Of a stretch of 64,000 nt of DNA, positions 1 through 64,000 are shown one piece after another. Numbering within the stretch: the first letter of the stretch is position 1; every line of letters starts with the position of its first letter. Source of the DNA: a virus. Taxonomy: Duplodnaviria; Heunggongvirae; Uroviricota; Caudoviricetes. The notes below the pieces were generated by a model. That model saw nothing but the letters and a program-made list of their open reading frames with translations, did no database searches and was not told the DNA's origin. The stretch is taken from IMG/VR virus record IMGVR_UViG_3300026382_000007. One strand, written 5' to 3'. A program made the position numbers and the translations under genes.

Positions 1-1
1 C

Positions 2-706
2 ATCAATGAAATTCCAGAGGACCAAAATTTCTATATCCCTCTCAAGGCTCAGATCGATAGCCAACTTTCAATAAAAGCACACCTTGACTCTCTCATCAAA
101 GATAGAAACGAAAAAAATGAGCAATTACTTTACACGAAATCTGAGTTACTGAAAATCATGGACCAGATTGAAAAGGCGAAGCAATTAATCAAAGACTCCG
201 AGGTTATAGAGGCTGGGCTCATTGCAGAACAAAAAGAACTGGATACTGAATTTCAGGTACAGAAAAAACTTTTTGACGATTTACAAGAGCTTAAAAGATT
301 AGACGAGATCAGAAGTGACCACAAGTGGGAATTAAATAGAACCAAAAATTCGTTCTTTTTTAACTTCGACATTGAAAGCGATCAAAGATTTGTTATGGAA
401 AAATTCATTGAAGAAGATTTTAACTTTTTCGATGTATATAATAGTAAATTTTTATTTTTAATTAAAGAGTTAAAACAATTTGGAGAGTATAAGATTACTA
501 TGGATTCAGCTAGAATAGATTTGATTTCATATAACATATACGGTACGACTCAATTTTGGTGGATGTTACTAGAGTTCAATGACATAGCAGATCAATTCAG
601 TATTAAAAGGGGTCAGATCATTAAGTTCTTTGATTTAAGTGACCTCGAGTCTAAGTACCACTTCATCCAGAAAGAACAACACAAAAAGGGTGACAAGGAG
701 CAATAA
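2..706 (+). CDS. structural (baseplate/tail) protein with C-terminal LysM-like motif; 5' end lies outside window
   Basis: frame 2 open from window start; LysM-like stretch ISYNIYGTTQFWW..IADQFSIKRGQII; directly upstream of baseplate genes. Confidence 0.5.
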   Translation: MNEIPEDQNFYIPLKAQIDSQLSIKAHLDSLIKDRNEKNEQLLYTKSELLKIMDQIEKAKQLIKDSEVIEAGLIAEQKELDTEFQVQKKLFDDLQELKRLDEIRSDHKWELNRTKNSFFFNFDIESDQRFVMEKFIEEDFNFFDVYNSKFLFLIKELKQFGEYKITMDSARIDLISYNIYGTTQFWWMLLEFNDIADQFSIKRGQIIKFFDLSDLESKYHFIQKEQHKKGDKEQ

Positions 707-1857
707 TGGCCACAGTAGAATTGAAAGGTAACTTCTATTTCTTTTTTGAGATAGGTGGGAATAGTACATTTGCAGACGGAGGGGGTGGTATCATCTCTTT
801 CATTATGGAAGAATGGACAGGCGGGTCTTTACCACAATTTGAGTTTATATTTACTACATCGGACTTTGATATTCTGAAGCATGTAAATGAGGGAAGTTCT
901 ATAAGTTGTACTTATGGGAAATCACCTGATGACACTGACACGATACAGCTAATGGTACAGAAATTCGCATACAACCTTGTTGACAGTCAATACCTTAAGA
1001 TAGTCTTAAAGGGATTCATCGGAACAACCACTCACTTACAGAAATGTGAAATTAAGGGTTGGCAAGGTAAGACATCATTGGATGTTATCAAAGATGTTGC
1101 TGGGATTGACTATAAAGTTAAATCTAAGGCAACGACACCGTCCGACTCTCAGAATTGGATCCGTTACAATATTTCATCTAATCGTTTTATCCAAGAAGTT
1201 TGGGAGCACAGTTTTATTAGTGACACGAACTTCTTGGTGTATGCAATTAACAGAAATAGTGAATTCTTAATTGATGATTACGAAAATGTTACCGCTGGGA
1301 CAGAAAAGTGGGTGTTTTGTAGTGATGAATCTAAGGGAAATAAGATCGCGATGGATCCAAACTATACGATAAGTTCTAATCATGGTCTTATCAATAACAT
1401 AGCTGTGTACGAAAGGGAAAGAAGAGTCTTCGACATAGAAAAGGGCGGGAAAGACGAAAAGGTCACTACACCATCAAAGAAGCCTATTCTAGCCAGTGGT
1501 TCAAAATTGAATGTTCACACTAAAGATCCTAAGAATTACGGAAAAGTTCGTTCTAAGCACGAAGCGATACATAGCAATTATCATAAGGCTTATTATAACA
1601 ATATTTCTAAGATTGCATTACATGGTATCACGGAAATTGAAATTCTAACTGACTCCGAGTACAAGGAATACGAATTATTCGACTTAGCAAAGTTTGAAAA
1701 CTTTGAACTTGATTCACAATCTTCAAAGGATACGGAATTATTGGCTGGGCTATTCATTATAACACGAATTAGTCGTTTTTATTCTGGCGGACGGTTTAGA
1801 ACTTCGATCACATTATCTAAAGATGCGATGAATAACATTAAAGGAAGCTTAAAATGA
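706..1857 (+). CDS. baseplate/tail hub-associated hypothetical protein
   Basis: 383-aa ORF; ATG overlaps upstream stop (TAATG); translationally coupled to gp5-like gene. Confidence 0.4.
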   Translation: MATVELKGNFYFFFEIGGNSTFADGGGGIISFIMEEWTGGSLPQFEFIFTTSDFDILKHVNEGSSISCTYGKSPDDTDTIQLMVQKFAYNLVDSQYLKIVLKGFIGTTTHLQKCEIKGWQGKTSLDVIKDVAGIDYKVKSKATTPSDSQNWIRYNISSNRFIQEVWEHSFISDTNFLVYAINRNSEFLIDDYENVTAGTEKWVFCSDESKGNKIAMDPNYTISSNHGLINNIAVYERERRVFDIEKGGKDEKVTTPSKKPILASGSKLNVHTKDPKNYGKVRSKHEAIHSNYHKAYYNNISKIALHGITEIEILTDSEYKEYELFDLAKFENFELDSQSSKDTELLAGLFIITRISRFYSGGRFRTSITLSKDAMNNIKGSLK

Positions 1858-2660
1858 GTTTAAAAAACACACTTGACCTATTTACCAAAGAGGACATGTT
1901 TCAAAGTATGATCGTTGGTAAGGTTATCGACAATGTAGATCCAATGAAGCAAGGTCGTGTTAAAATTGAAATCCCTTCTATGACTGAGGGTATTGCTAAA
2001 GATATAATCCCTTGGTCGCATCAACTTTTTCCAGTCGGTACTGGAACACTTGGTGGTATTCCTTCTTTTAAGGTTCCAGCGATTGGTACTCAAGTTTGTG
2101 TAATTTTCCCAGAAAAGGACATCTATACATCTTTTTATATTGGTGAATTAATTTACAAAGACCATAAGCTTGAAGAGTTGACGGAAGATTATCCAGAAAC
2201 TTATGGATTTATTGATAAGATCTTCAATAAATACTGGATCAATATGAAAAAGAAAACTATGGACTTTCACCACCACACTGGAACGCATCTTCATATTGAC
2301 GATGAGGGAACTATGACATTGGATGGTGTTAAGGACTTAAATATAAATATAGAAAATGACACTAATATAGTGATCAAGGGAAACAGAGACGAAAAAATCA
2401 CTGGTGACTCTACATTAAAGATCGACGGAAACTGGAATATAACGGTTGGCGGAGATTGCAGCTTAGATGTATCAGGGAAAACAGATTTGACATCTGGTGG
2501 TAAGACTACTATCAATGCATCGAAACTGGTCGTAAACTGTGATATTGAAGTTACTGGGAAGATTGAATCAACTGGTGACCAAATAGCTGGTATCATTTCT
2601 ACACAAAAACATAAACATACTGGTAACTTGGGAGCTCCGACGAGTCCATCAAAACCGTAA
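1854..2660 (+). CDS. gp5-like baseplate hub / tail needle protein (OB-fold N-domain, beta-helical C-term, no lysozyme domain)
   Basis: N-term GKVIDNVDPMKQGRVKIEIPS..VPAIGTQVCVIF matches gp5/VgrG OB-domain pattern; C-term G-rich beta-helix repeats. Confidence 0.6.
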   Translation: MSLKNTLDLFTKEDMFQSMIVGKVIDNVDPMKQGRVKIEIPSMTEGIAKDIIPWSHQLFPVGTGTLGGIPSFKVPAIGTQVCVIFPEKDIYTSFYIGELIYKDHKLEELTEDYPETYGFIDKIFNKYWINMKKKTMDFHHHTGTHLHIDDEGTMTLDGVKDLNINIENDTNIVIKGNRDEKITGDSTLKIDGNWNITVGGDCSLDVSGKTDLTSGGKTTINASKLVVNCDIEVTGKIESTGDQIAGIISTQKHKHTGNLGAPTSPSKP

Positions 2661-2673
2661 AAAAGGATAGGAA

Positions 2674-3069
2674 ATGGCATTTTACTCTGATATCAACCAA
2701 CAGGATCCTCGTAATGATGGTTTCCTGTTCGACATCGAAACTATTTACCAGTCTTTGGACAATGTCTTAGGCACGGAAAAGGGCGAGAGGATGTTTTTAC
2801 CTGAATTTGGTACAAGTCTAATGCAATTTTTATTTGCTCCTCTGACACCTACGAACGAGGCGAGAATCATGTATGAAGTTGCTAGTGCGATTTCAACTTG
2901 GGAACCTCGTGTACAAATTATAAGAAGAGAATCATATGTTAAAAGCATACCAGATTCACATGAAGTGGAACTGTTTTTAGTCATTAAAATAAAAGGTCTT
3001 GGCGAGACAAAATATGTGTTCCAAACTAACTTATCAAGAAATCAACAAGGACAATACTATGCAATTTAA
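2674..3069 (+). CDS. gp25-like baseplate wedge protein (GPW/gp25 family)
   Basis: 131 aa; RMFLPEFGTSL and WEPRV motifs align with T4 gp25 RPFDPEFG / EPRI. Confidence 0.8.
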   Translation: MAFYSDINQQDPRNDGFLFDIETIYQSLDNVLGTEKGERMFLPEFGTSLMQFLFAPLTPTNEARIMYEVASAISTWEPRVQIIRRESYVKSIPDSHEVELFLVIKIKGLGETKYVFQTNLSRNQQGQYYAI

Positions 3070-4405
3070 TAAATCTCTTTTAACCCCATCACTTATCGCA
3101 AAGGATATGCACAAATCTATTGCGGAACTTGATGATTTTGCTGGTTGGCAAGATTATTTTGAGGGCGGTGCTGGTCAGACTATTGTTGAATTGGTAGCTG
3201 GGTCTCAAGCAATAAAAAATCACTACAATATGATGCGAGTTAGAGAAAGTTCTCTAATCCATGCAAAAATGGATTCATCTATTACACAACTTGCCATTGA
3301 CAAAGGGGTTTATAGACCAACTGCAAAAGCATTTATCGTAAGACTTAAATTTAAGTCACTTTTAAGCGGTGAAATTGGCATTGGAGAATTAATTGGATCT
3401 TATAAGGACTATAATGCATATTCTCTAGAACACAAAAGTATCGTTGTCGGTGATAATGAGCTGGACATAACATTTGGTCACATAGTTGAGCATACAACAG
3501 AAATCGTAACGGACGAAACTTTCCACTTTATACCTTATTCTTATGACAACCTTTTTGTAGCAGATCACTTTCAACTACTTACACATAACGGGCAACAAGT
3601 AATTTTAAGTTCCATACAACTGAATCTTTACAACAACGATTTAGCGAACTCTGCATTGACTCTCGTATCAAGCTTCGAAAATAAAATCGTTTTCGGTGAT
3701 GGTGTAATTGGAAAGAAGACGAATATTGGTGATGTTATCAAACTTCGTGACCTTACTTATGGTAAAGATATGATTAAGAAATATGATCATTCTAAATTGA
3801 ACATGAACGATGCAGACATGTTCCATATCGACTCGTTTGAAGTTATTCGTAGAGCAACTGGGTATCTTGATAAGGAAATCTTAAGAAGGGTTGCTATCCG
3901 CTCAACAGTAGACGGAAGATGGGTTCAAACTATTGACTTCGAAAATGGTCTTATGAGGGAATTCGGAGAATTTCTTTCAGATGTTATCGTTGAAGACAGT
4001 TATCCTATTGAATTTATCACATTTTTACCAAAAAGTGGGTTTTTGACTCCTGGTTTACTTGAAGAGATCAATACTATGATAGAAGACAAGCGAGGGAATG
4101 CGGTTCAAGTTAAACAAACTGTAATTGACCCAGATTCACCAGAAAATTATATTGACCTTACTTTCAATATGACATATTTTGGCATCGATTCTGAAGAGGT
4201 TATAAGACAAATCATAGAAGATTACACGACGAAGAATGAGCGACGACTTGCAAACGGAGACATATTTGTAGTTGGTGCGGATATCGCGGTGGAACTTACA
4301 CGAGAACTTCCACAAGGAAAATTCTACTGTGACCTCGACCAAAAATTCGTTCTCCCGAACTTAAAATTTATTCGCGAACTTAAAATTAACTTTGTGAGGG
4401 AATAA
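3059..4405 (+). CDS. gp6-like baseplate wedge protein (Baseplate_J-like)
   Basis: follows gp25-like gene as in T4-like baseplate modules; size ~450 aa; start ambiguous (ATG 2999/3059). Confidence 0.4.
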   Translation: MQFNKSLLTPSLIAKDMHKSIAELDDFAGWQDYFEGGAGQTIVELVAGSQAIKNHYNMMRVRESSLIHAKMDSSITQLAIDKGVYRPTAKAFIVRLKFKSLLSGEIGIGELIGSYKDYNAYSLEHKSIVVGDNELDITFGHIVEHTTEIVTDETFHFIPYSYDNLFVADHFQLLTHNGQQVILSSIQLNLYNNDLANSALTLVSSFENKIVFGDGVIGKKTNIGDVIKLRDLTYGKDMIKKYDHSKLNMNDADMFHIDSFEVIRRATGYLDKEILRRVAIRSTVDGRWVQTIDFENGLMREFGEFLSDVIVEDSYPIEFITFLPKSGFLTPGLLEEINTMIEDKRGNAVQVKQTVIDPDSPENYIDLTFNMTYFGIDSEEVIRQIIEDYTTKNERRLANGDIFVVGADIAVELTRELPQGKFYCDLDQKFVLPNLKFIRELKINFVRE

Positions 4406-4406
4406 T

Positions 4407-5855
4407 ATGATAATCAAATATGATACTTCCGGTGAGATAGAATCTGGTGGGATTATGACATATGTCAAGATCGACCAGGAAGTCATCAAGCCGAATTGTT
4501 TCGAAAACTTTTTACCTCATAGATTGAAGTCAAACGAACTTTTCCAACTTGTCAACAAATTGATTTGTATGGGAGACGATGTTTCAACTGATGAAGAAAT
4601 ACGACTTTATCTTGAGGAGTCTTCTGGACTTACAAGAGCTGGCCTACACTCGGAATACCACGATTTAGACTGGTTTAGTCAACTATCTTGGGAAGAAGCT
4701 GTTCGGTACACATGGACTGATGCATATGAGTCAGGTGGTTCACTGAACTTCAAACCTCGACAAACAGTTGCTAATGTTGGTAATGATGTATTATGGGGTG
4801 AATTCTCAAAAGTAAACAACGAAGAATTCTCAAAAGAGGGGTTCAACTTCTGGAATCATATTATTGATCCTTATGTTGGGACAAACCTGATACAGAGAAC
4901 TCTTTTGGAATCTTTAAGATTACATGGAACAGTTGTAGACTGGTATGATGATGGGACTCCTGTCAATACATATAGTTTTGTTTTTGATGAATTTCCAGGT
5001 TGGGAACGGACTAAGACTCTTATTTTAGCTTCAAAAGCACTTAAAAATGCAGAAAGTTACCTTACATCAGTCAAAGATGAAAACTGTCCACATGGGCTTG
5101 TACTTTCACACGGTTTTTTAGATGCCGATTTCGTTTCGGATATTTACGGTGATAAGTTCTATGGTGCTTATATTTGTTTCCAACGATTTGACCAAGAGCT
5201 GGTTGAAATGTACAATATGATTGATGTGAAGTACCTTAGAACAAAATACAGAAATCAGCAGTTGAACTATTGGAATGAAATTCATCTAAGTGATAATTTA
5301 TTTTTAGATGTGAGAAACTTCAACAGAATTTTCCGTACACATACGAAATTATTACCAGGATCTTTCGTTCAGATGCTTCCGGCTTACATGAAACAGAAAT
5401 CCAATACTTGGGACCATGGTGTTACATGGGAAGACCATAATACATGGGATGGAATTAGTGTAACGAATCTCGTTTATACTAGATTGCAACTTACAGAGAT
5501 GGATTGGAACTATATCAATCCTGTGACGAATGCACCTCAGACATGGGAACGAAATGCCACATGGCTTGGTGATTATGATGAAACATCGTACAGTTACAAC
5601 AAACCTTGTAATGGTGATTCTTGTATAGAAAATAGAAACTTTATCCCTGGATTTGGTCCAAGTGATGGGAATTCTCTTTACAAACCACTTATTCGCTATA
5701 AGAATATATCGACATTTGACCCTGATGCGGACATATTAATTGCGAGAGGCGGGATTGTGAACTATTGGGATCCAGACTTTGTTCTTGGGTATATGAGCCT
5801 TGACGGAACAAATGATAAATATGTGTTTAAGACACATATCAGAGAAGATGTGTAA
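4407..5855 (+). CDS. baseplate/tail structural protein (hypothetical)
   Basis: 482-aa ORF, start 2 nt after upstream stop; within structural module. Confidence 0.35.
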   Translation: MIIKYDTSGEIESGGIMTYVKIDQEVIKPNCFENFLPHRLKSNELFQLVNKLICMGDDVSTDEEIRLYLEESSGLTRAGLHSEYHDLDWFSQLSWEEAVRYTWTDAYESGGSLNFKPRQTVANVGNDVLWGEFSKVNNEEFSKEGFNFWNHIIDPYVGTNLIQRTLLESLRLHGTVVDWYDDGTPVNTYSFVFDEFPGWERTKTLILASKALKNAESYLTSVKDENCPHGLVLSHGFLDADFVSDIYGDKFYGAYICFQRFDQELVEMYNMIDVKYLRTKYRNQQLNYWNEIHLSDNLFLDVRNFNRIFRTHTKLLPGSFVQMLPAYMKQKSNTWDHGVTWEDHNTWDGISVTNLVYTRLQLTEMDWNYINPVTNAPQTWERNATWLGDYDETSYSYNKPCNGDSCIENRNFIPGFGPSDGNSLYKPLIRYKNISTFDPDADILIARGGIVNYWDPDFVLGYMSLDGTNDKYVFKTHIREDV

Positions 5856-5912
5856 AAACATCTCTCTGTACATTAAATAAACTCAATAAGATGAAAAGCC
5901 AAAGGAGAAAAC

Positions 5913-6395
5913 ATGGTATTAACAGAAGTTGGACACACGACTTTAGCTGAAGCAATGTTTCCGAAAGACTATTTTCTAGCATGGGGTGATTTACCACTTG
6001 GTTCTGAATGGAATCGTGTGCCACCCACAGAAGATATTCTTGCGGACAAGCTGATAGAAGAAGTTGGTCGTATAAAATTCCAAGCAAAGGAATATGTTGT
6101 TCCAGATGATGCTGGGGTTATCAATGTAGACGGGATTAAATGGGCTGTTTCAGCTACTCCTTCAAAATATGTATATTTAAAATTTCAATTTGAACAAACT
6201 ATGAATCCAGAGTCGGCTATTTATCAGCTGGGACTTTTTAGTGATGTGGTTCCAGTTGCAGGAAAGGAAGAGGAAACTTATCTTCTTCCAGGTGACATGG
6301 ACGATGAAGGGAAAGTTGTACTTATAGAAAATCAAGCAGTTGTTTACAGAAACTCCGCAACACGAGAAGTGTTCGAGTTTGTAATCACTTACTAA
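5913..6395 (+). CDS. hypothetical structural protein
   Basis: 160-aa ORF with RBS aaaggagaaaacATG. Confidence 0.4.
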   Translation: MVLTEVGHTTLAEAMFPKDYFLAWGDLPLGSEWNRVPPTEDILADKLIEEVGRIKFQAKEYVVPDDAGVINVDGIKWAVSATPSKYVYLKFQFEQTMNPESAIYQLGLFSDVVPVAGKEEETYLLPGDMDDEGKVVLIENQAVVYRNSATREVFEFVITY

Positions 6396-6405
6396 GAGGT
6401 AAAAA

Positions 6406-9400
6406 ATGGCATACGATATAAATTTAAACAGATATTACAACAGATTCAAAGACCAGCCACAATTTTCGGACTATAAAGTTCTATTATTCCGTGCTGGTGA
6501 TGCTCTGCAATCTGCAGAACTAAATGAACTTCAACAAACTCTTCACAACGAAAACTCTCACCTCGCAAGAAACTTTCTTGTTAATGGTGCAATTGTTTCA
6601 GGTGGTAAAGTTGAGATTGAAAGAACTTCTGCTGGGACAAATCCAGCTGGCGATGAGTTGTATAATCTAGATGTAAATGTTGAAGATTCTGTAATGTTCC
6701 TAAACACATACTATGTAAGTGTTAAAGAATCAGATCTTCAACTTGCTGGTAAATATTTACCAACACAGGACGACAATATCGGTGTTAAAATCACCTATAC
6801 TGAAGTTACAGAGGGACTAGATCCTTCTTTAAAAGATCCTGCAGTTGAAACTAGAAACTATGCACAACCTGGAGCTGGCCGTCTAAAAATTACTGGTGAG
6901 TGGATATTTGAAGCTGACTTCGTAGAAGTTGTTGGTGAAGAATTTATCCCATTATACCGAGTTATCAACGGTGAACTTGTGTCTCTTACTGGATATAGTG
7001 GTTTTGAAAGATCTGTTATCAACTTAATTGCTAAGTATGATAGAAATGCAAACGGAAACTATGTTATTGATGGATACGAGGTTTCATATCTTGAAAAACT
7101 TACAGACCTTGGGCCATTTGACCTTTCAATCGCGGAAGGAAATGCCAATGTTTACGGTTTCAACTATGAAACGGAAATCTCTCAAGAGTTAGAAATTGCT
7201 CCGCTGATAGATTTTGAATTAAAGCAATCAGAGCCAAATGAGTACGGTGCTGCGGGAATTCTTGCTAATGAGTATCCTGTAAGACACTTTCCAGTTCGTA
7301 AAGTGTTCCGTATATCCGGACAAAAACAAATTGGTACTACTTTCTCTGATAATTCTACTAATGATTATGAAGAAGTAACTCATGGTGGTTTCGCTGGTGC
7401 ATCTGATGAATTAGCATTACAACCCGTTATCTCACTTATTGATGTTCGTCAAGACGGAAAAACTTTCGTTGAAGGAACTGATTATCAACTAAGTGGTGAT
7501 TCAATTGCATGGTTGGGCGGTGTTGAGCCGGATCCATCTAGTACATACTATGTTTCATATAGATACAACTACACTGAAACTGCTGATGTTGATGACGGAA
7601 CATTCCCAACTGTTGGTGGTTCTATTTCTGCTGACAAAAAGAAGATTGAACTTCTAGGTTTCGCTCCAGGGACTTCAGTCTCTGTAGATTATGACTTTAC
7701 ACTTCAAAGATACGATGCTATCTTCCTTGATGCTAATGGTCAACTAAGTTCTACAAAGGGTGTTCCAGATGAGAACGATCCTCGTGTTCCAAGTCTTGAC
7801 AAAGATTACACACTGAAAGTAGCGGAAGTGTTACTTGGTGCAGATTTTGATCCTCAGGTTCAACAAGCTTCACTTCGTGTGTTTAAGATGTCTGATATTC
7901 AACTATTACTTGATAATATTAAGCAAAATGAGTACAATATTACTAGATTGGCACTTGCTTCTAATATGAGAGAAAGTCAACCAACTTCATTGTTCTTAGG
8001 ACAATTTGTTGATGATTTCGCTGACGATGACATGAGAGATGATGGTTATAGTGGTCTGAATCAAAATGCATTAACAATCGGTGGAAACTTGATTCTTGAC
8101 ATTGATTGGGAAACAATCGAAGCTTCAGCTGAATTACCAGCAGAGCAGATGACTATTGAAATGCCATCGACTCAAGCGGGAATTGTTTTAAATCAACCAC
8201 ATTGGACTAAGACTCGTCAAATTAATGAGTATCTGTTTAAATCTCCGCCATCGGCAAAGATTAACATTTATCCAAAAGTCTATCGTTGGGTTTCTAGAAC
8301 TTCGTATAGTACATTTGTTCGTTCAGTTCAAACTGCAACTCGTGGTATTAATAGTTGGACAACTCGTTACCATGTTTTTGGTACACATAGATGGCATTCA
8401 CATATATCGACAACTGTTTCTACATCTGTATCTCGTCAAATTCTAGGTCGTTCAGTTGGTCGTTCTTCAAGTATTTCAACTTCAAGAACTCCAGCAATCA
8501 TCCCGAGAATTAACATTCGTGTTTATTCTGATGACAATGACTTCAATAACAATGAAACTGTAGATATCTTTTTTGCAGACAAGCTTGTTAAGACAGTTAC
8601 AGCTAATGGGTCTGGTCGTATTATAAACGAAGTATTCCAAATTCCAGCTAATCAATATTCTGGGACAAAAGAAGTTCGTTGTACTGGTCGTGATTCTAAG
8701 ACTGAAGGAAAAACAATTTTCCAAGCAACACCTTTAAGTCGTCGAGTACAAACAACTGTTACGAACTGGTGGAGATGGGTTGTTCGTCGTCAAGGTATAA
8801 TTTGGAGAGAGGCTGATCCAGTTGCCCAATCATTTATCCTTGACGACACGGTTGCTATTGATGGTATCAATGTATATTTCGATGTACTTCCAACAACTGC
8901 GACTTCTTGTGTAATTTGTGAAACTACTGCGGGACTTCCAGATAAGACAAAGGCACTTGTTTCTGCGACTCTTGAACCTCAGTTCTTAAACAACACTGGA
9001 GCTACTTTCTTTTCAATGCCGAATAAAATCGCATTAACGAAAGGTAAAGAATATGCATTCATTGTTATCTGTAAAGATGCGGTTGGAACTGTTAAAGTTG
9101 CTCGTTTAGGTGAGAGAGATGACGAAGCTGGAAAGTGGATCACCTCTCAAGCTTATTCAATTGGTGTTTTATTCAATTCATCAAATGGTTCAGCATGGAC
9201 TCCTCTACAAGAGGAAGATATGAAGTTCCAAATCGTTTCTTGTAACTTCGTGCCACAGTACGAATTCCAGTTCCCTGAAGCTTCTGTTGTAGACGCAACT
9301 GACCTTATGGTTCTTGCGAATGCGAAGGTTGAAGAAGGAACGACAATTCAGTACAAAGTTCAATTACTTGACCGTGCTGATGACAACGAATACTTTGTAA

Positions 9401-9864
9401 ATAGTTACTCACAGTTTCCATTAGACACTAAGTATAGTGGTCGTGTACAAGTCACAGCACTATTTGAGTCAATTAATGGTATCGTTTCTCCAGTTCTTGA
9501 CCCAGAAATGCAAATTTCTGTTGGTACGACTACACAACTTTCTGACTATGTGTCTAGATCGTTTGATTTTGATGGTGATGCGACAATCGTTGATGTGTAC
9601 CTTGATAATTATAAGCCAGCAAATACAAATATTACTGCCTATTATCAACATCAAGCGACGACTGGCGGACCTCTTACTTGGGTAGAGATTCCAATTTCTA
9701 GTTCTAAGCCTCTTGGTTATGACTGGATTGAGTCTCACTTCAGACTAGAGGGCTTAACAGCTCCGGAAAACAGAAAGACAAGAGTTCGTCTTGTACTTCA
9801 AACTTCTAACGACAAAGATCGTCCAGTAGTTTCAAATCTAAGATTCAATGTTCAGAAGATATAA
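6406..9864 (+). CDS. large structural protein (baseplate/fibre, 1152 aa)
   Basis: long uninterrupted ORF with RBS aagaggtaaaaaATG; contains S/T/R-rich low-complexity segment ~8270-8520. Confidence 0.5.
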   Translation: MAYDINLNRYYNRFKDQPQFSDYKVLLFRAGDALQSAELNELQQTLHNENSHLARNFLVNGAIVSGGKVEIERTSAGTNPAGDELYNLDVNVEDSVMFLNTYYVSVKESDLQLAGKYLPTQDDNIGVKITYTEVTEGLDPSLKDPAVETRNYAQPGAGRLKITGEWIFEADFVEVVGEEFIPLYRVINGELVSLTGYSGFERSVINLIAKYDRNANGNYVIDGYEVSYLEKLTDLGPFDLSIAEGNANVYGFNYETEISQELEIAPLIDFELKQSEPNEYGAAGILANEYPVRHFPVRKVFRISGQKQIGTTFSDNSTNDYEEVTHGGFAGASDELALQPVISLIDVRQDGKTFVEGTDYQLSGDSIAWLGGVEPDPSSTYYVSYRYNYTETADVDDGTFPTVGGSISADKKKIELLGFAPGTSVSVDYDFTLQRYDAIFLDANGQLSSTKGVPDENDPRVPSLDKDYTLKVAEVLLGADFDPQVQQASLRVFKMSDIQLLLDNIKQNEYNITRLALASNMRESQPTSLFLGQFVDDFADDDMRDDGYSGLNQNALTIGGNLILDIDWETIEASAELPAEQMTIEMPSTQAGIVLNQPHWTKTRQINEYLFKSPPSAKINIYPKVYRWVSRTSYSTFVRSVQTATRGINSWTTRYHVFGTHRWHSHISTTVSTSVSRQILGRSVGRSSSISTSRTPAIIPRINIRVYSDDNDFNNNETVDIFFADKLVKTVTANGSGRIINEVFQIPANQYSGTKEVRCTGRDSKTEGKTIFQATPLSRRVQTTVTNWWRWVVRRQGIIWREADPVAQSFILDDTVAIDGINVYFDVLPTTATSCVICETTAGLPDKTKALVSATLEPQFLNNTGATFFSMPNKIALTKGKEYAFIVICKDAVGTVKVARLGERDDEAGKWITSQAYSIGVLFNSSNGSAWTPLQEEDMKFQIVSCNFVPQYEFQFPEASVVDATDLMVLANAKVEEGTTIQYKVQLLDRADDNEYFVNSYSQFPLDTKYSGRVQVTALFESINGIVSPVLDPEMQISVGTTTQLSDYVSRSFDFDGDATIVDVYLDNYKPANTNITAYYQHQATTGGPLTWVEIPISSSKPLGYDWIESHFRLEGLTAPENRKTRVRLVLQTSNDKDRPVVSNLRFNVQKI

Positions 9865-9892
9865 TTCTTCTGGGCTGACAAAAGGATAAAAT

Positions 9893-10879
9893 ATGTCAAC
9901 TTCAATTACACCAAATAGAAATTATACTCATCCGGAAAAAGATGAGGATTTACAAGCTTCTAATGTCTTCTTTAAAAATAATCTATTTGCAATAGATTTA
10001 GATATCCAAAACCTCTTTAATGATAAAGCAAATGCTATTGATGTTTATACTCGACTAGAGACTGATGATAATATAAGCGATGCAATTACTCTTTATGACC
10101 AAAATTTGGACATTTATGGGTCGTATACGACTGGTGATGTGAGAGGAACTACTGAATTAATTCTTAATGATGTATTATTAAATCCAGGTGTTGCTACTAA
10201 GGTGACTGTAAATGCTAAGGGTCTTGTCGTAGGAATTGGAACTTTTGTGGAAGCTGATATAACTGACTTCGGTTCATATATGTTGAACTCTATGTTGGAT
10301 GACACTGCAACTGATGTTTCTCATGTTCTTTCAGCGAGTAAAATTTTAAGTCTCGTTGACGGGGTTTCTAGTGACTTATCTTCATATGTTCCTTTAACTG
10401 ACTACACAGATAATGCAGTTCTCGCGAAGCTAAAAAATGTTGATGGTGATGGATCTGGTTTAGATGCTGAGTTACTACTTGGGCAAATAGCTTCATATTA
10501 CTTGGATTATAGTAACTTTACTAACACACCAACTACTCTTACTGGTTATGGGATCACTGATGTTGTGAGTATCAACTCGAATAATGTAATTACATCTGCT
10601 GCATCTGTCGATATTGATTTTTCAATAGCTGAAGTTCAGACTATTATTATGGATGCTGATATTACATTCACTGCTTCTAATTTAGTTGAGGCTCAAAGAG
10701 GAACTTTAGTGTTCGCACAAGATAACACTGGGTCTAGAATTCCGACTCTTCCAACAGAATTCAAATTCGAGGGCGGTACTGCTCCAGTTTTCACTACTGA
10801 TGCAAATGCGATTGATACAATTAATTATGTAGTATCTGGAACAAATGTACTTTGTACTTTCTCAGCTGACTTTGCATAG
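9893..10879 (+). CDS. tail fibre-like protein
   Basis: 328 aa, S/T/N-rich beta-rich composition; in fibre module. Confidence 0.35.
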   Translation: MSTSITPNRNYTHPEKDEDLQASNVFFKNNLFAIDLDIQNLFNDKANAIDVYTRLETDDNISDAITLYDQNLDIYGSYTTGDVRGTTELILNDVLLNPGVATKVTVNAKGLVVGIGTFVEADITDFGSYMLNSMLDDTATDVSHVLSASKILSLVDGVSSDLSSYVPLTDYTDNAVLAKLKNVDGDGSGLDAELLLGQIASYYLDYSNFTNTPTTLTGYGITDVVSINSNNVITSAASVDIDFSIAEVQTIIMDADITFTASNLVEAQRGTLVFAQDNTGSRIPTLPTEFKFEGGTAPVFTTDANAIDTINYVVSGTNVLCTFSADFA

Positions 10880-10888
10880 GAGTAAATA

Positions 10889-11962
10889 ATGCCTTTACAC
10901 ACAAAAGGGAGAAAATACCCTTATCCAGCCAAGTCAGAAACTTTTGACTCAAGCTGGGACACATTTCAATTATTTTTTAACCAATTAGACAGAGAATTCA
11001 CAAGTGCTTTCAACTTTATGGTTGGAACCGGAATAGAATTTATATGGATTACCGAAAACGAGCTCACTGCTCAAAAAGGCATGAAATATGGTGATTTTGG
11101 TGTTCGTTTAGACACTGGAGGAATTTATGAGTATAGAAGATTTGTAGATGAATCTGGAAAGCCAGGATGGCGATTCAAGTATGATATCAACTCACTTCCT
11201 CTTAATATTGATAGAGATCCGACTGGTGATGACTGGGGTATGCCAAAAGGGTATAACTGGATCAATAATACATCAGGCGAAAGCTTCTACTGTATCAAAA
11301 ATGATATCGGTAGAACGATTTGGGTTTCTGAAAATAAGGCTATTGGACACGAAGTGAAATTTGGCTACTTTGTTCCAAGATGGAACTTTGAGTTTGCTGG
11401 AGAGTACCTTAACGGAACTTTAGAGCAAACTGGTAGATTCTATTACACAAACGGAGAAGAGTCCGTGACACTCAAGATAGGTGGTAAGAAAGTGGGTTCT
11501 ATTAAGTTAGAAGCCGGAAGAACTTATTATAGTGTCGGTGATCTTGACATAATGTCATATCCTCCAACTGATTTAGAAAATGCTGGAAAGTGTAACAGTG
11601 ATTTGTTCCTAAGATTTTTAACATTCATGGGGACAATTTCTACTCAATCTAGCCCATCATATAGTGAATTTCATGGTGTAGTTCTAAGTAAAGAGATGAT
11701 TGAAATTATCAGTACAGAATCTTCAATGGTGACTGAGTTGAGTAGAATGAATCTTCCAGCACCTACGGTATCATTCGCTAAAGAGATGAAGTATGATTTT
11801 TATCACACTATCACTTATCTCGAAGCAGTAAATAATACTATAAAGAAAATCCTCTTGAGATGTATGGCATGTATCGGATTAAGTTCGTATGATGGTAACA
11901 TAGTACTCGTAGATGGAAACGAAATATTAGCAGACGGTAATGAAAATCCACCGTGTGCATAG
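10889..11962 (+). CDS. hypothetical structural protein
   Basis: 357-aa ORF with RBS taggagtaaataATG. Confidence 0.35.
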   Translation: MPLHTKGRKYPYPAKSETFDSSWDTFQLFFNQLDREFTSAFNFMVGTGIEFIWITENELTAQKGMKYGDFGVRLDTGGIYEYRRFVDESGKPGWRFKYDINSLPLNIDRDPTGDDWGMPKGYNWINNTSGESFYCIKNDIGRTIWVSENKAIGHEVKFGYFVPRWNFEFAGEYLNGTLEQTGRFYYTNGEESVTLKIGGKKVGSIKLEAGRTYYSVGDLDIMSYPPTDLENAGKCNSDLFLRFLTFMGTISTQSSPSYSEFHGVVLSKEMIEIISTESSMVTELSRMNLPAPTVSFAKEMKYDFYHTITYLEAVNNTIKKILLRCMACIGLSSYDGNIVLVDGNEILADGNENPPCA

Positions 11963-11971
11963 GAGAACTTA

Positions 11972-13648
11972 ATGTCTGGAGTTTTACAAAGAAGAGACAC
12001 ATTTTTAAATTTAACTGATTTACTTCCATCTGACAGAGAGCTTGTTCAGATCGAAGATCTCCAGCGATATGGTTTGAAGCTTAAGGGTGATTTTAGAATT
12101 GTCAGCCAAATGCTTCATCGCGATGCTGGACACGAAATGCGAGAATATGATGAATTTCTCAAAAAAGGAAAAATTGGTTACAAAGCACTTGACTTTTCAT
12201 TTGCTAATGATGGCGACCCTCTTGGTGTAGGTGCTCTAGGGCATACTGCTGTAACTTTCGGCCAAGCTACTACTGCATCTGGAATTCATTCATTCGCAAT
12301 TGGAAATTTAACAAAAGCTACTGGTGAAAACTCAATAGCAAAGGGATTGAGTACATTATCTTCTGGGAAAAACTCCCAAGCTTCAGGCGAAAACTCAATT
12401 GCTAGTGGTGAAAACTCAATTGCGAGTGGTGTAAATACATTATCTTCTGGAAAAAACTCACAAGCATATGGAGATGGAACGATTGCAAGTGGTGAAAACT
12501 CTTTTGCTAATGGAAATAAAAGTTATTTACCAGGAATTGTATATACAGCAGAGACTCCATTAACTGATTTTTGTACTGGAACTAGAGCTGTATATACATC
12601 TGATTTTGGTATCAGAAATGGTAGCAATGTAGTATTTTTTAATTTCGGTACTGGTATTCTTGTAAGACTTGACTTAGATGATCCAACGACTTTTCAAATA
12701 GTATCACCAAATGGTAGATTTGCACCAACAATAGTTGAATATCCTTTACCAATCACTATCTCATCTACGATGTCAAATTGGACCTATAACTCAGCGACTG
12801 CTTCTACGAAAGATGGGATTGGGTATCTAACTGTACTTGATGACAATACAAAGGTTTATAAATTTACATTAGAAACACTGACTTGGGAATATCTTGGCGA
12901 GGTTCCAGGTGCATCATTTAATAACTTAGGAACTAATATTGGCGGAATACTATATTATATAAAGAGAAATGACCTTGACAATATTAGAATAGTTGATTTG
13001 GAAAATTTGACCGAGGAAATTGTTCCGTATCCTAGAGGTGTTAGTACATATAAAAATGCATCTATTATGTCACACAACTTTGAAGATAAATATGTAATGT
13101 ATAATTCTGGTGCTGTTGGTGATAATGGAGTTCGAATTTTAGACCCAGCAAATGGGTTTGCAACTGTTGGAACCGTTGAAAATATAGATCCAGATGGGTA
13201 TACAATTGTTGGGGACGGTTTCGAGAATAGAAATAATATTCTATACGATGGTGTTTCATTTATTGGAAAATACTCTAAATGGTATTCAAGCGGAGGTTAT
13301 GGTGTAATTACAGGAGCATATGTAAGATCAGATTTTTCGCTAGGTTTTTTACCTGACGATTGGTTAGGATTAATTCCTCAAGACCACTTGGATGTTGAGG
13401 AACCAAATTCATATGAGTCTGCTTGGGTTCAGGATGGATGGTTACTTGATGGCGACAACTTACTTCTTAGCATTTATGGTGGATGGGGTGGATACACTTG
13501 GGAAGTAGAAGAAGGAGTTGAAATTTCAACTACTGCTTCAGGAAAAAATTCAATTTCAATTGGAAGTGGAGTTACTGCTTCCGGTGAAAATGCCGTTGCT
13601 CGTGGTTCAAGAACAAAAACTCTAGAAACAATAAGTTTCTTAGTATAA
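11972..13648 (+). CDS. tail fibre protein with YadA-head (Hep_Hag)-like NSIA.G repeats
   Basis: ENSIAKG..KNSQASGENSIASGENSIASG..KNSQAYG repeats, ~12300-12520. Confidence 0.5.
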   Translation: MSGVLQRRDTFLNLTDLLPSDRELVQIEDLQRYGLKLKGDFRIVSQMLHRDAGHEMREYDEFLKKGKIGYKALDFSFANDGDPLGVGALGHTAVTFGQATTASGIHSFAIGNLTKATGENSIAKGLSTLSSGKNSQASGENSIASGENSIASGVNTLSSGKNSQAYGDGTIASGENSFANGNKSYLPGIVYTAETPLTDFCTGTRAVYTSDFGIRNGSNVVFFNFGTGILVRLDLDDPTTFQIVSPNGRFAPTIVEYPLPITISSTMSNWTYNSATASTKDGIGYLTVLDDNTKVYKFTLETLTWEYLGEVPGASFNNLGTNIGGILYYIKRNDLDNIRIVDLENLTEEIVPYPRGVSTYKNASIMSHNFEDKYVMYNSGAVGDNGVRILDPANGFATVGTVENIDPDGYTIVGDGFENRNNILYDGVSFIGKYSKWYSSGGYGVITGAYVRSDFSLGFLPDDWLGLIPQDHLDVEEPNSYESAWVQDGWLLDGDNLLLSIYGGWGGYTWEVEEGVEISTTASGKNSISIGSGVTASGENAVARGSRTKTLETISFLV

Positions 13649-13661
13649 TTGGAGATAATTT

Positions 13662-15233
13662 ATGATTACTACAGAATATGTTGAATTGCCTCAGGCAACA
13701 TCAATCACTCCTAATGTCGGAGCACATGGCGAAAACTCCGAGGCGACGGGAAAGAACACATCAGCACTGGCTAGTAACTCTTCTGCTTCCGGCGAAGAAA
13801 CACTAGCCAGTGGAAAAGATTCGACTGCTAAGGGGTTTAAAACTGTAGCCCATGGAGATGCTTCGAGTGCTGAAGGAGCTGGATCTATATCTTATGGACA
13901 CTTAAGTCATACAGAGGGTGAAAACTCTATGGCTTTCGGTACTGCTTCGCATGCTGAGGGTGGGAATATAAGTATGTCTCCTATGCTTCCTTTAAGACAT
14001 ACAGAGGCTGAAACCCCTATGGCTTTCAGTACTGCTTCGATTGCTTTTCCAACAAAGGCTGGTGGTCGTGCTTCGCATGCTGAGGGTGCTGGTACAAGAA
14101 CCGGAGGGTTTGACTCTGAAGAAACTCCAGTATTTGATGATATTTGGGAAGGAGACGAAAATGAGGGTGCTTATGCCCATGCTGAAGGATTCAAGACTGT
14201 AGCTTACGGTCAATCATCTCATGTTGAGGGTGTTGAAACATATGCCGAAGGAAAGGCATCTCATGCAGAGGGTGTTGAAACATATGCCTCAGGAGAGGCA
14301 TCTCATACAGAGGGGTATGTTTCATATGCCTCAGGATTTGCATCTCATGCAGAGGGATATGGGACATATGTCGAAGGAGATGGATCTCATGCCGAGGGTT
14401 ATGGGACTATAACGACTGGTAATTATTCTCATGCTGAAGGAAATGCATCTCATGCAGAAGGATATGCATCTCATGCAGAAGGGCTCAGAACTAGAACTTA
14501 TGGATCTTATTCTCATGCTGAAGGGATCAGTACATATGCCGAAGGAAAGGCATCTCATGCAGAAGGGCTCAGAACTATTGCTAGAGGGGCAAAAGTTTCA
14601 CATGCTGAAGGAGCCGACACTATTGCTTCTGGTTGTGGTTCACATGCAGAAGGTCATCTTTCCATAGCAGAAGGAGATAATTCTCATGCCGAAGGACATG
14701 GAACTAATGCTTCTGCTAAGAATGCCCATGCTGAGGGTGAAACTACAATTGCTTCCGGTGAAGGATCTCATGCTGAGGGTCGCAAAAATGTAGCTGAAGG
14801 AAACTATTCTCATGCTGAAGGTGGGGGATCTAACGGTTCCGAAAGTTCTCCATACTATTATCTTAACCATGCTGGTGGAGAAGGATCTCATGCTGAGGGT
14901 GGCGACACATCGACTGGGGTTTATAATTCAAATGGGTATTATTATTACGGTGGTAGATTTGCGCATGCCGAAGGATATGGTTCTAATGCTGGTGCTGACT
15001 ATTCACATGCAGAAGGAGAGTATTCAACTGCTTCCGGTGATGGATCTCATGCCGAGGGTTATGGGACTATAACGACTGGGTCACATTCCCATGCTGAAGG
15101 ATATAGCTCAAGAGCATATGGAACTAACTCACATGCTGAGGGTAGATACACACTTGCGGACGGTTTAAATAGTCATGCAGAGGGCGAATCAATCACTGGT
15201 ACATTCACATTTGAAGCTTTAGGAGGCGAGTAA
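13662..15233 (+). CDS. tail fibre protein with phage fibre SHAEG-type repeats
   Basis: dozens of G..SHAEG..T.A.G repeats (phage tail fibre repeat pattern). Confidence 0.55.
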   Translation: MITTEYVELPQATSITPNVGAHGENSEATGKNTSALASNSSASGEETLASGKDSTAKGFKTVAHGDASSAEGAGSISYGHLSHTEGENSMAFGTASHAEGGNISMSPMLPLRHTEAETPMAFSTASIAFPTKAGGRASHAEGAGTRTGGFDSEETPVFDDIWEGDENEGAYAHAEGFKTVAYGQSSHVEGVETYAEGKASHAEGVETYASGEASHTEGYVSYASGFASHAEGYGTYVEGDGSHAEGYGTITTGNYSHAEGNASHAEGYASHAEGLRTRTYGSYSHAEGISTYAEGKASHAEGLRTIARGAKVSHAEGADTIASGCGSHAEGHLSIAEGDNSHAEGHGTNASAKNAHAEGETTIASGEGSHAEGRKNVAEGNYSHAEGGGSNGSESSPYYYLNHAGGEGSHAEGGDTSTGVYNSNGYYYYGGRFAHAEGYGSNAGADYSHAEGEYSTASGDGSHAEGYGTITTGSHSHAEGYSSRAYGTNSHAEGRYTLADGLNSHAEGESITGTFTFEALGGE

Positions 15234-16498
15234 TGGCTACTATTAATAAGACTGGTGCATATGGTACTAACTCACATGCAGAGGGCTATGGAACCATAGC
15301 ATACGGATCTAACTCTCATGCTGAGGGTTATAAGACCATCGCATCAGGACCTAACTCTCATGCAGAAGGCGACCAAACACAAGCATTGAATTTTGCTTCT
15401 CATGCAGAAGGATCTAGATCAATCGCCAGAGGTTCGTTTTCTCATGCTGAGGGTGTTAGAACACTTTCTGATGAGTTTTCTACACATGCTGAGGGATATG
15501 ATACTACTGCTAGTGGGTATATTTCACATGCGGAGGGATATAAAACTACTGCTAGTGGATCAAGGTCTCATGCTGAGGGATATAAAACTACTGCTAGTGG
15601 TGCTGCGTCACACTCACAAGGTCGCTATACGACTGCTAATGGAGATGATTCACATTCAGCTGGGTATAACAGTTCTAGTAATGCTCACGGTTCTTATGCA
15701 TATGGTGCGAACTATGATTCTGATGGAACTACTAATTCTAGAAGTTATGCTGAAGCATCGGGAATTGGGTCTTGGACACATGGGTACGGTACTTCAGCAG
15801 ACACATATTTGGGTTTCGCACATGGTTTTAATTCACATGCAAAGGCTGATTATTCATTCGTGAGTGGTCGAAATGTTGATGCTTATGTGAAAGACCAAAA
15901 AGTCATGGGTGTATATAATCTCAGAAACGATGATGCTGCATTTATATATGGGCTGGGTGATGTTCCATCAGATTCACTTATTGAGGCTCGAAATGGTTTT
16001 GAGATTTTCTTTGACGGGAGAATTAAGTCGCCTATGCAAACATTTGCGCAAATAAAAGACTTATCTAATGACAAGTCACTAACTACTCGCGAATATGTAC
16101 ATAATAAAGAACTTTCCAACACTAAGGTCGGAAATGTATATATGGATCTTCTTCTTGAGCAAAATTATGATACTATGATGACTGCTGACATGGAAGTTTC
16201 ACTTCCTATAAATGTTGATGCTGGTCGTAATGGATTTATAACTTTTAGACAAGATGACCAAAACTTTGGAAATGTGATTACTAAATGGGCTTCGCCATTT
16301 CACTTTCAAGATGGATTGATATTACAACCAAATTTGGGTCGTAACATGGTAACGACATTTGAGTATAAAGTGATGAACGAAGACAATATTTTAGTGTCTA
16401 AAGTCTCCGAATACAGAGAACATTTACCACTTCAAGCTGATGAGTTTGGTCTTGATGATCTAGCTATCAATACGACTGGTGATTTACTTCTGGTTTAG
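15233..16498 (+). CDS. tail fibre protein 2 with SHAEG repeats and distinct C-terminal domain
   Basis: ATG overlaps upstream stop; N-half SHAEG repeats, C-half non-repetitive. Confidence 0.55.
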   Translation: MATINKTGAYGTNSHAEGYGTIAYGSNSHAEGYKTIASGPNSHAEGDQTQALNFASHAEGSRSIARGSFSHAEGVRTLSDEFSTHAEGYDTTASGYISHAEGYKTTASGSRSHAEGYKTTASGAASHSQGRYTTANGDDSHSAGYNSSSNAHGSYAYGANYDSDGTTNSRSYAEASGIGSWTHGYGTSADTYLGFAHGFNSHAKADYSFVSGRNVDAYVKDQKVMGVYNLRNDDAAFIYGLGDVPSDSLIEARNGFEIFFDGRIKSPMQTFAQIKDLSNDKSLTTREYVHNKELSNTKVGNVYMDLLLEQNYDTMMTADMEVSLPINVDAGRNGFITFRQDDQNFGNVITKWASPFHFQDGLILQPNLGRNMVTTFEYKVMNEDNILVSKVSEYREHLPLQADEFGLDDLAINTTGDLLLV

Positions 16499-16545
16499 AA
16501 CCAGAAGTCACCTTAAATATAAATAATAAAACATAAGGATAAAAT

Positions 16546-17532
16546 ATGGCAAACTTACTTCCAGCTGATCTCAATAACAGTACAGGAAATGTAATAGCTG
16601 AGACAGACATATTTCTGGTACAACAAGCTGGTAATCAGTTTGTTTCTCAACTTGATTACACGACACTACTTTCAGGAGCAGTGAGACGATATGAAATGGG
16701 TGTTGCAAACGGTGTCTGTACACTTGATGCGAATACTTTAATTCCAACTCAATTCCTCCCAGCTTTGGCTATTTCCGATGTGTATGTGGTGGCTGATATC
16801 GCCGAAAGGGATGCATTAACGGTTCAATCCGGAGATGTTGCTAAAGTGGTTGATTCTGATGGTTCTGGTAGCCCACAAACATATATCTGGTCTGATATTC
16901 AAAGTGCGTGGATTGATTTCCAAGAAACTTCTGATGTTATTTCAGTTAATGGTTATACTGGAGTAGTTTCTCTTACGACTACTGATGTTTCTGACTCTAC
17001 TGACAAAAGATACTTAAATGATACTGAACTGATTAATGTACAATTGATCGGGACTACTGACCACAATTATCTATTAGATACAGAACTTGACAAACTTACA
17101 GCTTTAGAGGGTGTTGATAAAAGAGTTCTATTAGATACAGAACTTGACAAACTTACAGCTTTAGAGGGTGTTGATAAAAGAGTTCTTTCTGATGCTGAAC
17201 TCGCTAAATTAACTCGTCTTGATAACCAAAGCACTGTTACCTCTGCCGCAAATATAGCTATTGATTTATCTTTAGCACAAACATTTGAGTTCGTTGCTGA
17301 CCAAGACTTCACTCTTGAGTTTGCTAGTAATGTAGTTGCCGGACAAACGGGATTCATAACTATAACTCAAGATGCATCTGGGTCAAGATTAATGACTCTT
17401 GGTACTGGGTATGTTACACAAGGTGGTAATGCAATCACACTTACTACAACTGCTGATGCTGTTGATGTGATTGAATATAAGGCTATTTCATCATCAGTAA
17501 TTGTTCTATCTTTGGTAGCTGATGTAAAATAA
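16546..17532 (+). CDS. tail fibre/receptor-binding protein with exact 57-bp in-frame tandem duplication
   Basis: 328 aa; LLDTELDKLTALEGVDKRV repeated twice. Confidence 0.45.
   Translation: MANLLPADLNNSTGNVIAETDIFLVQQAGNQFVSQLDYTTLLSGAVRRYEMGVANGVCTLDANTLIPTQFLPALAISDVYVVADIAERDALTVQSGDVAKVVDSDGSGSPQTYIWSDIQSAWIDFQETSDVISVNGYTGVVSLTTTDVSDSTDKRYLNDTELINVQLIGTTDHNYLLDTELDKLTALEGVDKRVLLDTELDKLTALEGVDKRVLSDAELAKLTRLDNQSTVTSAANIAIDLSLAQTFEFVADQDFTLEFASNVVAGQTGFITITQDASGSRLMTLGTGYVTQGGNAITLTTTADAVDVIEYKAISSSVIVLSLVADVK
17071..17184 (+). repeat. exact 57-bp tandem duplication (2 copies) inside fibre gene
   Basis: ctattagatacagaacttgacaaacttacagctttagagggtgttgataaaagagtt x2, followed by a degenerate third copy. 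Confidence 0.9.
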
Positions 17533-17548
17533 GGGACTTTGGTCCCTT
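17531..17548 (+). terminator. hairpin (possible terminator, no U-run)
   Basis: aagggac-tttg-gtccctt immediately after stop of 16546-17532. Confidence 0.3.
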
Positions 17549-17616
17549 AAATATATAAAATGGAACTTTATACTTATACAGTTCAATGAAAATAGTCAAA
17601 TACATAGGAGATATCT

Positions 17617-19032
17617 ATGGCAAAAATTATTGACCCGGATCTTTTAGAAAGATCCTCTTCAAGTGACAAATTGGGTGAAGATGGTAATATATGGATCGAA
17701 ACGGCTACTGGAACTATTTCTATGGCTTCATATGGTTCACTTACTACTGATGGTGCGACTATACAAGCAGTATATTCGTACTTAAAAGAAGAATGGAAAA
17801 CAGATGCTGCATTAATCAAATACCCTTTCCCGATGGTTGCTATTACACCAGAGCAATTTGAGTTCGTTGATGCATGGCAACCAGCTGACATCAATACGGT
17901 AAATCTTTTTAGAGATGGTGGTTTCGCAATTAAGAATGCTGATGGTTCATCAGCGGAAGAGTTCGTTGGAGCAATCACACTAGGAACTATTGGTACTGAC
18001 GATCAAGTTTACTTCCAACAAGTTTTAGACGGTGCTTCAGCTGATGTTGTTTTAACAGGTGCTGTTAATCAGTGTGTAAAAGTTTACGGTGATGGTGGAG
18101 GGCATGGTATTGATAATGCGTCAGCATTAGATTATCGTTCATACTTTAAGATTTTCGTTCGTGAGCAAGCAAAATTATATGCTCAATCACAATTAAGTGA
18201 TATCGGTGTTACGACTTTCACATACCAAGCTTATCGTTTTCCACTAGCAAATGCTGATGATCTTAAAGTCACTGTTGCTGATTCTGGAATTGATAGTGAC
18301 GGTGATGGTGTAGCTGATGTTGCTCCATATTCTGATATGAATATCACATACTTCGCTACTCCGGTACAAAGAACAATTGGTGCTAGTGATTATGACTTTG
18401 ATGTTATTATCGATGCTGATGTTGCTGGTGACGGTGAATTACCAACTGCTGAACAAATCTATGAATTCGTAGAATGGTCGTTGAGACAAAATTCGGATAT
18501 TGATGCTGGTGATGGAACTGTTATAGGTAAAACTGCAAGCTCATTACTGAAATTTGTTGGTGAAACACTTGTTACTGAAACTGGTGTATTTATTGATGAC
18601 TTTAGTTCAACTGACATCAATAGAATTGAATTCTATGATGTCACTGGTGTAAAAAGAACTTTTCCATTCGTTGCGGCAGGATCTATTAACTTTAATGATA
18701 ACCTTGTATCTGATTCTGGTGCTGTTTATCGTATGTTCTTCACAGATGCAAATGGTTCTAACTTTGGAGATGATGATGCTCTTATCGTTCAAGATAACAA
18801 CTTAGTTGATATTGCTGGTGATGTTACTGGATCTCAAGTTCAATTTACTTTTGATTACGATGGTAACACACAAGGTGGTAGAACTGCTGCTACTGATGCT
18901 GCTATCACAGTTGTTGCAATTGGGCTTGATAAAGCACAATATGTTAAGGCTACTTCGACTATCGGTCGTTCTAGTTCAAACTCTGTGTCTTTAGTTGCAT
19001 CACTAGAAAGAAATTACTCGAATCCCATTTAG
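17617..19032 (+). CDS. structural protein (hypothetical, 471 aa)
   Basis: long ORF with RBS ataggagatatctATG; followed by hairpin + T-run. Confidence 0.4.
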   Translation: MAKIIDPDLLERSSSSDKLGEDGNIWIETATGTISMASYGSLTTDGATIQAVYSYLKEEWKTDAALIKYPFPMVAITPEQFEFVDAWQPADINTVNLFRDGGFAIKNADGSSAEEFVGAITLGTIGTDDQVYFQQVLDGASADVVLTGAVNQCVKVYGDGGGHGIDNASALDYRSYFKIFVREQAKLYAQSQLSDIGVTTFTYQAYRFPLANADDLKVTVADSGIDSDGDGVADVAPYSDMNITYFATPVQRTIGASDYDFDVIIDADVAGDGELPTAEQIYEFVEWSLRQNSDIDAGDGTVIGKTASSLLKFVGETLVTETGVFIDDFSSTDINRIEFYDVTGVKRTFPFVAAGSINFNDNLVSDSGAVYRMFFTDANGSNFGDDDALIVQDNNLVDIAGDVTGSQVQFTFDYDGNTQGGRTAATDAAITVVAIGLDKAQYVKATSTIGRSSSNSVSLVASLERNYSNPI

Positions 19033-19125
19033 TGACGGTGTAAAATCAGTAGATGGTAAATTATTCGTATCAAGTGATGGCTTGATATGGACTGCCAAAG
19101 AGGATTAGCACTGCGATTCACTCAT

Positions 19126-19160
19126 AAGAGCCTTTAGAGGCTCTTAAATATTTTTAATAA
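19126..19160 (+). terminator. rho-independent terminator after structural gene
   Basis: hairpin aagagcc-tttag-aggctctt followed by aaatattttta. Confidence 0.5.
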
Positions 19161-19169
19161 GGAAAGAAA

Positions 19170-20258
19170 ATGAGCAATTTATTTCAAAGTAAATTCACAG
19201 CAGCACAAATGGAGTTATCTATATCTAAAAATATAGAAGGACCAACATATGTGTATTGCAATACTTCAACTGATTTAGATACATATTTTAACGAAAGTCT
19301 AAAAAATGGAGATAATATTAAATTTATTCTATCGTCTGATGTAGTACATACTTTAAATTTATCAATAAAAGATATTACCCTTTCTAATCTAATATTAGAG
19401 TTTAGGTCTAATTCAGCAGATAAAGCAACTATAGAATTCTTATCAGATAAAGATCGGGGATCTACTATTTATAGTTGGAACTGTAATTTAAAATTTAATA
19501 GAATTAAATTTACTAGACTTAATACTGACGGAAGTGCTAATACGAAAAATATTTCATTAATATCCTTTAACAACTCCTCTACTAGGATCATAAACTCTAC
19601 TCAAGATGATACTACGGACGATAATGTTAATAGTTTATTTGGAATTATAGCATCAGAAAATAGTTTTTTAAAGATAGAGTATTCAAATTTTGATAGAACT
19701 TCTGTAGCAGTTTATAATGGAAGTTATTTATTACTATATGGTACAAATTCATTACTATCTAATGGAGATAGTGTAGATGATGGAGTTATATCTTTATGGA
19801 ACGGAAGTTATATTAATGTTTTAGGTGATATTACTATTGGAGGAAGTTCTACAGATAGTAATATACCTAATTGTGTACTACTTGCAGAAAATTCACATAT
19901 GGATTATACAGCTGGTGGAAAATTTATTTTCCAAAATATAGGATCAGGAAACTGTTTTAAAGCTACTGGTGGTGCAGTAATTGATGCAACAAGTATAGAA
20001 GGAGATATTAGTAATATTACTGGTTCATATAATATATTAAATGAAGTAGATACTAAAGGATCTTTAGTTTTTGATACTAATATTAAAGGTGTTAGTACCC
20101 CTATAACATCTGGAGATATTAAAGTAGGAAGTGGTAAATTAACTATAAATAAAGAGTATTTGTTTAGTTCGGACTTTGGAAGTAGTTTACCTACAGAAGA
20201 TCCTGGAGTATCTGGTACATTATGGAATAATGCTGGAGTGTTATCTATATCAGTTTAG
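19170..20258 (+). CDS. AT-rich beta-helix-like protein, candidate swapped receptor-binding/tail-spike cassette
   Basis: coding GC clearly lower than neighbours (N/I/S-rich); own RBS and downstream hairpin cctcacttaggtgagg. Confidence 0.4.
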   Translation: MSNLFQSKFTAAQMELSISKNIEGPTYVYCNTSTDLDTYFNESLKNGDNIKFILSSDVVHTLNLSIKDITLSNLILEFRSNSADKATIEFLSDKDRGSTIYSWNCNLKFNRIKFTRLNTDGSANTKNISLISFNNSSTRIINSTQDDTTDDNVNSLFGIIASENSFLKIEYSNFDRTSVAVYNGSYLLLYGTNSLLSNGDSVDDGVISLWNGSYINVLGDITIGGSSTDSNIPNCVLLAENSHMDYTAGGKFIFQNIGSGNCFKATGGAVIDATSIEGDISNITGSYNILNEVDTKGSLVFDTNIKGVSTPITSGDIKVGSGKLTINKEYLFSSDFGSSLPTEDPGVSGTLWNNAGVLSISV

Positions 20259-20271
20259 ATTAATTTTTAGT

Positions 20272-20287
20272 CCTCACTTAGGTGAGG
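20272..20287 (+). terminator. hairpin after AT-rich cassette gene
   Basis: cctcac-tta-ggtgagg. Confidence 0.3.
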
Positions 20288-20403
20288 TCTATAAAGTCAA
20301 TAAAAATAAAGGATTGTTATTTACATATTATAGTGATGTTGGAATAGGAATTACATTCCAAATAGGTGATAATGTTGAAGTAGATAATATAGGAGAATAT
20401 GAA

Positions 20404-22587
20404 ATGGCATATATTTACGACAAGGCTTATGCGTCTGATGACGATGATGTTTCATCACACACCGGAGTTTTACCCAAATATGATGTTGGAGATATGCTAG
20501 TTTGGATTGTGCATAAAGATAGTGCGACAGGTACGCATTTAACGGTGCCAGATGGTTGGACACAAGGATATGCTGACTCTATGCAAAATGAGATATTAAT
20601 ATGCTACAAAGTTGCTGAAGACGACGAAACTGCTCCCAGTACTTCGAGCTCAGATACGGATGCATTCCAGTCCACATTAATTTCTGCGAAAGCTTGTAGT
20701 GGTGTAGGAACTATTTTTAGTGTCAAGGATTCTGATGGAATCCCGGAAACTGTTCATAGTTTCAACCAGGACTCGGATTCTTCGATTGGTGGGGTTTCGA
20801 TCGTTTTTGCGTCGTGGAGTTCAACTGGGGGTGGGACTATTTCGCCTTTTGGATTCAACCTCATAAACGAAGAAAGTACGAGTGCCGCAATGACCATTAA
20901 TGCATTTCCAATAAACGATTTATCAGATACACCTGATATACACTTTCAACACTCGGCTAGTAGATCATATGGATTTTTCCAATTCGAGTTATTGGACGAT
21001 GGTGATGGGTTCCAAGGCGGAAGTGTGACAAATTCAATTAATATGATTGAAAATTGTATAGATGGTCCACTAAACTCAACTACTGGCGATATTTCAATTA
21101 ATACTATAAATGGTATAACTGTTGATAACACAGATACTGTTATTCAGGATGGATATACAGATAAGGGTGTCAGCTACATTCAAAAGGCTGTGTATGTTAA
21201 AGTTACAAAGGGAAATTTCTTTTCTGGTGTAGAGCTGACTTTTAATGAAGTCCAAGATTTTCAAACAGATAACCCACTTTTCTTATTCAATGTTTATACT
21301 GATAGACCGAAATATAAGCCTCCTATTGGTAACGGTGATATGGGTGTTTTCGTGTATCTAATGGATACATCTGGTAATTATAAAGTATGGAATATAGATG
21401 CTGCGGATGCTGCGGTCAAAATTATATCTCAAGATAGAAGTTTTGTACTAGATCTTCAGAGCACTACATACATGGACTCTTCCGGAACTCTCGATCTTTT
21501 AAATATAGAGAAAGTCGGGTTCGGTCAAAACACTAGAAGTATCAATGCTTCATACTTTGATGTTTCTAGAATGTACCTTATTACATCTTCTGTTTTTTAT
21601 GGTGGGTCTGTTAATATCCCGTCTAAGATAGATGATCTTTTAAAATTTCAAACTGGGGCTATAATGAATGTTTTCCTAAAACAAGGTAAAAACATTCTTT
21701 CTCATATTCCGCTTGATTTTGGTGGCGGTAAATATATACATTTTGACGATAAAGATATTTCCATTTCATTCCCGAAACCATATGATTTGGATACAAGAAA
21801 CTTGAACTTTCACTGTAGAGATAATGTAATGGGAATTAGATTTGATATGACTGATACATCAGTTGTTAATATTCACAACTTTGTAATCTCTGGCGAACTT
21901 AAGTTTTTCTTTATTGGGGAAACTCTTTCGGGCGATATACAAATTACGAGTTCAACTCTAGCTAACATTGGAGATAATAATTTGTCTTCTAATATGAGTT
22001 TTAATGGATGTAAATTTGTTGGGTGTGACCCGATAAATTCTGACGGTTCAACAATTTCGTCAACAGAATTTATTAATACAACTTTAAATCCTTCTGACTT
22101 TTCAAAATGTTCTTCTTTAACATTCAGTTCATATGATGGAAAAGAAGCTGTTTTTATAGATGCAAGTATAACTGGATCTGTAGACTTTCTAGATCTAGTC
22201 TTTGATGGTTCCGGTGATGATGTTTATTGGGGTGGAACTTCAGGCACTTTAACTGTGAACTTGTTCGGAACTTCGAATGCATCGTCATTCAGTAGTGCCG
22301 GAGGAGATGTGGTTTTTGTGAAGACTCATACTCTTTCTATTCCTGGTCTAGAAGACGGTTCTGAAGTTAGGGTTTATAAAAAGTCAGATATGACTGAAAT
22401 TATGGGGGAAGAGAGTACGACAAATGGATTTTCACAAACTTTTAACTACACATCAGATGTGGATGTAGTTATTACGATCGTTTCCCTCGGCTTCATTAAT
22501 CAGAGATTTGAGTACACATTGACTGATAGTGACTCTTCAATCCCTATAAAACAGATTGTGGACAGAACTTATCTCAATCCAGAATAA
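20404..22587 (+). CDS. large tail-spike/fibre-like structural protein
   Basis: ATG 20404 has RBS aggag; track ORF starts 20176 but that overlaps the upstream gene. Confidence 0.4.
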   Translation: MAYIYDKAYASDDDDVSSHTGVLPKYDVGDMLVWIVHKDSATGTHLTVPDGWTQGYADSMQNEILICYKVAEDDETAPSTSSSDTDAFQSTLISAKACSGVGTIFSVKDSDGIPETVHSFNQDSDSSIGGVSIVFASWSSTGGGTISPFGFNLINEESTSAAMTINAFPINDLSDTPDIHFQHSASRSYGFFQFELLDDGDGFQGGSVTNSINMIENCIDGPLNSTTGDISINTINGITVDNTDTVIQDGYTDKGVSYIQKAVYVKVTKGNFFSGVELTFNEVQDFQTDNPLFLFNVYTDRPKYKPPIGNGDMGVFVYLMDTSGNYKVWNIDAADAAVKIISQDRSFVLDLQSTTYMDSSGTLDLLNIEKVGFGQNTRSINASYFDVSRMYLITSSVFYGGSVNIPSKIDDLLKFQTGAIMNVFLKQGKNILSHIPLDFGGGKYIHFDDKDISISFPKPYDLDTRNLNFHCRDNVMGIRFDMTDTSVVNIHNFVISGELKFFFIGETLSGDIQITSSTLANIGDNNLSSNMSFNGCKFVGCDPINSDGSTISSTEFINTTLNPSDFSKCSSLTFSSYDGKEAVFIDASITGSVDFLDLVFDGSGDDVYWGGTSGTLTVNLFGTSNASSFSSAGGDVVFVKTHTLSIPGLEDGSEVRVYKKSDMTEIMGEESTTNGFSQTFNYTSDVDVVITIVSLGFINQRFEYTLTDSDSSIPIKQIVDRTYLNPE

Positions 22588-22622
22588 ATTAATTAAATAA
22601 TGTTAAACAATAGGAGAATTGG

Positions 22623-23102
22623 ATGAAATACAAAGTAATGAGTGACACGAGTAATCAGTTTGAAGGAATTGAGATTGATTATGTGATCGATGACACTACG
22701 ATTGACAGAGAGTTGAAGTTTCTAGGCGAAGACTACACACTTCAACAAAATGGAAAAATACTTGTTCTTGGAAACAAAGACAGAGTTATAACAATTATGG
22801 ATGTGACACCACCCAAGGTAGATGAAAAACCTACTTTGAAAGTGAACGAAACATTTGAGATCTTTTTTGGTACAAAAGAAATTGCTGTAAGTGTTGACTG
22901 TACATATGAGGAGTTATACAGAGCAGTTGAGGCTGAGTGGAAAGTTGGTGGTTCTCTTATGCGAGAACCACTACCACTTGATTACACTGAAAGATTTTCT
23001 CAACTGACATTCCTCAATGATTGGAATTTCGCAGAGGGATCACTTAAACACATGAAAAAAGGCTCTTATGCAAGAAAAAATGCACAAGGTCGTAACCAAT
23101 AG
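22623..23102 (+). CDS. hypothetical protein
   Basis: 159-aa ORF, RBS ataggagaattggATG. Confidence 0.4.
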   Translation: MKYKVMSDTSNQFEGIEIDYVIDDTTIDRELKFLGEDYTLQQNGKILVLGNKDRVITIMDVTPPKVDEKPTLKVNETFEIFFGTKEIAVSVDCTYEELYRAVEAEWKVGGSLMREPLPLDYTERFSQLTFLNDWNFAEGSLKHMKKGSYARKNAQGRNQ

Positions 23103-23110
23103 GAGAATAT

Positions 23111-23770
23111 ATGTCTAAAGTAACTTTTGATGGTGCAAGTCGCACAATTATCGTTAATCAAGGTGAAAGTGTCATCAATGTTCAAATAGACATATATTCT
23201 GAGTGGAAAAGATGGATCCGCGAGGGTTCAAATTCTATGTACCCTCAAGCCTTGAGAACATTCGGTGGTGATGCAACGGTTGGCGGTCAAACTGCTCCGA
23301 GGTATTTCTTCCTTGTGAATAATTGGCATGTAGTGGTTGATGGGCAATATGTTCAATTTGCAACTAACTTGTATTCAGATGATGGCGAAAGCCCTTTCAT
23401 CTTACAAAATGGTGCGGAAACACTGAACAAGGTATCTGATGCTCCTTCAATCTTAGTTGATGGGACTGGATCACTCACACCAGAGGAGCATGATGCTCTT
23501 ATGGAAATTAGTTCTGATATAATTTTAGCATCCGATGTCATCCTTGATGAAATAGCTTCTGGAAAGACAGATACTTTACAAGCTATTCTTTCAGGTAAAA
23601 ATGATGTTCTAAGTGCGATCAACTCTTCTAAAGATGAGGTTATAGCTAAAATCACTTCAGAGAAAGACAGTCTTAATGATAGATTAATTATCATGCAAAC
23701 TGAACTATCCGACAAGTTGAATATAATAGCAGATTTATCCGTGAATTATAAATATAAGGCATTCTTGTAA
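23111..23770 (+). CDS. hypothetical protein (beta-rich N-domain, coiled-coil C-term)
   Basis: 219-aa ORF, RBS aataggagaatatATG. Confidence 0.4.
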   Translation: MSKVTFDGASRTIIVNQGESVINVQIDIYSEWKRWIREGSNSMYPQALRTFGGDATVGGQTAPRYFFLVNNWHVVVDGQYVQFATNLYSDDGESPFILQNGAETLNKVSDAPSILVDGTGSLTPEEHDALMEISSDIILASDVILDEIASGKTDTLQAILSGKNDVLSAINSSKDEVIAKITSEKDSLNDRLIIMQTELSDKLNIIADLSVNYKYKAFL

Positions 23771-24435
23771 TGCAACACAGTCAACTTAGGAGACTGGGTG
23801 AATCTGTAAAGTTATTCGCTCATAAGAATCCAGCAACCGTAGAGAAGACTCTCTCCGTGTTAAAACTTCGTGGTGGTGTTATCACTAACATAACTCCAGT
23901 TTATGCCGTGAGTGATCTGAACACGGGCTATTTTAGCACTGAATTAACATGTCCGTCGGAGGACTGTTACTTGCTGGTTCTGTTCTGTGGGAGTCCAGTT
24001 GTTTTAAGAGTCGGAGACCCTGATATTGAATTTATATTCTGGGCTGACGAGGGTATGGAAATTCCATACACGAGATATGATGAATTTGGTACACTAATGA
24101 ATAGCGGTGAACTTGATGAACTCCAGGATGGTTGGTATCACAGAGGCCCACTTGACACAGTTCTTGGGTACATCGAAGTCTTTGGTTCTCCTTACATTAT
24201 CAGTGTTCCTTATTGTGATGGTTCTATACGAGTCACGATTCAGGTCGTTTGGTCGACAAGGGTACATAAGAGAAAGTTTGGAGTCGGAACTAAGAAGTTG
24301 ATCTTTAAGAGTAATTTAAGAAGTCAACTATCGTTTAAATCTCTAAGTGTTTATAAAAAATTTAATTATCTATTATATACATCGACTTTTAAAGAAAAAA
24401 CTCTTACACAGAGATTTACAAAACAATGTTCTTAG
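23770..24435 (+). CDS. hypothetical protein
   Basis: 221-aa ORF, start overlaps upstream stop. Confidence 0.35.
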   Translation: MQHSQLRRLGESVKLFAHKNPATVEKTLSVLKLRGGVITNITPVYAVSDLNTGYFSTELTCPSEDCYLLVLFCGSPVVLRVGDPDIEFIFWADEGMEIPYTRYDEFGTLMNSGELDELQDGWYHRGPLDTVLGYIEVFGSPYIISVPYCDGSIRVTIQVVWSTRVHKRKFGVGTKKLIFKSNLRSQLSFKSLSVYKKFNYLLYTSTFKEKTLTQRFTKQCS

Positions 24436-24444
24436 GAGGAACTT

Positions 24445-24807
24445 ATGGGATACACATATAAATCATTGATATCAGATGGTGAATTGGTTCAAGGGAGTTC
24501 TTCTGACATAACTTTGTTTAATACAGACATGGCTGAAGATTTAAGTGTTGGATGGGAAGCGAGATACACAATCCGTGAGAAATTTGACACACCAGTAATT
24601 ATTGAGAGGGTTCTTCCGCTTAATGAAGAGATGGATGGGGTTCCAGCAAATAGTGCATTCGTGCACCAGATTATCCCAAACGAATCACAGCTTCTTACAA
24701 GCGGTAAGAAATACATCGTAACGATCCAGATCAAAAACGATACTATGCCGTACAGTGAAGAGGTTGCTCAATTTAAGCTGAAGATTCTTCCGCAAGGGGT
24801 GAACTAA
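24445..24807 (+). CDS. hypothetical protein
   Basis: 120 aa; RBS taggaggaacttATG. Confidence 0.4.
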   Translation: MGYTYKSLISDGELVQGSSSDITLFNTDMAEDLSVGWEARYTIREKFDTPVIIERVLPLNEEMDGVPANSAFVHQIIPNESQLLTSGKKYIVTIQIKNDTMPYSEEVAQFKLKILPQGVN

Positions 24808-25169
24808 TGCCAAAAGTCGAACCGAAAAAAAGCTTCTTTACGAAGTCACTGGAAAGCGGGAAGCTACTTGCAAGCACTATTATGGTGTTTTCTGCATTGT
24901 TAGTGGGCACTTGGGGAATTGTATCATCTGTGTTTATAACTAGAGCACAGGCATACGAGAAGATAGAAAAGTTGGATGTTGAGAGTTCTTATAATAAGGC
25001 ATTCCGCATTGACTCTATGATCACTCGTTATGAGCAGATACAAAAGAGACGGGAACTTACACAAGAAGAAAAGAGAGCACTGGCTCGTCTTAAAAGGGAC
25101 TTAAAGCGGACTGATCTACACATCGACTTTCTTGAAAAGAGAGTTTATGGGCAAGATACCGTTAAATAA
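24807..25169 (+). CDS. membrane-anchored coiled-coil protein
   Basis: N-terminal TM helix then charged coiled-coil. Confidence 0.4.
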   Translation: MPKVEPKKSFFTKSLESGKLLASTIMVFSALLVGTWGIVSSVFITRAQAYEKIEKLDVESSYNKAFRIDSMITRYEQIQKRRELTQEEKRALARLKRDLKRTDLHIDFLEKRVYGQDTVK

Positions 25170-25171
25170 GT

Positions 25172-25205
25172 CAATATACTATATTATACCGTAATGTAGC
25201 TTAAA
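25172..25205 (-). promoter_or_regulatory. copy of conserved promoter core in reverse orientation (minus strand)
   Basis: plus-strand atactatattataccgtaatgtagctt = reverse complement of aagctacattacggTATAATatagtat; no minus-strand gene downstream. Confidence 0.4.
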
Positions 25206-25216
25206 AGGAGCTTAAT

Positions 25217-25582
25217 TTGAGTAGGTTTACAAAACCTCTTATTGTTGAATATATTGATGGGAAAGATTGGAAGCTTCATGAAGCATTTAATTTTTACCTT
25301 GAGGGAAATCCTCATGAAATCATAACTGTTCCGAGAGGATATGTAACTGACTTTGCTTCAGTTCCAAATGTCCTAAGAATGTTCGCCAAAGATATTGAGT
25401 TATTCAATAAGGCGGCAATTCTACATGATTTCCTTTATGATGGTGAGACAAGATTCACCAGGAAAGAAAGTGACCAAATTTATCGTGATGGGATGAGAGT
25501 ATTTGGGGTCTCTGACTTTAGATCTACTATTTTTTATAAAATGTGCCGTTTATTCGGCAAATCAAGATGGGGAGGTCAATAA
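25217..25582 (+). CDS. DUF1353-family protein
   Basis: VPRGYVTDFASVP..HDFLY motif typical of DUF1353; TTG start after RBS aaaaggag. Confidence 0.5.
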   Translation: MSRFTKPLIVEYIDGKDWKLHEAFNFYLEGNPHEIITVPRGYVTDFASVPNVLRMFAKDIELFNKAAILHDFLYDGETRFTRKESDQIYRDGMRVFGVSDFRSTIFYKMCRLFGKSRWGGQ

Positions 25583-25800
25583 TGGCTACTAAGAAACAAA
25601 AAGAAGAAACTCGTAGAAAAATGATGTGGGTTGCATTATTCGCAATCGTTGCTGTAATGTTTGGAATTTTAGGACTTGTGTTCGTTGGGAAGCCAGTGGC
25701 TGATCTAGGTTTAATCGCTGGAGCATTCTTCACCTCATTAGCTGGTGTAAACGGGGCTTCATTATTTAGCAAGCCATCTACTGGTGCTGACGATGTTTAG
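25582..25800 (+). CDS. holin-like small membrane protein
   Basis: 72 aa, two predicted TM helices, charged N-term; RBS gggaggtcaataATG; precedes spanins. Confidence 0.45.
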   Translation: MATKKQKEETRRKMMWVALFAIVAVMFGILGLVFVGKPVADLGLIAGAFFTSLAGVNGASLFSKPSTGADDV

Positions 25801-26104
25801 TGTTATCACTGGAAACTTCAAACTTTATGGACTTATCGCACTTGGTGTGATTATCGCTGGGTTCTTAGTTGTATTCAAAATGCGAGGTATGAAAATCGCT
25901 GGTCTTCAAGAAAAACTTAAAGATGCAGAAGCACATATCAAAGTAGCGGTTGAAACTCAACGAAGGGCAAAAGTGGCAAGAGTCGCTGAAAAAGAGATTG
26001 AAAATGTTATTCTGGGAGCTGAGTCTAAAAAAGGTAAAGCAGAAATGGATGTTTCAAAGATTATGGAACAGTCAACAATAGAAAAGGTGTCGACGGGACT
26101 ATGA
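25793..26104 (+). CDS. i-spanin-like protein (N-terminal TM + coiled-coil)
   Basis: TM helix GLIALGVIIAGFLVVF then coiled-coil; 3' end overlaps o-spanin start (ATGA). Confidence 0.5.
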   Translation: MFSVITGNFKLYGLIALGVIIAGFLVVFKMRGMKIAGLQEKLKDAEAHIKVAVETQRRAKVARVAEKEIENVILGAESKKGKAEMDVSKIMEQSTIEKVSTGL

Positions 26105-26442
26105 AAAAGTTAATAATGTTTGTAATTTCAATTGTTATGGTGGTTGTTTTCGGTGGTTGTACTCGTACAGTTTATGTGTATCCAGAGCAAAACTTCCCGG
26201 AACTCCATGCACCGAAAAAGGTAGTGAGTGGATATGATTCTTATATCTGGCAAAAGTGCCTTTTTATCAACGATCACAACACTTCGCTGTGTAATGACGA
26301 CTTAAATAAAGTTATGACGACTGTAAAAAAGTTAAGAATTAATGAAGAGACATGCTCTAATGTGGTTGATGTTTATAATGATTATGTAAAAATTGAAAAA
26401 TCACAAACTAGAAAAGAGGATGATTATTCTTTCTGGTTTTAA
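26101..26442 (+). CDS. o-spanin-like outer-membrane lipoprotein
   Basis: lipobox VVFGGC after signal peptide; overlapping arrangement with i-spanin. Confidence 0.55.
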   Translation: MKKLIMFVISIVMVVVFGGCTRTVYVYPEQNFPELHAPKKVVSGYDSYIWQKCLFINDHNTSLCNDDLNKVMTTVKKLRINEETCSNVVDVYNDYVKIEKSQTRKEDDYSFWF

Positions 26443-26454
26443 AAGGAAGAAAAA

Positions 26455-26928
26455 GTGGAAGCATTCTTTGCCAAAATATCAAATTTATTAATCGCTTCCG
26501 GAACTGCTGGCTCATGGGCAGTCGCTGTAGTCTTACTTATCGTATATGGGTGGTTTAAGTATATAAAACCATTTTTAGACGATTGGGACTTGATTCGCTC
26601 GGTTGTTATGAAGAATCAAGACAGATACGAAGTATTAACAACCGCTGCAGAGGGGGTTGAGAGGTCAATAGTTGATTTCAATACTCACTCCGAAGAACGA
26701 CATAAATCGTTAAGAGAAATGTTACAGGACCGAGAAAACGAAATTCTTGCTCAGTTACACCGTGACATGACAAGTTTATTTGAAAAAGTAAAAGATCTAA
26801 ATGCCGATGTTGAGAAACATAGCGATGTCGATACCCGACGAATGAATGAGTTAATGGTAGAACTCACAAAAATTAATCTAAGATTGGAAATGTCTAACTC
26901 TGTAGGGCAATTAAGGGGAATGAAATGA
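26455..26928 (+). CDS. membrane protein with coiled-coil
   Basis: N-terminal TM segment. Confidence 0.35.
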   Translation: MEAFFAKISNLLIASGTAGSWAVAVVLLIVYGWFKYIKPFLDDWDLIRSVVMKNQDRYEVLTTAAEGVERSIVDFNTHSEERHKSLREMLQDRENEILAQLHRDMTSLFEKVKDLNADVEKHSDVDTRRMNELMVELTKINLRLEMSNSVGQLRGMK

Positions 26929-27677
26929 GAAAAAATGACAGATGTAGTCTGTACTTCCATCCACGGAAGTTCATAGAAAACAACATCAAATATAGAATTT
27001 CATCAGGTGCTTCCATTGCGAAGTACAAGCACTCACAAGCATTTCTTTTGACTGAACTGTCATTCAATCCTTATCATGAATTCAGTCGTATTGCTAAAGA
27101 AATTCTGCTTCTGAAATATGATGTTTGGTTTGACTTCTTATGCGAGGTCGAACAGTTCTTATTAGTGAATTCCAATAAATATATTGATGAAGGGTGTGTC
27201 AGACAGATTATCGATATGTCTGACGAGAGAGTTGCCTATTATGAAGAAACGATGGGTGATAATCCCGATGTCTTCTCAGAAGATTATCTCGCAACTTGGA
27301 AACAAGTGCACGAAATGAGCTACAATCTCCTAAAGGAAAATATACGAGAATTAAAAGATTTAAATGCATCAGAGTTTTTTGATGGTATGACAGAAAAATT
27401 GATTAATACGATGAACCATACCTTATATGAACTTCATGAGTGTGATGTAGTTTTCTTTTCAGACGGTATTTTAGAATTCAATTTGGATTCTGTATGTTGT
27501 ACTTATCACGACAAGTTTGGTGAAAGTCTCATAGTAAATAAGTATGATATCTACACAAAGGTGAGAGCAACGGACTTAATCCTAATTAAGCAATATTCCG
27601 ATGTGAATATTCCGTTTAATCAAACCCCGTTAAAGAGAATATTAGAAGAAAAACAAATAAAATATAAAGTGGTGTAA
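26925..27677 (+). CDS. hypothetical protein
   Basis: 250-aa ORF overlapping upstream stop. Confidence 0.35.
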   Translation: MRKNDRCSLYFHPRKFIENNIKYRISSGASIAKYKHSQAFLLTELSFNPYHEFSRIAKEILLLKYDVWFDFLCEVEQFLLVNSNKYIDEGCVRQIIDMSDERVAYYEETMGDNPDVFSEDYLATWKQVHEMSYNLLKENIRELKDLNASEFFDGMTEKLINTMNHTLYELHECDVVFFSDGILEFNLDSVCCTYHDKFGESLIVNKYDIYTKVRATDLILIKQYSDVNIPFNQTPLKRILEEKQIKYKVV

Positions 27678-27679
27678 TA

Positions 27680-28216
27680 ATGGCGAATTTTGAAAAGATT
27701 TTCAAAGAACAAGCAATCCTCGATCTGGGGATTACAGAAAAAGAGAGATATGGATTCTCTGAAACCATGGCGAATGATCACGGTTACGATGGGGATTTTA
27801 GTGAGTTTTCTTTAGAAGATGCTAAAAAGCTCTATAAGGCTGTTTTTTGGGATCCTTATAATTTCAGTGACATACAAAATTCTAAAATGGCGATGGAACT
27901 TTTTGAGTTTACACGACATTCTAGGTCGGGTGAATTTTCAGTGAGAATTCTACAACGAAGTTTTAATGTATTGAACAAAAACATCCTTCTAGAAGAAGAT
28001 GGTGTACTTGGTGAAGAAACAAGAACTGCGGTGAATGCCTACAAATTCTACAAAAGTCTTTTTAAGACTATGAACATTCTACAAGGAATGTTCTACATCT
28101 ACGAAGCTGAGGGTGATATGGTTGGTGGGGACTCAATGAGAGTTCACTCAATCACAACTTCTTGTAATGTAGATAAGAACTTTGTTCGTAATTGGATTGA
28201 TAAAATCGTAAAATAG
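27680..28216 (+). CDS. hypothetical protein with PG_binding_3-like motif (DGVLGEETRTAVNAY)
   Basis: D-G-x-x-G-x-x-T-x-x-A motif resembling peptidoglycan-binding domains. Confidence 0.3.
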   Translation: MANFEKIFKEQAILDLGITEKERYGFSETMANDHGYDGDFSEFSLEDAKKLYKAVFWDPYNFSDIQNSKMAMELFEFTRHSRSGEFSVRILQRSFNVLNKNILLEEDGVLGEETRTAVNAYKFYKSLFKTMNILQGMFYIYEAEGDMVGGDSMRVHSITTSCNVDKNFVRNWIDKIVK

Positions 28217-28224
28217 GAGATCAA

Positions 28225-28335
28225 ATGTCTGTAATTGAAATAAAAGAAGCTATTCGTGTTGCTGAATCAACTGGTGACAAAGCTACTGTCGAAAGTTTGA
28301 AAGCTGAACTTTCAAGTATGTCTATAAACGGTTAA
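28225..28335 (+). CDS. small protein (36 aa), below the ORF-track cutoff
   Basis: RBS aataggagatcaaATG; MSVIEIKEAIRVAESTGDKATVESLKAELSSMSING. Confidence 0.3.
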   Translation: MSVIEIKEAIRVAESTGDKATVESLKAELSSMSING

Positions 28336-28344
28336 GGAATTAAT

Positions 28345-28650
28345 ATGTCTATCTATGAAAATAATGGGGGTCGTAAGACTCCGGGACAACAATTGAAAGC
28401 ACTGAAAGAATCTAAGAAAACTTCAGTCAAAACATCAAATAAAACAAAATCAGCTGATACTAAATATATCAGAAATGATAAAGACCTTACAGCTATTGTG
28501 AAGGAATTTGACAAATCTATTGGTGGTGTAAAAGAGATTTTATATGACCATAAAAAAGTTGAAATTGGTTTATTACTTCGGTCTGGTGAACCTTACTTCT
28601 TCACTGAAAAACAATCAAAGCTTTTTTCGAAGCATCTCAAAGGAGTCTAA
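28345..28650 (+). CDS. hypothetical basic protein
   Basis: 101-aa ORF. Confidence 0.35.
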   Translation: MSIYENNGGRKTPGQQLKALKESKKTSVKTSNKTKSADTKYIRNDKDLTAIVKEFDKSIGGVKEILYDHKKVEIGLLLRSGEPYFFTEKQSKLFSKHLKGV

Positions 28651-29268
28651 ATGGATTTATCTAAGGCTCTGACGGGACTCCCGACTTCCCACTTATCAGT
28701 TAATGAGATGATCGATTTGACATCTACACCTTTTTTTACGAAGTCTATTGGTGAAAGAACCAAAGATCTTGGTGATGTGAAATATGTAGGGTTCAAATAT
28801 GTATTCCATAGAGACACAGATAAGAAATTGGTAACTTATGTGAATTTATACTTCTATATGAAAGGTTCAAATACAGCTTCGAATAAGCAAGGTAAAAAGG
28901 TTAAGAAGTCAAGAGAGAATTATCTTCTTGTAGCGAAATTCCCATATACACTTCATATTAAGAATATGAAGCGGTTATATGATTTGCCGATGCAAATATT
29001 CAGTTCTGACCCATCATTTAAGTATTATTTTGCATATGCTTTAAACAAGCTTAATGCGGTCGTGACGGACGATAAAGCTCTGGTGTCCCATTTGGGTGTC
29101 TCTTTGACTTCTAAGCCGTCTAAGACTAATCCTGACATGCAGATACAGCTTACTAAGCACTTTTTCAAGTTTTTCAAGTTCATAGCGAATAAAAAGCCTA
29201 AAGATTATCTTGCGAAGAAATATATGATCCCTATGAATACACGAGTCAAGGTGTTAAATTCTAATTAA
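28651..29268 (+). CDS. hypothetical protein
   Basis: 205-aa ORF, ATG adjacent to upstream stop. Confidence 0.35.
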   Translation: MDLSKALTGLPTSHLSVNEMIDLTSTPFFTKSIGERTKDLGDVKYVGFKYVFHRDTDKKLVTYVNLYFYMKGSNTASNKQGKKVKKSRENYLLVAKFPYTLHIKNMKRLYDLPMQIFSSDPSFKYYFAYALNKLNAVVTDDKALVSHLGVSLTSKPSKTNPDMQIQLTKHFFKFFKFIANKKPKDYLAKKYMIPMNTRVKVLNSN

Positions 29269-29287
29269 ATACAACTAAGGGGTCTAA

Positions 29288-29785
29288 ATGAAAATAGAGC
29301 AAATGAATGCTAAACAACTCGTGGAATATCGTGAGTCAATGGCAATAGGTCGTGACATGATTTGCCCGATATGTAAAAATAAACGAGAGATGAAAGAGTT
29401 CACGGTCGATCACCAACACAAAACTCAATCTGAGACAAATGGTGTAAACGGAGCAGGAATGGTTCGTGGTGTGATTTGCTTTAAATGTAATTCAACAGAG
29501 GGTCGTTTCCTAAGTGCTTACAAGCGAAGTGGTCTGAGACATGAGGCTGATTATACAGACTTTTTGAGAACACTCGCTGATTACTTAGATCAGGAAAATA
29601 CTCACTGGATACACCCAAGTGAAAAGGTCAAAGAGCCTAAATTGAAAAAGCGACCTTTCAACAAGATTGCAAAACTCTATGCTATTGAATTCCCTAAAAA
29701 GAAAGCACTTGAGTTTCCAAAATCTGGGAAAGCGACAAAACAAATTAAGGAACTAAGTGAGAAATACGAAGTTTCTTTAGTTTAA
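29288..29785 (+). CDS. endonuclease VII (Holliday-junction resolvase, T4 gp49-like)
   Basis: CPICKN..VDHQHKT..GMVRGVICFKCNSTEG..RSGL matches T4 endo VII LDHDH..KVRGLLCNLCNAAEG..RSGL. Confidence 0.8.
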   Translation: MKIEQMNAKQLVEYRESMAIGRDMICPICKNKREMKEFTVDHQHKTQSETNGVNGAGMVRGVICFKCNSTEGRFLSAYKRSGLRHEADYTDFLRTLADYLDQENTHWIHPSEKVKEPKLKKRPFNKIAKLYAIEFPKKKALEFPKSGKATKQIKELSEKYEVSLV

Positions 29786-29825
29786 GCTTACTTTAAGGAA
29801 CATTACGGTATAATACCATAAATAA
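29782..29825 (+). promoter_or_regulatory. promoter variant upstream of gp55-like gene
   Basis: tttaagcttactttaaggaacattacggTATAATaccat; -10 29809-29814. Confidence 0.45.
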
Positions 29826-29841
29826 TGTAATAGAGGTAAAA

Positions 29842-30327
29842 ATGGCTAAGAAGAAAACACCCAAAAAGGGCGAGGAGAATTTCTACTGTGATGATTATGA
29901 TCTAACAGCACTGATTCTTAAAGAGCAAGCAGAGTTTAGAGCTGGAGATAGAAAATCAGCTTCCAATGATCTAGGGGAACAATTCCTGAAGATCCGTGAG
30001 CATGTATTAACACTTCGTAACTTCTCAGGCTACAGCCGGAATTACAAAGATGAATTCCGCTCAAAGGCAAACGAGCTTTTTGCGAAGCACTGGTATAAAT
30101 TTGACCCAGTTCGTGCTCGCTTGAACTTCACACAACGGAACGGTGAACTGTTCTATAAAGAAGATGTTCATGAACTTCGTGGTGGATTCGGGTGGTTTAG
30201 TCTATTTTGTAAGACTGCTGCTATTGATGAGATTAAGAGATTTAAAAACATCAGAGAAAAACAACAAAAGATCATCGATGAGAAAAACGGTGATCTCAGA
30301 AACATGGACTCATTTATGTACAAATAG
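29842..30327 (+). CDS. gp55-like late-transcription sigma factor (tentative)
   Basis: LRNFSGYSRNYKDE resembles T4 gp55 RFNFSGYTQSWKQE as recalled from memory; size 161 aa. Confidence 0.45.
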   Translation: MAKKKTPKKGEENFYCDDYDLTALILKEQAEFRAGDRKSASNDLGEQFLKIREHVLTLRNFSGYSRNYKDEFRSKANELFAKHWYKFDPVRARLNFTQRNGELFYKEDVHELRGGFGWFSLFCKTAAIDEIKRFKNIREKQQKIIDEKNGDLRNMDSFMYK

Positions 30328-30357
30328 TCCTTAAATATAAGTCTAAAAGGATTTTAC

Positions 30358-30639
30358 ATGGGAATATTTTACGAAGCATTTAATGAGGCTGCAGGGCTTG
30401 ATGTCGGTGATATCGTTCAGGTTCGTGATTATGGATTGGAAAACGCAAAAGAACGAATTTGGAATGGTGCTATCGGTGAAGTAATTGCTGTCAATGGCAT
30501 TAAGGTACAAGTGAGAATCACGAATGTGAAACAATCAAATGTTCCTTATTCAGTGAAGTGGAGAGATAAAATTGATAATGCTCTCAAACACAAATTGACC
30601 CTTGAAAAGGGCGAATTCATTATATTGAGGGACAACTAA
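30358..30639 (+). CDS. hypothetical protein
   Basis: 93-aa ORF. Confidence 0.35.
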   Translation: MGIFYEAFNEAAGLDVGDIVQVRDYGLENAKERIWNGAIGEVIAVNGIKVQVRITNVKQSNVPYSVKWRDKIDNALKHKLTLEKGEFIILRDN

Positions 30640-30767
30640 CCCAAATCATGTCAATATTTATGGTGATCGTGAATCCGTAGGTAGTATAGGATGATAAAAT
30701 AAATTATCGAAACTATCACGGAAGCCGATTCAGTTATTCTCAAGGAATTCAAACCTTTTGATGATTA

Positions 30768-30827
30768 AGCTGGTTTTAAGCTTACTTTAGGTATAATATA
30801 GTATATCAAAAGTTAAAAAGGCTTAAA
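30768..30827 (+). promoter_or_regulatory. conserved phage promoter/leader cassette (full form)
   Basis: ttttaagcttactttaggTATAATatagtatatcaaaagttaaaaaggcttaaaTTG; -10 at 30792-30797. Confidence 0.6.
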
Positions 30828-31058
30828 TTGTTCAACTTATCAAATACTCTAATCACAAACACTGCTACATCGACTGGTATTGTAGCAGCACTTCTTCTAG
30901 CATTAAACATCAATATGTTCTTAGTAGCATACTGTCTGTTTCTTGCGTCTTCTATCCTATGGGCAATTTTCGCTCATAGAACTCAAAATAGACAACTTCT
31001 TATAATGAATGTAGTTTTTTCAGTAATTAACACTATCGGTGTTTATAACTTCTCTTAA
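30828..31058 (+). CDS. small membrane protein (TTG start)
   Basis: preceded by full conserved promoter/leader cassette ending aaaaaggcttaaaTTG; two TM helices. Confidence 0.4.
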   Translation: MFNLSNTLITNTATSTGIVAALLLALNINMFLVAYCLFLASSILWAIFAHRTQNRQLLIMNVVFSVINTIGVYNFS

Positions 31059-31095
31059 GCAAGATCTAAGGGGATGTACGGTATAATACGATGCC
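31050..31095 (+). promoter_or_regulatory. promoter variant
   Basis: agatctaaggggatgtacggTATAATacgatg; -10 31082-31087. Confidence 0.4.
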
Positions 31096-31143
31096 GATGT
31101 AATTGCACATTAAATAAAACCAACTAACAACAAAGGAATTACT

Positions 31144-31428
31144 ATGCTAAAAGACATTGTATCTAAAATTGACGAGGGTCGCACTCCTCCTGGTATGGAA
31201 CTTCAAAAGAATCAAATTCAGTTCAGGTCTGACACTATGTCAACTGTTCAAGGAGTTCTGAGTGCTTGTAAAGAACTTGAGAAAATCGCTAAAAAGGCTA
31301 AAAAAAATGACCATGGTTACCCTGAAGATGATTTCGAGATGGGGCACTGGCTTACTATTATCGCTAAATCTGCAAACACTGCTAATAGTCAAATCCAAAT
31401 GGTTTCAACTGTTCCAGGATCAAGATAA
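31144..31428 (+). CDS. hypothetical protein
   Basis: 94 aa, RBS aaaggaattactATG. Confidence 0.4.
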   Translation: MLKDIVSKIDEGRTPPGMELQKNQIQFRSDTMSTVQGVLSACKELEKIAKKAKKNDHGYPEDDFEMGHWLTIIAKSANTANSQIQMVSTVPGSR

Positions 31429-32672
31429 TGGGTGGTAATGTAACAGCGACAAATAAAAAGTCGGGCATCGAAACTCGTGCTGCAAAGATTCCTATTCGTA
31501 AAATCGGTCGTAAAGAGTTTACTACAAAGTTCATTCAGGTTTTCAAGAAACTGAATAAGATCTTCAAAAAAGCAAACGGTTTCCCTCTTTGGTCTAATGA
31601 AAAGAATCTTGAAAATGGGCTTCAATTTAACGGTTCAACATCATATATCTTTGACCAGACTTTATCTGACAAAGAAATCACAGATGTGAAAGAATCAGCT
31701 GGTGACCTTGATATCATCGTTCCGGAGGGCTTCAAAGCGGAAGTTTGGGAAATGCTTGATAAACTAGAGGGTGTTGAAATAATTCCTGGTTGTGTTTACA
31801 TGGGTTCTAACAAACATTCTGTAGAATCCATCGGTGAACAAATCAACTGTGTGTTCTTAACTGATTTTGATGGTCTTTCTGTACCAGCACAAGTTGACTT
31901 TGAGTTTTTACCTATGGAAAAAGACGGCTCAACTCCTACAGAGTGGGCAAAGTTCTCTCATAGTTCGAGCTTCGAAGATGCGAAAGCTGGTGTGAAAGCA
32001 GTTCACCACAAATATCTAATTCAAGCTTTGGTTGGTGGTGCTAGTATCCGTGATGATGTTGTTATCGTAACGGCAGCAGCAAATAATGACAATTATGCTT
32101 CTAAGGTTCAAGACCAAAAAGGTCAGCTCCCAAGAATGCTTAAATTCTCAGTTGGTCGTGGTATTGGTCGTGCTTATGAATTAATGCATGGTGAAGACGG
32201 ACTTCCTCTTAAATTAGATGGGAAAGATGTTTATCGTGTTGTTAAGCCTGCAGATAGAAGCTATGAAACAACTGTAAAAGAGATTTATAAGCTTGCATTT
32301 GGTCGCCTTGAAGACAATCCTGATGATATTAAAAAGTTCAACTCATTTGTTGGTATTCTTGATTTAATGCAAAGACACCTTAACAAAAAGCAGATTGATG
32401 CTACTCACAAGAGATATGTTGAAAAACTATGGGCAACAGCTACTAATAAATCTAAAAAGGTTTATTCAGTCGGTCAATCACTTGAAAGAGGCGATGCCGA
32501 GGGTGACTACAATGTAAAAATTAGTGGTTACAACAAATTCGTAAAAGAATTTGGTTTAAAGCCTGACAAGAAAACTATTGAAAACTATTACAAGCACTTC
32601 GAAGTTAAAAATGTCAAAGAATCTATGATTCGTGAAGCAATCGACAAGGTTGCTTCACGAGAAGAGATTTAA
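31428..32672 (+). CDS. hypothetical protein; weak HAD-like DxDG motif (VFLTDFDGLS) suggests possible phosphatase
   Basis: 414-aa ORF; motif resemblance to T4 Pnk phosphatase motif I VIFDVDGTL is weak. Confidence 0.25.
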   Translation: MGGNVTATNKKSGIETRAAKIPIRKIGRKEFTTKFIQVFKKLNKIFKKANGFPLWSNEKNLENGLQFNGSTSYIFDQTLSDKEITDVKESAGDLDIIVPEGFKAEVWEMLDKLEGVEIIPGCVYMGSNKHSVESIGEQINCVFLTDFDGLSVPAQVDFEFLPMEKDGSTPTEWAKFSHSSSFEDAKAGVKAVHHKYLIQALVGGASIRDDVVIVTAAANNDNYASKVQDQKGQLPRMLKFSVGRGIGRAYELMHGEDGLPLKLDGKDVYRVVKPADRSYETTVKEIYKLAFGRLEDNPDDIKKFNSFVGILDLMQRHLNKKQIDATHKRYVEKLWATATNKSKKVYSVGQSLERGDAEGDYNVKISGYNKFVKEFGLKPDKKTIENYYKHFEVKNVKESMIREAIDKVASREEI

Positions 32673-32719
32673 CTCGTGTGTGAACAAGATGGGAATATAT
32701 TTGAAGAAAGGGGTAATAT

Positions 32720-33610
32720 ATGATTAGAGAAGCACTTACAATCGTACTAAACGAAAATGTAAATCCGCAAATTCTTAAACTTGCGGAAGTTCAGGGGGCT
32801 GATTCTACGGATAAGCTTCGGGCACTTGTTGCTCAAGAGTACGGAATTCATAATCCTCCTCCGAAGATGAGCTCAAATGTTAAGACTGTTCCTCAGTTGA
32901 TCAAGGCTTATGAAAAACTTCTTAAGACCCATAATGCTGAAATGAAGATACTTTTTGACATTGTACCGAAAGGTGTTGGTCGTGCTGAAGTTATGCTTGC
33001 ATTTGTTCATGATGAAATCTCTATTGGAGGTGGGTCACAGAATTATGATGTGGATTACGGTTCAATTCAACTTGAAGTGAAAGAAGTGAAGATTTCTGGT
33101 GATTACGGTGGAAACTTTAGACTTGGTGTCGACAGTACACACTATTTGAAACGAGCTTATGATGATATTGCAGCACTTTATGGTGTGGCGAGATATTACA
33201 TACCTGAGATCGACAATGATGATTTTGCTAACAATGTTTACAAAAAGGGCGGTATCGCACTTGCTCAACTCAGAAAATGGGTTATGCCTAAGAAAATTGA
33301 AGTTAAAGATGTTGAGCTCAAAGTTCTTTCAGACGGTTACATGTTTCATGATGGGGCAGTCATTGGTAATATATCTGACAAATCACTTCTTGGTAAGATC
33401 GCTGATCTTTTCAAAGTGCCGAAAAAGGTGAAATCATTTAGTGAAATTGAGGATGAACTTGAAAGTGGTCTTAGTGGCCATGAAATGAAGTATTTATTCT
33501 TCGGAGACCTTAAAAAAGGTATCCCGATGTACTACAAAGATCGCATAAAAGATATTCGTATCGAATCAGCGACTGGGCACAAAGTCAAGTTCCAGATTAA
33601 ATTAAAATAG
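32720..33610 (+). CDS. hypothetical protein
   Basis: 296-aa ORF, RBS gaaaggggtaatatATG. Confidence 0.35.
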   Translation: MIREALTIVLNENVNPQILKLAEVQGADSTDKLRALVAQEYGIHNPPPKMSSNVKTVPQLIKAYEKLLKTHNAEMKILFDIVPKGVGRAEVMLAFVHDEISIGGGSQNYDVDYGSIQLEVKEVKISGDYGGNFRLGVDSTHYLKRAYDDIAALYGVARYYIPEIDNDDFANNVYKKGGIALAQLRKWVMPKKIEVKDVELKVLSDGYMFHDGAVIGNISDKSLLGKIADLFKVPKKVKSFSEIEDELESGLSGHEMKYLFFGDLKKGIPMYYKDRIKDIRIESATGHKVKFQIKLK

Positions 33611-33618
33611 GAGCTTAG

Positions 33619-35202
33619 ATGATTAATGAAGCAGTAAGAACAGTTGTATCAGAAGCTGAGTATCTTAACATCAGTATCAAAAATGTCGATAAAGCAGTTA
33701 AGGAGAAGGATCTAGCATCACTTCTTGACCAAAATACGATTGTTTATGGTAAATACGATGGGACAAAACTGTCTATCTTAAGAACTGATAAGCCTTGGAA
33801 CGAAGCTAAATGGTGGGAAATGTTCATTGTTGGATATAAAGGAAATATACTTTATGGTACAGAGTATGCTGACTCAACTGATGATCAGGCTGAACTGGAC
33901 AAAACTATTGGTGTGTCTCAGTATAAAGCTATTTTCAAACACATTAGTGAATATTACAAAGGCTGGAAAAGTCTTCCAATGAAAACTGAGTTTTTCTTTG
34001 AATTCTTGATGAACAAGCCGACTTTGACTCGCTCATACACTAAACTTCGTGATCTTGTCCTTATAGGATATGCACCAGTTTCTAGTTACAAAGAGAATCA
34101 TGGTAAGATTTCAACAAGTCCTCAAGGGTTCATCATGGATGGTCGCGAGGAGTTTGCAAAAACATTCAAAGTGAATTTACCAGAAGAGTTATTCAATGGT
34201 AAACTTAGAAATCTCCCAAATGGGCTTAATAAACGAGCGAATGATTTTTTCGGTGATTATAAAGACCTACTTTCAAAATCTACATCGGATGCTGAATACT
34301 GGAACTTCTGTAAGTTATTTTTCCTTGATATTCCGTCTTTATACGGTTCACCAAAAGAAGAGGGTGTTGTTATTCATCTTGAAAAAGATATCGGTGGTGC
34401 AAATATCCTAAAGATAATGCAAGCTGATCAATATGACAAAGCACTTCGTGGTGAGAAAAAGGCTCAATTCAAGATGGAATGGGAAGACGAAGACAACTAC
34501 TGGGTACAAATTCGTGCGAAAGCCGAAGAGGTTATCGGGATGGTTGATTACACTCAACCTCTATATAGAACTCTTAAATTAGTTTCAAAGATTGTTTTCA
34601 AAGACTGGAAAGTCGATGTCGTTCATACAAAGAAAACTGACCTGAATATCAAGGATGATTTACAACTTACTGTGAAAAGTATGCTTGTTCGATTAATGCC
34701 TGGAAACAATGGTGCTATGGTAGTTGGTAAATTCCGTGTGTTCACAAACGGGCACAAAAAGATGTTTGACAAGGCTCTTAAAACTAACGATGTCCTTGTG
34801 GTTGCACTCGTTTCCAATAAAGAGACAAAAGCTACTTTAAAGCTTCGTCGCTCAATGATTGAAATGAACTATCCACAAGTAGAGATCATTGAAACTACTT
34901 CAGGGAATTTACTGACTATGTTGAATAAGACTTCGACAAACATCAATACAATCTTTGCTGGTACAGATCGTGTCAAAGCTTACAAAGAACAGATGAAAAG
35001 AAATCTTGATGTTGGTATTGAAGAAATTGAAAGAACTGACGAAGACGAAAGTGCTTCTAAGGTTATCTCAAAACTTAAAGACATTAAATACTTTAAGAAG
35101 AATGTACCAAAGGGGACTCAGAAGTTTTACAATGAACTTCTAAGTGTCTATATTCAAAATGAAAGTGTTAGGGAGAATCTCATGACTGAGTGGGAAAAAT
35201 GA
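33619..35202 (+). CDS. RNA ligase (KxDG nucleotidyltransferase) fused to C-terminal HxGH-type adenylyl/cytidylyltransferase domain
   Basis: motif I YGKYDGTK, motif IV EGVVIH, motif V LKIMQ in N-half; C-half G-K-F-R-V-F-T-N-G-H resembles NadD/NMNAT GxFxxxHxGH. Confidence 0.55.
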   Translation: MINEAVRTVVSEAEYLNISIKNVDKAVKEKDLASLLDQNTIVYGKYDGTKLSILRTDKPWNEAKWWEMFIVGYKGNILYGTEYADSTDDQAELDKTIGVSQYKAIFKHISEYYKGWKSLPMKTEFFFEFLMNKPTLTRSYTKLRDLVLIGYAPVSSYKENHGKISTSPQGFIMDGREEFAKTFKVNLPEELFNGKLRNLPNGLNKRANDFFGDYKDLLSKSTSDAEYWNFCKLFFLDIPSLYGSPKEEGVVIHLEKDIGGANILKIMQADQYDKALRGEKKAQFKMEWEDEDNYWVQIRAKAEEVIGMVDYTQPLYRTLKLVSKIVFKDWKVDVVHTKKTDLNIKDDLQLTVKSMLVRLMPGNNGAMVVGKFRVFTNGHKKMFDKALKTNDVLVVALVSNKETKATLKLRRSMIEMNYPQVEIIETTSGNLLTMLNKTSTNINTIFAGTDRVKAYKEQMKRNLDVGIEEIERTDEDESASKVISKLKDIKYFKKNVPKGTQKFYNELLSVYIQNESVRENLMTEWEK

Positions 35203-35417
35203 TGTTTAAGGAATTAATTAAGGTTATCGAGTCAAAAAAGCCTCGTTCAGTGCCTATGATTTTTGAACTTATTGTAGACGGCTCAAAAGTAGCGACGAAT
35301 TCTAATGCTGATGTTATTGGACGAAAGGCGAAAGCCAAGAAGTACATCGGGAAAGAAGTGAAAATCATGAGATCATCAGATTCTGGGTACGAAGATATCA
35401 CAGACATGTTCTTATAG
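35199..35417 (+). CDS. hypothetical small protein
   Basis: 72 aa; start GTG35190/ATG35199. Confidence 0.3.
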   Translation: MMFKELIKVIESKKPRSVPMIFELIVDGSKVATNSNADVIGRKAKAKKYIGKEVKIMRSSDSGYEDITDMFL

Positions 35418-35456
35418 GAGAAATCGTGAAAGTTAATCAATCAGGAAAGGAGCTCG

Positions 35457-35663
35457 GTGATGAGTAAATTTGTTCTAGCAGAGGCGAACTCGCCAGAAGT
35501 AGATGTATCAGAGGGACTTTCAGATGTGTCATTAGCACTAATGGCAGTTCAAAAGACGGCAAAGAGACTTCCGGACGGGAAGAGACTTGAAAAGATAATC
35601 AGTAACATGATTTCTAACATTGATGAAGAGTCAATGTATGTAGCAAAAGGGGAATATAGCTAA
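35457..35663 (+). CDS. hypothetical small acidic protein
   Basis: 68 aa; RBS aaaggagctcggtgATG. Confidence 0.35.
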   Translation: MMSKFVLAEANSPEVDVSEGLSDVSLALMAVQKTAKRLPDGKRLEKIISNMISNIDEESMYVAKGEYS

Positions 35664-36022
35664 TGGTAAGACAAATAATTAAGAAAATCACTGAAGTAGA
35701 TACACCTCAAAGCTTCTCAGCGAATGAAGCTAAAATGACAAAACCTCAACTACTTAAAGACATGGAAACATGGTTAAAAGCTTCTGGGTTTGATTTTGAA
35801 GTGAAAGACAACAAAACATTCAGAGCGATCAAGGGCGGGAAGCCAGAGGGTCAAACTGAATTGGTTTTCAAATCTGTAGATATCGCAAAATCCGCTATGT
35901 CAAAACTTGCTACTGCAAAGAAATTTGACGGTGTTGAGACTGCTTGGGGTGGTTTTGTTCTAAGTTTCGTATGGAACCGTGTTAAGAATGAATCCCTTTT
36001 CCGTAAAATCGCGGAACTGTAG
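35663..36022 (+). CDS. hypothetical protein
   Basis: 119 aa, start overlaps upstream stop. Confidence 0.35.
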   Translation: MVRQIIKKITEVDTPQSFSANEAKMTKPQLLKDMETWLKASGFDFEVKDNKTFRAIKGGKPEGQTELVFKSVDIAKSAMSKLATAKKFDGVETAWGGFVLSFVWNRVKNESLFRKIAEL

Positions 36023-36556
36023 ATGAAATTCATATTATCTGAATCTAATATAAAAGATTTGGGTGATTTGGTTGCAGATGATGCATACTTTGTATTTGTC
36101 ATGGGTGCCACGGGGTCAGGTAAAAACTTCATTGTAAGAAAATACTTACCCAAGACTCCTTTGGTGGATATAGACAAATTCATGGCTGAACTCGCGGCAA
36201 ATGACCCTGATGGGAGAAATGAACGAAAATTCATTTCTAAGTCGGTCCATATGGCAAAAAAGGCACTTGATAAATATTTCAACAAAATGCAATCTGTAAT
36301 TCAGACTGGAACTGGTGGGAATTTAAAGGGGCTTGAAAATAAGCTTAAGCTTGCAAAATCAAAGGGTTTGAAAACTGCTCTCATCTTAGTTGATACTGAC
36401 ATTGAAAGGGCTAAAAAGCGAAATCAATCCCGTGCTGACTCTGGCGAGCAAAGGCTTGTACCTCAGTGGAAAGTGGATGTTTCGTATGAAAAATCTGCTG
36501 AAAATTACAAAATTCTTAAGGACACTGTGGACTTCGCGGTTAAGGTTAAAAACTAA
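36023..36556 (+). CDS. P-loop kinase (polynucleotide 5'-kinase-like or dNMP kinase)
   Basis: Walker A VMGATGSGKN near N-terminus, D-rich segment VDIDKF downstream, 177 aa. Confidence 0.45.
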   Translation: MKFILSESNIKDLGDLVADDAYFVFVMGATGSGKNFIVRKYLPKTPLVDIDKFMAELAANDPDGRNERKFISKSVHMAKKALDKYFNKMQSVIQTGTGGNLKGLENKLKLAKSKGLKTALILVDTDIERAKKRNQSRADSGEQRLVPQWKVDVSYEKSAENYKILKDTVDFAVKVKN

Positions 36557-36660
36557 TATTATAATAAATCCAGGAATCTGGTCCAATTACTGGAAGTGAA
36601 CGACTACATCACCGATGTAGCTGGAACATATTCAACCTTTCGCTTAATTCTTTTCTAATT

Positions 36661-36721
36661 TAAGTAAGCTTTAAGTCTTTTTATGATATAATATAGTATA
36701 TCATAAGTAAAAGGCTTAAAA
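36661..36721 (+). promoter_or_regulatory. conserved promoter/leader cassette
   Basis: -10 tataat 36687-36692, downstream atagtatatcataagtaaaaggcttaaaaATG. Confidence 0.55.
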
Positions 36722-37057
36722 ATGAAAACTTCTAATCTTACTGCCACTATCGGCAAAACAACAATCACCCTAAACTTATCAAATACACAGAACATCAATG
36801 ACTGGAACTCTATGGCTCCGTTTACATCTGCTGTGTTAAATTTTATCGAAATGCATGCACTTCCATCGTATTCTTATCCTGAGGTTTATGAATTCATGGT
36901 TACTCAAAGAGATTGTCCTATTGAGGAAAACTTCCACGGTAACTTGGTATTTCAAAATGGTTTCGTTTCTGATACTGAAGAACGAGCTCTTTGTAAAATT
37001 ATCAAACAACTTTCAAAGGATGAGGAGACTTTCTTTCAAGTTAAAAATAAATCATAA
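36722..37057 (+). CDS. hypothetical protein
   Basis: 111 aa; preceded by conserved promoter/leader cassette. Confidence 0.4.
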   Translation: MKTSNLTATIGKTTITLNLSNTQNINDWNSMAPFTSAVLNFIEMHALPSYSYPEVYEFMVTQRDCPIEENFHGNLVFQNGFVSDTEERALCKIIKQLSKDEETFFQVKNKS

Positions 37058-37059
37058 TT

Positions 37060-37121
37060 AAGTTGCTTCTAAGTTAATGTATAGTATAATATAATATATC
37101 AAAAAATAACAAAGGAAAACT
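37060..37121 (+). promoter_or_regulatory. promoter variant upstream of DNA ligase
   Basis: ctaagttaatgtatagTATAATataatatatc; -10 37085-37090. Confidence 0.45.
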
Positions 37122-38525
37122 ATGACACCATATGAAATCATCGAGCTTCTAAGAAGCACTTCAGGAATCAATGACAAGAGGACTATACTTAGTTCACATA
37201 AAGATAATAAAGACTTTCAGCGAGTGCTCACATATGCTCTAGACCCTCGTATTACATTCGGGATTAAAAAGCTTCCTAAATATGATTACACGGCACTAGA
37301 TTTGACACTGAATGAGGCAATTACTGAATTAATTGCACTTGAAACTCGCGAAGTTACTGGGAATGCAGCTTCTGATCTTCTTCAGGGTATTCTTGAAACT
37401 ACTTCTGAAGAAGATGCTCAGGTTATTAAGTGGATCATCGCCAAAGATTTCAAAGCTGGATTTGGCATTTCGTTGATTAATGATGAAATGGCTCCATTTA
37501 GTGTATATGAAGTTCCTTACATGGGAGCTACGAGCTACTCGCCAAAAAGAGTTGCAACTATCATGAAACAAGGGCAAGCATTTTCTGAGGTGAAAATGGA
37601 TGGTCGTTATCTAAATTGTATCGTAAACAACGGTGATGTTTTCATGGAGTCAAGAGGTGGTAAGCCAAATCCATTAATGGGTTGTCTTGAGAAAGAAGCA
37701 AGTGCACTTGCATTTGAGCTTGGATATTCGCAAGTTGCTATCAACGGTGAGCTAATGTTCAAAGGCGAAAAAGACCGTTACATTGCAAATGGTATTATCA
37801 GCTCATTTGTGTCAATGGCTCAAAAAGACTTTGACGGTGTTGATATTAGTAAGGAAATTACTAAGTTCGAAAAAAGATGGGAAATGACTCTTGATGAAGC
37901 GAAATCAAGAATCGCATTAGTGGTTTGGGATTATATCCCTCTTGAAAACTACAAGGAGCAAGTCTGGTCTAAGCCTCGTTTTGAGAGACTTGCTCGCCTT
38001 AAAAATGCTTGTGAATCAACTAACTCATTTGAACTTGTTGAATACAAAGTTGTTCATACTGAGGCTGAAGCAATTAGTCACTTCCAAGAGATGCTTGCTC
38101 GTGGCGAAGAGGGGACTATCCTGAAAGCTTGGGACGGTATTTGGAAAGACGGAAAACCTACATTTCAATGTAAAATGAAAGTTGAAATGAATGTTGACTT
38201 GAGAATTGTTGGGTTCAATTACGGAACTCCAGGAACAAAAAATGAAAAAGTGATTTCAAGCTTAGATGTTGAGTCAATGTGTGGCGGTTTAGCTACTTCA
38301 CCTGGAGGAATTAATGAAGCTGATATGCAATTTATTACTGATAATATGGACTCATTAATGGGTACAATTGTTGAAGTAAAATCTTGCGGTATTTCTCAAG
38401 ATTCAACTGGAGCTTATGCTTTACTTCATCCTGTTTTCATAAAACTTCGTGATGATAAAAACACTGGTGATGATTTGAAAACAATCATCGAAATTGATAA
38501 TATGAAAAAGGGGCTTACGAAGTAA
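37122..38525 (+). CDS. ATP-dependent DNA ligase
   Basis: KxDG motif EVKMDGRYL; 467 aa comparable to T4 DNA ligase. Confidence 0.75.
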   Translation: MTPYEIIELLRSTSGINDKRTILSSHKDNKDFQRVLTYALDPRITFGIKKLPKYDYTALDLTLNEAITELIALETREVTGNAASDLLQGILETTSEEDAQVIKWIIAKDFKAGFGISLINDEMAPFSVYEVPYMGATSYSPKRVATIMKQGQAFSEVKMDGRYLNCIVNNGDVFMESRGGKPNPLMGCLEKEASALAFELGYSQVAINGELMFKGEKDRYIANGIISSFVSMAQKDFDGVDISKEITKFEKRWEMTLDEAKSRIALVVWDYIPLENYKEQVWSKPRFERLARLKNACESTNSFELVEYKVVHTEAEAISHFQEMLARGEEGTILKAWDGIWKDGKPTFQCKMKVEMNVDLRIVGFNYGTPGTKNEKVISSLDVESMCGGLATSPGGINEADMQFITDNMDSLMGTIVEVKSCGISQDSTGAYALLHPVFIKLRDDKNTGDDLKTIIEIDNMKKGLTK

Positions 38526-38629
38526 TGTATTTCAGAAATGTTAGTAAGGAGATGAGGTTTATTCACTTTGTCTTTGGGTAAGGTGAAGTTTATTGGTAAA
38601 GATAGACGATTACGAAAAGATATTAAACT

Positions 38630-38686
38630 TAAGCAAGCTCTAAGCTTACTTTAGGTATAATATAGTATAACTAAAAAGGAGTATCA
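38630..38686 (+). promoter_or_regulatory. conserved promoter/leader cassette
   Basis: aagcaagctctaagcttactttaggTATAATatagtataactaaaaaggag; -10 38656-38661. Confidence 0.6.
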
Positions 38687-39025
38687 ATGGGAATTGAACT
38701 AATCTGGATGCCACTGGCGAAAGCCGGAATCATCTTTTTGTTGCTGGGTCTTATGACTTGGCTGTTAAGACGAAAGAACTATAAACTTGGAGGTGCTGTT
38801 GCAGTAATTCTAGCTATTATGGTGATTTTCGCTCCAATAAAGCTTACTAATAAAACGGTTCATGTGAAACAGCAAACTCAGCAAATTGCTAAGGTGATGA
38901 CGGCTGAAATACCTGAGAGGGTAGAAAGAACAAAAAGATCACTTGACGGTGCCATGGCAAAGTTCAAAGTGATCCGTGAAGAATCACAAAAAGTAATCAA
39001 TGATGAACTCAACAAAAGTAAATAA
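38687..39025 (+). CDS. small membrane protein (2 TM)
   Basis: preceded by conserved promoter; hydrophobic helices. Confidence 0.4.
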   Translation: MGIELIWMPLAKAGIIFLLLGLMTWLLRRKNYKLGGAVAVILAIMVIFAPIKLTNKTVHVKQQTQQIAKVMTAEIPERVERTKRSLDGAMAKFKVIREESQKVINDELNKSK

Positions 39026-39203
39026 GGGATTTACTCTCATGGAGCTCGTATTCATAATTATTATTTTTGGAATTTTGTCTGCTGTGGCACTTCCTAAAAT
39101 GAAACAAGCTGAACTCGATAAACAAAAAAAGGTACAGACTGAGAAATTGAAACAGTCTGGAACAACTTTCGGGAGTGGTGGAAGCACCTCTTTCTCAAAC
39201 TAA
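39003..39203 (+). CDS. type IV prepilin/pseudopilin-like protein (66 aa)
   Basis: class III signal: short basic leader ..KVNKG then FTLMELVFIIIIFGILSAVALP with Glu at +5. Confidence 0.55.
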   Translation: MNSTKVNKGFTLMELVFIIIIFGILSAVALPKMKQAELDKQKKVQTEKLKQSGTTFGSGGSTSFSN

Positions 39204-39217
39204 AATAAGGCTACACA

Positions 39218-40090
39218 ATGAAAAAAATGATTAAATCGGCGATCTTCGCTACACTTATGGGATTTATGGCACTAACAACAACTGGTTGTTCTGAAAAGGT
39301 TGAACCTGCACACAAGGGTATCAAATTAACATCAAGTGGATATGAAGCTGAAATCTACCCTCCTTCAAGAGTTTATGTGGGTTGGAGAGAAACTCTGATT
39401 CAGATTGAAACACATACATCTGCGGCAAGTGAGCAAATCACAATTCGTACTAAGGATAAAATGAACCTTAATGCTGAAATTAAATTCCGCTTAAGAGTTG
39501 ATGGTGATGATGCCACAATTCGTTCAATGTTCAATGATATCACTCCTGCTGATAATATGGTGACACTGAAATCTGTGTACTTGACATACGGTAAGATGAT
39601 CGTAAACAATGTGACTCGTGGTGTAATTGGTAAGTATGATATTGAAGATGTACAACCAAACTTCAACCGCATTAACAAAGAAATTTATGGTGAAATTCAA
39701 GCGAAGTTCAAAAACATTCCACTAGAAATTAGTGATGTTGCACTTGGAAAACTGGATTATCCTGAAGTAATTGACAAAGCAATTCTTGCTGCGGCACAAA
39801 AAACACTTGAGATTTCAAAGGCTGAGGCTGAAGTTCAAGTTGAGCTTACTAGAATTGAAGGAAAAAAACAAGTTGCGTCTGCGAAGTATGACATCAAGAT
39901 GTTAGAAGCGAAAAGAATTCGTGACTATAACATTATGATTGGGAAGGGTATTACACCAGCATTGCTTAAGCTTCGTGAGTTAGAAGTTCAAGAAACTATG
40001 GCTGAAAATATCTCAAAAGGTGACCAGATTTATATCCCATGGGGAGCAATGGGTTCAACCGGAGTTAGCAACAGAGTGTTCGGAAAGTAA
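39218..40090 (+). CDS. SPFH/band-7 (HflC/prohibitin-like) domain lipoprotein
   Basis: lipobox LTTTGC; central segment resembles SPFH domain followed by coiled-coil. Confidence 0.5.
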   Translation: MKKMIKSAIFATLMGFMALTTTGCSEKVEPAHKGIKLTSSGYEAEIYPPSRVYVGWRETLIQIETHTSAASEQITIRTKDKMNLNAEIKFRLRVDGDDATIRSMFNDITPADNMVTLKSVYLTYGKMIVNNVTRGVIGKYDIEDVQPNFNRINKEIYGEIQAKFKNIPLEISDVALGKLDYPEVIDKAILAAAQKTLEISKAEAEVQVELTRIEGKKQVASAKYDIKMLEAKRIRDYNIMIGKGITPALLKLRELEVQETMAENISKGDQIYIPWGAMGSTGVSNRVFGK

Positions 40091-40210
40091 CACACTGCTT
40101 GTGCTTTTAGAGCCACTACTCTTTAGTGGCTCAATTGAGTACAACTTGAAAAATTGTATGACCAATTTTGACTTAAATATCAGTCAACACGCAAAATAAA
40201 AGGAAAATAA

Positions 40211-49737: not shown

Positions 49738-49942
49738 GTAGTCCTTTCAGTCAAGGGCTTCTTTAAGTCCTTGATTCTACGAAAAGACTCAAGAGTTTGC
49801 ACACAGTAACCGAATTAATCGGGCTGTCAGTGTATCAACTCGTCATTTTCCTCAAATCATATTCTTATAAGAAGCCTTGCCTACAATAGAACTATCTAGT
49901 TTTCCACGGTTTAGGGAATTCCGCTCAAAAATTCCAGGTAAT

Positions 49943-50026
49943 GGGTTTTCAAAGTCGTTCGGATACGGCAGCAAGACTGTAAATCTTGTCTCTAGGGGAG
50001 TGGTTCGAGTCCACGGGAACCCACCA
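49943..50026 (+). tRNA. tRNA-Tyr(GTA), type II, CCA encoded
   Basis: acceptor gggtttt/ggaaccc, anticodon arm caaga-ctGTAaa-tcttg, T-loop ttcgagt. Confidence 0.7.
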
Positions 50027-50032
50027 TTACAT

Positions 50033-50109
50033 CTGGATATAGCTCAGTTTGGGAGAGCACTTGCTTTGGGAGCAAGGGGTCGTAGGTTCAATCCCTACTA
50101 TTCAGACCA
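50033..50109 (+). tRNA. tRNA-Pro(TGG), CCA encoded
   Basis: acceptor ctggata/tattcag, D gctc-agtttggga-gagc, anticodon loop ttTGGga. Confidence 0.7.
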
Positions 50110-50116
50110 TTTTTAT

Positions 50117-50190
50117 TGAGGTATAGTTCAACGGCAGAACATGCGACTTTGACTCGCATAATATAGGTTCGATCCCTATTACCTCATCCA
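50117..50190 (+). tRNA. tRNA-Gln(TTG), CCA encoded
   Basis: U1-A72 acceptor tgaggta/tacctca, anticodon loop ctTTGac. Confidence 0.7.
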
Positions 50191-50191
50191 T

Positions 50192-50266
50192 CCTTGGGTA
50201 GCTCAATGGTAGAGCAGTCGGTTGATAACCGGAAGAATTGTGGTTCAATTCCACTCCTGAGGACCA
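50192..50266 (+). tRNA. tRNA-Ile(GAT), CCA encoded
   Basis: acceptor ccttggg/cctgagg, anticodon loop ttGATaa. Confidence 0.65.
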
Positions 50267-50276
50267 ATACTAATAT

Positions 50277-50351
50277 ACCACGGTCGTCTAATGGTTAGGA
50301 CACCATACTTTCAATTTGGTAACCGGAGTTCAATTCTCCGTCGTGGTACCA
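50277..50351 (+). tRNA. tRNA-Glu(TTC), CCA encoded
   Basis: acceptor accacgg/tcgtggt; anticodon loop ctTTCaa (one stem mismatch). Confidence 0.6.
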
Positions 50352-50361
50352 GAATTACAAT

Positions 50362-50437
50362 GGGGTGTTAGCTCATCTGGGAGAGCACTAGGTTTGCAAC
50401 TTAGAGGTGCAGGGTTCGAGTCCCTGACACTCCACCA
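50362..50437 (+). tRNA. tRNA-Ala(TGC), CCA encoded
   Basis: acceptor ggggtgt with G3:U70, anticodon loop ttTGCaa. Confidence 0.8.
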
Positions 50438-50479
50438 ATTTATTATTCAGCATTCAGCCCATTAATAGTGGGTTAAATG

Positions 50480-50554
50480 GTGAGTATAGTACAATGGTTA
50501 GTACGGAGGGTTGTGAACCTTCTAATTCCAGTTCAATTCTGGATACTCACACCA
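50480..50554 (+). tRNA. tRNA-His(GTG), CCA encoded (G at -1 present)
   Basis: acceptor gtgagta/tactcac perfect, anticodon loop ttGTGaa, g at 50479. Confidence 0.75.
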
Positions 50555-50555
50555 T

Positions 50556-50630
50556 GGCTCGGTCGTCTAATGGTTAGGACAACTGGTTTTCGACCAGTTA
50601 ATCAGAGTTCAATTCTCTGTCGAGTCACCA
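50556..50630 (+). tRNA. tRNA-Glu(TTC) second copy (divergent), CCA encoded
   Basis: acceptor ggctcgg/tcgagtc, perfect anticodon stem actgg/ccagt, loop ttTTCga (G37 unusual). Confidence 0.55.
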
Positions 50631-50651
50631 ATTTATTTATAAGGCTATGAC

Positions 50652-51125
50652 ATGAAAGATATGTATATGGAAGATGTTGGCAGTTTGTCAAGTGAAACAT
50701 GTGATTTTATATCTGAAAAGCTGAAACAATTTAACACACGGCTGACTGATGAACAAGTTAAGGATCTCGTTGAGAACCAAATTTGGGACGCAGTTTTTGA
50801 AAAACTAGAAAACTTTTGTGACAATGATTACAGAAGTCAAATGGGATAAGGGGGTAATGCTGAAAAGCAACATCGTGGAGGAAGAAGTAACGGTCAATAT
50901 GTTAATGACAGTTTCGGCGAAAAAGTATTTCTTCAATCTTCTTACGAACTATTATGTTCCGAGATACTGAACGAAATGGGCATATTATGGGTTAGACCAA
51001 AATCACTTCCATATGAGATAGATGGTAAAAAGAGAAAATACTTCCCTGATTTTCTCCTAGTGGATTATGGTATCTATTTAGATCCCAAAAATGATTTTTT
51101 GATTAAAAAGATATTCCTAAAATAA
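50652..51125 (+). pseudogene. Vsr/DUF559-like PD-(D/E)XK endonuclease (homing-endonuclease-like), interrupted by in-frame TAA at 50847
   Basis: ORF 50652-50849 continues in same frame after stop; downstream segment ..YEIDGKKRKYFPDFLLVDYGIYLDPK resembles Vsr motif PGRPDFVFP. Confidence 0.4.
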
Positions 51126-51194
51126 GAGCAGTAGAAGAACAAAATGATGTTTCCGTATTCATTTTATCGAAACAAAACATAACAACAGATTTCA

Positions 51195-51270
51195 TGGCGA
51201 GTATCATAATGGCTAATGACACCACCTCATAAGTGGTTCTATGCTGGTTCAAATCCAGTCTCGCCAACCA
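51195..51270 (+). tRNA. tRNA-Met/Ile2(CAT), canonical cloverleaf, CCA encoded
   Basis: acceptor tggcgag/ctcgcca, anticodon arm accac-ctCATaa-gtggt. Confidence 0.7.
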
Positions 51271-51286
51271 AACCAAAAACAAACAT

Positions 51287-51357
51287 GCCAACCGATCAGG
51301 GATCAGTCAGTGCTCATAACACAGACCAGCTTAGATCGTTACTAAGGGTTGGCACCA
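51287..51357 (+). tRNA. atypical tRNA-like (CAT) with reduced D-arm and A54..T58 T-loop (atcgtta)
   Basis: acceptor gccaacc/ggttggc + CCA; anticodon loop ctCATaa; only ~14 nt between acceptor and anticodon stem. Confidence 0.4.
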
Positions 51358-51360
51358 AAT

Positions 51361-51434
51361 GCGGACATAGTATAAAGGGATTATGGCGGTCTTCCAAACC
51401 GTGGATGCGAGTTCGAGCCTCGCTGTCCGCTCCA
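51361..51434 (+). tRNA. tRNA-Gly(TCC), CCA encoded
   Basis: acceptor gcggaca/tgtccgc, anticodon arm gcggt-ctTCCaa-accgt. Confidence 0.65.
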
Positions 51435-51439
51435 AACAT

Positions 51440-51514
51440 ACTCGGTTATTTCAGTGGTAGAATGTCTCCCTTACAAGGAGGAGGTCGTTGGTTCGAGTCC
51501 AACACCGAGTACCA
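51440..51514 (+). tRNA. tRNA-Val(TAC), CCA encoded
   Basis: acceptor actcggt/accgagt, anticodon loop ctTACaa. Confidence 0.65.
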
Positions 51515-51528
51515 AACACAACAAACAT

Positions 51529-51604
51529 GCTCTTCTAGCTTATGTGGTACAAGCATCGGTTTGAAGAACCGAGGATTGAAGTTCAACTCTTCAGGGGAGC
51601 ACCA
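51529..51604 (+). tRNA. tRNA-Phe(GAA), CCA encoded
   Basis: acceptor gctcttc/ggggagc, D gctt..aagc, anticodon arm tcggt-ttGAAga-accga. Confidence 0.75.
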
Positions 51605-51736
51605 TATTTTAATTATAAAGGAATTATCATGAGAGATAAGGATAATAGAAAAATCACACAATCAAAAAAGTCGTACGATCGCAAGAAAGTACAAAAACAT
51701 CGTTGGCAGGATTAACATTCAATTAATCCAAAATAT

Positions 51737-51811
51737 ATGCATGTAGCTCAGAGGCAGAGCAATGGTCTCCAAAACCATAGGTCGAGATTTCGAAATTCTC
51801 CATGTATGCCA
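51737..51811 (+). tRNA. tRNA-Trp(CCA), CCA encoded
   Basis: A1-U72 acceptor atgcatg/catgtat, discriminator G, anticodon arm atggt-ctCCAaa-accat. Confidence 0.7.
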
Positions 51812-51813
51812 AT

Positions 51814-51885
51814 GCCCAAACTGACGGATTCAGACTCGAGGTTTCGACCCTTGATGTCAAGGTTCAACTCCTTGTTTGGGCTCCA
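51814..51885 (+). tRNA. tRNA-Arg(TCG)-like with short non-canonical D-arm, CCA encoded
   Basis: acceptor gcccaaa/tttgggc perfect; anticodon arm cgagg-ttTCGac-ccttg; D region only 16 nt. Confidence 0.5.
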
Positions 51886-51979
51886 CTTCAATTTACACAA
51901 TCAAAAACAAACTCAATTATCATCATTAAATATCGTCATAATATACAAAGTTCCCTGAGAAAACTCATAACTAAAATTT

Positions 51980-52005
51980 AAGAAAACTCCTGTATAATAG
52001 TAATG
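51980..52005 (+). promoter_or_regulatory. extended -10 promoter (TGnTATAAT)
   Basis: ctcctgTATAATag at 51991-51998 upstream of 52037 gene. Confidence 0.4.
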
Positions 52006-52036
52006 TTTATAACAGGATTTCCGAACAGAGGCGAAT

Positions 52037-52219
52037 ATGACAATTAAGTTCATACACAATAGAAAAACAGTTTTAGAATACACGGTTGCTAACTTAAGCG
52101 ATCCAATTGTTCCAAAAAAACACGACCAACTAGATATTGATGGTCAAAACATGGTTATTGTTGATTTTTCAGCATTCCAAGATTTAGTAGTATTCAAGGT
52201 GGAAACATGCGAAAAATAA
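52037..52219 (+). CDS. hypothetical small protein
   Basis: 60 aa; upstream TGnTATAAT promoter at 51991-51998. Confidence 0.35.
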   Translation: MTIKFIHNRKTVLEYTVANLSDPIVPKKHDQLDIDGQNMVIVDFSAFQDLVVFKVETCEK

Positions 52220-52683
52220 CACACATAATAGTTCATGAAAGTGACTCAGGATGGGGTGATGCCTCGGCTATAAATAGTTGGCATTTAGATAGAGGCTGGA
52301 ATGGTATTGGATATCACAAGGTTATCTTGAACGGAAAAAGAACCTCAAAATCAAAATATAAAGAGTCTGAAGATGGTATCATTGAGTGTGGTAGGATGCT
52401 ACATTTGAGTGGTGCTCATGCAAGAGGTTATAACAAACAATCAATTGGATTGTGTCTGATCGGAAAACATGGTAAATTCACGAGCTTACAAATGAGTACT
52501 TTAATGGATGAAATAGTCAGGCTAATGGGTGCTTATGATATCCCTACATCGAATGTATTGGGCCACTATGAAATTCCTCTTAGTGGTGGAAAAACTTGTC
52601 CGGAAATTGATATGATGATTTTCAGAAATGAATTGCAAATGAGACTTGATGCTCTTGATGCAATGAACAAATTTGGAGCATAA
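52207..52683 (+). CDS. N-acetylmuramoyl-L-alanine amidase (T7 lysozyme / PGRP family) - candidate endolysin
   Basis: IIVHESD..GYHKVI..GAHARGYNKQSIGLCLIG..HYEI..KTCPE aligns with T7 lysozyme zinc ligands and catalytic residues. Confidence 0.8.
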   Translation: MRKITHIIVHESDSGWGDASAINSWHLDRGWNGIGYHKVILNGKRTSKSKYKESEDGIIECGRMLHLSGAHARGYNKQSIGLCLIGKHGKFTSLQMSTLMDEIVRLMGAYDIPTSNVLGHYEIPLSGGKTCPEIDMMIFRNELQMRLDALDAMNKFGA

Positions 52684-52684
52684 C

Positions 52685-53239
52685 ATGTTAAAAAACACAA
52701 CAATAATTATTCAAGCACATAAGGTGATTGAACCTACATTATCTCAGGCACTAGCTATTTGCCCAAATGTCATAATTTTTAATGACAAGGCGAAATTTAA
52801 ACATGATTCGGCAACAGTTGTGAGAGGAAGAGGGTTTTCTGGAAAATATGAAGATGCATATGAAATGTGTTTACCATTAGTGCAAACAGAATTTGTTTGT
52901 AGAATAAATGGTGGAGATGAGATTTTGGATCTTCAGGAGCCAACTGGTGACATTTGGCTCGCTAGATATAATAAAGATCACCCAGACCATAAAATGGACA
53001 AAGATTATTTTAAACATGCTGGTGCTTCTATTATAAGTGGTTCAGTAATAAAAACTGAAATTATGAAAGATCTTCTTGATGGGTACACTGTTGAAAATAA
53101 GGCGAAGTGGGGAAAATTTGGAAAATATTGTGGTGATATAATTTTGAATTCAGAATTCAAAATTTCACAAGCTGAGACTCAAAGCCTAGATTTCACATTC
53201 AAAATGTGGGGTTCAAGAGAAAATTCATATAAAGTATAA
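52685..53239 (+). CDS. hypothetical protein
   Basis: RBS ggagcataacATG. Confidence 0.35.
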   Translation: MLKNTTIIIQAHKVIEPTLSQALAICPNVIIFNDKAKFKHDSATVVRGRGFSGKYEDAYEMCLPLVQTEFVCRINGGDEILDLQEPTGDIWLARYNKDHPDHKMDKDYFKHAGASIISGSVIKTEIMKDLLDGYTVENKAKWGKFGKYCGDIILNSEFKISQAETQSLDFTFKMWGSRENSYKV

Positions 53240-53466
53240 GAATTTTGTAATTCTTTTTGTGAAAAGGGGGTTTTGCTCCCTTCAACCATTAAATAGAAGT
53301 ATAAATAACAACAAGGAACTAAGATGAAGTCTGATAAAAGACCCACTTTAAGCTGTAATTTGAATTCGCTGAATTCGGATATGATTAAACTTTAGTTCAC
53401 CCTCTATCTCAGGGTGAACATTCACTCTGGGAGCAATTTTTAAATTCCCCCAAATTTCTTATCAAT

Positions 53467-53512
53467 CTTAAGTAAGCTCTAAGCTAACTTTAGGTATAAT
53501 ATACTATATGAA
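53467..53512 (+). promoter_or_regulatory. conserved promoter cassette (no obvious CDS downstream)
   Basis: aagtaagctctaagctaactttaggTATAATatactatatg; -10 53495-53500. Confidence 0.5.
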
Positions 53513-53563
53513 AAGTAAATGGTTATTCCGCTTCTTTTTATCGTTCTTTAAAGTTTATATGAT

Positions 53564-53608
53564 CTTTAAGCTGACTCTAAGTTAGTTTACGGTATAATAT
53601 AGGTAACG
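53564..53608 (+). promoter_or_regulatory. conserved promoter cassette copy (ctgactctaagttagtttacgg form) 1 of 3
   Basis: tttaagctgactctaagttagtttacggTATAATataggt; -10 53593-53598. Confidence 0.5.
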
Positions 53609-53679
53609 AAAGTTAAGTAACACGAATGAAGATTACAAAGGTTTATTTACCTTTGACTTAACTTTTAAATCTATCAAAG

Positions 53680-53724
53680 CTTTAAGCTGACTCTAAGTTA
53701 GTTTACGGTATAATATAGGTATCT
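53680..53724 (+). promoter_or_regulatory. conserved promoter cassette copy 2 of 3 (identical 38-mer)
   Basis: -10 53709-53714. Confidence 0.5.
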
Positions 53725-53863
53725 TAATAAGATGATAAGGTTTGTAAGGTGACTAAAGAGGTTCGAATCCTCCCTTGATTTTCAAGAGATTTTAAATGTT
53801 GGAAAAGTTGCCTCAACTCAGGTTCGAATCCTGACATTTTATTAAGTTTCAAATCTTTCAAAA

Positions 53864-53908
53864 CTTTAAGCTGACTCTAAGTTAGTTTACGGTATAATAT
53901 AGGATAAA
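53864..53908 (+). promoter_or_regulatory. conserved promoter cassette copy 3 of 3 driving GC-rich noncoding region
   Basis: -10 53893-53898. Confidence 0.5.
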
Positions 53909-54280
53909 CTCTTTAATCAGGGCATCGATAAGCGGTCTAAGTCTTTTGACTGTGACCGCAACACGGTGTCTTTATTAAAGAGTTTAGTGTTTAGCTGACA
54001 CGACACTCTGAGTTTTGAAGTCAGAACCTTGGGAATGTAGCATAGAGGTAAATGTAACTGCCGTGGAGGCAGAGAAGAGGGATCGTTACCCTCCTTTCTC
54101 TACAAGGGTTTTGAGTGAAAAATGTTGATCTTTTCGAGCACACTAGTCACTGCTCGAAAACTCAACATGAACGAATAGAAAGTCACTGTGCTGGGATCAC
54201 CTGGATTTCAGTGAAACTTCTAACCGAGTTTGCAAGGTAGCACCTTGCGACTCAATGAATTACGAAATTTATTATATGAT

Positions 54281-54325
54281 TAAGCTTCTTTTAAGGAAGT
54301 TTACAGTATAATAACGGTAACTTAA
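54281..54325 (+). promoter_or_regulatory. promoter variant inside noncoding region
   Basis: aagcttcttttaaggaagtttacagTATAATaacggtaactt; -10 54307-54312. Confidence 0.4.
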
Positions 54326-55805
54326 AAGGAAACTATAAGAACTTCATTAAGTTCATATCGGCATCCAGGGATAGTGTCTACTGCAAAGTATCGGCATCCG
54401 TGGCTAGTGTTTATGAATTTAATGAAGTGCTTAGTACATAATGTCTGGCTTGGTTGTAGGTTTGCCCTATGTCAACGAAGACAAAGTGGAACGGGATTTC
54501 CGGACGCATATATTCGTAAAGATACTCTCAGTAATGGGACGAAAGGGGGATTGATAATCCTTCGCGGAAGTAATTCCGAACAAGTATGCAAAACAGAAAA
54601 CTCATTAAGACATCATCACGGTGGTGTTCGAATTGAACGATGAAGTACGAACTAAACAGTCTGGCCAACGGTGACACTGTTTGATCCCGCAAGGATCTAG
54701 TACATGCAAAATTCATAAGAAATGACAAGTTTAATCTGTAGTTCATTGGTCCGAGTCGTAACTGGCAAGGGCTTATGTTCAGTCTACATGAAAAAAGTCG
54801 CAAGGCTGAGTATCGTGATGGACGGTGAAAGTAGTGTGTTGCATGAAATCACAAAAGGTGGGAAGCATTCTGAGGCTCAAAAGGCTTTGGAACTTCTGAG
54901 GGAGCCCATCTTTATCAATCCGTAATAGCTTAAAGATAAGCATTTGTATTTGGCACAAAAGATTCAGGGTCATACCTGATTACTAATAAAAAACGCAAAG
55001 TCTCCCTCACCGTCACTTGAAAGTGGCTTAAGTCTACACCCATAATGTGGGAATGAAGACATGTTGATGCTCGCAAGGCGGATATATGTTTAGTGGAAAG
55101 CAAAGTTATCCGGCTCGCACTGGAGAATGGCTCGCAAGGTCAGACTGAGTAGAACATTAGAGTAGAGTGACGGGATGCAAGAAAAGCTACTTGTTGGCGA
55201 AAGCCTAAACAAAAGCAGTCATTGGAAATACTCGACCGAAAGGATGAGTGGATAACACTGGGAAACAATAATCCAGTCAAAGGTTCCAGCTGAAAGCTAT
55301 AATCTCAGGCTTCAAAATAAACTTTAAGAGTTTATTGAAATAAATTTGTGTAGCAGTGTTCGACTCCCGACCCACACAGAGTGGGTATTAAACGGGCAAC
55401 TGTTATTGGCACTGGTGTGGGATCACGAGGATTATGAAAAGAATAATCGCAAATTTATTTCAATAAGTTCTTAATTTACTCAAAATGAAGAATGGAATGT
55501 AGGCTTATCAAGTTGAAAGTGTGAGAACTGGATGTGGAATTGGCTTATGAAACTAGAAGAAATTGTTTCTAACGAAAGTACGGATGAATGAATGAATATG
55601 AGATGCAAATTGGGTTTACCAGATAATTCTCTCCGGAACTCTTAGTAGAAAAGAACATCACTGAGGTTGTATATTCAGTGATTGACTTTCAAACTTTTAT
55701 TATATGCTTTGAATGGGTCAGAAGATAATGATGGAGGGTGCGCACCTGAAGTCAGTGATGATATGACAAATCACTTTGAAAATGATAATATTTAAGTTTT
55801 CAGAA

Positions 55806-55837
55806 GTGGTGAGGTTCGATCCCTCACCTTTGCACCA
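55806..55837 (+). ncRNA. tRNA 3'-half-like element (T-arm + acceptor 3' strand + CCA) with no matching 5' half nearby
   Basis: tgagg-ttcgatc-cctca then cctttgc-a-cca; no gcaaagg-type 5' partner found within 100 nt. Confidence 0.3.
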
Positions 55838-55851
55838 ACAAATTTTAAATG

Positions 55852-55924
55852 TGCGGGGAACAGCGGATGTAATTTGGGCTCATAACCCAGACCCTGTGGG
55901 TTCAACTCCCACCCACCGCAACCA
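55852..55924 (+). tRNA. atypical initiator-like tRNA(CAT) with reduced D-arm
   Basis: anticodon stem with three consecutive G-C pairs (ttggg/cccag), loop ctCATaa, T-arm gtggg-ttcaact-cccac, CCA; acceptor tgcgggg/caccgca with one mismatch. Confidence 0.4.
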
Positions 55925-55929
55925 AATAT

Positions 55930-56006
55930 TGTATACGATTTCTCCAGGCGAGAAAGCTTGACTGTTAATCAAGAAGTGACTGGTTCGAGTCCAGTGTATA
56001 CAGCCA
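55930..56006 (+). tRNA. tRNA-Asn(GTT), CCA encoded
   Basis: acceptor tgtatac/gtataca perfect, D tttc..gaaa, anticodon arm cttga-ctGTTaa-tcaag. Confidence 0.75.
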
Positions 56007-56021
56007 AACAACTTAAATTTA

Positions 56022-56101
56022 AGAACTCTGTCCTTGATCGGGATTAATATGGTACGAGCGGAAATGATCATCCGTGGACTGTTCGACTCAGTCGAGTTCT
56101 T
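56022..56101 (+). ncRNA. tRNA-like element, 80 nt, no CCA, fold unresolved
   Basis: perfect 7-bp acceptor agaactc/gagttct and T-arm gactg-ttcgact-cagtc; internal arms not assignable by eye. Confidence 0.3.
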
Positions 56102-56350
56102 AAATTTGGGTTGATTACCTGAAGAGTCGCTATTGTTTTCGACTCAAAAAATACACAAACACGATAGTAAGTGATCGATACACACCACTGTTGGCATATC
56201 GCACAGACGATGCAGCGAGTTCCGGCTACACAGGGCAGAGGGAAACATCTAGAAGGTTTCATCGCAATTGTACATTGTGCGATTAACAAACTAAAATGAG
56301 CAAAAACTCGACCCACTTAAAGATTTAATCAATCTCGGGTCGTTTCAAGT

Positions 56351-56427
56351 GGCCTACTAACTCAATTGGCTAGAGTGTCTCGTTGTCTGCGAGAAGGTTA
56401 TCGGTTCGAGTCCGATGTGGGTCGCCA
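56351..56427 (+). tRNA. tRNA-Asp(GTC), CCA encoded (U37 unusual)
   Basis: acceptor ggcctac/gtgggtc, D actc..gagt, anticodon arm tctcg-ttGTCtg-cgaga. Confidence 0.55.
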
Positions 56428-56935
56428 TTTTCAAAATTGAATAAAGTAACTAACTAGAGTGGGAATGCTTGGATTGAGTTCTAGCACATACCTTAATAAT
56501 GTTCTCGCATCCTTGATTTAGCGATCACGGGACAAGTACACATGCTCCTCTATGATACAATATGCATCACTTGTATCATAAATGTTTGTTATTTTATTCA
56601 GTCTTGCAAGAATAAACTGAAGTGTCGGAATATCAAGAACTGCACTATAAAGTACGATTATCTGGTGAGATGCATACTGCTGAACCTACTCTAAAAGGGT
56701 TATGGCACCAATGGAAGATCATTCTGGACGGCTCCAGACACAGACTTGAAATCTGTAGGCATTTTAAAAGCAGTGTGGGGATCGACACCTCGTTCTTCCT
56801 CCATTTTAAATATAAACATAAGGAAATACAATGAAAACGACAAAATTAACGAAAACGACAAAACTTACAGACACATCTGAAAGAGATAGTTAGGTAAAAC
56901 TAGCTATGGGGTGTGTCTTTAATAAAAATAAAGAT

Positions 56936-57010
56936 GCATCCGAAGCTTAGTTGGCGAAGCACACGACTTTTAATCGTGGGAACAGAGTTCGATTCTCTGC
57001 GGTTGCACCA
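56936..57010 (+). tRNA. tRNA-Lys(TTT), CCA encoded
   Basis: acceptor gcatccg/cggttgc (one mismatch), anticodon arm cacga-ctTTTaa-tcgtg. Confidence 0.65.
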
Positions 57011-57018
57011 TTCAATGT

Positions 57019-57094
57019 GGATGTGTAACTCAATTGGCAGAGTACTCGGCTTTTAACCGAGAGGTTGTGGGATCATTGCCCACCGCATCCACCA
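57019..57094 (+). tRNA. tRNA-Lys(TTT) second divergent copy with A54..T58 T-loop (atcattg)
   Basis: acceptor ggatgtg/cgcatcc, anticodon arm ctcgg-ctTTTaa-ccgag. Confidence 0.55.
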
Positions 57095-57095
57095 T

Positions 57096-57170
57096 GCTTA
57101 ATTAGTATAGTGGCGATTATCCTCGTTTTGTAATCGAGGGACAGGTGTTCGATTCACCTATTAAGCTCCA
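57096..57170 (+). tRNA. tRNA-Thr(TGT), CCA encoded
   Basis: acceptor gcttaat/attaagc perfect; anticodon loop ttTGTaa; weak D-stem. Confidence 0.55.
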
Positions 57171-57182
57171 AATTTTTAAAAT

Positions 57183-57259
57183 GCCGGATTAGCTCCAACT
57201 GGAAGAGCATTTCACTTGTAATGAAAGGGCTATCTGTTCGAATCAGATATCCGGCACCA
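57183..57259 (+). tRNA. tRNA-Thr(TGT) second copy, CCA encoded
   Basis: acceptor gccggat/atccggc perfect, D gctc..gagc, anticodon arm tttca-ctTGTaa-tgaaa. Confidence 0.7.
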
Positions 57260-57744
57260 TTTATAGTATAAAGAACATTTTGGTGATTTTTGTACTGTTA
57301 AATGTTCACACTAAATCAAAAACAATGGTAGGGTAAATGAGTATGCATGCTTCCGCTCATCAGTCCAGAAAATTGAGAAGTGTAAAAAGGTCTATTGTAG
57401 CCTCAGAACCTTGAAAGGGAGAGGGAATATGCCTTGGAGATATCCAAAAGCTTTTTGGCGAAAATTTGTGCAAAACAAAATCCGCTCCAATCAACTCAAT
57501 TATATACAAGGGATTTTATAACAGTCACCTGATCTTGTATATAATTGAGCGGATTTCGACCTAAATGATTGCCTCCGACTTCAACAAGACAAAGGCTCAA
57601 GAAAATCATTTGTTAGGGTTGTGCCCATCTTACACGGTTCTTGTTCCGGTGTAGGCTCTGGGGAACTCTCTGAGTCGTCCGCTCCAACAAACGACTGCCC
57701 TCTATTTGAACTTATTGTAAGGTCATTCAACGGTGGTTTTTTAT

Positions 57745-57831
57745 GCTTCTCTGGTGGAATTGGTATACACGGTGGTCTTAGAAACCACTGCTCGAAAGGG
57801 CTTCCGAGTTCGAGTCTCGGGGGAAGCACCA
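57745..57831 (+). tRNA. tRNA-Leu(TAG), type II, CCA encoded
   Basis: acceptor gcttctc/gggaagc, anticodon arm gtggt-ctTAGaa-accac, variable hairpin gctc-gaaa-gggc. Confidence 0.7.
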
Positions 57832-57865
57832 TAATTTTTATTATAAACTAAAACAAGGAAGGCAA

Positions 57866-57979
57866 ATGTCGCACATAAATGCAAAAATTGCTGAACTTGA
57901 GAAAGACGGTAAACGAGAAAACATAGATTTTCGTATAGTATATTTTTCAGAATCAGCAGAATTAAAAATGTTGAAATAA
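57866..57979 (+). CDS. small protein (37 aa), below the ORF-track cutoff
   Basis: RBS aaggaaggcaaATG; MSHINAKIAELEKDGKRENIDFRIVYFSESAELKMLK. Confidence 0.25.
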   Translation: MSHINAKIAELEKDGKRENIDFRIVYFSESAELKMLK

Positions 57980-58103
57980 CAAAATTCAAAAAAGGAGTCA
58001 CGAATGTTGACAAGGTTAAGATCATTATCAAGATGTTTATGTTTAAGATTATTGTCAATTCGTGATGGATTGAGTTGTAGCTAAACTGCTATAATTTCAA
58101 TTC

Positions 58104-58189
58104 GGATAGTGCAAGCAAGGTGCTTAAGGTGGTTGCTAACCACTGGGGTGTAAACAGCCTGATGGGTTCAATTCCCATACTATCCTCCA
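58104..58189 (+). tRNA. tRNA-Ser(GCT), type II, CCA encoded
   Basis: acceptor ggatagt/actatcc perfect, anticodon arm ggtgg-ttGCTaa-ccact, long variable arm. Confidence 0.65.
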
Positions 58190-58280
58190 TCTTCAATTAG
58201 TACATTCAGTACAACCTTCAAAAACACAAACACTTTATTATTCATTCACAAATTTACTTGGTTATTCAAGCAACACATAT

Positions 58281-58367
58281 GCTCTCATGGTGGAATTGGC
58301 ATACACAATGGACTTAAAATCCATGGCTCGGAAGGGCTTCTCGGTTCAAATCCGAGTGGGAGCACCA
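58281..58367 (+). tRNA. tRNA-Leu(TAA), type II, CCA encoded (no intron)
   Basis: acceptor gctctca/tgggagc, anticodon arm atgga-ctTAAaa-tccat, variable hairpin gctc-ggaa-gggc. Confidence 0.7.
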
Positions 58368-58381
58368 TACTAAACAAATGT

Positions 58382-58457
58382 GCCGATGTACTTCAACGGA
58401 TAGAAATTCCGACTTCTAATCGGAAAGTTGGGGGTTCAAGCCCCTCCATCGGTACCA
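58382..58457 (+). tRNA. tRNA-Arg(TCT), CCA encoded
   Basis: acceptor gccgatg/catcggt, anticodon arm tccga-ctTCTaa-tcgga. Confidence 0.65.
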
Positions 58458-58458
58458 T

Positions 58459-58533
58459 GTATGATTGGCCAAATGGTAAGGCACGGGATTGCAAATCCTG
58501 AGATTGTCAGTTCGAGTCTGACATCATGCTCCA
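58459..58533 (+). tRNA. tRNA-Cys(GCA), CCA encoded
   Basis: acceptor gtatgat/atcatgc, anticodon arm cggga-ttGCAaa-tcctg. Confidence 0.65.
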
Positions 58534-58567
58534 ATTTTGATGTATTAAATATCAACAAGGTTGTAAA

Positions 58568-59095
58568 ATGAACAAATTAGAATTCAATGAAGAAAACTTC
58601 GACATGTTAGTCGAGAGGATGCACTTCCTCAGGGAAGAAGTTAAAAAATACAAATATGACCATTTAACTGGTTTAAAACTCAGAAAAGATTTTGATGAGA
58701 AGCTTGATAGGATGTATGAAGCTTATGAATTTGAAGATCAACCATTTGTTTTCATTATGGCAGATGCTGATGGTCTACACAATACTAATAGGACTCTAGG
58801 TTATGATGCTGGTGATGAGCTTCTTATAACTATATCGAGTGAGCTCCGTGCGGAGTTCGGTGATTGTAGAAATGTTGATATATTTCGAATATCCGGCGAC
58901 GAATTTGCGGTTTTGATGACTGGTGATTTGTGTGGCGATGCAATTGACGAAAAAATGAAAAATGTCACAAGTTGCTCATATGCATCAGTCTTCATGGATG
59001 AGACTGAATGTCATCCAAGCCCATCATCTGTTTTTAAGTGTGCTGATAAAAAACTCACTGAAGTAAAGAAAACTAAAAAGCCTGAAAGAATTTAA
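58568..59095 (+). CDS. GGDEF-domain protein (diguanylate-cyclase-like, SGDEF variant)
   Basis: DHLTGL, FVFIMADADGLHNTNRTLGYDAGDELL and RISGDEFAVLM align with PleD-type GGDEF core (DQLTGL / LIDIDFFKKIND..GDEVL / RYGGEEFVVIM). Confidence 0.65.
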   Translation: MNKLEFNEENFDMLVERMHFLREEVKKYKYDHLTGLKLRKDFDEKLDRMYEAYEFEDQPFVFIMADADGLHNTNRTLGYDAGDELLITISSELRAEFGDCRNVDIFRISGDEFAVLMTGDLCGDAIDEKMKNVTSCSYASVFMDETECHPSPSSVFKCADKKLTEVKKTKKPERI

Positions 59096-59154
59096 GCAAG
59101 CTCTAAGCTAACTTTAGGTATAATATAGTATATTAAAAGTTAAAAGGGCTTAAA
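59091..59154 (+). promoter_or_regulatory. conserved promoter/leader cassette (full form)
   Basis: aagcaagctctaagctaactttaggTATAATatagtatattaaaagttaaaagggcttaaaATG; -10 59119-59124. Confidence 0.6.
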
Positions 59155-59424
59155 ATGAAAACTTTCATACTCACCTCACTTATTGCATCAATCCTACTTA
59201 CTGGATGTGGTGCTAAGACCCCCGAAACCAAGTGTTATACAAATACTTATCACAATGCTGATGTAATCCTTGCAGACCAAGAAAAAGGCTCTTCAAACGC
59301 AGTATCTAGTACAACAACTTCTCAAACAACAGAAACAACTCATTGCTATGAAAAACCTCAAGACGATGCGAGTTACTTTTGGATTATTCCCGTGGCGATT
59401 GCTACTGTAACGATGGTGATATAG
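59155..59424 (+). CDS. small lipoprotein with C-terminal TM segment
   Basis: lipobox LLTGC; preceded by complete conserved promoter/leader cassette. Confidence 0.45.
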   Translation: MKTFILTSLIASILLTGCGAKTPETKCYTNTYHNADVILADQEKGSSNAVSSTTTSQTTETTHCYEKPQDDASYFWIIPVAIATVTMVI

Positions 59425-59634
59425 ATGGTTGATAAATTAGATCAGGAAATTACGATCTGTTGTATAGTTGCTGGTGGTCAGGGTGCTCTTCAGAGAATGA
59501 AAGTTGAAAAGATCGGCAGAATGAATAAAACAGTATGTCACCAGACAATGCCTGATTCATGTGCTCAAAAAATGAAGCTTATGTGGAAATCAGCAAGGGA
59601 GTCAGTTGTAATTGATTCGTTGGTTAAAGGATGA
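59425..59634 (+). CDS. hypothetical small protein
   Basis: 69 aa. Confidence 0.3.
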   Translation: MVDKLDQEITICCIVAGGQGALQRMKVEKIGRMNKTVCHQTMPDSCAQKMKLMWKSARESVVIDSLVKG

Positions 59635-59858
59635 TGGAAAAATTCATTGAAGAACATAAGTATAGGGATATTTATAGAATAGACCTTACTTTCATGAATG
59701 GACTATTCCATGTTCTAGTGGATTTATCATATGGACTAACCTTTGAGGCGGTTCATAAAGAATTGTCGGAATGCTACGAAATACTGACTGAAAAACTAAC
59801 TTCGCACGACAGTAAATATCAAAACAAGTGTATGAATATTCATACAAAAGGAGAATAG
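59631..59858 (+). CDS. hypothetical small protein
   Basis: 75 aa. Confidence 0.3.
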   Translation: MMEKFIEEHKYRDIYRIDLTFMNGLFHVLVDLSYGLTFEAVHKELSECYEILTEKLTSHDSKYQNKCMNIHTKGE

Positions 59859-60137
59859 ATGAGACCACTCGGATTTAAAGTAATTATAGAAAAGAAAACG
59901 GTGCAAGCGGAACAAACTTCCGGAACACTTATTATTGAACTTGAAAAGTCAACTTCAGATGCTGACGATGTTAGTGAGGGAACTGTAATTTCAGTAGGAA
60001 ATGAAGTAAACTCTGTGATACATATGATAGATGTTGGTGATACCGTGAAATATGAAAATCATGGTGGGTATGAAGTGAATATTGACGGTAAAGACCTGAT
60101 TATAGCTGATATCAAAAACATTCTGGTGGTATTATAA
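59859..60137 (+). CDS. groES: co-chaperonin GroES/gp31-like
   Basis: 92 aa; MRPLGFKVIIEK..GTVISVG..VGDTVKY pattern parallels GroES; immediately upstream of GroEL with ATGA overlap. Confidence 0.6.
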   Translation: MRPLGFKVIIEKKTVQAEQTSGTLIIELEKSTSDADDVSEGTVISVGNEVNSVIHMIDVGDTVKYENHGGYEVNIDGKDLIIADIKNILVVL

Positions 60138-61717
60138 TGAAAGATATTTTATATGGTTCAGAAGCGAGAGAACTTCTACAAGTTGGTGTTAATAAATTAG
60201 CAAAGGCGGTTGCGGTGACTATGGGACCTCTTGGTCGTAATGTTCTAATTCAGAGGGATAATGAAAATCCATTTCTCACCAAGGACGGTGTTACGGTAGC
60301 TGGTGAAGTTCAATTGAAGAATCCAGTTGAAAATATGGCAGCAAGTCTAGTGAAAGAAGTTTCATCAAATACGGCATTCGAAGCTGGTGATGGTACGACT
60401 ACATCTACTGTTTTAACTGATGCAATTTTCACACACGGTGTTGATGGCATCAAAAGTTCAACGAATATCGTTGAAATGAAAAAGGGTATGGATTCAGCGG
60501 TTCGTGAGGTTGTAAGCTACATTGAAATGAATAGTCGTAAGATTACATCTCATGAAGAAATTAAGCAAATTGCTACTATTTCAGCGAATTCAGATGTTCC
60601 TATGGGTCAGATGATTGCGGATGCTATGGAAGCTGTTGGTGAAGACGGGATTATCAATATCGAAGAAAATAACGGTGTGACGGATGAACTTGCCTCAACT
60701 AAGGGCTTCAAATTCAATCGTGGTTACATGAGTCCAAACTTCGTGACAAATCCTGGTAAAGAAATTGCTGAACATGAAAATCCTTTCATTTTAGTAACTG
60801 ATCAGCGAATTGGCCATTTAGCACACATATTACCTATTCTACAAAAGGTTCAGGAAACTGCAAGACCACTTATAATTTTAGCGGATGACTTTGACCCTGA
60901 AGCACTTAACACAGTTGTAGTGAATAAGGTTCGTGGTATCATGAATATGACGGTTGTAAAGTTACCAGGGTTTGGTGACGGAAAACGAGATCAGATGATT
61001 GACATTGCTATGACTTCAGGTGCTACTATTGTTGGTGCTGAAACTGGTCGTACATTTGAGTCACTGACTTTAGAAGATCTCGGTGAAGCGAAGCGAGTTG
61101 TAGTTGAGAAACAGAATACTATTATCATCAACGGAAAGGGATCAAGTACTGAAGAAATTACTCAGCATAAAAATGCCTTAAAAGTACAAATTGAAGCACT
61201 CCCAGATGGTGATGCTAAAGTGTCTCTTAAATCTAGATTATCCCGCCTTTCAGGTGCAGCAGCAGTTATCAGAGTTGGTGCTCAGACTGAACTTGAAATG
61301 AGAGAAAAGAAAGATAGATTTGATGATGCGGTTGCGGCAACAAAAGCAGCAGTGGCTGAGGGTATTGTTATTGGTGGTGGTTCTGCTTTGGCTAGGGCTT
61401 CACATTTCATCAAAGTGAATAGACAATCAACCAGTTCTGATTTTGACAAAGGGTTCGATGTGATTCTTGAAGCATGTTTTGCTCCTATAGAACAAATTGC
61501 AAATAATGCTGGTCGTAACGGCATTGAGATCGTTGGTGATCTTTCTGAACATGAGAATGAAAACTTCGGTTGGAATGCTCTTACTGATACTTATGAAGAT
61601 TTATTTGAATCAGGTGTCATCGATCCGCTCAAAGTGACTAGAATTGCAATAATCAATGCTTGTAGTTGTGCTTCTACTCTTTTAACTACTGAAACGGTAA
61701 TTTATACAGAAGATTAA
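60137..61717 (+). CDS. groEL: chaperonin GroEL (Cpn60)
   Basis: AVAVTMGPLGRNVLI..FEAGDGTTTSTVLT..equatorial domain motifs, 526 aa. Confidence 0.85.
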   Translation: MKDILYGSEARELLQVGVNKLAKAVAVTMGPLGRNVLIQRDNENPFLTKDGVTVAGEVQLKNPVENMAASLVKEVSSNTAFEAGDGTTTSTVLTDAIFTHGVDGIKSSTNIVEMKKGMDSAVREVVSYIEMNSRKITSHEEIKQIATISANSDVPMGQMIADAMEAVGEDGIINIEENNGVTDELASTKGFKFNRGYMSPNFVTNPGKEIAEHENPFILVTDQRIGHLAHILPILQKVQETARPLIILADDFDPEALNTVVVNKVRGIMNMTVVKLPGFGDGKRDQMIDIAMTSGATIVGAETGRTFESLTLEDLGEAKRVVVEKQNTIIINGKGSSTEEITQHKNALKVQIEALPDGDAKVSLKSRLSRLSGAAAVIRVGAQTELEMREKKDRFDDAVAATKAAVAEGIVIGGGSALARASHFIKVNRQSTSSDFDKGFDVILEACFAPIEQIANNAGRNGIEIVGDLSEHENENFGWNALTDTYEDLFESGVIDPLKVTRIAIINACSCASTLLTTETVIYTED

Positions 61718-61771
61718 GCAAGCTCTAAGCTTGTTTTAGGTATAATATAGTATAACTAAAAAGGATTCATT
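61714..61771 (+). promoter_or_regulatory. conserved promoter/leader cassette
   Basis: aagcaagctctaagcttgttttaggTATAATatagtataactaaaaaggattcattATG; -10 61741-61746. Confidence 0.55.
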
Positions 61772-61885
61772 ATGATGGTAAAATGTAGAAAAACTGGTCG
61801 CATGTATGATCCAGAATTAGGGTTTGAAAAATTACTCAAAGAATCTTGGGTTATCGCGATTATGAAAAGACTTCGTTTCAGGTAA
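61772..61885 (+). CDS. small protein (37 aa) behind conserved promoter cassette
   Basis: promoter/leader 61714-61760 then aaaaaggattcattATG. Confidence 0.3.
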   Translation: MMVKCRKTGRMYDPELGFEKLLKESWVIAIMKRLRFR

Positions 61886-62625
61886 ACGAATATGGGAGTG
61901 GTGCTAATGGAGAGAGGCTGAAATGCTCGGGTTGCACCAGATGGCAAACTTAGATTACTCACGATTGAGCAAGGATAAGACCTGACTATTGGTATGTTAG
62001 GGGATAATCATGTTAGTGTTGGAAATAAGTGTACATGAGTTGGACAACTAACCATCAACTGCGAAGACAGTATAAACTCGGGTGGCACGAGATGTGAGAG
62101 TAACACTGTGCCGTACAATTAATAAACTACTGAGGGCAACGGGACTCAGCATGACTCGGTGAGCGAGCAGTTCTTTATGGGTGTACTTGATATCAGTGCA
62201 CAGCGGAAGCTTATGAAGTGGGCTTCCCCACAGAAATGTGTTTTACAATCGTTGCTTCGGGTTACACACCACTGCGTCCAGTCGACCCTAGATGGTCAAA
62301 AGTGACTGTGTCTGAAGCACATTTATCCTCGATTGGTATAATTGGTTATTACTACTTATATGGCAGAGAAGCCAACATCCAAGATTTTAGCGGATCATGG
62401 TAGCAGTTGAAGAGGCGAAGTAGATTTGTTGGTGAATGTGAAATAACACCAACTTTTTGAAAAGCACAAAGGCTTGAAGTTCTAGCATAAGGTGCTAAAT
62501 TGCTGAGTTCTATCTCAATTCACAGCGGATAGAATAGGTTTAAAAATGACAAGCGGAAGACAGCAAATAAGGTGATTGTGGTTCGAGTCCACGGTTGGGG
62601 GCCAAATTTAATATAAAGAAGAATA

Positions 62626-62955
62626 ATGAAAACAAAAATTCGTGAAAGAAACTACATTATCAGGGCTGAAATGGGTGGTACTATGCCGTACTATTTTGGT
62701 AGATACAAGAGCTATTTAGGTAGACGAGTTTTATACCTTGATAAGCTTCGTACTTACATACTTGATGATAAAAAGAACGGCAGTTATGGCAATTTCAAAA
62801 GGTTCACTCTGGAAGAAGCCGAAGAAATGTTGAAACTCATCAAGGCTTGGTGGATGAATAATCCAAGGAAAAACCATTACAAGCCTAAAAAGTTTTATAT
62901 TCAAAAAATCAGTAAAATGGAAAAACAATTCAAGAAGGATTTTGCATGCAAGTAA
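62626..62955 (+). CDS. hypothetical basic protein
   Basis: 109 aa. Confidence 0.35.
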   Translation: MKTKIRERNYIIRAEMGGTMPYYFGRYKSYLGRRVLYLDKLRTYILDDKKNGSYGNFKRFTLEEAEEMLKLIKAWWMNNPRKNHYKPKKFYIQKISKMEKQFKKDFACK

Positions 62956-63239
62956 AATTAGTGCGAGACAAATATATCAATATCATTCCAAAAGATCAAA
63001 TTGAAATTCTAACTGATGAACAATCACATCAATGGCTTGTTGCGAAAATAGCTGAGGAAACTCAGGAGATTATTGACAGCAACTTCAATGATATCAGTGA
63101 ATATGCTGATGTTTTTGAAATATTAATTGCACTTGCGAAGAAAAATGGCTTTACAAAGGCTGATATTCTTAGAGCAAGGAATACGAAATTGAAAGACAAG
63201 GGTTCTTTTGATTTGAATCTACTATGGACGGAGGTCTAA
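62946..63239 (+). CDS. hypothetical protein
   Basis: 97 aa, overlaps upstream gene. Confidence 0.35.
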   Translation: MQVKLVRDKYINIIPKDQIEILTDEQSHQWLVAKIAEETQEIIDSNFNDISEYADVFEILIALAKKNGFTKADILRARNTKLKDKGSFDLNLLWTEV

Positions 63240-63240
63240 T

Positions 63241-63483
63241 ATGACAATTTATGCTTGGATGATAGCTTATCCTTATTTGGCGATACTTGCATTTGCATTT
63301 ATTATTTACACATTGACGGTGAACTTACTTGATGAAACTGATGGCATGTTTCCACGGTACTTCTCTGCTGTAACATTACCGTGGGTCTATGCTTACTACA
63401 TTCATGTAAGTTCATATTTGATGTATGGTGAAAGTTCTTTAGTAAACCTTTTCCAATATCTTCCTAAATTAAGCTTGTTCTAA
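63241..63483 (+). CDS. small membrane protein
   Basis: 80 aa with two hydrophobic helices. Confidence 0.35.
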   Translation: MTIYAWMIAYPYLAILAFAFIIYTLTVNLLDETDGMFPRYFSAVTLPWVYAYYIHVSSYLMYGESSLVNLFQYLPKLSLF

Positions 63484-63525
63484 GTAAAGTTTAGGCATAA
63501 TATAGAATAACTAAAAAGGATACAT
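63470..63525 (+). promoter_or_regulatory. conserved promoter/leader cassette (CATAAT variant)
   Basis: aagcttgttctaagtaaagtttaggCATAATatagaataactaaaaaggatacatATG. Confidence 0.45.
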
Positions 63526-63705
63526 ATGTCACAAGAAGTAGCTGAACTGAACATCGATGATTTCAGAAGTATTTTCATCCAAACTGAAATTGGTGAAATT
63601 GGAATAACGGAAACTGAAGAGGGTGTTAGATTTTCCCTTGATGGCGAAACAACTGTGATTAAGTTCGCGGGAAACAACTCATTTACCATGAAAAAGGACA
63701 AATAA
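63526..63705 (+). CDS. small protein (59 aa) behind conserved promoter cassette
   Basis: promoter 63470-63515, RBS aaaaaggatacatATG. Confidence 0.35.
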   Translation: MSQEVAELNIDDFRSIFIQTEIGEIGITETEEGVRFSLDGETTVIKFAGNNSFTMKKDK

Positions 63706-64000
63706 TGGCAAGTATGGAATATTGTATGTTTGAAAACACACAAGCGGAAATGGAGCAAGTTGTAAATGCTCTTCAAGAGGGTATAAAGCTCGGTGACAGA
63801 GAGATGTCAGCTTATCGTTCATTAGTTGAACTATGTGAACAATTCGGGGAATGTCCTGATCCGATTGAAGATTATGAAGATGATATCTATGTCGAATGCA
63901 GCGATCCTGATTGTGAAGATGATATCTATGTCGAATGCAGCGATCCTGATTGTGAAGATGATATCTATGTCGAATGCAGCGATCCTGATTGTGAGGGATG
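63705..64000 (+). CDS. acidic Cys-containing repeat protein (3' end outside window)
   Basis: TAATG overlap; contains 3 tandem copies of EDDIYVECSDPDC encoded by a 39-bp repeat. Confidence 0.4.
   Translation, partial: MASMEYCMFENTQAEMEQVVNALQEGIKLGDREMSAYRSLVELCEQFGECPDPIEDYEDDIYVECSDPDCEDDIYVECSDPDCEDDIYVECSDPDCEG
63887..63996 (+). repeat. 39-bp tandem repeat (about 3 copies, continues to window edge)
   Basis: gaagatgatatctatgtcgaatgcagcgatcctgattgt repeated. Confidence 0.9.

What the first reader, a model, noticed from the sequence alone, without database searches (positions are those of the whole stretch)
25172..63525. A highly conserved ~45-70 nt promoter plus leader cassette is reused at least 20 times, including one antisense copy
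The core AAGC(T/A)..TAAGCTNACTTTAGGTATAATATAGTATA recurs with near identity. Copies sit at 30768, 36661, 38630, 43006, 48579, 53467, 53564, 53680, 53864, 59091, 61714 and 63470, and diverged variants at 29782, 31050, 37060, 48918, 49461 and 54281. A subset also shares the downstream leader ..ATCAnAAGTAAAAAGGCTTAAAATG, fused directly to the start codon of small genes, including the TTG start at 30828. The -10 hexamer is perfect, and the preceding GG/TACGG gives an extended-10 flavour. There is no sigma70-type -35. The conserved upstream AAGCT/TAAGCT direct repeats suggest either an UP-like element or a binding site for a phage factor. Three identical 38-mers drive the noncoding tRNA-region transcripts. 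One copy at 25172-25205 is inverted. It would transcribe antisense across the 24807-25169 gene.
Basis: seen in the sequence. Interest (0 to 1): 0.6.

Follow-up and report, generated by a model that had tools for sequence, protein, structure and literature searches.

The report
Campylobacter-type promoters reused across a phage
An uncultivated tailed phage uses about 20 near-identical copies of one promoter, and its odd upstream repeats match the housekeeping promoter type of Campylobacter-like bacteria, so the finding is real but largely ordinary and mainly useful as a clue to the host.

Summary
A weight-matrix scan finds exactly 19 copies in the window (32-57 bits; best shuffle 9.5): 18 on the + strand and one inverted at 25175-25216. 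The same genome holds four more just outside the window.

The consensus is tTTAAGC-N4-TyTAAG-N11-TATAAT-ATAGTATA. The two TAAG repeats lie 11 bp apart, and the E. coli -35 position falls in the variable spacer.

The same architecture (TTAAG-N6-YTAAG-N11-TATAAT) occurs 17 times in the unrelated C. jejuni phage CP81 and 7 times in the C. jejuni plasmid pVir. Shuffles give about 0 in both. Published dRNA-seq places a primary start site exactly 7 nt after the TATAAT at 6 of the 7 pVir copies, with no phage present. TTTAAGT is the published C. jejuni "-35" consensus.

A phage flagellin gene closest to Helicobacter and Campylobacter flagellins independently points to a Campylobacterota host.

Best reading: these are strong early or middle promoters read by the host's RpoD polymerase. 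They drive small genes, nucleotide-metabolism genes, a gp55-like late sigma factor, tRNAs, short RNAs and a GOLLD RNA. A phage-specific factor is not required but is not excluded.

Verdict: new member of a known kind, modest interest.

The parts
25175..25216 (-). Inverted promoter copy (TATAAT 25188-25183 on the - strand; predicted start about 25176). It lies inside the late/lysis gene block and reads antisense into gene 24807-25169. On the + strand its upstream arm overlaps the SD and TTG start of the DUF1353 gene at 25217.
   Evidence: 50.2 bits; sequence; neighbouring genes.
29781..29822 (+). Promoter copy (T of TATAAT at 29809). The stop codon of the endonuclease VII-like gene 29288-29785 lies inside the TTAAG repeat. 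Drives gene 29842-30327, a gp55-like late sigma factor.
   Evidence: 42.9 bits; UTR about 21 nt; phrog_234 late sigma transcription factor, 4.3e-11.
30764..30830 (+). Promoter copy (T at 30792) plus leader TCAAAAGTTAAAAAGGCTTAAA fused to the TTG start at 30828 (76-aa ORF).
   Evidence: 52.5 bits; repeat family D1 reference copy.
31054..31095 (+). Diverged promoter copy (T at 31082), about 50-nt UTR, ahead of gene 31144-31428.
   Evidence: 32.1 bits.
36659..36724 (+). Promoter copy (T at 36687) plus GGCTTAAAAATG leader; gene 36722-37057.
   Evidence: 43.9 bits.
37057..37098 (+). Promoter copy (T at 37085) ahead of the ATP-dependent DNA ligase gene 37122-38525.
   Evidence: 43.3 bits; Pfam DNA_ligase_A_M.
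38628..38689 (+). Promoter copy (T at 38656) plus leader AACTAAAAAGGAGTATCAATG; gene 38687-39025, followed by the SPFH gene and the ribonucleotide reductase small- and large-subunit genes.
   Evidence: 55.7 bits.
43005..43070 (+). Promoter copy (T at 43033) plus GGCTTAAAATG leader; gene 43068-43340, followed downstream by dCMP deaminase.
   Evidence: 46.8 bits.
48578..48640 (+). Promoter copy (T at 48606) plus GGCTTAAAATG leader; gene 48638-48853.
   Evidence: 47.6 bits.
48917..48958 (+). Promoter copy (T at 48945; second repeat is TAATC); gene 48977-49189.
   Evidence: 43.3 bits.
49460..49501 (+). Promoter copy (T at 49488) at the head of the first tRNA cluster (tRNAs from 49943).
   Evidence: 44.4 bits; tRNAs.
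53467..53508 (+). Promoter copy (T at 53495). It follows a terminator-like hairpin at 53407-53432 and has no ORF downstream.
   Evidence: 49.2 bits.
53565..53606 (+). First of three copies sharing an identical 38-mer (T at 53593). It would give a short RNA of about 60 nt ending in the hairpin and U-run at 53636-53665.
   Evidence: 52.2 bits; fold z-score -4.6.
53681..53722 (+). Second identical-38-mer copy (T at 53709). The downstream RNA carries two T-arm-like hairpins (GGTTCGAATCC).
   Evidence: 48.7 bits; sequence.
53865..53906 (+). Third identical-38-mer copy (T at 53893). A weak tRNA-like element lies downstream at 54031-54101.
   Evidence: 57.0 bits; Rfam tRNA 31.6 bits.
54279..54320 (+). 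Promoter copy (T at 54307) placed to drive the GOLLD RNA. The Rfam-matched 3' half is 54853-55311.
   Evidence: 36.8 bits; GOLLD RF02032, 224 bits.
59091..59157 (+). Promoter copy (T at 59119) plus GGGCTTAAAATG leader. It heads an operon of four small genes, GroES (59859-60137) and GroEL (60137-61717).
   Evidence: 57.1 bits; Cpn10 and Cpn60.
61713..61774 (+). Promoter copy (T at 61741) overlapping the GroEL stop, with leader AACTAAAAAGGATTCATTATG. It precedes a 37-aa ORF and then about 740 nt without a convincing ORF.
   Evidence: 55.7 bits.
63468..63528 (+). Promoter copy with CATAAT (T position 63496) plus AACTAAAAAGGATACATATG leader; gene 63526-63705.
   Evidence: 43.3 bits.

Best explanation
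These are strong, near-consensus promoters read by the unmodified host RNA polymerase carrying its housekeeping sigma factor (RpoD). The host is most likely a member of the Campylobacterota (Epsilonproteobacteria).

Recognition would rest on four parts:
- a perfect -10 TATAAT;
- a G at -14/-13, which is a partial extended -10;
- the conserved start region ATAGTATA;
- three T-rich elements phased one helical turn apart: tTTAAGC at -40 to -34, TyTAAGc at -29 to -23, and TTTA(c)GG at -18 to -13.

The phased elements stand in for the E. coli-type -35 hexamer in this phylum. Transcription should start 6-8 nt after the hexamer (T of TATAAT plus 11-13). This gives 18-25 nt leaders with an AAAGG Shine-Dalgarno sequence, or the 5' ends of tRNA precursors, short RNAs and the GOLLD RNA.

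The promoters serve the early or middle programme: small host-takeover ORFs, ligase, ribonucleotide reductase, dCMP deaminase, GroES/GroEL and tRNAs. They also turn on a gp55-like late sigma factor, which would then read a different motif (TTAAATA) in front of the structural genes.

What is shown here: the motif, its statistics, its position relative to genes, and its identity of architecture with Campylobacter elements whose start sites are mapped. What is inferred: the start sites in this phage, the timing, the polymerase form and the host.
For: 1. There are 19 copies, sharply separated from background. All are intergenic or overlap a stop codon, and they lie at a fixed distance from an SD plus start or ahead of RNA genes.

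2. The same architecture with the same spacing, TTAAG-N6-YTAAG-N11-TATAAT, occurs 17 times in C. jejuni phage CP81 (shuffle mean 0.03). CP81 shares only two weak protein matches with this phage. It occurs 7 times in C. jejuni 81-176 plasmid pVir (shuffle mean 0).

3. Dugar et al. 2013 (PMC3656092, Table S5) list dRNA-seq TSS at pVir 11323, 16269, 25676, 29076, 30011 and 31257. These equal the T of TATAAT plus 12 for 6 of the 7 pVir copies, in cells without phage.

4. The published C. jejuni RpoD consensus is -10 TATAAT and '-35' TTTAAGTnTT (Wosten 1998, as quoted in PMC3824568). Published features also include a periodic A/T-rich signal instead of a -35 box, the RBS AAGGA, and 5' UTRs mostly 20-50 nt (PMC3656092).

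There are 0 hits in 568 kb of other GroEL-encoding phage loci of similar GC content.

6. A Nautiliales genome has the full motif 30 nt upstream of rpsL.

7. Independent host clue: the phage flagellin (45013-45837, - strand) is closest to H. pylori FlaB and FlaA and to C. jejuni FlaA (E 1e-57 to 6e-50; next hit 5e-45). It shares the AESQIRDVD(F/Y)A motif with them.

8. The first + strand copy drives a gp55-like late sigma gene, as does a CP81 copy at 68477, ahead of the sigma-factor gene at 68501.

9. Distant relatives with 40-70% protein identity keep the motif and the AAAGGnTyTAAAATG leader.
Against: - There are no transcript data for this phage, and its host is inferred, not known.
- The strict pattern is rare in bacterial chromosomes. 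A GTDB-wide scan gave 22 hits, only 3 of them in Campylobacterota. The full double-repeat form is therefore typical of mobile elements rather than of average host promoters.
- Positions beyond the shared architecture are conserved within this phage family: GC after TTAAG, TTACGG or TTTAGG before the hexamer, and GTATA at the start. The generic host consensus does not explain these.
- The canonical TG of the extended -10 is replaced by GG.
- pVir or CP81 could each encode their own factor.
- Only about 85 kb of the roughly 155-kb genome could be inspected for regulators.
Confidence: 0.7

Rival explanations
1. These are middle-type promoters that need a phage-encoded activator or sigma-appropriation factor, working like T4 MotA/AsiA. 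The factor would bind the two TTAAGC/CTAAGC direct repeats at -39 and -28 and replace the sigma region 4 contact with the -35 box.
For: The repeats are the best-conserved upstream positions and flank the normal -35 position rather than occupying it. Family-specific bases around them are conserved in distant relatives. The full pattern is rare in bacterial chromosomes. The phage has a T4-like late sigma, so a T4-like cascade is plausible.
Against: The same repeats and spacing occur in an unrelated phage and in plasmid pVir, where start sites are mapped without any phage. They also occur upstream of a chromosomal rpsL. TTTAAGT is the published host -35 consensus. No MotA, AsiA or other regulator family was hit among about 50 window proteins scanned against Pfam or PHROGs. 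Many small ORFs have no match, and half the genome was not seen.
Confidence: 0.15
2. The repeats are operators. A phage or host DNA-binding protein binds the tandem TAAG sites to shut these promoters off, or to time them. The promoter itself would be only the -10 region.
For: Two direct repeats 11 bp apart lie on one face of the helix, as expected for a tandem-binding protein. In Epsilonproteobacteria an extended -10 alone can suffice. The leader GGCTTAAA contains the inverted form of TTTAAGC.
Against: Relatives vary the leader (GGTTCAAAATG, GGTTCTAAATG), so the inverted site is not kept. The same repeats occur in unrelated replicons and at a chromosomal rpsL promoter. In cj0183, changing the -35 region to TTTAAGTATT roughly doubled activity, which is an activating effect and not a repressing one (PMC3824568).
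Confidence: 0.1
3. The copies are primarily a mobile or recombinogenic cassette, like the promoter-early stem-loop (PeSL) elements of T4-type phages. They would shuffle small genes, and transcription would be secondary.
For: Some pairs are 88-94% identical over 62-66 nt, including the leader and the first codons. Three copies are tandemly arranged.
Against: Similarity ends at about -45 (28% identity further upstream). There are no terminal repeats or target duplications. Terminator-like stem-loops accompany only the copies in the noncoding RNA cluster. Orientation and distance to start codons are strictly those of promoters. Recombination between copies may still occur as a by-product.
Confidence: 0.05

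Closest known systems
Campylobacter jejuni / Helicobacter RpoD (sigma70) promoters (Wosten et al. 1998; Petersen et al. 2003; Dugar et al. 2013)
   Same: The -10 TATAAT; an upstream TTTAAG(T/C) element about 18-19 bp before the hexamer; T-rich elements phased every 10-11 bp instead of TTGACA; a G just upstream of the hexamer; a start 7 nt after the hexamer; short leaders with an AAGG-type RBS.
   Different: The phage copies are far closer to one another than host promoters are. They carry a second, nearly invariant TAAG at -27 and conserved start-region bases. They have GG rather than TGn before the hexamer.
Repeated promoter-leader units of C. jejuni 81-176 plasmid pVir (ATTAAGTATAgATTAAGTATAAAAAAgGTATAAT)
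   Same: Identical architecture and spacing (TTAAG-N6-TTAAG-N11-TATAAT). They are reused 7 times with a shared leader ahead of small genes. Primary start sites have been mapped at 6 of 7.
   Different: A plasmid, not a phage. The spacer and leader sequences differ, and there are no RNA genes downstream.
Promoters of Campylobacter T4-like phages (Fletchervirus CP81; also CP21 and CPt10)
   Same: 17-19 copies of the same architecture per genome, ahead of DNA-metabolism genes and the gp55-like sigma gene.
   Different: The phages are unrelated; only ligase and DUF1353 match, at 27-28% identity. The CP81 copies are more AT-rich and less uniform. I found no paper in the searchable library describing them.
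Phage T4 early promoters and PeSL cassettes (Arbiol et al. 2010; from my own knowledge)
   Same: Many near-consensus host-sigma promoters precede small early ORFs, followed by a switch to a gp55-type late sigma.
   Different: T4 early promoters have an E. coli-type -35 (GTTTAC/TTGACA). PeSL units include a stem-loop, which is absent here at protein-coding copies.
T4 MotA-dependent middle promoters
   Same: A conserved non-canonical element replaces the -35 box upstream of a good -10.
   Different: The MotA box is a single (a/t)(a/t)(a/t)TGCTTtA centred at -30. Here two TAAG repeats lie at -39 and -28. No MotA or AsiA homologue was found.

Membership tests
Campylobacterota-type RpoD promoter | -10 hexamer TATAAT | tested here: met
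   18 of 19 copies have TATAAT and one has CATAAT.
Campylobacterota-type RpoD promoter | Upstream '-35 region' TTTAAGTnTT about 18-19 bp from the hexamer, rather than TTGACA at 17 bp | tested here: met
   (t)TTAAG(C/T) is invariant at T-28 to T-22, so the 10-mer lies 18 bp from the hexamer. Consensus quoted in PMC3824568. TTGACA-type pairs are not enriched.
Campylobacterota-type RpoD promoter | Periodic T/A-rich signal with a 10-11 bp period upstream of the -10 | tested here: met
   TTTAAGC, TyTAAGc and TTTAcGG start at -40, -29 and -18/-19, giving spacings of 11 and 10-11 bp. The feature is described in PMC3656092.
Campylobacterota-type RpoD promoter | Extended -10 (TGn) before the hexamer | tested here: inconclusive
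   G at -14 in 15 of 19 copies, but T at -15 is absent; the copies read (A/C)GG, not TGn. The pVir copies with mapped TSS also have GG or TG.
Campylobacterota-type RpoD promoter | Transcription starts about 7 nt after the hexamer, by host RpoD holoenzyme | not testable with these tools
   Shown only for the same architecture on pVir (TSS = T+12 at 6 of 7 copies). No RNA data exist for this phage.
Campylobacterota-type RpoD promoter | The element resides in a replicon of a Campylobacterota host | tested here: inconclusive
   The host is unknown. Supporting evidence is the flagellin closest to H. pylori and C. jejuni flagellins and the motif shared with Campylobacter phages and a plasmid. The GTDB scan was only weakly informative, with 3 of 22 hits in Campylobacterota.
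E. coli-type sigma70 promoter | -35 TTGACA-like hexamer 16-18 bp upstream of the -10 | tested here: not met
   That position falls in the variable spacer between the repeats. It reads CTGACT in only 4 copies and CAAGCT or similar in the others.
T4 MotA/AsiA middle promoter | MotA box (a/t)(a/t)(a/t)TGCTTtA centred at -30 | tested here: not met
   No TGCTT at -30 in any copy.
T4 MotA/AsiA middle promoter | Phage encodes MotA and AsiA homologues | tested here: inconclusive
   No such hit among the window proteins scanned. Many small ORFs are unmatched, and about 70 kb of the genome was not available.
PeSL-type mobile promoter cassette (T4-type phages) | An early promoter paired with a conserved stem-loop flanking small ORFs | tested here: not met
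   Terminator-like hairpins accompany only the copies at 53495-53893. None of the protein-coding copies has one, and no flank is conserved.
Single-subunit or phage-RNAP promoter (T7-like, N4-like) | A phage-encoded RNA polymerase and a promoter unrelated to sigma70 -10 elements | tested here: not met
   The motif is built around TATAAT. No RNAP domain was found in the proteins scanned. The phage encodes a gp55-like sigma, which implies use of the host core enzyme.

The most novel reading that the evidence does not exclude
The bipartite TTAAG-N6-TTAAG element, at fixed distance from TATAAT, may be a specific sequence-read upstream promoter element of Campylobacterota RNA polymerase, or the site of a conserved host factor. 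Mobile elements (phages of at least two unrelated families and a plasmid) would have optimised it into a 'super-promoter'. If so, it would define what replaces the -35 box in a phylum whose promoters are currently described only as having a periodic A/T signal. It would also give a sequence signature for assigning uncultivated phages to Campylobacterota hosts.
Probability: 0.3. Interest if true: 0.5.

Novelty: new member of a known kind. Interest (0 to 1): 0.33.

Why it matters
- It explains an apparently odd promoter with no -35 box as the normal promoter grammar of a particular host phylum. That gives a host prediction (Campylobacterota) for an uncultivated phage of about 155 kb and for a group of related metagenomic phages.
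- It supplies about 23 predicted start sites. These organise the early region into transcription units, including the units for a GOLLD RNA, tRNA clusters, GroES/GroEL and the late sigma factor.
- The near-invariant double TTAAG shared by unrelated Campylobacter mobile elements is a ready-made test of what the upstream element of epsilonproteobacterial promoters really is.

Tried and rejected
- Megablast of 12 kb against INPHARED found no match.
- An exact 20-mer of the -10 region in IMG/VR hit only one unrelated contig, which has a strong AGGAGG SD and no TAAG repeats. I judged this coincidental similarity of the -10 region.
- My first regex on the GroEL-relative loci was too strict and missed copies in L003 and L038, which the weight matrix later found.
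- The GGDEF protein search gave only unnamed metagenomic relatives and no host clue.
- The GTDB-wide motif scan gave 22 scattered hits, too few to assign a host on its own.
- I searched for relatives through the DUF1353 gene, to see whether the inverted copy is conserved. Only one weak locus without the motif turned up, so this remains unresolved.
- C. jejuni plasmid pTet has no copy.
- Searches for the ENA and JGI sample identifiers in the paper library found nothing.
- Literature searches found no description of this double-TTAAG promoter in Campylobacter phages.
- Rfam and folding of the ORF-poor stretch 61880-62625 gave nothing significant.
- I dropped the idea that the leader GCTTAAA is a functional inverted copy of TTTAAGC, because relatives do not keep it.

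Full report
**What is there.** The window is part of a tailed phage genome. It has baseplate and tail-fibre genes and an endolysin in 1-29.8 kb. After that come ligase, ribonucleotide reductase, dCMP deaminase, GroES/GroEL and 26 tRNA genes, almost all on the + strand. It has no close relative among deposited phages. The same genome occurs as a 154,940-bp ENA contig and a 136,976-bp JGI contig.

Nothing else in the window scores above 8.9, and the best shuffled window scores 9.5. Four further copies lie in the same genome just outside the window.

Aligned on the hexamer, the consensus is tTTAAGC-N4-T-yTAAG-N11-TATAAT-ATAGTATA. Information content peaks at the two TAAG repeats, at GG before the hexamer, at the hexamer itself and at the next 8 nt. 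Similarity vanishes upstream of about -45. With TATAAT at -12 to -7, the repeats sit at -39 to -35 and -28 to -24, which is 11 bp apart. A third T-rich block, TTTA(c)GG, sits at -18 to -13. The place where an E. coli -35 hexamer would lie is the variable spacer between the repeats.

**Position relative to genes.** Thirteen + strand copies lie in intergenic gaps, and in several the TAA stop of the previous gene is inside TTAAG. The predicted UTR ahead of an AAAGG-type SD and start codon is 18-25 nt, and 50 nt in one case.

Six copies precede RNA rather than protein:
- 49488 heads the first tRNA cluster.
- 53495, 53593, 53709 and 53893 lie in an ORF-free stretch with terminator-like hairpins and tRNA-like pieces. 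One of these is a 60-nt hairpin RNA with z = -4.6.
- 54307 is placed to drive a GOLLD RNA (Rfam RF02032, 224 bits, 54853-55311).

The first + strand copy drives a gp55-like late sigma factor. Late-gene intergenic regions instead share TTAAATA. This layout is that of an early or middle promoter class, with a separate late class.

**What the upstream repeats are.** I scanned IMG/VR for TTAAG-N6-YTAAG-N11-TATAATA. Besides uncultured contigs, this returned many loci from isolate genomes, all of which proved to be Campylobacter phages: CP81-like, CP21 and CPt10.

In the complete CP81 genome the architecture occurs 17 times against 0.03 in shuffles. TTAAG offsets relative to TATAAT peak sharply at -27 and -16, exactly as in the window. 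CP81 is otherwise unrelated to this phage.

The conjugative C. jejuni plasmid pVir has 7 copies with its own shared leader; plasmid pTet has none.

For pVir there are published dRNA-seq data (PMC3656092, Table S5). Primary start sites are listed at 11323, 16269, 25676, 29076, 30011 and 31257. Each is exactly 12 nt after the first T of TATAAT of one of my 7 predicted copies. So this architecture is an active promoter in Campylobacter without any phage.

The literature gives the C. jejuni housekeeping promoter as -10 TATAAT, a T-rich -16 region ending in G, and a -35 region TTTAAGTnTT. Changing a native -35 region to that consensus roughly doubled activity (PMC3824568). [quoted passage not shown]

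A Nautiliales genome carries the full motif 30 nt upstream of rpsL. As a negative control, 568 kb from 36 other GroEL-encoding phage loci of similar GC content contain no copy.

**Host.** The promoter grammar points to Campylobacterota. Independently, the only clear minus-strand gene of the early region (45013-45837) is a 274-aa flagellin. Its best matches among solved structures have sequences that I recognise as H. pylori FlaB and FlaA, followed by C. jejuni FlaA (6x80). Their E-values are 1e-57 to 6e-50, against 5e-45 for the next hit. They share the C-terminal AESQIRDVD(F/Y)A motif with the phage protein. This is good but indirect evidence. The GTDB scan alone was weak, with 3 of 22 hits in Campylobacterota.

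**Relatives.** Several uncultured contigs share 40-70% identical proteins with the window: IMGVR 3300028490_000005 and _000012, 3300000228_000004 and _000075, 3300006077_000409, 3300013103_000485 and 3300005095_000172. They carry many copies of TTAAGCAAGgTtTAAGCTAACTTACGGTATAAT with the leader AAAGGnTyTAAAATG, and some also carry GOLLD and tmRNA genes. The motif is therefore under selection across a phage group and is not a recent accident of one genome.

**The inverted copy.** The copy at 25175-25216 scores 50 bits and lies inside the late/lysis block, between an unknown 120-aa gene and a DUF1353 tail-chaperone-like gene. It would start an antisense RNA at about 25176, running into 24807-25169. 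The first terminator-like hairpins on that strand are near 23088-23065. No SD or ORF follows it. Early antisense transcription over late genes is a reasonable guess but is untested, and I could not check conservation.

**Rivals.**
- *Phage activator (MotA-like).* Not needed given pVir, CP81 and rpsL, and no homologue was seen. However, family-specific conserved bases and the rarity of the full pattern in chromosomes leave it open (about 0.15).
- *Operator role for the repeats.* Possible in addition to promoter function (about 0.1).
- *Mobile-cassette (PeSL-like) role.* Not supported by the flanks (about 0.05).

**Verdict.** The promoter interpretation is right. The 'missing -35 box' and the 'phage factor site' are best explained by the host phylum's own promoter type. 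This is a new member of a known kind, of modest interest. The useful by-products are a host prediction and a clean natural consensus for the upstream element of epsilonproteobacterial promoters.

Noticed in passing
window 54853-55311 (+); probable full RNA from about 54319: A GOLLD RNA (Rfam RF02032, 224 bits against a gathering score of 150) sits in the tRNA region, downstream of promoter copy 54307, with an embedded weak tRNA-like hit at 54919-54987. GOLLD also occurs in related contigs L096 (8137-8588) and L003 (7987-8445).
   Followed up: partly
window 45013-45837 (-): A phage-encoded 274-aa flagellin (Flagellin_N 4.9e-40, Flagellin_C 7e-15) lacking the outer domains. It is closest to H. 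pylori FlaB and FlaA and to C. jejuni FlaA. It is the only clear minus-strand gene in the early region.
   Followed up: partly
window 45841-45905 (- strand, upstream of the flagellin gene): The flagellin leader resembles the promoter cassette (…ATATAGTATAAC…AAGGAG…ATG), but the TATAAT is replaced by CGATCT. That is close to the C. jejuni sigma28 -10 element CGATTT, which suggests transcription by host FliA.
   Followed up: no
window 29842-30327 (+); intergenic regions at 5856-5912, 16499-16545, 17533-17616, 19033-19169, 22588-22622: A gp55-like late sigma factor (phrog_234, 4.3e-11). Five of six late-region intergenic gaps contain TTAAATA, a candidate late promoter resembling T4 TATAAATA.
   Followed up: partly
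window 49943-58533: 26 tRNA genes in several clusters, interspersed with ORF-free stretches. These include a below-threshold tRNA-Sec-like hit at 56713-56799 (43.9 bits against a gathering score of 47) and T-arm-like hairpins at 53759-53773 and 53818-53834.
   Followed up: no
window 61880-62625 (+): About 740 nt without a convincing ORF lie downstream of promoter copy 61741. The stretch ends in a tRNA-like T-arm plus acceptor sequence (GTGGTTCGAGTCCACGGTTGGGGGCCA). There is no Rfam hit and no significant fold z-score. Relatives L003 and L038 have tmRNA genes several kb downstream of GroEL.
   Followed up: partly
window 59859-61717 (+); 58568-59095 (+): A phage GroES/GroEL pair (GroEL 46-53% identical to those of Flavobacterium and Bacteroides phages and of uncultured phages). 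A stand-alone 175-aa GGDEF-domain protein has a family of similar small homologues in metagenomes.
   Followed up: partly
window 63870-63994 (+): Three tandem 39-nt repeats (98-100% identical) at the end of the window, apparently in-frame coding repeats rich in Asp, Glu and Cys.
   Followed up: no
L181 (C. jejuni 81-176 pVir, NC_008770.1) 11284-31280: pVir reuses a promoter-plus-leader unit of about 75 nt seven times ahead of small hypothetical genes. Six of these have mapped primary TSS. I found no paper in the searchable library discussing this repeat.
   Followed up: partly
L099 (IMGVR_UViG_3300026521_000370) 1000-1700: In this uncultured phage contig, four tandem copies of a related promoter (AATTTAATTAGACTTTAAGCTTTAATTAGCTATAAT) each directly precede a single tRNA gene.
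   Followed up: no
L001 7466-7485 and L002 6296-6315 (IMGVR_UViG_3300045988_156311): An unrelated phage contig with strong AGGAGG ribosome sites carries the identical 20-mer TTTAGGTATAATATAGTATA twice, but without the TAAG repeats. This is probably convergent similarity of the -10 and start regions.
   Followed up: partly

What the first reader, a model, noticed from the sequence alone, without database searches (positions are those of the whole stretch)
31428..36556. Candidate RNA healing-and-sealing cassette: RNA ligase fused to an HxGH nucleotidyltransferase, a P-loop kinase, and a possible HAD phosphatase
The 33619-35202 protein has ligase motifs I/IV/V (KYDGT, EGVVIH, LKIMQ) in its N-half, like T4 Rnl1. 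Its C-half carries a G.F..FTNGH signature of NadD/NMNAT-type adenylyltransferases. I do not know this fusion from T4. The 36023-36556 ORF is a small Walker-A kinase that could be a 5'-kinase. The 31428 ORF has a weak DxDG HAD-like motif. Together with the large tRNA array this suggests a defence-countering tRNA or RNA repair system, analogous to T4 Pnk+Rnl1 versus PrrC. An NAD-related role is also possible, such as NAD+ salvage against NAD-depleting defences.
Basis: partly seen in the sequence, partly recalled or inferred. Interest (0 to 1): 0.6.

Follow-up and report, generated by a model that had tools for sequence, protein, structure and literature searches.

The report
Phage RNA ligase–adenylyltransferase repair module
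A large uncultured phage carries a conserved, uncharacterised gene set (a Pol-beta-like nucleotidyltransferase, a nuclease-like protein, an Rnl2-type RNA ligase fused to an NMNAT/PPAT-like adenylyltransferase, and a polynucleotide-kinase-like enzyme) that most likely repairs broken RNA; the supposed phosphatase is really a nucleotidyltransferase.

Summary
The core observation holds. ORF 33619-35202 (527 aa) is a real fusion.

- **Kinase (36023-36556):** most similar to the bacterial Pnkp 5'-kinase domain.
has an invariant E..D..ExK nuclease-like signature.

The parts are linked in three ways:
- Two natural fusions (ligase-NTase-kinase; NTase-296 domain).
- Adjacency of the 414-aa gene to the fusion gene in at least 10 of 14 divergent loci.
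- Co-occurrence in the same Vibrio and Campylobacter phages.

All are annotated hypothetical. No 3'-phosphatase was found, and the substrate of the adenylyltransferase domain is unknown.

Best reading: a nick/gap heal-fill-seal RNA repair module. It is a new variant of a known kind.

The parts
31428..32672 (+). 414-aa Pol-beta-fold nucleotidyltransferase (PHROG 19290, 'unknown function'). Invariant G69-S70, G92-D93-x-D95, D157/E159.
32720..33610 (+). 296-aa protein of unknown family with a PD-(D/E)xK-like signature (E90 ... D110 ... E119-V-K121). Probable nuclease; this rests on the motif only.
   Evidence: G87, E90, G104, D110, E119 and K121 are the only invariant columns across 48 distant relatives. 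No Pfam, PHROG or PDB sequence hit. Homologues flank the ligase-NTase gene in Vibrio phage Va1 and L003. The domain is fused to a homologous HIGH NTase domain in P0188.
33619..35202 (+). 527-aa fusion protein (PHROG 27149, 'unknown function'): Rnl2-like ligase domain, helical linker, HIGH-superfamily adenylyltransferase domain.
33670..34473 (+). Ligase (covalent nucleotidyltransferase) domain, about aa 18-285. Motif I K45-Y-D47-G48, motif III region E124/E128, motif IV E248-G249, motif V K265 (no second Lys).
34480..34695 (+). All-helical linker module, about aa 288-359. It lies where T4 Rnl2 has its C-terminal helical domain.
   Evidence: DSSP of the model: helices 288-306, 315-329, 341-359. 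The Foldseek alignment to full-length Rnl2 2hvr spans 363 columns. Equivalence of the two helical modules was not tested residue by residue.
34702..35154 (+). HIGH/(T/H)xGH Rossmann adenylyltransferase domain, about aa 362-512. G370-K-F-R-V-F-T376-N-G-H379, G448-x-D450-R451, R472, S478-A-S-K481.
36023..36556 (+). 177-aa P-loop kinase, polynucleotide-5'-kinase-like. Walker A G28-x4-G33-K34; D49/D51; R133/R137.
   Evidence: Pfam AAA_33 4.9e-9 and Zeta_toxin 4.7e-7. PHROG polynucleotide kinase 2.2e-5. Profile versus PDB: CthPnkp kinase domain 4GP7/4JST, E 5e-4 over the full length. NCBIfam bacter_Pnkp 3.2e-5. 42% identical to the C-terminal domain of the ligase-NTase-kinase fusion P0014. Adjacent in L004, L010 and L016.
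35190..36022 (+). Three small ORFs (about 72, 67 and 119 aa) between the fusion gene and the kinase gene. No detectable homologues in related loci; probably not part of the module.
   Evidence: No family hits. No tblastn matches in any related locus.
37122..38525 (+). T4 gp30-like ATP-dependent DNA ligase. A recurrent neighbour, but not shown to belong to the module.
   Evidence: PF01068 8e-14, PHROG 114 1.7e-101. Also downstream of the module in L006 and L010 and about 5 kb away in CP220.

Best explanation
This is a phage-encoded multi-enzyme module for repairing breaks in RNA, either structured RNA such as tRNA or the RNA strand of a duplex.

Proposed sequence of events:
1. The PNK-like kinase (177 aa) phosphorylates 5'-OH ends.
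2. The Pol-beta-fold nucleotidyltransferase (414 aa) extends or refills the 3'-OH end, as RlaP does next to other RNA ligases.
3. Where present, the 296-aa PD-(D/E)xK-like protein trims damaged ends to 3'-OH/5'-P. This would explain why no 3'-phosphatase is needed.
4. The Rnl2-like domain of the 527-aa protein, acting through lysine K45-AMP, seals the resulting 3'-OH/5'-PO4 nick.
5. The fused PPAT/NMNAT-like domain is an active ATP-dependent adenylyltransferase working on a phosphate-bearing acceptor in concert with the ligase. The acceptor is unknown.

Shown here: the folds, the conserved catalytic residues, the fusions and the synteny.

Inferred: that RNA is the substrate, the order of steps, the trimming role of the 296-aa protein, any role in countering host ribotoxins, and everything about the acceptor of the HIGH domain.
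For: - Ligase domain: fold and motifs of nick-sealing RNA ligases.
- HIGH domain: catalytic motifs are invariant, which argues for an active enzyme.
- Kinase: closest to the Pnkp kinase of a known bacterial RNA-repair system.
- 414 aa: complete Pol-beta catalytic triad. RlaP is an experimental precedent for a Pol-beta NTase that works with RNA ligases on damaged RNA (PMC12776372; PMC7824862).
- Fusions: P0014 joins ligase, NTase and kinase. P0188 joins a homologous NTase domain to the 296-family domain.
- Synteny: the 414-aa gene lies within 3 kb of the fusion gene in the window, Va1, L004, L006, L008, L010, L015, L016, L017 and L019, with a partial copy at the contig end in L003. These include lineages that share no other window genes.
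- Co-occurrence: the same 6 Vibrio and 11 Campylobacter phages carry both proteins even where the genes are 65 kb apart.
- Other RNA-repair genes nearby in relatives: a CCA-adding enzyme in Va1, a T4 Rnl1-type ligase in L004, RlaP in L010.
- pTM 0.80 for a three-domain protein predicts fixed inter-domain packing.
- The composition fits the ligase + NTase + kinase 'syntax' of RNA repair systems summarised in PMC7824862.
Against: - No 2',3'-cyclic phosphodiesterase or 3'-phosphatase was found in the window, so canonical healing of ribotoxin-type ends is unexplained.
- The PD-(D/E)xK assignment is motif-level only, and the 296 family is present in only 3-4 loci.
- The kinase is absent from the cultured Vibrio and Campylobacter phages.
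- The 414-aa protein's best structural matches are DNA polymerases of family X. The module also sits among DNA-metabolism genes (EndoVII, DNA ligase, RNR), so a DNA or hybrid substrate is possible.
- Part of the synteny (window, L003, L006, L010) reflects shared ancestry of related phages.
- The tRNA array is 15 kb away.
- The role of the HIGH domain has no direct evidence.
- The key comparative paper on RNA repair systems (Burroughs & Aravind 2016) could not be read.
Confidence: 0.5

Rival explanations
1. DNA or RNA-DNA-hybrid nick/gap repair using a ribonucleotide patch, analogous to bacterial LigD NHEJ or PolX/ligase base-excision repair. The PolX-like 414-aa enzyme fills gaps (possibly with rNMPs), the nuclease-like protein processes ends, the kinase phosphorylates 5'-OH DNA ends, and the Rnl2-like ligase seals nicks that have a 3'-ribo-OH.
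For: - The ligase's nearest relatives are template-directed nick sealers (PMC1807946).
- The module lies between EndoVII and a T4-type DNA ligase, RNR and dCMP deaminase.
- Related phages carry a separate Rnl1-type ligase for tRNA repair.
Against: - No helix-hairpin-helix or lyase domain was identified.
- All characterised members of the Rnl2/Rnl5/REL clade act on RNA 3'-OH strands.
- RNA-repair genes (CCA-adding enzyme, RlaP, Rnl1) are in the vicinity in relatives.
Confidence: 0.2
2. NAD+ (or related dinucleotide) synthesis, NadR-like. The kinase phosphorylates nicotinamide riboside and the HIGH domain is a true NMNAT making NAD+, for example to counter NAD-depleting defences. The ligase domain is either functionally independent or uses the product.
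For: - Best named PHROG: NMNAT 2.1e-6.
- Homologue P0043 hits archaeal-type NMNAT NF002243 at 1.9e-7.
- The NTase-kinase domain order in P0014 matches NadR.
- JGI names some homologues 'NMN adenylyltransferase' or 'predicted kinase/NMN adenylyltransferase'.
Against: - All NMNAT and PPAT equivalog scores are about tenfold below their cut-offs.
- The kinase profile finds Pnkp; NadR RNK does not appear among its hits.
- This reading does not explain the deep conservation of the fusion to a ligase with intact catalytic residues, nor the obligate Pol-beta NTase partner.
- No NadV/Nampt was seen in the window.
Confidence: 0.12
3. RNA end or base modification rather than repair. The HIGH domain would install a nucleotide-cofactor cap (NAD/dpCoA-type) or work through an acyl-adenylate like TmcAL/CitC, acting on phage or host RNA. 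The ligase and Pol-beta NTase would remodel the same RNA.
For: - The best Pfam hit of the window protein is the CitC C-terminal domain (PF08218, above its cut-off).
- Many conserved basic residues lie in the C-domain.
Against: - The PF08218 match covers only the generic HxGH segment (profile 9-64 of 182).
- NMNAT and PPAT are clearly better structural matches.
- There is no direct evidence for any RNA-modifying activity.
Confidence: 0.08
4. One reading: a T4 Pnk+Rnl1 analogue with an Rnl1-like ligase, a 5'-kinase and a HAD 3'-phosphatase (ORF 31428).
For: A ligase and a PNK-like kinase are present. A tRNA array is in the window.
Confidence: 0.03

Closest known systems
T4 RNA ligase 2 / Naegleria NgrRnl (Rnl5) / kinetoplastid REL1 (Pfam PF09414)
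   Same: - Motif I KxDG lysine, motif IV EG and the first lysine of motif V.
- A helical module follows the catalytic domain, as in Rnl2.
   Different: - No sequence-level match of the window protein itself to PF09414, and hhalign to T4 Rnl2 is not significant.
- Motif V lacks the second lysine in all members.
- A conserved N-terminal 'LxISI' segment is present.
- It is fused to a HIGH adenylyltransferase domain, which none of these enzymes has.
Baculovirus AcNPV Pnk/Pnl and fungal/plant Trl1 (multidomain ligase-kinase-end-healing enzymes); bacterial Pnkp-Hen1 / Pnkp1-Rnl-Hen1
   Same: An RNA ligase domain is combined with a P-loop polynucleotide kinase in one polypeptide (P0014) or operon. 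The kinase is most similar to the bacterial Pnkp kinase domain.
   Different: The third module is a PPAT/NMNAT-like adenylyltransferase, not a phosphatase/CPDase (HAD, 2H or metallophosphoesterase). There is no Hen1 methyltransferase. The comparison with AcNPV Pnk/Pnl rests on my own knowledge, not on a tool result.
RlaP (PF10127) + RNA ligase repair systems
   Same: A Pol-beta-superfamily nucleotidyltransferase is consistently encoded next to an RNA ligase. RlaP adds 1-2 NMPs to damaged RNA 3' ends (PMC12776372).
   Different: The 414-aa protein has no PF10127 hit, and its structure is closest to family-X polymerases. A separate RlaP gene exists 8 kb away in L010, so the two are not equivalent.
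Archaeal/NadM-type NMNAT and bacterial PPAT (CoaD)
   Same: - A minimal (about 150 aa) HIGH Rossmann fold.
- G-[KR]-F-x-x-F-[TH]-x-G-H and ISxT-like motifs.
- rmsd 2.1-2.4 A over 141-142 residues.
   Different: Scores are far below the family cut-offs. It is fused to a ligase. The acceptor substrate is unknown.
Kinetoplastid RNA editing core (endonuclease, Pol-beta-fold TUTase, Rnl2-family ligase)
   Same: The same three enzyme classes (nuclease, Pol-beta-fold NTase, Rnl2-clade ligase) are combined for cut/add/seal chemistry on duplexed RNA.
   Different: This is analogy only. The nuclease families differ, there are no guide RNAs, and it is a phage context.

Membership tests
ATP-dependent RNA ligase, Rnl2/Rnl5/REL clade (PF09414) | Motif I KxDG with nucleophilic lysine | tested here: met
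   K45, D47 and G48 are invariant in 37 homologues.
ATP-dependent RNA ligase, Rnl2/Rnl5/REL clade (PF09414) | Motif IV (EG) and motif III acidic residue | tested here: met
   E248-G249 invariant; E124 and E128 invariant. Assigning E124/E128 to motif III rests on position, not on a residue-level structural alignment.
ATP-dependent RNA ligase, Rnl2/Rnl5/REL clade (PF09414) | Motif V K-x-K (two lysines) | tested here: not met
   All 36 readable members have h-K-h-x-Q. The first Lys (K265) is invariant and the second is absent. Active Rnl3 ligases also lack the second Lys (PMC3514331), so this does not exclude ligase activity.
ATP-dependent RNA ligase, Rnl2/Rnl5/REL clade (PF09414) | Adenylyltransferase fold most similar to clade members | tested here: met
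   [not shown]
ATP-dependent RNA ligase, Rnl2/Rnl5/REL clade (PF09414) | Pfam model above gathering score | tested here: inconclusive
   The window protein has no hit. Full-length homologues P0032 (35.7 bits) and P0040 (28.7 bits) pass the 27-bit cut-off.
ATP-dependent RNA ligase, Rnl2/Rnl5/REL clade (PF09414) | Ligase-AMP formation and sealing of nicks with an RNA 3'-OH strand | not testable with these tools
   Needs biochemistry.
T4 Rnl1 family (PF09511) | Rnl1-type fold with a C-terminal tRNA-specificity domain; Pfam match | tested here: not met
   [not shown]
HIGH / (T/H)xGH nucleotidylyltransferase superfamily (PF01467 clan) | (T/H)xGH motif after the first beta-strand | tested here: met
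   T376-N-G-H379; H379 invariant, T376 >=90%.
HIGH / (T/H)xGH nucleotidylyltransferase superfamily (PF01467 clan) | C-terminal ISxT-type phosphate-binding motif | tested here: met
   (I/E)-S478-A-(S/T)-K481, with S478 invariant.
HIGH / (T/H)xGH nucleotidylyltransferase superfamily (PF01467 clan) | Rossmann-like fold of the family | tested here: met
   [not shown]
NMNAT (archaeal/NadM/NadR/NadD equivalogs) or PPAT (CoaD) | Score above the NCBIfam equivalog cut-off | tested here: not met
   TIGR01527 13.6 vs 181; TIGR01510 23.3 vs 103; NF002243 12.9 vs 127.
NMNAT (archaeal/NadM/NadR/NadD equivalogs) or PPAT (CoaD) | Acceptor-binding residues / enzymatic activity | not testable with these tools
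   No model coordinates were available for pocket analysis. Needs an assay.
Polynucleotide 5'-kinase (T4 Pnk / bacterial Pnkp kinase domain) | Walker A P-loop, catalytic Asp after the P-loop helix, Arg-rich lid | tested here: met
   G28, G33-K34, D49, D51, R133 and R137 are invariant in 4 diverse homologues. D51 aligns with the Asp of 'VISSD' in CthPnkp; that this Asp is the catalytic one rests on my own knowledge.
Polynucleotide 5'-kinase (T4 Pnk / bacterial Pnkp kinase domain) | Closest characterised relatives are polynucleotide kinases | tested here: inconclusive
   Best PDB hit is the CthPnkp kinase domain at E 5e-4. Best NCBIfam hit is bacter_Pnkp at 3.2e-5. PHROG PNK 2.2e-5. All are weak, and tblastn finds nothing in phages.
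HAD (DxDxT) phosphatase, proposed for ORF 31428 | HAD Rossmannoid fold with an N-terminal DxDxT nucleophile motif | tested here: not met
   No HAD hit in Pfam or NCBIfam. The model is Pol-beta-fold. The D93-x-D95 motif lies at residue 93 within G-D-L-D-I-I-V, preceded by G69-S70 and followed by D157.
Pol-beta-superfamily nucleotidyltransferase (family-X-like) | hG[GS] ... DxD ... third carboxylate, on the Pol-beta palm fold | tested here: met
   [not shown]
RlaP (PF10127) | Pfam PF10127 match | tested here: not met
   No hit. A distinct RlaP gene is present in L010 and has no homologue in the window.
PD-(D/E)xK nuclease superfamily (296-aa protein) | E ... (P)D ... (D/E)xK catalytic signature on an alpha-beta-beta-beta-alpha-beta core | tested here: inconclusive
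   The signature residues E90, D110, E119 and K121 are the only invariant polar columns in 48 distant relatives. There is no structure model and no profile hit to a known nuclease.

The most novel reading that the evidence does not exclude
The fusion is a new ligation machine in which the two adenylyltransferase chemistries cooperate on one substrate. The PPAT/NMNAT-type domain would directly adenylylate an RNA terminal phosphate (making AppRNA), reverse abortive adenylylation, or supply an adenylyl donor such as NAD+. The Rnl2-like domain, whose motif V lacks the second lysine, would then seal the nick. Together with an obligate PolX-like nucleotidyltransferase and a PD-(D/E)xK nuclease, this would form a phosphatase-independent 'trim-refill-seal' RNA repair pathway that lets phages undo anticodon-nuclease or other ribotoxin damage. 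It would also give a first physiological context for phage Rnl2-type ligases.
Probability: 0.15. Interest if true: 0.85.

Novelty: new variant of a known kind. Interest (0 to 1): 0.6.

Why it matters
Phage and bacterial RNA repair systems follow a ligase + end-healing + nucleotidyltransferase logic, but the in-vivo role of Rnl2-type phage ligases has stayed unclear since their discovery.

This work defines a conserved, wholly uncharacterised module with two main features:
- An Rnl2-clade ligase is permanently fused to a HIGH-fold adenylyltransferase.
- That fusion protein is genomically tied to a PolX-like nucleotidyltransferase, a PNK-like kinase and a nuclease-like protein.

Both core families are PHROGs of 'unknown function', and every public record calls them 'hypothetical'.

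The module occurs in cultured, genetically tractable phages (Vibrio phage Va1 group, Campylobacter firehammerviruses), so its function can be tested directly. If the HIGH domain acts on RNA ends, or couples NAD chemistry to ligation, that would be new enzymology. If the module counters RNA-targeting defences, it would be a new anti-defence strategy that needs no 3'-phosphatase.

Tried and rejected
- **HAD phosphatase for ORF 31428:** rejected by fold and motif context.
- **Rnl1 affiliation:** rejected.
- **Megablast of the region against phage genomes:** no match.
- **hhalign of family profile A1 against the single T4 Rnl2 sequence:** not significant. The ligase assignment therefore rests on fold searches, the motifs and the PF09414 hits in homologues.
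- **Missing second motif V lysine as evidence that the ligase cannot self-adenylylate, so the HIGH domain substitutes:** weakened, because active Rnl3 ligases also lack it (PMC3514331). Kept only as the low-probability novel case.
- **PADLOC:** no hits.
- **Search for a 3'-healing enzyme:** no Metallophos, NT5C or RlaP homologue in the window. Small ORFs and longer variants of the partner proteins gave no Pfam hits.
- **296-aa protein:** no hit in PDB sequence searches with two profiles, nor in Pfam or PHROGs.
- **N-terminal 390 aa of P0188:** could not be assigned. The 'EKLSG' motif there is unverified as a ligase motif.
- **Promoter/terminator scan:** uninformative.
- **AFDB50 fold library:** unavailable.
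- **Burroughs & Aravind 2016:** not held in the paper library.
- **Genome-contig scan:** only 4 MAG contigs, so the family looks phage-restricted.

Full report
**Context.** The window is part of a roughly 155-kb uncultured phage contig.
- Genes are almost all on the + strand and GC is about 37%.
- There are 26 tRNA genes at 49.9-58.5 kb.
- T4-like functions are present: EndoVII, gp30-type DNA ligase and RNR.
- No phage in the reference collection is close at the DNA level.

**Observation check, the 527-aa protein (33619-35202).**
- *Distribution.* Homologues are full length in 48 metagenomic proteins, in six Va1-like Vibrio phages and in Campylobacter firehammerviruses (15 records, 11 distinct phages). 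Identity there is 33-37%, and every record says 'hypothetical'. The PHROG is 'unknown function'.
- *Invariant residues.* In a 37-sequence alignment the N-half keeps K45, D47, G48, K50, E124, E128, E248, G249 and K265. The C-half keeps H379, G448, D450, R451, R472 and S478.
- *Model.* The AlphaFold model is confident (pLDDT 88.7, pTM 0.80).
- *Family models.* Two homologues pass the Pfam gathering score for PF09414. The C-domain is a superfamily member only: PF01467 and PF08218 are borderline, and the NMNAT and PPAT equivalog models score far below cut-off.
- *Motif V.* Every family member has h-K-h-x-Q where other ligases have K-x-K. Active archaeal Rnl3 ligases show the same loss (PMC3514331), so this is a family trait rather than proof of a defect.

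**The kinase (36023-36556).**
- It hits AAA_33 and Zeta_toxin.
- A four-sequence profile finds the C. thermocellum Pnkp kinase domain as its best solved relative, at E 5e-4 over the full length.
- NCBIfam's best hit is bacterial Pnkp.
- The evidence favours a polynucleotide kinase, but it is weak.

**ORF 31428 (414 aa).**
- The HAD idea fails. The family has more than 310 members, no Pfam domain and a PHROG of unknown function.
- Invariant residues are G69-S70, G92-D93-x-D95 and D157/E159.
- It is therefore a catalytically complete Pol-beta-fold nucleotidyltransferase. Template dependence is unresolved.

- Close homologues are few, but an exhaustive profile search finds 94 relatives.
- Across 48 distant relatives the only invariant columns are G87, E90, G104, D110, E119 and K121. 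This is an E..D..ExK pattern typical of PD-(D/E)xK nucleases.
- No known family or solved structure matches by sequence, so this remains a motif-level inference.

**Are the parts one system?** Several independent lines say yes.
- *Fusions.* P0014 (703 aa) is ligase-NTase-kinase, and its kinase part is 42% identical to the window's separate kinase. P0188 (942 aa) has a homologous HIGH NTase domain (hhalign probability 97%, E 1e-10) followed by the 296-family domain.
- *Synteny.* HMM searches of translated loci place the 414-family gene within 3 kb of the ligase-NTase gene in the window, Va1, L004, L006, L008, L010, L015, L016, L017 and L019, with a partial copy at the contig end in L003. The kinase is adjacent in L004, L010 and L016. 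The 296 family is adjacent in Va1 and L003. L004, L008, L015-L017 and L019 share no other tested window genes, so this is not only inherited gene order.
- *Co-occurrence.* The 414- and 527-aa families occur in the same cultured phages, even where the genes are about 65 kb apart in Campylobacter phages.
- *Variable parts.* The small ORFs between the fusion and kinase genes are not conserved. The gene between the 414 and 527 homologues also varies, being an unrelated 403-434-aa protein in some lineages.

**Mechanism.** The composition matches the general make-up of RNA repair systems: a ligase, a nucleotidyltransferase, end-modifying enzymes and a scaffold (summarised in PMC7824862). RlaP gives a biochemical precedent for a Pol-beta NTase that restores nucleotides on damaged RNA before ligation (PMC12776372). 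My best model is therefore a heal-fill-seal RNA break repair module, with these steps:
1. The kinase makes 5'-P ends.
2. The Pol-beta NTase extends or refills the 3'-OH end.
3. The nuclease-like protein may trim blocked 3' ends. This would explain why no 3'-phosphatase was found.
4. The Rnl2-like domain seals the nick.

RNA-repair genes lie nearby in relatives: a CCA-adding enzyme in Va1, an Rnl1-type ligase in L004 and RlaP in L010. Related phages also keep a separate Rnl1-type ligase, which implies a substrate different from the classic PrrC-cut tRNA. Given the ligase clade, that substrate is probably a nick in a duplex or stem.

The role of the HIGH domain is the main unknown. Its catalytic motifs are conserved, so it is probably active, but its acceptor could be NMN, phosphopantetheine, another small molecule or an RNA terminal phosphate.

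**Rivals.**
- A DNA or hybrid 'ribo-patch' repair role is a serious alternative, given the PolX-like structure and the DNA-metabolism neighbourhood.
- A NadR-like NAD salvage role fits the NMNAT-like fold and the NTase-kinase order. It does not explain the conserved ligase fusion or the Pol-beta partner, and the kinase looks PNK-like rather than RNK-like.
- RNA capping or modification is possible but unsupported.

**Novelty.** I found no description of this fusion or module in the accessible literature, and all database labels are 'hypothetical' or 'unknown function'. The most relevant comparative paper could not be read, so prior mention cannot be ruled out. I classify it as a new variant of a known kind (RNA healing-and-sealing systems). 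It has an unusual adenylyltransferase fusion and apparently no phosphatase.

Noticed in passing
window 54853-55311 (+): A full-length GOLLD RNA (Rfam RF02032, 224 bits versus gathering score 150, E 4e-62) sits inside the tRNA array. A weak tRNA-like hit is embedded in it at 54919-54987.
   Followed up: no
window 45013-45837 (-): A flagellin gene (Flagellin_N 4.9e-40, Flagellin_C 7e-15), the only convincing minus-strand gene seen in the window. A flagellin and a FlaG-like gene are also on the related phage contig L006 (1-957), so phage-encoded flagellin recurs in this lineage.
   Followed up: partly
window 58568-59095 (+) and 60137-61717 (+): A GGDEF diguanylate-cyclase-domain protein (9.7e-17) lies directly after the tRNA array, followed by a GroEL-type chaperonin (2.7e-68).
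   Followed up: no
window 38687-40090 (+): Downstream of the DNA ligase there are three genes: a small membrane protein (38687-39025), a 67-aa ORF with a type-IV-pilin-like N-terminus (KGFTLMELVFIIIIFGILSAVALP, 39000-39203), and a Band_7/SPFH protein (39218-40090). According to my recollection of the Burroughs & Aravind 2016 abstract (the paper could not be read; PMC7824862 as read here does not mention Band-7), SPFH/Band-7 proteins have been proposed as scaffolds of some RNA repair systems. This adjacency is not conserved in the related loci examined.
   Followed up: partly
window 31428-31450 (N-terminus of the 414-aa protein): The extreme N-terminus M-G2-G3-N4 is invariant in 43 homologues, which is unusual for a protein start. 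This may indicate a functional or processed N-terminus.
   Followed up: no
L019 5983-8446: In a MAG contig binned as Rickettsiales, the ligase-NTase gene is followed by a second ORF that again matches the HIGH-NTase part of the profile (positions 360-510). This may be a duplicated NTase domain or a frameshifted gene.
   Followed up: no
P0188 (942 aa) and P0194 (526 aa), metagenomic proteins: This is a second, more divergent architecture: an unassigned N-terminal region with an 'EKLSG' motif, then a helical region, a HIGH NTase domain and the 296-family domain. P0194 has the helical region and the 296-family domain without the NTase. The N-terminal region could not be assigned to any fold.
   Followed up: partly
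L004 1-209 and 2474-2857; L010 19299-20318; L001 254-1600: Other RNA-repair genes lie within 4-10 kb of the module in relatives: a T4 Rnl1-type ligase plus a second small AAA_33 kinase (L004), an RlaP nucleotidyltransferase next to ankyrin-repeat genes (L010), and a CCA-adding enzyme (Vibrio phage Va1).
   Followed up: partly
L016 555-5052: The family-B DNA polymerase region of this related phage contig carries intein-splicing domain hits. This suggests an intein-containing or split polymerase.
   Followed up: no

What the first reader, a model, noticed from the sequence alone, without database searches (positions are those of the whole stretch)
38630..40090. Membrane module: 2-TM protein + type IV prepilin-like peptide + SPFH-domain lipoprotein under one cassette promoter
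The 39003-39203 ORF has a textbook class III signal (basic leader ending in G, then FTLMEL with Glu+5, and a long hydrophobic helix) but is only 66 aa. That is too short for a structural pilin, so it may be a pseudopilin decoy or cap that poisons the type IV pilus/competence or T2SS machinery, for example for superinfection exclusion or blocking DNA uptake. The adjacent lipoprotein has an SPFH/band-7 (HflK/C-like) domain. Both are host-envelope-type proteins that are unusual in phages.
Basis: partly seen in the sequence, partly recalled or inferred. Interest (0 to 1): 0.55.

Follow-up and report, generated by a model that had tools for sequence, protein, structure and literature searches.

The report
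Headless pilin peptide in phage SPFH module
A previously unseen phage carries a three-gene membrane unit (a two-helix membrane protein, a tiny pilin-like peptide and a lipid-anchored SPFH scaffold protein). The two outer genes form a pair found in many phages, and the pilin-like peptide is a genuine, conserved add-on of unknown function that probably links the pair to the host's pilus or secretion machinery.

Summary
ORFs 38687-39025 (112 aa, two TM helices), 39000-39203 (67 aa, class III prepilin signal, above the Pfam and NCBIfam cut-offs) and 39218-40090 (290 aa, lipobox plus a full SPFH cage architecture) lie behind one copy of a repeated promoter-like cassette.

The small ORF is a real gene. 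Nine variants exist in metagenomic phages, and F+1, E+5 and P+22 are invariant in all of them. Against an 82 % relative, pN/pS is 0.24 overall and 0.08 over the leader and motif.

The main new result is context. The 2-TM gene and the SPFH lipoprotein gene form a widespread phage pair (PAK_P3, PS119XW and 48 of 69 metagenomic loci). The prepilin-like peptide occurs only in the slot between them, and only in one SPFH clade. That slot also holds non-pilin membrane peptides that carry the same C-terminal TT(E/D)W motif.

I therefore read the peptide as a host-peptidase-processed, headless pilin that serves as an accessory or adaptor subunit of a periplasm-facing SPFH assembly, probably coupling it to type IV filament machinery.

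These proteins are not unusual in phages, and 57 residues is not too short for a structural pilin (Geobacter PilA-N is the best PDB match). The function is untested.

The parts
38562..38587 (+). Terminator-like hairpin with a T-rich tail after the DNA ligase gene. It marks the upstream boundary of the unit.
   Evidence: Consensus scan, 11-pair stem.
38628..38665 (+). Promoter-like cassette element (TTAAGCAAGCTCTAAGCTTACT-TTAGGTATAATATAG). The TATAAT hexamer is at 38656-38661.
   Evidence: 17 matches of the 15-mer against 3.0 expected. The aligned copies show a roughly 45-nt conserved block in front of gene cassettes. There is no sigma-70-type -35 hexamer at 17 nt (read from the sequence).
38687..39025 (+). 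2-TM partner protein, 112 aa. Predicted topology is N-out/C-out with a cytoplasmic loop RRKNYK and a roughly 60-aa helical periplasmic tail.
   Evidence: ORF and RBS. Hydropathy. A family HMM built here hits next to the SPFH gene in 48 of 69 non-redundant loci. pN/pS is 0.17 against L031. The AF2 model is all-helical with pLDDT 65.7. No Pfam family passes threshold, including NfeD and Imm.
39000..39203 (+). Prepilin-like mini-peptide, 67 aa. The leader is MMNSTKVNKG (39000-39029), which lies almost wholly (39000-39025) inside the 3' end of the 2-TM gene. The predicted mature peptide is 57 aa (39030-39200): F+1, E+5, G+14, P+22, then a roughly 34-aa tail with GTTF...TSFSN.
   Evidence: Pfam N_methyl and TIGR02532 hits above cut-off. 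Nine homologues aligned. pN/pS is 0.24 overall and 0.08 over codons 1-16, with the codons of G-F-T-L-x-E-L all changed synonymously. Best PDB matches are Geobacter PilA-N chains.
39218..40090 (+). SPFH (band 7) lipoprotein, 290 aa. The signal peptide and lipobox end at Cys24 (codon 39287-39289). Then come the SPFH domain, a 60-residue CC1 helix (183-242), a CC2 helix (247-266) and a flexible C-terminal tail.
   Evidence: Pfam Band_7. AF2 pLDDT 83.7. Full-length Foldseek hits to prohibitin, HflK/C, stomatin and erlin cage subunits at E 2.5e-14 to 1e-10. A Cys with a signal peptide is present in all 68 family members inspected.
40110..40132 (+). Stable stem-loop after the SPFH stop codon (9-bp GC-rich stem, extended to 40100-40143). 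It is the probable 3' boundary or an RNA-stabilising hairpin.
   Evidence: RNA fold -23.2 kcal/mol, z = -3.79, 0 of 200 shuffles as stable. It has no T-run, so the terminator scan did not flag it.

Best explanation
The three genes encode one periplasm-facing membrane assembly, made from its own promoter cassette in the DNA-metabolism (non-structural) part of a novel virulent-type phage.

The core is a pair found in many phages. The first member is a lipid-anchored SPFH protein with the complete architecture of cage or ring-forming SPFH proteins (HflK/C, prohibitin, stomatin). The second is a small 2-TM protein whose helical tail is predicted to lie in the periplasm.

In this lineage a third subunit sits between them: a 57-residue 'headless' type IV pilin. 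I propose the following steps.
1. It is inserted as a prepilin.
2. It is cleaved, and probably N-methylated, by the host prepilin peptidase.
3. It stays anchored in the inner membrane by its pilin alpha1-N helix.
4. It presents a short periplasmic tail ending in a GTT(F/W) motif that docks on the SPFH/2-TM module.

Because it keeps the pilin-specific residues E+5, G+14 and P+22, the helix most likely still engages host pilins or the type IV filament (T4P/T2SS/competence) assembly platform. The peptide would then act as an adaptor that couples that machinery to the SPFH scaffold or sequesters it there. The likely outcome is interference with pilus or secretion dynamics, for example exclusion of pilus-dependent phages or of DNA uptake.

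Shown here: gene reality, signal motif, purifying selection, exclusive synteny, co-inheritance with the SPFH clade, the SPFH fold, and the shared C-terminal motif.

Inferred: processing, topology, complex formation, the target and the phenotype.
For: Motif and selection:
- The class III signal is above curated cut-offs.
- Nine variants at 29-82 % identity keep F+1, E+5, F+8, L+16 and P+22 invariant, with a C-terminal G-T-T-(W/F) motif.
- pN/pS is 0.24 overall and 0.08 over the leader and motif.

Start codon: the alternative Met39039 start is not conserved.

Synteny:
- In 69 non-redundant SPFH loci, a relaxed prepilin regex on both strands and all frames within about 2.5 kb either side hits only 8 times. 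Every hit lies between the 2-TM and SPFH genes.
- All eight fall in one clade of the SPFH tree and mirror its branching.
- In six of the nine variants the leader overlaps the 2-TM gene's stop codon, which suggests translational coupling.

Core pair: the 2-TM + SPFH pair is conserved in PS119XW (gp316 and gp317) and PAK_P3 (gp040 and gp041) and in 48 of 69 metagenomic loci. A different small 2-TM ORF, not tested for homology, also precedes the more distant PhiSH19 SPFH gene.

Shared tail: non-pilin hairpin-TM peptides in the same slot end in DDTTEWE (L053) and DDTTDWH (L015), the same tail as the prepilin-like peptides.

Fold: the SPFH protein model matches cage subunits over its full length.

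Peptidase: the window holds no ORF with more than 2 TM segments, so there is no phage-encoded prepilin peptidase here.

Precedents:
- A 30-aa inner-membrane phage protein, PfsE, blocks T4P by binding PilC (PMC8764522).
- Virus-encoded pilins hijack host assembly machinery (PMC12426801).
- Established knowledge: E5 is dispensable for cleavage but needed for pilin assembly.
Against: - There is no experimental data on any member. A 2026 paper still calls the role of phage SPFH lipoproteins unclear (PMC13239085).
- The host is unknown, so the presence of a prepilin peptidase or a type IV filament system cannot be checked.
- Most modules work without the peptide (61 of 69 loci), so it is accessory.
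- The residue after the lipid-modified Cys is S, N or G in most members and D in only 3 of 61. Under the E. coli Lol rule this would send the SPFH protein to the outer membrane, away from an inner-membrane peptide.
- Stand-alone short prepilin-like peptides in KVP40, F86 and Aeh1 have no adjacent SPFH gene. The pilin part may therefore act by itself.
- The invariant E+5 and P+22 could partly reflect single origin and limited divergence.
- No docking between the tail and the SPFH or 2-TM proteins was computed.
Confidence: 0.4

Rival explanations
1. Free-standing pilin decoy or poison. The headless pilin is processed by PilD and enters or caps host T4P, T2SS or competence filaments, or it titrates PilD or the platform protein. 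It blocks them independently of the SPFH module, and the gene merely hitch-hikes in a permissive slot.
For: - Pilin-specific residues E+5 and P+22 are invariant and G+14 is nearly so (F in L013), and the globular head is absent.
- Similar stand-alone 61-66 aa prepilin-like peptides exist in KVP40 and Vibrio phage F86 without an adjacent SPFH gene.
- Two variants have Ala at -1, which could make slowly cleaved peptidase traps.
- Phage inhibition of T4P for superinfection exclusion is well known (PMC8764522, PMC12378983).
Against: - The peptide is located only between the 2-TM and SPFH genes, in 8 of 8 loci, and it is co-inherited with one SPFH clade.
- Its leader overlaps the 2-TM gene.
- Its C-terminal motif is shared with non-pilin peptides in the same slot. 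A pure decoy would not be expected to show that.
Confidence: 0.2
2. Plain structural subunit. The class III signal is used only as a compact N-in/C-out anchor with a removable leader. The peptide is one of several interchangeable small membrane subunits of the SPFH assembly, with no connection to pili. The module acts on something else: membrane stabilisation, control of a membrane protease such as FtsH, exclusion of DNA injection, or lysis timing.
For: - The slot holds varied small membrane proteins: 2-TM hairpins of 69-93 aa and signal-peptide proteins of 117-131 aa.
- Leaderless hairpin peptides carry the same C-terminal tail.
- Most modules lack a pilin-like subunit.
- Solved SPFH cages enclose membrane proteins such as FtsH, and QmcA pairs with the NfeD protein YbbJ (targets: 7vhq, 7wi3, 9cz2, 8z5g).
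Against: A generic anchor has no need for a buried Glu at +5, Gly at +14 or Pro at +22, yet E+5 and P+22 are invariant and G+14 nearly so at 29-45 % identity. It also has no need to depend on a host peptidase.
Confidence: 0.25
3. Phage-directed filament. The short pilin is polymerised by host machinery into a thin pilus or pseudopilus, as with Geobacter PilA-N or the archaeal virus SNJ2 pilins. The filament would be useful to the phage, for example for secretion, adhesion or as a receptor.
For: - Best PDB matches are the Geobacter PilA-N short pilins, which form filaments.
- Viral pilins assembled by host machinery are documented (PMC12426801).
Against: - No PilA-C-like partner gene is present. 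The downstream gene is an SPFH lipoprotein.
- The tail is short and low-complexity.
- The gene has a weak RBS and a coupled start, which is unlike a highly expressed major pilin (read from the sequence).
Confidence: 0.08
4. Not a functional gene. The ORF would be a chance or decaying fragment captured from a host pilin gene.
For: - Public gene callers truncate it to 54 aa.
- The RBS before 39000 is weak.
- Aeh1 carries a 28-aa truncated version.
Against: - Nine intact variants exist across about 50 % SPFH divergence.
- pN/pS is 0.24, and the motif codons are changed synonymously.
- The gene holds a fixed position.
Confidence: 0.03

Closest known systems
Type IV pilins and T2SS pseudopilins (class III signal; PF07963/TIGR02532), especially the truncated Geobacter PilA-N 'geopilin' (PDB 2M7G, 6VK9, 7TGG, 9EGP)
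   Same: It has a short basic leader ending in G, F+1, E+5, a hydrophobic alpha1-N helix with G14 and P22, and a mature length of about 57-61 residues. Geobacter PilA-N chains are the best solved-structure matches.
   Different: It has no globular head and no adjacent PilA-C-like gene. It is not in a pilus or T2SS gene cluster. It is phage-encoded and sandwiched in an SPFH module. Its C-terminal GTT(F/W) tail is not a pilin feature.
HflK/C, prohibitin, stomatin and erlin SPFH cages, and bacterial SPFH-NfeD operons (QmcA-YbbJ, PDB 8Z5G)
   Same: It has an SPFH domain, long CC1 and CC2 helices and a C-terminal tail, with full-length structural matches. A small membrane partner is encoded immediately next to it. 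Like HflK/C, it is predicted to face the periplasm.
   Different: It is anchored by a lipobox Cys rather than a TM helix. Its partner is an all-helical 2-TM protein without the NfeD OB-fold. Sequence identity to solved SPFH proteins is only 13-18 %. The subfamily was found only in phage and metagenome contigs, not in the genome-contig scan.
Phage SPFH 'lipoprotein' family PHROG 200 (PAK_P3 gp041, PS119XW gp317, and homologues in jumbo and N4-like phages)
   Same: It is a direct homologue, 35-41 % identical over the full length, with the same upstream 2-TM gene.
   Different: The cultured members examined have no prepilin-like peptide between the two genes. Their function is unknown (PMC13239085).
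Small phage inner-membrane inhibitors of type IV pili (Pf PfsE binding PilC; also Tip and Aqs1)
   Same: A tiny phage-encoded membrane peptide is proposed to act on the T4P machinery for superinfection exclusion (PMC8764522).
   Different: PfsE is not pilin-like, needs no prepilin peptidase and is not linked to SPFH genes. No sequence comparison was made here.
Virus-encoded pilins (haloarchaeal virus SNJ2 PilA1/2) and stand-alone short prepilin-like ORFs of T4-like vibriophages (KVP40.0030, F86_0060)
   Same: These are viral genes with class III signals that rely on host machinery (PMC12426801). KVP40.0030 and F86_0060 are of similar size, 61-66 aa.
   Different: The SNJ2 pilins are full pilins that form surface filaments. 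The vibriophage peptides are uncharacterised and not adjacent to SPFH genes.

Membership tests
Type IV pilin / pseudopilin (class III signal peptide proteins) | Short positively charged leader ending in Gly(-1), followed by F/M(+1) and Glu(+5) | tested here: met
   The sequence reads MMNSTKVNKG|FTLMEL. PF07963 scores 25.9 bits against 21.2 and TIGR02532 scores 19.6 against 16.3. The motif is conserved in 9 variants, two of them with Ala at -1.
Type IV pilin / pseudopilin (class III signal peptide proteins) | Hydrophobic alpha1-N helix of about 20 residues with a Gly14/Pro22 kink | tested here: met
   The helix is VFIIIIFGILSAVALPK. P+22 is invariant, and G+14 is present in 8 of 9 variants.
Type IV pilin / pseudopilin (class III signal peptide proteins) | C-terminal globular alpha-beta head domain | tested here: not met
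   Only about 34 residues follow P+22, and they are polar and low-complexity. All family-specific NCBIfam models match only the N-terminal 40-50 positions and score far below their cut-offs.
Type IV pilin / pseudopilin (class III signal peptide proteins) | Encoded with, or dependent on, T4P/T2SS assembly genes, and cleaved and methylated by a prepilin peptidase | not testable with these tools
   The neighbours are a 2-TM gene, an SPFH gene, a ligase gene and RNR genes. The window has no polytopic peptidase-like ORF. The host is unknown, and processing needs an experiment.
SPFH / band 7 cage-forming proteins (HflK/C, prohibitin, stomatin) | SPFH domain | tested here: met
   Pfam Band_7 hit at 7.9e-15, 55.8 bits against a cut-off of 23.6.
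SPFH / band 7 cage-forming proteins (HflK/C, prohibitin, stomatin) | Long coiled-coil helices (CC1, CC2) plus a C-terminal segment that closes the cage | tested here: met
   The AF2 model has helices 183-242 and 247-266 and a flexible tail at 267-290. Foldseek aligns 257-294 columns to PHB1/2 and HflK/C at E 2.5e-14 to 5e-13.
SPFH / band 7 cage-forming proteins (HflK/C, prohibitin, stomatin) | N-terminal membrane anchor | tested here: met
   The anchor is of a different type: a signal peptide plus lipobox Cys24. A Cys with a signal peptide is present in all 68 family members inspected.
SPFH / band 7 cage-forming proteins (HflK/C, prohibitin, stomatin) | Assembly into a large ring or cage on a membrane | not testable with these tools
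   Only a monomer model could be made. Multimer prediction or cryo-EM is needed.
SPFH-NfeD operon | Adjacent membrane partner carrying the NfeD C-terminal OB-fold domain | tested here: not met
   An adjacent membrane partner exists, but no family member hits Pfam NfeD. The AF2 model is all-helical, at low confidence (pLDDT 65.7).
T4 Imm-type superinfection immunity proteins | Sequence membership of the Imm_superinfect family for the 2-TM protein | tested here: not met
   No Pfam hit for any of the 9 family members at E<=1.
Known anti-phage defence systems (PADLOC) | Match to any PADLOC-DB model | tested here: not met
   No hit for the peptide or the SPFH protein. The 2-TM protein has one weak TM-type hit at E=0.012.
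Geobacter split pilin PilA-N / PilA-C | Short pilin followed by a gene that supplies the missing head domain | tested here: not met
   Short-pilin similarity is met. The downstream gene, however, is an SPFH lipoprotein, not a PilA-C-like protein.

The most novel reading that the evidence does not exclude
Phages have built a modular periplasmic 'capture' device. It consists of a lipid-anchored SPFH cage with a 2-TM partner, and its specificity is set by exchangeable mini-peptides that share one C-terminal docking motif. In this lineage the exchangeable part is a headless pilin matured by the host's own prepilin peptidase. It would act as bait that pulls the type IV pilus, T2SS or competence assembly platform (or the pilin pool) into the cage and shuts it down. 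This would be a new mechanism of superinfection exclusion or host takeover, and the first function for viral SPFH proteins.
Probability: 0.22. Interest if true: 0.8.

Novelty: new variant of a known kind. Interest (0 to 1): 0.55.

Why it matters
SPFH lipoproteins are among the more common phage accessory proteins (PHROG 200), yet nothing is known about what they do. This work adds four points.
- They come as a conserved pair with a 2-TM partner.
- The space between the two genes is a hot-spot for small membrane peptides.
- One clade uses a headless type IV pilin in that slot.
- That gives a concrete, testable handle on the target of the module: peptidase dependence, the E5 and tail mutants, and pilus or T2SS phenotypes.

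The work also flags a recurrent, unstudied class of phage peptides, the 55-70 aa prepilin-like proteins. Automatic gene callers mis-start these or leave them unnamed. If they interfere with pili, secretion or competence, they bear on phage-phage competition, horizontal gene transfer and phage therapy against piliated pathogens.

Tried and rejected
- Megablast of the region against the phage collection found no match. The phage is novel. Its ligase is only 40 % identical to that of Cellulophaga phage phi4:1, and a large conserved protein reaches only 29 %. The host could therefore not be inferred.
- The search for related loci with the single SPFH protein in IMG/VR found nothing. It worked only with an alignment.
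- The genome-contig scan found no bacterial copy of this SPFH subfamily. It used a single peptide pattern, so absence is weak evidence.
- A word-index search with the 67-aa peptide returned only one relative plus the truncated self-call. The 2-TM protein returned 4, and 8 in the exhaustive library. These proteins diverge too fast for single-sequence searches, so the census relied on synteny.
- PADLOC gave no defence-system match.
- NfeD-like or Imm-like identity for the 2-TM protein was rejected.
- I checked the annotation 'superinfection exclusion protein' next to the SPFH gene in PhiSH19. That protein is soluble, acidic and unrelated. The real neighbour is an unannotated 72-aa 2-TM ORF.
- The internal start at Met39039 (54 aa, leaderless) was rejected as the general start, because the Met is Ile in L031.
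- A frameshift fusion of the 2-TM protein and the peptide was considered and rejected. L008 and L010 have separated genes with their own MRLG starts, and a fusion would invert the peptide's topology.
- The afdb50 structure library was unavailable.
- PAK_P3/PAK_P4 transcriptome text places the region holding the SPFH gene in neither the stated early block nor the late block, and it gives no gene-level information.
Full report
**1. What is there**

Three ORFs lie head to tail on the + strand between a DNA ligase gene (37122-38525) and ribonucleotide reductase genes (40211 onward).

- ORF1 (38687-39025, 112 aa) has two hydrophobic segments separated by the basic loop RRKNYK, then a 60-residue polar tail.
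- ORF2 (39000 or 39003 to 39203, 67 or 66 aa) reads MMNSTKVNKG|FTLMELVFIIIIFGILSAVALPK..., a canonical class III signal. It passes Pfam N_methyl (E=6.8e-6, 25.9 bits against 21.2) and NCBIfam TIGR02532 (19.6 against 16.3), and it hits PHROG 3433 'pilin'.
- ORF3 (39218-40090, 290 aa) has a signal peptide and a lipobox Cys24. It hits Pfam Band_7 at 7.9e-15 and PHROG 200 'lipoprotein' at 1.6e-39.
- The 15-mer TTAGGTATAATATAG at 38651-38665 recurs 17 times against 3.0 expected. It is the core of a roughly 45-nt block present in at least 12 + strand copies in front of gene cassettes.
- A terminator-like hairpin precedes the unit (38562-38587). A stable stem-loop follows it (40110-40132, z = -3.8).

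**2. Is the small ORF a real gene, and where does it start?**

Public gene calls start it at Met39039 (54 aa), downstream of the predicted cleavage site. A close relative (P0083 on L031, 82 % identical) has Ile at that position and the same MMNSTK leader, so the upstream start is the conserved one.

Against L031, pN/pS is 0.24 for the whole ORF and 0.08 for codons 1-16. The codons for G, F, T, L, E and L of the motif all differ synonymously. The other two frames are full of stop codons. This is strong evidence that the leader and motif are translated and selected.

**3. Context is the key result**

tblastn finds the SPFH lipoprotein in 87 phage records (PAK_P3-like, PS119XW/PA1C-like jumbo phages, and Erwinia, Aeromonas and Klebsiella phages) at 35-41 % identity. 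In PS119XW and PAK_P3 the gene directly upstream encodes a 116-121 aa 2-TM protein with a polar tail. In PhiSH19 an unannotated 72-aa 2-TM ORF abuts a more distant SPFH lipoprotein gene.

I collected loci from public assemblies, IMG/VR and JGI metagenomes and ran a census. It covered 69 non-redundant loci with at least 450 nt upstream of the SPFH gene.

- A 2-TM family HMM hits next to the SPFH gene in 48 loci: 26 abutting or overlapping, 20 with an intervening gap, and 2 directly downstream.
- The 21 loci without a hit are mostly the most divergent SPFH clade.

The 2-TM/SPFH pair is therefore a widespread, conserved phage module.

**4. The prepilin-like peptide is an accessory of that module**

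A relaxed class III regex, run on both strands and all frames across the whole of each locus, hits only 8 loci: the window, L006, L008, L010, L013, L015, L038 and L039. Each hit lies between the 2-TM and SPFH genes. L031 adds a ninth variant.

All eight sit in one clade of the SPFH tree and follow its branching. They are interspersed with members that lack the peptide. This implies co-inheritance over about 50 % SPFH divergence, with several losses.

In six of the nine variants the leader is encoded inside the 3' end of the 2-TM gene, and the -1 codon starts 2 nt after its stop codon in five of them (5 nt in L015). This suggests translational coupling.

The nine peptides (55-70 aa) are 29-82 % identical. 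F+1, E+5, F+8, L+16 and P+22 are invariant, and all have a C-terminal G-T-T-(W/F) motif. Two have Ala at -1.

The slot also holds other small membrane proteins. Two of them are hairpin-TM peptides with no class III signal, and they end in the same tail: DDTTEWE in L053 and DDTTDWH in L015. The tail is thus the shared module-specific element, while the anchor is exchangeable.

**5. The proteins**

The AF2 model of the SPFH lipoprotein (pLDDT 83.7) shows the SPFH domain, a 60-residue helix, a second helix and a flexible tail. Foldseek aligns it over its full length to subunits of the prohibitin, HflK/C, stomatin and erlin cages at E 2.5e-14 to 1e-10. A profile search also reaches flotillin and prohibitin.

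The 2-TM protein is modelled as a helical hairpin plus two tail helices, at low confidence. No member hits NfeD, Imm or any other Pfam family above threshold.

By the positive-inside rule, the 2-TM tail, the pilin tail and the lipoprotein all face the periplasm. This is inference.

The residue after the lipid Cys is S, N or G in most members and D in 3 of 61. Which membrane carries the lipoprotein is therefore open.

**6. Comparison with known things**

The best solved-structure matches of the peptide are the naturally truncated Geobacter PilA-N pilins, so a mature length of 57 residues is not disqualifying for a pilin. There is, however, no PilA-C-like partner here.

Short stand-alone prepilin-like ORFs exist in KVP40 (66 aa), Vibrio phage F86 (61 aa) and Aeh1 (28 aa) near td and nrd genes. 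None has been characterised.

Literature searches found no study of phage SPFH lipoproteins. A 2026 paper states that the reason for their presence in phage genomes is unclear (PMC13239085). I also found no description of bacteriophage-encoded pilin-like peptides. The nearest precedents are the archaeal virus SNJ2 pilins (PMC12426801) and the small inner-membrane T4P inhibitor PfsE (PMC8764522).

PADLOC has no match, and the genome-contig scan found no bacterial copy of the SPFH subfamily.

**7. Interpretation**

Best supported: the trio is one periplasm-facing membrane assembly. It has an SPFH scaffold, its 2-TM partner and a prepilin-peptidase-dependent headless pilin as an accessory subunit docked through its GTT(F/W) tail.

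A generic anchor would not need a buried Glu5, Gly14 or Pro22. I therefore favour an adaptor role that couples host type IV filament machinery or pilins to the scaffold, with interference as the outcome (confidence about 0.4).

| Rival | Confidence |
|---|---|
| Plain structural subunit with no pilus link | 0.25 |
| Phage-directed filament | 0.08 |
| Non-functional ORF | 0.03 |

None of the functional steps has been tested, and the host is unknown.

**8. Verdict**

The finding is real and more interesting in context than as stated. The parts belong to known families, but the three-part arrangement is undescribed, and so is the exchangeable-peptide slot with its shared tail motif. I rate it a new variant of a known kind, with interest 0.55.

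Noticed in passing
window 30787, 36682, 38651, 43028, 48601, 53490, 53588, 53704, 53888, 59114, 61736, 63491 (+ strand): A roughly 45-nt promoter-like cassette (TTAAGCnnGCTCTAAGyTnnyT-TTAGGTATAATATAG-TATA) is repeated at least 12 times in front of gene blocks. Four copies are clustered at 53.5-53.9 kb. It has a perfect TATAAT but no sigma-70-type -35 hexamer at 17 nt, so it may need a phage factor or an upstream element.
   Followed up: partly
window 49943-58533: 26 tRNA genes in three clusters, all on the + strand. This is an unusually large tRNA complement for a 155-kb phage contig.
   Followed up: no
window 63870-63994: A 39-nt tandem repeat, 3.2 copies, 98 % identical, at the right end of the window. 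It lies in an ORF encoding repeated KMISMSNAAILIV units.
   Followed up: no
window 24807-26442: A cluster of small membrane ORFs (120, 77 and 103 aa, each with one TM) plus a 113-aa lipoprotein-like ORF (26101-26442...VVFGGC). It looks like a holin/spanin-type lysis cassette and is separate from the SPFH module.
   Followed up: no
L032 (Salmonella phage PhiSH19, JN126049) 1432-1650, - strand: An unannotated 72-aa 2-TM ORF abuts the SPFH lipoprotein gene. The annotated upstream 'superinfection exclusion protein' is a soluble acidic protein.
   Followed up: partly
L035 1989-2189 (KVP40.0030); L036 1986-2171 (Vibrio phage F86_0060); L034 1995-2081 (Aeh1 ORF040c): Stand-alone short prepilin-like peptides (66, 61 and 28 aa) occur in T4-like Vibrio and Aeromonas phages, next to td or nrd genes and with no SPFH gene in the ~2 kb either side that was examined. 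They are an uncharacterised, recurrent class.
   Followed up: partly
window 39098-39217 versus L031: The 3' ~100 nt of the prepilin-like gene, plus the spacer to the SPFH gene, are 100 % identical between the window and L031. The 5' half of the same gene has pS of about 0.7. This is a sharp recombination mosaic inside the module.
   Followed up: no
L006 3875-4000: Just after the stop codon of the prepilin-like gene, another frame encodes ...TTKFGSDISDTKFSN. This duplicates the peptide's C-terminal motif and suggests a tandem duplication or frameshifted extension.
   Followed up: no
L008 2604-2705 and L010 2626-2724: A conserved 32-33 aa single-TM mini-ORF (MEYILPIGCIIWLIG... and MMESLNYTIPVIAILW...) lies between the 2-TM gene and the prepilin-like gene. 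L010 has a further 39-42 aa TM ORF before its SPFH gene, and L008 a 32-aa TM ORF in the same position. The slot can therefore hold up to three mini-peptides.
   Followed up: no
window 33619-35202: A 527-aa ORF whose C-terminal part matches a nicotinamide-nucleotide adenylyltransferase PHROG. It is a possible NAD-salvage auxiliary gene.
   Followed up: no

What the first reader, a model, noticed from the sequence alone, without database searches (positions are those of the whole stretch)
49943..58533. Near-complete phage tRNA array of about 28 genes, all with genomically encoded CCA
Anticodons read by eye are Tyr, Pro, Gln, Ile, Glu x2, Ala (with G3:U70), His (with G-1), Met(CAT), Gly, Val, Phe, Trp, Arg(TCG), Asn, Asp, Lys x2, Thr x2, Leu(TAG), Ser(GCT), Leu(TAA), Arg(TCT) and Cys, plus two atypical CAT species. 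Only Ser(TGA) appears to be missing from a minimal set. Every gene carries CCA, which is unusual for many bacterial tRNA genes and makes the set independent of host CCA-adding enzyme. Several genes are separated by only 1-8 nt, which implies polycistronic precursors that need RNase P/Z processing.
Basis: seen in the sequence. Interest (0 to 1): 0.6.

Follow-up and report, generated by a model that had tools for sequence, protein, structure and literature searches.

The report
Phage tRNA island containing GOLLD RNA

Summary
ARAGORN finds 26 tRNA genes at exactly 49943-58533, all on the + strand and none elsewhere in the window. Spacers within blocks are 1-14 nt.

Corrections:
- Ser(TGA) is not missing. 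It lies at 56713-56803, ends in CCA, and has a selenocysteine-like shape that default tools skip. All 20 amino acids and, by wobble rules, all codon boxes are covered.
- The region is three blocks of tRNA genes (14, 8 and 5), not one array.
- A 4-kb insert separates blocks 1 and 2. It holds three protein genes, five tandem phage promoter repeats, an unclassified 376-nt structured RNA, and a full-length GOLLD RNA (Rfam 224 bits) with an embedded pseudo-tRNA.
- Encoded CCA is a lineage trait, not a peculiarity. Other GOLLD-linked phage arrays show 26/27 or 0/21.
- CCA argues against RNase Z processing.

tRNA islands with GOLLD, an embedded pseudo-tRNA and 8/4 serine tRNAs are all published. This is a new member of a known kind. 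The likely host lineage is Sulfurimonas-like (weak evidence). Function (supplying tRNAs during infection) is inferred, not shown.

The parts
49463..49494 (+). Phage promoter-like motif (AAGnnnnnTnTAAGnnnnnTTAYRGTATAATA) upstream of tRNA block 1
   Evidence: The motif has 9 sites in the window against 0 expected. A position weight matrix built from them finds 19 sites, 18 on the + strand. The site is conserved in the relative L152.
49495..49942 (+). Structured leader between the promoter and the first tRNA; it contains a 43-aa ORF (49606-49737) with a Shine-Dalgarno sequence
   Evidence: Folding z-score -5.5, with 0 of 100 shuffles as stable. It is about 98% identical in L152, whose adjacent cytochrome-like protein is only 75% identical. 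The ORF differs by 2 synonymous changes and 1 conservative change.
49943..50026 (+). tRNA-Tyr(GTA), class II, CCA
   Evidence: ARAGORN; CCA; identical in L152; no Rfam tRNA hit.
50033..50109 (+). tRNA-Pro(TGG), CCA
   Evidence: Rfam 64.0 bits; CCA.
50117..50190 (+). tRNA-Gln(TTG), CCA
   Evidence: Rfam 65.9 bits; CCA.
50192..50266 (+). tRNA-Ile(GAT), CCA; 1 nt after Gln
   Evidence: Rfam 56.6 bits; CCA and spacing.
50277..50351 (+). tRNA-Glu(TTC) copy 1, CCA
   Evidence: Rfam 58.6 bits; 77% identical to copy 2.
50362..50437 (+). tRNA-Ala(TGC) with G3:U70, CCA
   Evidence: Rfam 60.6 bits; sequence read.
50480..50554 (+). tRNA-His(GTG), CCA; G at -1 (50479) and discriminator A73
   Evidence: Rfam 63.4 bits. 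The -1 G is also present in L145 and L090, which have C73.
50556..50630 (+). tRNA-Glu(TTC) copy 2, CCA; 1 nt after His
   Evidence: Rfam 59.8 bits.
50976..51125 (+). Possible remnant of an endonuclease gene in the 564-nt gap within block 1 (weak)
   Evidence: PHROG 'endonuclease' at E 0.005 only; the upstream ORF is in a different frame.
51195..51270 (+). tRNA(CAT), canonical; elongator Met or Ile2, not resolved; CCA
   Evidence: Rfam 55.1 bits; folds as a cloverleaf.
   Evidence: The minimum-free-energy fold is cloverleaf-like, z -3.3, 0 of 200 shuffles as stable. ARAGORN does not call it even at relaxed thresholds, and Rfam has no hit at E<=10.
51361..51434 (+). tRNA-Gly(TCC), CCA
   Evidence: Rfam 59.8 bits.
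51440..51514 (+). tRNA-Val(TAC), CCA
   Evidence: Rfam 65.0 bits.
51529..51604 (+). tRNA-Phe(GAA), CCA
   Evidence: Rfam 52.9 bits.
51737..51811 (+). tRNA-Trp(CCA), CCA end
   Evidence: Rfam 57.1 bits.
51814..51885 (+). tRNA-Arg(TCG), 72 nt, weak D arm, CCA; 2 nt after Trp
   Evidence: Rfam 30.3 bits, just above the gathering score of 29; drawn.
52037..53239 (+). Three protein genes that interrupt the tRNA region (60 aa, N-acetylmuramoyl-L-alanine amidase, 188 aa of unknown function)
   Evidence: ORFs; Pfam Amidase_2; also called as genes on the source contig.
53470..53899 (+). Four tandem copies of the phage promoter motif (53470-53501, 53568-53599, 53684-53715, 53868-53899), each followed by a short non-coding unit
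   Evidence: Direct-repeat families D1 and D6; motif searches. The number of units differs in the close relative L153.
53906..54281 (+). Unclassified 376-nt structured RNA ('u4') with its own promoter; contains a tRNA-like element at 54031-54101 without CCA
   Evidence: Folding z -7.85. The only Rfam hit is a weak tRNA match at 31.6 bits. Against L153, 53986-54281 is 292/295 identical, and the hairpin 53906-53985 keeps pairing through 5 double changes.
54282..54313 (+). Fifth tandem promoter motif, directly upstream of GOLLD
54320..55311 (+). GOLLD RNA: the conserved 3' domain at 54853-55311 plus the 5' domain. The start is inferred from the promoter; homology to relatives begins by about 54582.
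   Evidence: Rfam RF02032 at 224 bits (gathering score 150), E 4e-62, model positions 1-416 of 416. 73-75% identity over about 700 nt to the GOLLDs of L126 and L149.
54919..54987 (+). Pseudo-tRNA embedded in the GOLLD linker (anticodon-like UUG, 5 of 7 acceptor pairs, no CCA)
   Evidence: Rfam tRNA 33 bits; ARAGORN only at relaxed threshold. Counterparts exist in L126, L149 and L090.
55810..55838 (+). Orphan T-arm hairpin followed by CCTTTGCACCA (a tRNA 3' remnant)
   Evidence: T-arm scan; repeat family D10; no full tRNA found, even allowing introns.
55850..55924 (+). Initiator-like tRNA(CAT): 5' TGCGGGG most likely starting at 55852, GGG/CCC in the anticodon stem, aberrant D arm, CCA
   Evidence: ARAGORN; Rfam 29.8 bits; drawn. 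Its aligned counterpart in L126 (9157-9231) scores 65.6 bits.
55930..56006 (+). tRNA-Asn(GTT), atypical D arm, CCA
   Evidence: Rfam 32.5 bits.
56351..56427 (+). tRNA-Asp(GTC), CCA
   Evidence: Rfam 51.6 bits.
   Evidence: Rfam tRNA-Sec model 43.9 bits (gathering score 47), E 2.5e-6. ARAGORN calls Ser(tga) at -ps90. Fold.
56936..57010 (+). tRNA-Lys(TTT) copy 1, CCA
   Evidence: Rfam 57.7 bits.
57019..57094 (+). tRNA-Lys(TTT) copy 2, CCA
   Evidence: Rfam 61.3 bits.
57096..57170 (+). tRNA-Thr(TGT) copy 1, CCA; 1 nt after Lys
   Evidence: Rfam 53.2 bits.
57183..57259 (+). tRNA-Thr(TGT) copy 2, CCA
   Evidence: Rfam 60.2 bits.
57745..57831 (+). tRNA-Leu(TAG), class II, CCA
   Evidence: Rfam 51.5 bits.
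58104..58189 (+). tRNA-Ser(GCT), class II, CCA
   Evidence: ARAGORN default; no Rfam tRNA hit, and only 18.6 bits on the Sec model.
58281..58367 (+). tRNA-Leu(TAA), class II, CCA
   Evidence: Rfam 55.0 bits.
58382..58457 (+). tRNA-Arg(TCT), CCA
   Evidence: Rfam 57.0 bits.
58459..58533 (+). tRNA-Cys(GCA), CCA; 1 nt after Arg
   Evidence: Rfam 62.6 bits.

Best explanation
The region is the non-coding RNA island of an uncultivated large phage whose source contig is about 155 kb.

Contents:
- 27 tRNA genes in three same-strand blocks, every one ending in an encoded CCA.
- The anticodons form a minimal full decoding set: U34 in all eight four-codon boxes, G34 or U34 in the split boxes, Trp, and two or three CAT species. 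One CAT species is initiator-like.
- A GOLLD RNA of about 830-990 nt with a tRNA-like insert lies between blocks 1 and 2, behind a run of five phage promoters.

Inferred mechanism:
- Host RNA polymerase starts at the phage promoters, at 49463 for block 1 and at 53470-54313 for the small RNAs and GOLLD. No promoter motif lies in or between blocks 2 and 3, so read-through from the GOLLD promoter probably supplies them.
- The long precursors are cut by host RNase P at each tRNA 5' end. The 1-14-nt trailers are trimmed by exonucleases back to the encoded CCA.
- The mature tRNAs then keep phage translation going during infection, whatever happens to the host tRNA pool.

GOLLD is made from the same island and probably forms the RNA-only 14-mer cage described for the family; what it does is unknown.

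Shown here: the genes, their anticodons and ends, the promoter motif family, the GOLLD match, and conservation in relatives. Inferred: transcription units, processing, aminoacylation, and the benefit to the phage.
For: tRNA genes:
- 26 tRNAs at default ARAGORN settings, all on the + strand and none elsewhere in the window.
- 24 of the 26 reach the Rfam gathering score.
- All end in CCA, and the spacers are 1-14 nt.
- Ser(TGA) is recovered at 56713-56803.

GOLLD:
- 224 bits over the whole model, with an embedded tRNA-like hit.
- The related phage contigs L126 and L149 carry a homologous GOLLD, also inside tRNA arrays, 73-75% identical over about 700 nt.
- Of 119 GOLLD loci in IMG/VR, 36 have tRNAs within 3 kb, always on the same strand. 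L090 has 27 tRNAs (26 with CCA, 20 isotypes) around its GOLLD.

Promoters: the motif has 9 strict sites against 0 expected, and 19 PWM sites of which 18 are on the + strand. None lies inside a tRNA block.

Conservation: the leader plus tRNA-Tyr/Pro and the u4 RNA are 98-99% identical in a relative whose neighbouring proteins are 64-75% identical.

Codon use:
- Phage genes are A/T-rich at the third codon position.
- UCN codons make up 73% of Ser codons and ATA 22% of Ile codons, so Ser(TGA) and an Ile2-type CAT tRNA would matter.
- GAA and AAA are among the three most used codons and match the duplicated Glu and Lys genes.

Literature: GOLLD near or inside tRNA islands, with tRNAs in its linker, and the nanocage structure (PMC12286853). 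A Mycobacterium 32-tRNA cluster with GOLLD, an embedded pseudo-tRNA and an HNH endonuclease (PMC6582537).
Against: - No expression, processing or aminoacylation data exist for this phage.
- Five members are structurally weak: Arg(TCG) 30.3 bits, Asn 32.5 bits, initiator-like 29.8 bits, Ser(TGA) below the Sec gathering score, and the 51287-51357 element with no hit at all. Not all may be functional.
- Reading all four codons of a box with a single U34 tRNA depends on host modification enzymes that cannot be checked here.
- Codon fractions correlate at r=0.91 with loci of the tentative host lineage, Sulfurimonas. Simple codon-bias compensation is therefore a weak motive.
- The transcription-unit model rests on motif matches only.
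- Only 64 kb of a roughly 155-kb genome was examined.
Confidence: 0.85

Rival explanations
1. The main role is counter-defence rather than codon supply. A complete phage-encoded set replaces host tRNAs that are cleaved by anticodon nucleases (PrrC, VapC, colicin-like enzymes, PARIS-type systems) or that decay after host shut-off. The diverged duplicate genes offer nuclease-insensitive variants.
For: - The set covers every amino acid rather than a few rare codons.
- Phage codon fractions resemble those of the tentative host lineage, r=0.91, which weakens the codon-compensation motive.
- The duplicates are old paralogs rather than recent copies; Glu1 and Glu2 are 77% identical.
- The hypothesis is published for phage tRNAs in general (PMC10264068).
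- A kinase-like AAA_33 protein (36023-36556) and an ATP-dependent ligase (37122-38525) lie in the window. This pairing recalls the T4 tRNA-repair pair, but no test was done.
Against: - No anticodon-loop comparison with host tRNAs was possible, because no host tRNA genes were recovered.
- The two tRNA-Lys genes have the same CUUUUAA anticodon loop.
- The host assignment is weak.
- This is not exclusive of the main explanation; it differs only in which selective pressure dominates.
Confidence: 0.35
2. A substantial part of the island is decaying. Several 'genes' are pseudo-tRNAs left over from repeated acquisition and recombination, and only a subset is functional.
For: - Orphan T-arm hairpins and 3' remnants occur at 53818, 55810 (followed by ...GCACCA) and 56077.
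- tRNA-like elements without CCA occur at 54031-54101 and 54919-54987.
- Arg(TCG), Asn and the initiator-like tRNA score only 29.8-32.5 bits.
- The window's initiator-like copy has an acceptor mismatch and a 3-bp D stem, whereas its L126 counterpart scores 65.6 bits.
- The T-arm-like hairpins of unit 3 are not conserved in L153.
- A possible endonuclease remnant lies in block 1.
Against: - 22 tRNAs score 51-66 bits.
- All 27 keep CCA, 7-nt anticodon loops and paired acceptor stems.
- The part that can be compared with a close relative is about 98% identical.
- Each weak member fills an otherwise empty codon box (CGN, AAY, UCN, initiation), which argues for retention by selection.
Confidence: 0.2
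3. The region is a bacterial or mobile-element tRNA array, like the Mycobacterium chromosomal tRNA arrays, rather than part of a lytic phage genome.
For: GOLLD-containing tRNA arrays do occur in bacterial chromosomes (PMC6582537). The window also carries host-like genes: a flagellin, a GGDEF protein, GroES/EL and a cytochrome-c-like protein.
Against: - Almost all genes are on one strand.
- Tail/adsorption-type protein families, a weak baseplate hit, endonuclease VII, ribonucleotide reductase, a ligase and dCMP deaminase are present.
- A phage-specific promoter motif is spread over the whole window.
- The relatives are IMG/VR viral contigs.
- The contig is about 155 kb and recurs in several assemblies.
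Confidence: 0.04

Closest known systems
tRNA arrays of large phages: T4/T5/KVP40-type myoviruses and mycobacteriophages (from my own knowledge), and Shigella phage Sf14 with 26 tRNAs for 19 amino acids (PMC12482277, title and abstract listed)
   Same: Tight same-strand clusters of 20-35 tRNA genes with very short spacers. They are made as multi-tRNA precursors and cover most or all amino acids. Small ORFs and endonuclease remnants lie between the genes.
   Different: - This set is a minimal complete set with U34 in every four-codon box.
- It is split by a 4-kb insert containing GOLLD.
- There is no close sequence relative in GenBank phages.
GOLLD RNA (Rfam RF02032) in prophage or phage tRNA islands, including Mycobacterium tRNA arrays (PMC12286853; PMC6582537). 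Morgado et al. 2020 (PMC7549688) was seen only as a reference and not read.
   Same: - Full-length match to the conserved 3' domain.
- A variable 5' domain.
- tRNA genes on both sides on the same strand.
- A pseudo-tRNA in the linker between the first hairpin and the multistem core.
- A possible endonuclease remnant nearby.
   Different: - Here GOLLD has its own copy of a phage promoter that is repeated five times in tandem.
- It is preceded by a separate 376-nt structured RNA.
- The host lineage (Sulfurimonas-like, tentative) differs from Lactobacillales and Mycobacterium.
(8/4) allo-type tRNA-Ser found in phage tRNA clusters (Mukai et al., PMC5389517)
   Same: A serine anticodon, a long variable arm, a 6-bp D stem with a tetraloop, an 8-bp acceptor stem with a 4-bp T stem, discriminator U73, and a location inside a phage tRNA cluster.
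   Different: - The 7th acceptor pair is a U.U mismatch, so a 7/5 reading cannot be excluded.
- The accompanying tRNA-His looks canonical 7/5, has A73, and has a G at -1. The published (8/4) tRNA-His lacks G-1.
Promoter-stem-loop cassettes (PeSLs) of T4-type phages (recalled from memory, not checked in the library)
   Same: A roughly 60-nt repeat carrying a sigma-70-type promoter is scattered at gene-module boundaries and stacked in a plastic region. The copy number differs between close relatives.
   Different: The sequence is unrelated. Here the stacked copies drive short non-coding units and GOLLD rather than early protein genes.

Membership tests
tRNA (Rfam RF00005 / ARAGORN) | Cloverleaf scoring at or above the family's gathering score (29 bits) | tested here: met
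   24 of the 26 ARAGORN genes reach 29.8-65.9 bits. Tyr and Ser(GCT), both class II, are called by ARAGORN only.
tRNA (Rfam RF00005 / ARAGORN) | 7-nt anticodon loop, paired acceptor stem and a 3' CCA end | tested here: met
   All 26 genes plus Ser(TGA) end in CCA; the structures of the odd members were drawn.
tRNA (Rfam RF00005 / ARAGORN) | Recognition of the 51287-51357 CAT element as a tRNA | tested here: not met
   No ARAGORN call even at -ps90 and no Rfam hit at E<=10. Only a thermodynamic cloverleaf-like fold supports it.
Complete decoding set | At least one tRNA for each of the 20 amino acids | tested here: met
   20 isotypes once Ser, Met and the others are counted.
Complete decoding set | Every sense-codon box readable, including UCN, CGN, CUN and AUA | tested here: inconclusive
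   - An anticodon exists for every box if U34 reads all four codons, which is an inference from wobble rules.
- AUA needs one CAT tRNA to be a lysidine-modified Ile2. Which one that is, if any, could not be decided.
Initiator tRNA-fMet | Three consecutive G:C pairs at the bottom of the anticodon stem | tested here: met
   55850-55924 has GGG/CCC next to the CUCAUAA loop. The same is true of its L126 counterpart.
Initiator tRNA-fMet | Mismatch at positions 1:72 (C1xA72 in bacteria) | tested here: not met
   In the register supported by L126, the pair is U1-A72, a weak pair and not a mismatch.
GOLLD RNA (RF02032) | Score at or above the gathering score over the whole model | tested here: met
   224 bits against 150, model positions 1-416 of 416, not truncated.
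GOLLD RNA (RF02032) | Larger RNA (>800 nt) with a less conserved 5' domain | tested here: met
   Homology to the GOLLDs of L126 and L149 extends about 270 nt or more upstream of the Rfam hit, to about 54582-54607. From the promoter at 54282-54313 to 55311 is about 990 nt.
GOLLD RNA (RF02032) | Phage or prophage context next to tRNA genes on the same strand | tested here: met
   In 36 of 119 IMG/VR GOLLD loci, tRNAs lie within 3 kb, all on the same strand.
GOLLD RNA (RF02032) | Assembly into a homo-oligomeric 14-mer nanocage | not testable with these tools
   Known for GOLLD env-38 by cryo-EM (PMC12286853). It needs an experiment for this sequence.
(8/4) allo-tRNA-Ser | 12-bp acceptor branch made of an 8-bp acceptor stem and a 4-bp T stem | tested here: inconclusive
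   The Sec-model alignment and ARAGORN both draw 8/4. However, pair 7 is U.U, and a 7/5 fold with a U.G pair is also possible. No close homologs were available for a covariation test.
(8/4) allo-tRNA-Ser | Long D stem with a tetraloop, long variable arm, and G73 or U73 | tested here: met
   The D arm is UCUGGA-CGGC-UCCAGA, the V arm is about 18 nt, and the discriminator is U73. The features are as listed in PMC5389517.
(8/4) allo-tRNA-Ser | Charged with serine by SerRS | not testable with these tools
   Needs an aminoacylation assay.
tmRNA | tRNA-like domain plus a tag reading frame | tested here: not met
   - No tmRNA at default ARAGORN settings or in Rfam in the window.
- Only a dubious permuted call at a relaxed threshold.
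- The analogous islands L090 and L076 do carry tmRNA.

The most novel reading that the evidence does not exclude
The island may be more than a tRNA store. Under this reading, GOLLD with its tethered tRNA-like insert, the unclassified 376-nt RNA u4 and the tRNAs form one co-regulated phage RNA module. The GOLLD cage and/or u4 would act on tRNA biology, for example by sheltering phage tRNAs, decoying host tRNA-cleaving defence nucleases, or titrating tRNA-processing or modification enzymes.

The hint is conservation. The non-coding parts are 98-99% identical between two phages whose flanking proteins are only 64-75% identical. The variable u4 hairpin keeps its pairing through five double substitutions.
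Probability: 0.1. Interest if true: 0.75.

Novelty: new member of a known kind. Interest (0 to 1): 0.3.

Why it matters
For the finding as stated, it matters little. Large phage tRNA arrays, encoded CCA, GOLLD inside tRNA islands and 8/4 serine tRNAs are all described.

The locus is still a useful specimen for three reasons:
- It places a full minimal decoding set, a promoter-equipped GOLLD with a pseudo-tRNA linker, and a second strongly structured RNA within 9 kb of a phage from a lineage (probably infecting Sulfurimonas-like bacteria) where none of these has been studied.
- GOLLD's function is an open question. A compact natural context with defined promoters and close relatives for comparison could help in designing experiments.
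- It is a practical warning: default tRNA finders miss the Sec-like Ser(TGA), and the gene calls stored with the source contig place a spurious 138-aa ORF across four tRNA genes.

Tried and rejected
Searches for relatives:
- GenBank phages (megablast of the island, blastn of GOLLD, tblastn of a tail protein) gave no close relative.
- The search for related loci with the GGDEF and the 188-aa neighbour proteins found nothing in IMG/VR.
- Relatives came instead from the promoter motif and from exact-protein look-ups.

Searches within the island:
- ARAGORN with introns allowed and with tmRNA mode found no split tRNA for the orphan 3' remnant at 55810, and only a dubious permuted tmRNA call.
- Folding z-scores of the spacers:
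  - The leader and u4 stand out (z -6.2 and -6.9 in this run).
  - S8, u2, S1, S2 and S4 reach about -2.5 to -4 on at least one strand.
  - S10, u3 and S3 are within about 1.3 SD of shuffles on both strands, as is S5 on its + strand.
  - The script timed out before S5 (- strand), S6 and S7 were tested.
  Two earlier scripts failed on my own shuffle code.
- BLAST of the spacers, u4, the leader and the odd tRNAs against all fetched loci found no homologs.

A suppressor idea: I asked whether GOLLD-embedded tRNAs are typically suppressors, since L149 has UUA and L090 has CUA. Only 2 of 120 pattern-matched GOLLDs have an embedded tRNA detectable by ARAGORN, which is too few for a trend.

Homology of the u4 tRNA-like element to the tRNA that precedes GOLLD in L126 and L149 was not supported by alignment.

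Host inference:
- The cytochrome-c-like gene has only phage-lineage homologs.
- The flagellin points weakly to Sulfurimonas/Campylobacterota.
- The fetched host-lineage loci contained no tRNA genes, so host CCA encoding and host anticodon loops could not be compared.

The ORF-free region at 61886-62610 gave no Rfam hit, no significant fold and no IMG/VR match to its tRNA-like 3' end.

Full report

Yes. ARAGORN at default settings finds 26 tRNA genes in the window. All are on the + strand.

Rfam's tRNA model gives 51-66 bits for 22 of them. It gives 29.8-32.5 bits for Arg(TCG), Asn(GTT) and the second CAT species, still above the gathering score of 29. Tyr and Ser(GCT), both class II tRNAs with long variable arms, are supported by ARAGORN only.

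Reading the ends shows that all 26 finish in CCA. Spacers inside blocks are 1, 1, 1, 1, 2, 5, 5, 6, 7, 8, 10, 10, 12, 14 and 14 nt. G3:U70 in tRNA-Ala is present. A G precedes tRNA-His at -1, as it does in the tRNA-His genes of two other phage arrays. Here, however, the discriminator is A73, whereas those two have C73.

**2. Corrections to the inventory**

*Ser(TGA) is not missing.* At 56713-56803 there is a 91-nt gene with the anticodon loop CUUGAAA, discriminator U and CCA.
- Rfam's tRNA-Sec model scores it 43.9 bits (gathering score 47, E 2.5e-6).
- ARAGORN calls it tRNA-Ser(tga) once its threshold is relaxed to 90%.
- Its shape is selenocysteine-like: an 8-bp acceptor stem with one U.U mismatch, a 6-bp D stem with a tetraloop, a long variable arm and a 4-bp T stem. 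The anticodon, though, is a serine one.
- This matches the (8/4) tRNA-Ser that Mukai et al. found in tRNA clusters of uncultivated phages (PMC5389517). A canonical 7/5 fold cannot be excluded without covariation data.

*The CAT species.*
It folds alone into a cloverleaf-like structure with CAU in a 7-nt loop, a perfect 7-bp acceptor stem, A73 and CCA (z -3.3).
- The CAT species at 55850-55924 is initiator-like. It has a 5' TGCGGGG and three G:C pairs next to the anticodon loop. It aligns with a 65.6-bit tRNA at the equivalent position downstream of GOLLD in a related phage.
- Which CAT tRNA, if any, is the lysidine-type Ile2 needed for AUA could not be decided.

*Total.* There are 27 CCA-ending tRNA genes plus one tRNA-like element, covering all 20 amino acids. 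The anticodons form a minimal set:
- U34 in all eight four-codon boxes;
- G34 for the pyrimidine-ending split boxes;
- U34 for the purine-ending split boxes;
- Trp and the CAT species.

By wobble rules, which is an inference and not a test, this can read every sense codon.

**3. What else is in the span**

The 'array' is three blocks: 49943-51885 (14 genes), 55850-57259 (8 genes including Ser(TGA)) and 57745-58533 (5 genes). Between blocks 1 and 2 lie the following features.

- *Three protein genes.* One is an N-acetylmuramoyl-L-alanine amidase.
- *Five tandem promoter copies.* A roughly 32-62-nt motif, AAGCTnnnTnTAAGnnAnnTTACGGTATAATA, is repeated five times at 53470-54313. It contains a sigma-70-type promoter. 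It occurs at 9 strict sites in the window against 0 expected. A position weight matrix built from those sites finds 19, of which 18 are on the + strand. One site, 49463-49494, precedes block 1. None lies within or between blocks 2 and 3.
- *An unclassified structured RNA, here called u4.* It spans 53906-54281 (376 nt) and is very stably folded (z -7.85). It has its own promoter and contains a tRNA-like element without CCA.
- *A full-length GOLLD RNA.* Rfam RF02032 scores 224 bits against a gathering score of 150 (E 4e-62), covering model positions 1-416 at 54853-55311. Its variable linker carries a pseudo-tRNA at 54919-54987 (33 bits, 5 of 7 acceptor pairs, no CCA). Homology with related GOLLDs extends upstream to about 54582-54607. 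With the promoter at 54282-54313, the RNA would be about 0.8-1.0 kb.

Elsewhere in the island there are orphan T-arm hairpins and 3' remnants at 53818, 55810 (followed by ...GCACCA) and 56077. A weak endonuclease-like ORF fragment lies at 50976-51125. Several small ORFs with ribosome-binding sites are also present.

The leader at 49495-49942 is strongly structured (z -5.5). It contains a 43-aa ORF.

**4. Whose genome is it?**

The window is phage-like for these reasons:
- Nearly all genes are on one strand.
- It has a 1152-aa protein of a tail/adsorption-type family, a weak baseplate-wedge hit, ribonucleotide reductase, an ATP-dependent ligase, endonuclease VII, dCMP deaminase and GroES/GroEL.

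The exact sequence lies on a 154,878-bp ENA metagenome contig (ERZ27262631:k141_170235). GenBank phages contain no close relative.

The promoter motif pulled out related IMG/VR contigs. One of them, IMGVR_UViG_3300028490_000012 (loci L126, L143, L145), shares the ligase and ribonucleotide reductase at 68-77% nucleotide identity. It carries a homologous GOLLD inside its own tRNA array. A metagenome contig, L149, does the same.

A closer relative from assembly ERZ27262635 (loci L152, L153) is about 98% identical over the leader and tRNA-Tyr/Pro, and 292/295 identical over most of u4. Its adjacent proteins are only 75% and 64% identical.

In the one variable u4 hairpin (53906-53985, 62/80 identical), pairing is kept through five double substitutions and two one-sided changes (two more one-sided changes lie elsewhere in u4), with two pairs broken. 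Two sequences are a thin sample, but the pattern is what a functional RNA helix would show. Recent recombination of the RNA island between phages would also explain the high identity.

*Host.* The phage-encoded flagellin (45013-45837, - strand) has its best named and genome hits in Sulfurimonas/Campylobacterota at 43-53% identity. G+C content is similar: 37.3% for the window against 35.7% for the Sulfurimonas loci. This is a weak lead, not an assignment.

**5. How it most likely works**

*Shown:* the gene content, the ends, the motif family and the conservation.

*Inferred:*
- Host RNA polymerase starts at the phage promoters.
- Block 1 is one precursor from 49463. The small units and GOLLD have their own starts. 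Blocks 2 and 3 have no promoter motif and are probably reached by read-through from the GOLLD promoter.
- Spacers of 1-14 nt mean that RNase P cleavage at one tRNA's 5' end leaves a very short trailer on the previous tRNA.
- A 3' CCA blocks RNase Z (established knowledge from E. coli and B. subtilis).

*Codon use of 47 phage ORFs:*
- Third positions are A/T-rich (T 41%, A 30%).
- UCN codons make up 73% of Ser codons and ATA 22% of Ile codons.
- GAA and AAA are the second and third most used codons, matching the duplicated Glu(TTC) and Lys(TTT) genes.

Within-family codon fractions correlate at r=0.91 with the Sulfurimonas loci. If that is the host lineage, plain codon-bias compensation is a weak motive. 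A complete set then fits better with keeping translation independent of a host tRNA pool that is degraded or attacked, as proposed in PMC10264068. I could not test this, because no host tRNA genes were recovered.

GOLLD's role is unknown. Published work shows a 14-mer RNA cage. It also notes that phage tRNAs sometimes sit in the GOLLD linker (PMC12286853).

**6. Comparison with what is known**

Every component has precedent.
- Large phage tRNA arrays are common, for example Sf14 with 26 tRNAs (PMC12482277).
- GOLLD is described as 'often near tRNA islands'.
- A Mycobacterium 32-tRNA cluster contains GOLLD, a pseudo-tRNA inside it and an HNH endonuclease (PMC6582537).

In my own survey of 119 IMG/VR GOLLD loci, 36 have tRNAs within 3 kb, always on the same strand. 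Locus L090 is a near twin in design: 27 tRNAs, 26 with CCA, 20 isotypes, GOLLD with an embedded tRNA, plus a tmRNA.

Encoded CCA is all-or-none by lineage: 26/27 and 16/18 against 0/21 and 1/19. It therefore reflects ancestry or host type rather than a special adaptation.

The window differs from the published cases in three ways: the stacked promoter copies in front of GOLLD, the separate u4 RNA, and the probable host lineage.

**7. Verdict**

The finding is a new member of a known kind, of modest interest (0.3).

The most novel reading not excluded is that GOLLD, u4 and the tRNAs form one functional RNA module acting on tRNA biology. It rests only on co-location and unusually high conservation, and I give it about 10%.

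Noticed in passing
   Followed up: yes
window 53906-54281: An unclassified 376-nt RNA ('u4') folds very stably (z -7.85), has its own promoter and matches no Rfam family. Against the relative L153 it is 292/295 identical over its 3' part. Its first hairpin carries 5 compensatory double changes.
   Followed up: partly
window 53470-54313, plus 14 other sites (e.g. 29784, 37060, 43008, 48581, 49463, 59094, 61716, 63471): A phage promoter motif family, AAGCTnnnTnTAAGnnAnnTTACGGTATAATA, has 19 sites, 18 of them on the + strand. Five are stacked in tandem in front of GOLLD. The copy number differs in a close relative, which resembles the mobile promoter cassettes of T4-type phages.
   Followed up: partly
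window 49495-49942: The 448-nt leader before the first tRNA is strongly structured (z -5.5) and holds a conserved 43-aa ORF (49606-49737). It is about 98% identical in L152, although the neighbouring protein is only 75% identical.
   Followed up: partly
window 61886-62610: A stretch of about 725 nt has no plausible ORF. It follows a promoter motif (61716-61747) and a 37-aa ORF, and its G+C is 43% against 37% for the window. It ends in a T-arm hairpin plus GTTGGGGGCCA, a tRNA-like 3' end. It has no Rfam hit, no significant fold and no IMG/VR match. Unexplained.
   Followed up: partly
window 45013-45837 (- strand): The phage encodes a flagellin (Pfam Flagellin_N/C) and is one of very few minus-strand genes. 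Many 60-77% identical homologs exist in metagenomes. The best named hits are Sulfurimonas/Campylobacterota, which suggests the host lineage.
   Followed up: partly
window 49189-49458, 58568-59095, 59859-61717: Host-like accessory genes flank the island: a small CxxCH cytochrome-c-like protein with homologs only in this phage lineage, a truncated GGDEF-domain protein, and a GroES/GroEL pair.
   Followed up: partly
window 51216-51632: A 138-aa ORF runs across tRNA(CAT), Gly, Val and Phe. It is listed as a called gene on the source contig (L150 12028-12444) and is almost certainly spurious.
   Followed up: no
window 36023-36556 and 37122-38525: An AAA_33/zeta-toxin-like kinase lies near an ATP-dependent ligase. 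This pairing recalls the T4 polynucleotide kinase and RNA ligase used to repair tRNAs, but no specific test was done.
   Followed up: no
L126 10038-10663 and 7371-7443: In the related phage contig, four 'Leu' tRNAs (taa, tag, caa, aag) are only 75-78 nt long and a 'Ser(cga)' is 73 nt. They have class I length with class II anticodons, which is odd for Leu and Ser tRNAs.
   Followed up: no
L149 2509-2581; L090 5866-5937; window 54919-54987: GOLLD-embedded tRNA-like inserts carry the anticodons UUA (L149), CUA (L090, 58.6 bits) and UUG (window), that is, stop-codon-reading or Gln-type. Only 2 of 120 pattern-matched GOLLD loci have such an insert detectable by ARAGORN, so no trend can be claimed.
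   Followed up: partly
L090 9602-9987; L076 332-706: Two other GOLLD-containing phage tRNA islands also encode a tmRNA (79-82 bits). The window has none.
   Followed up: no
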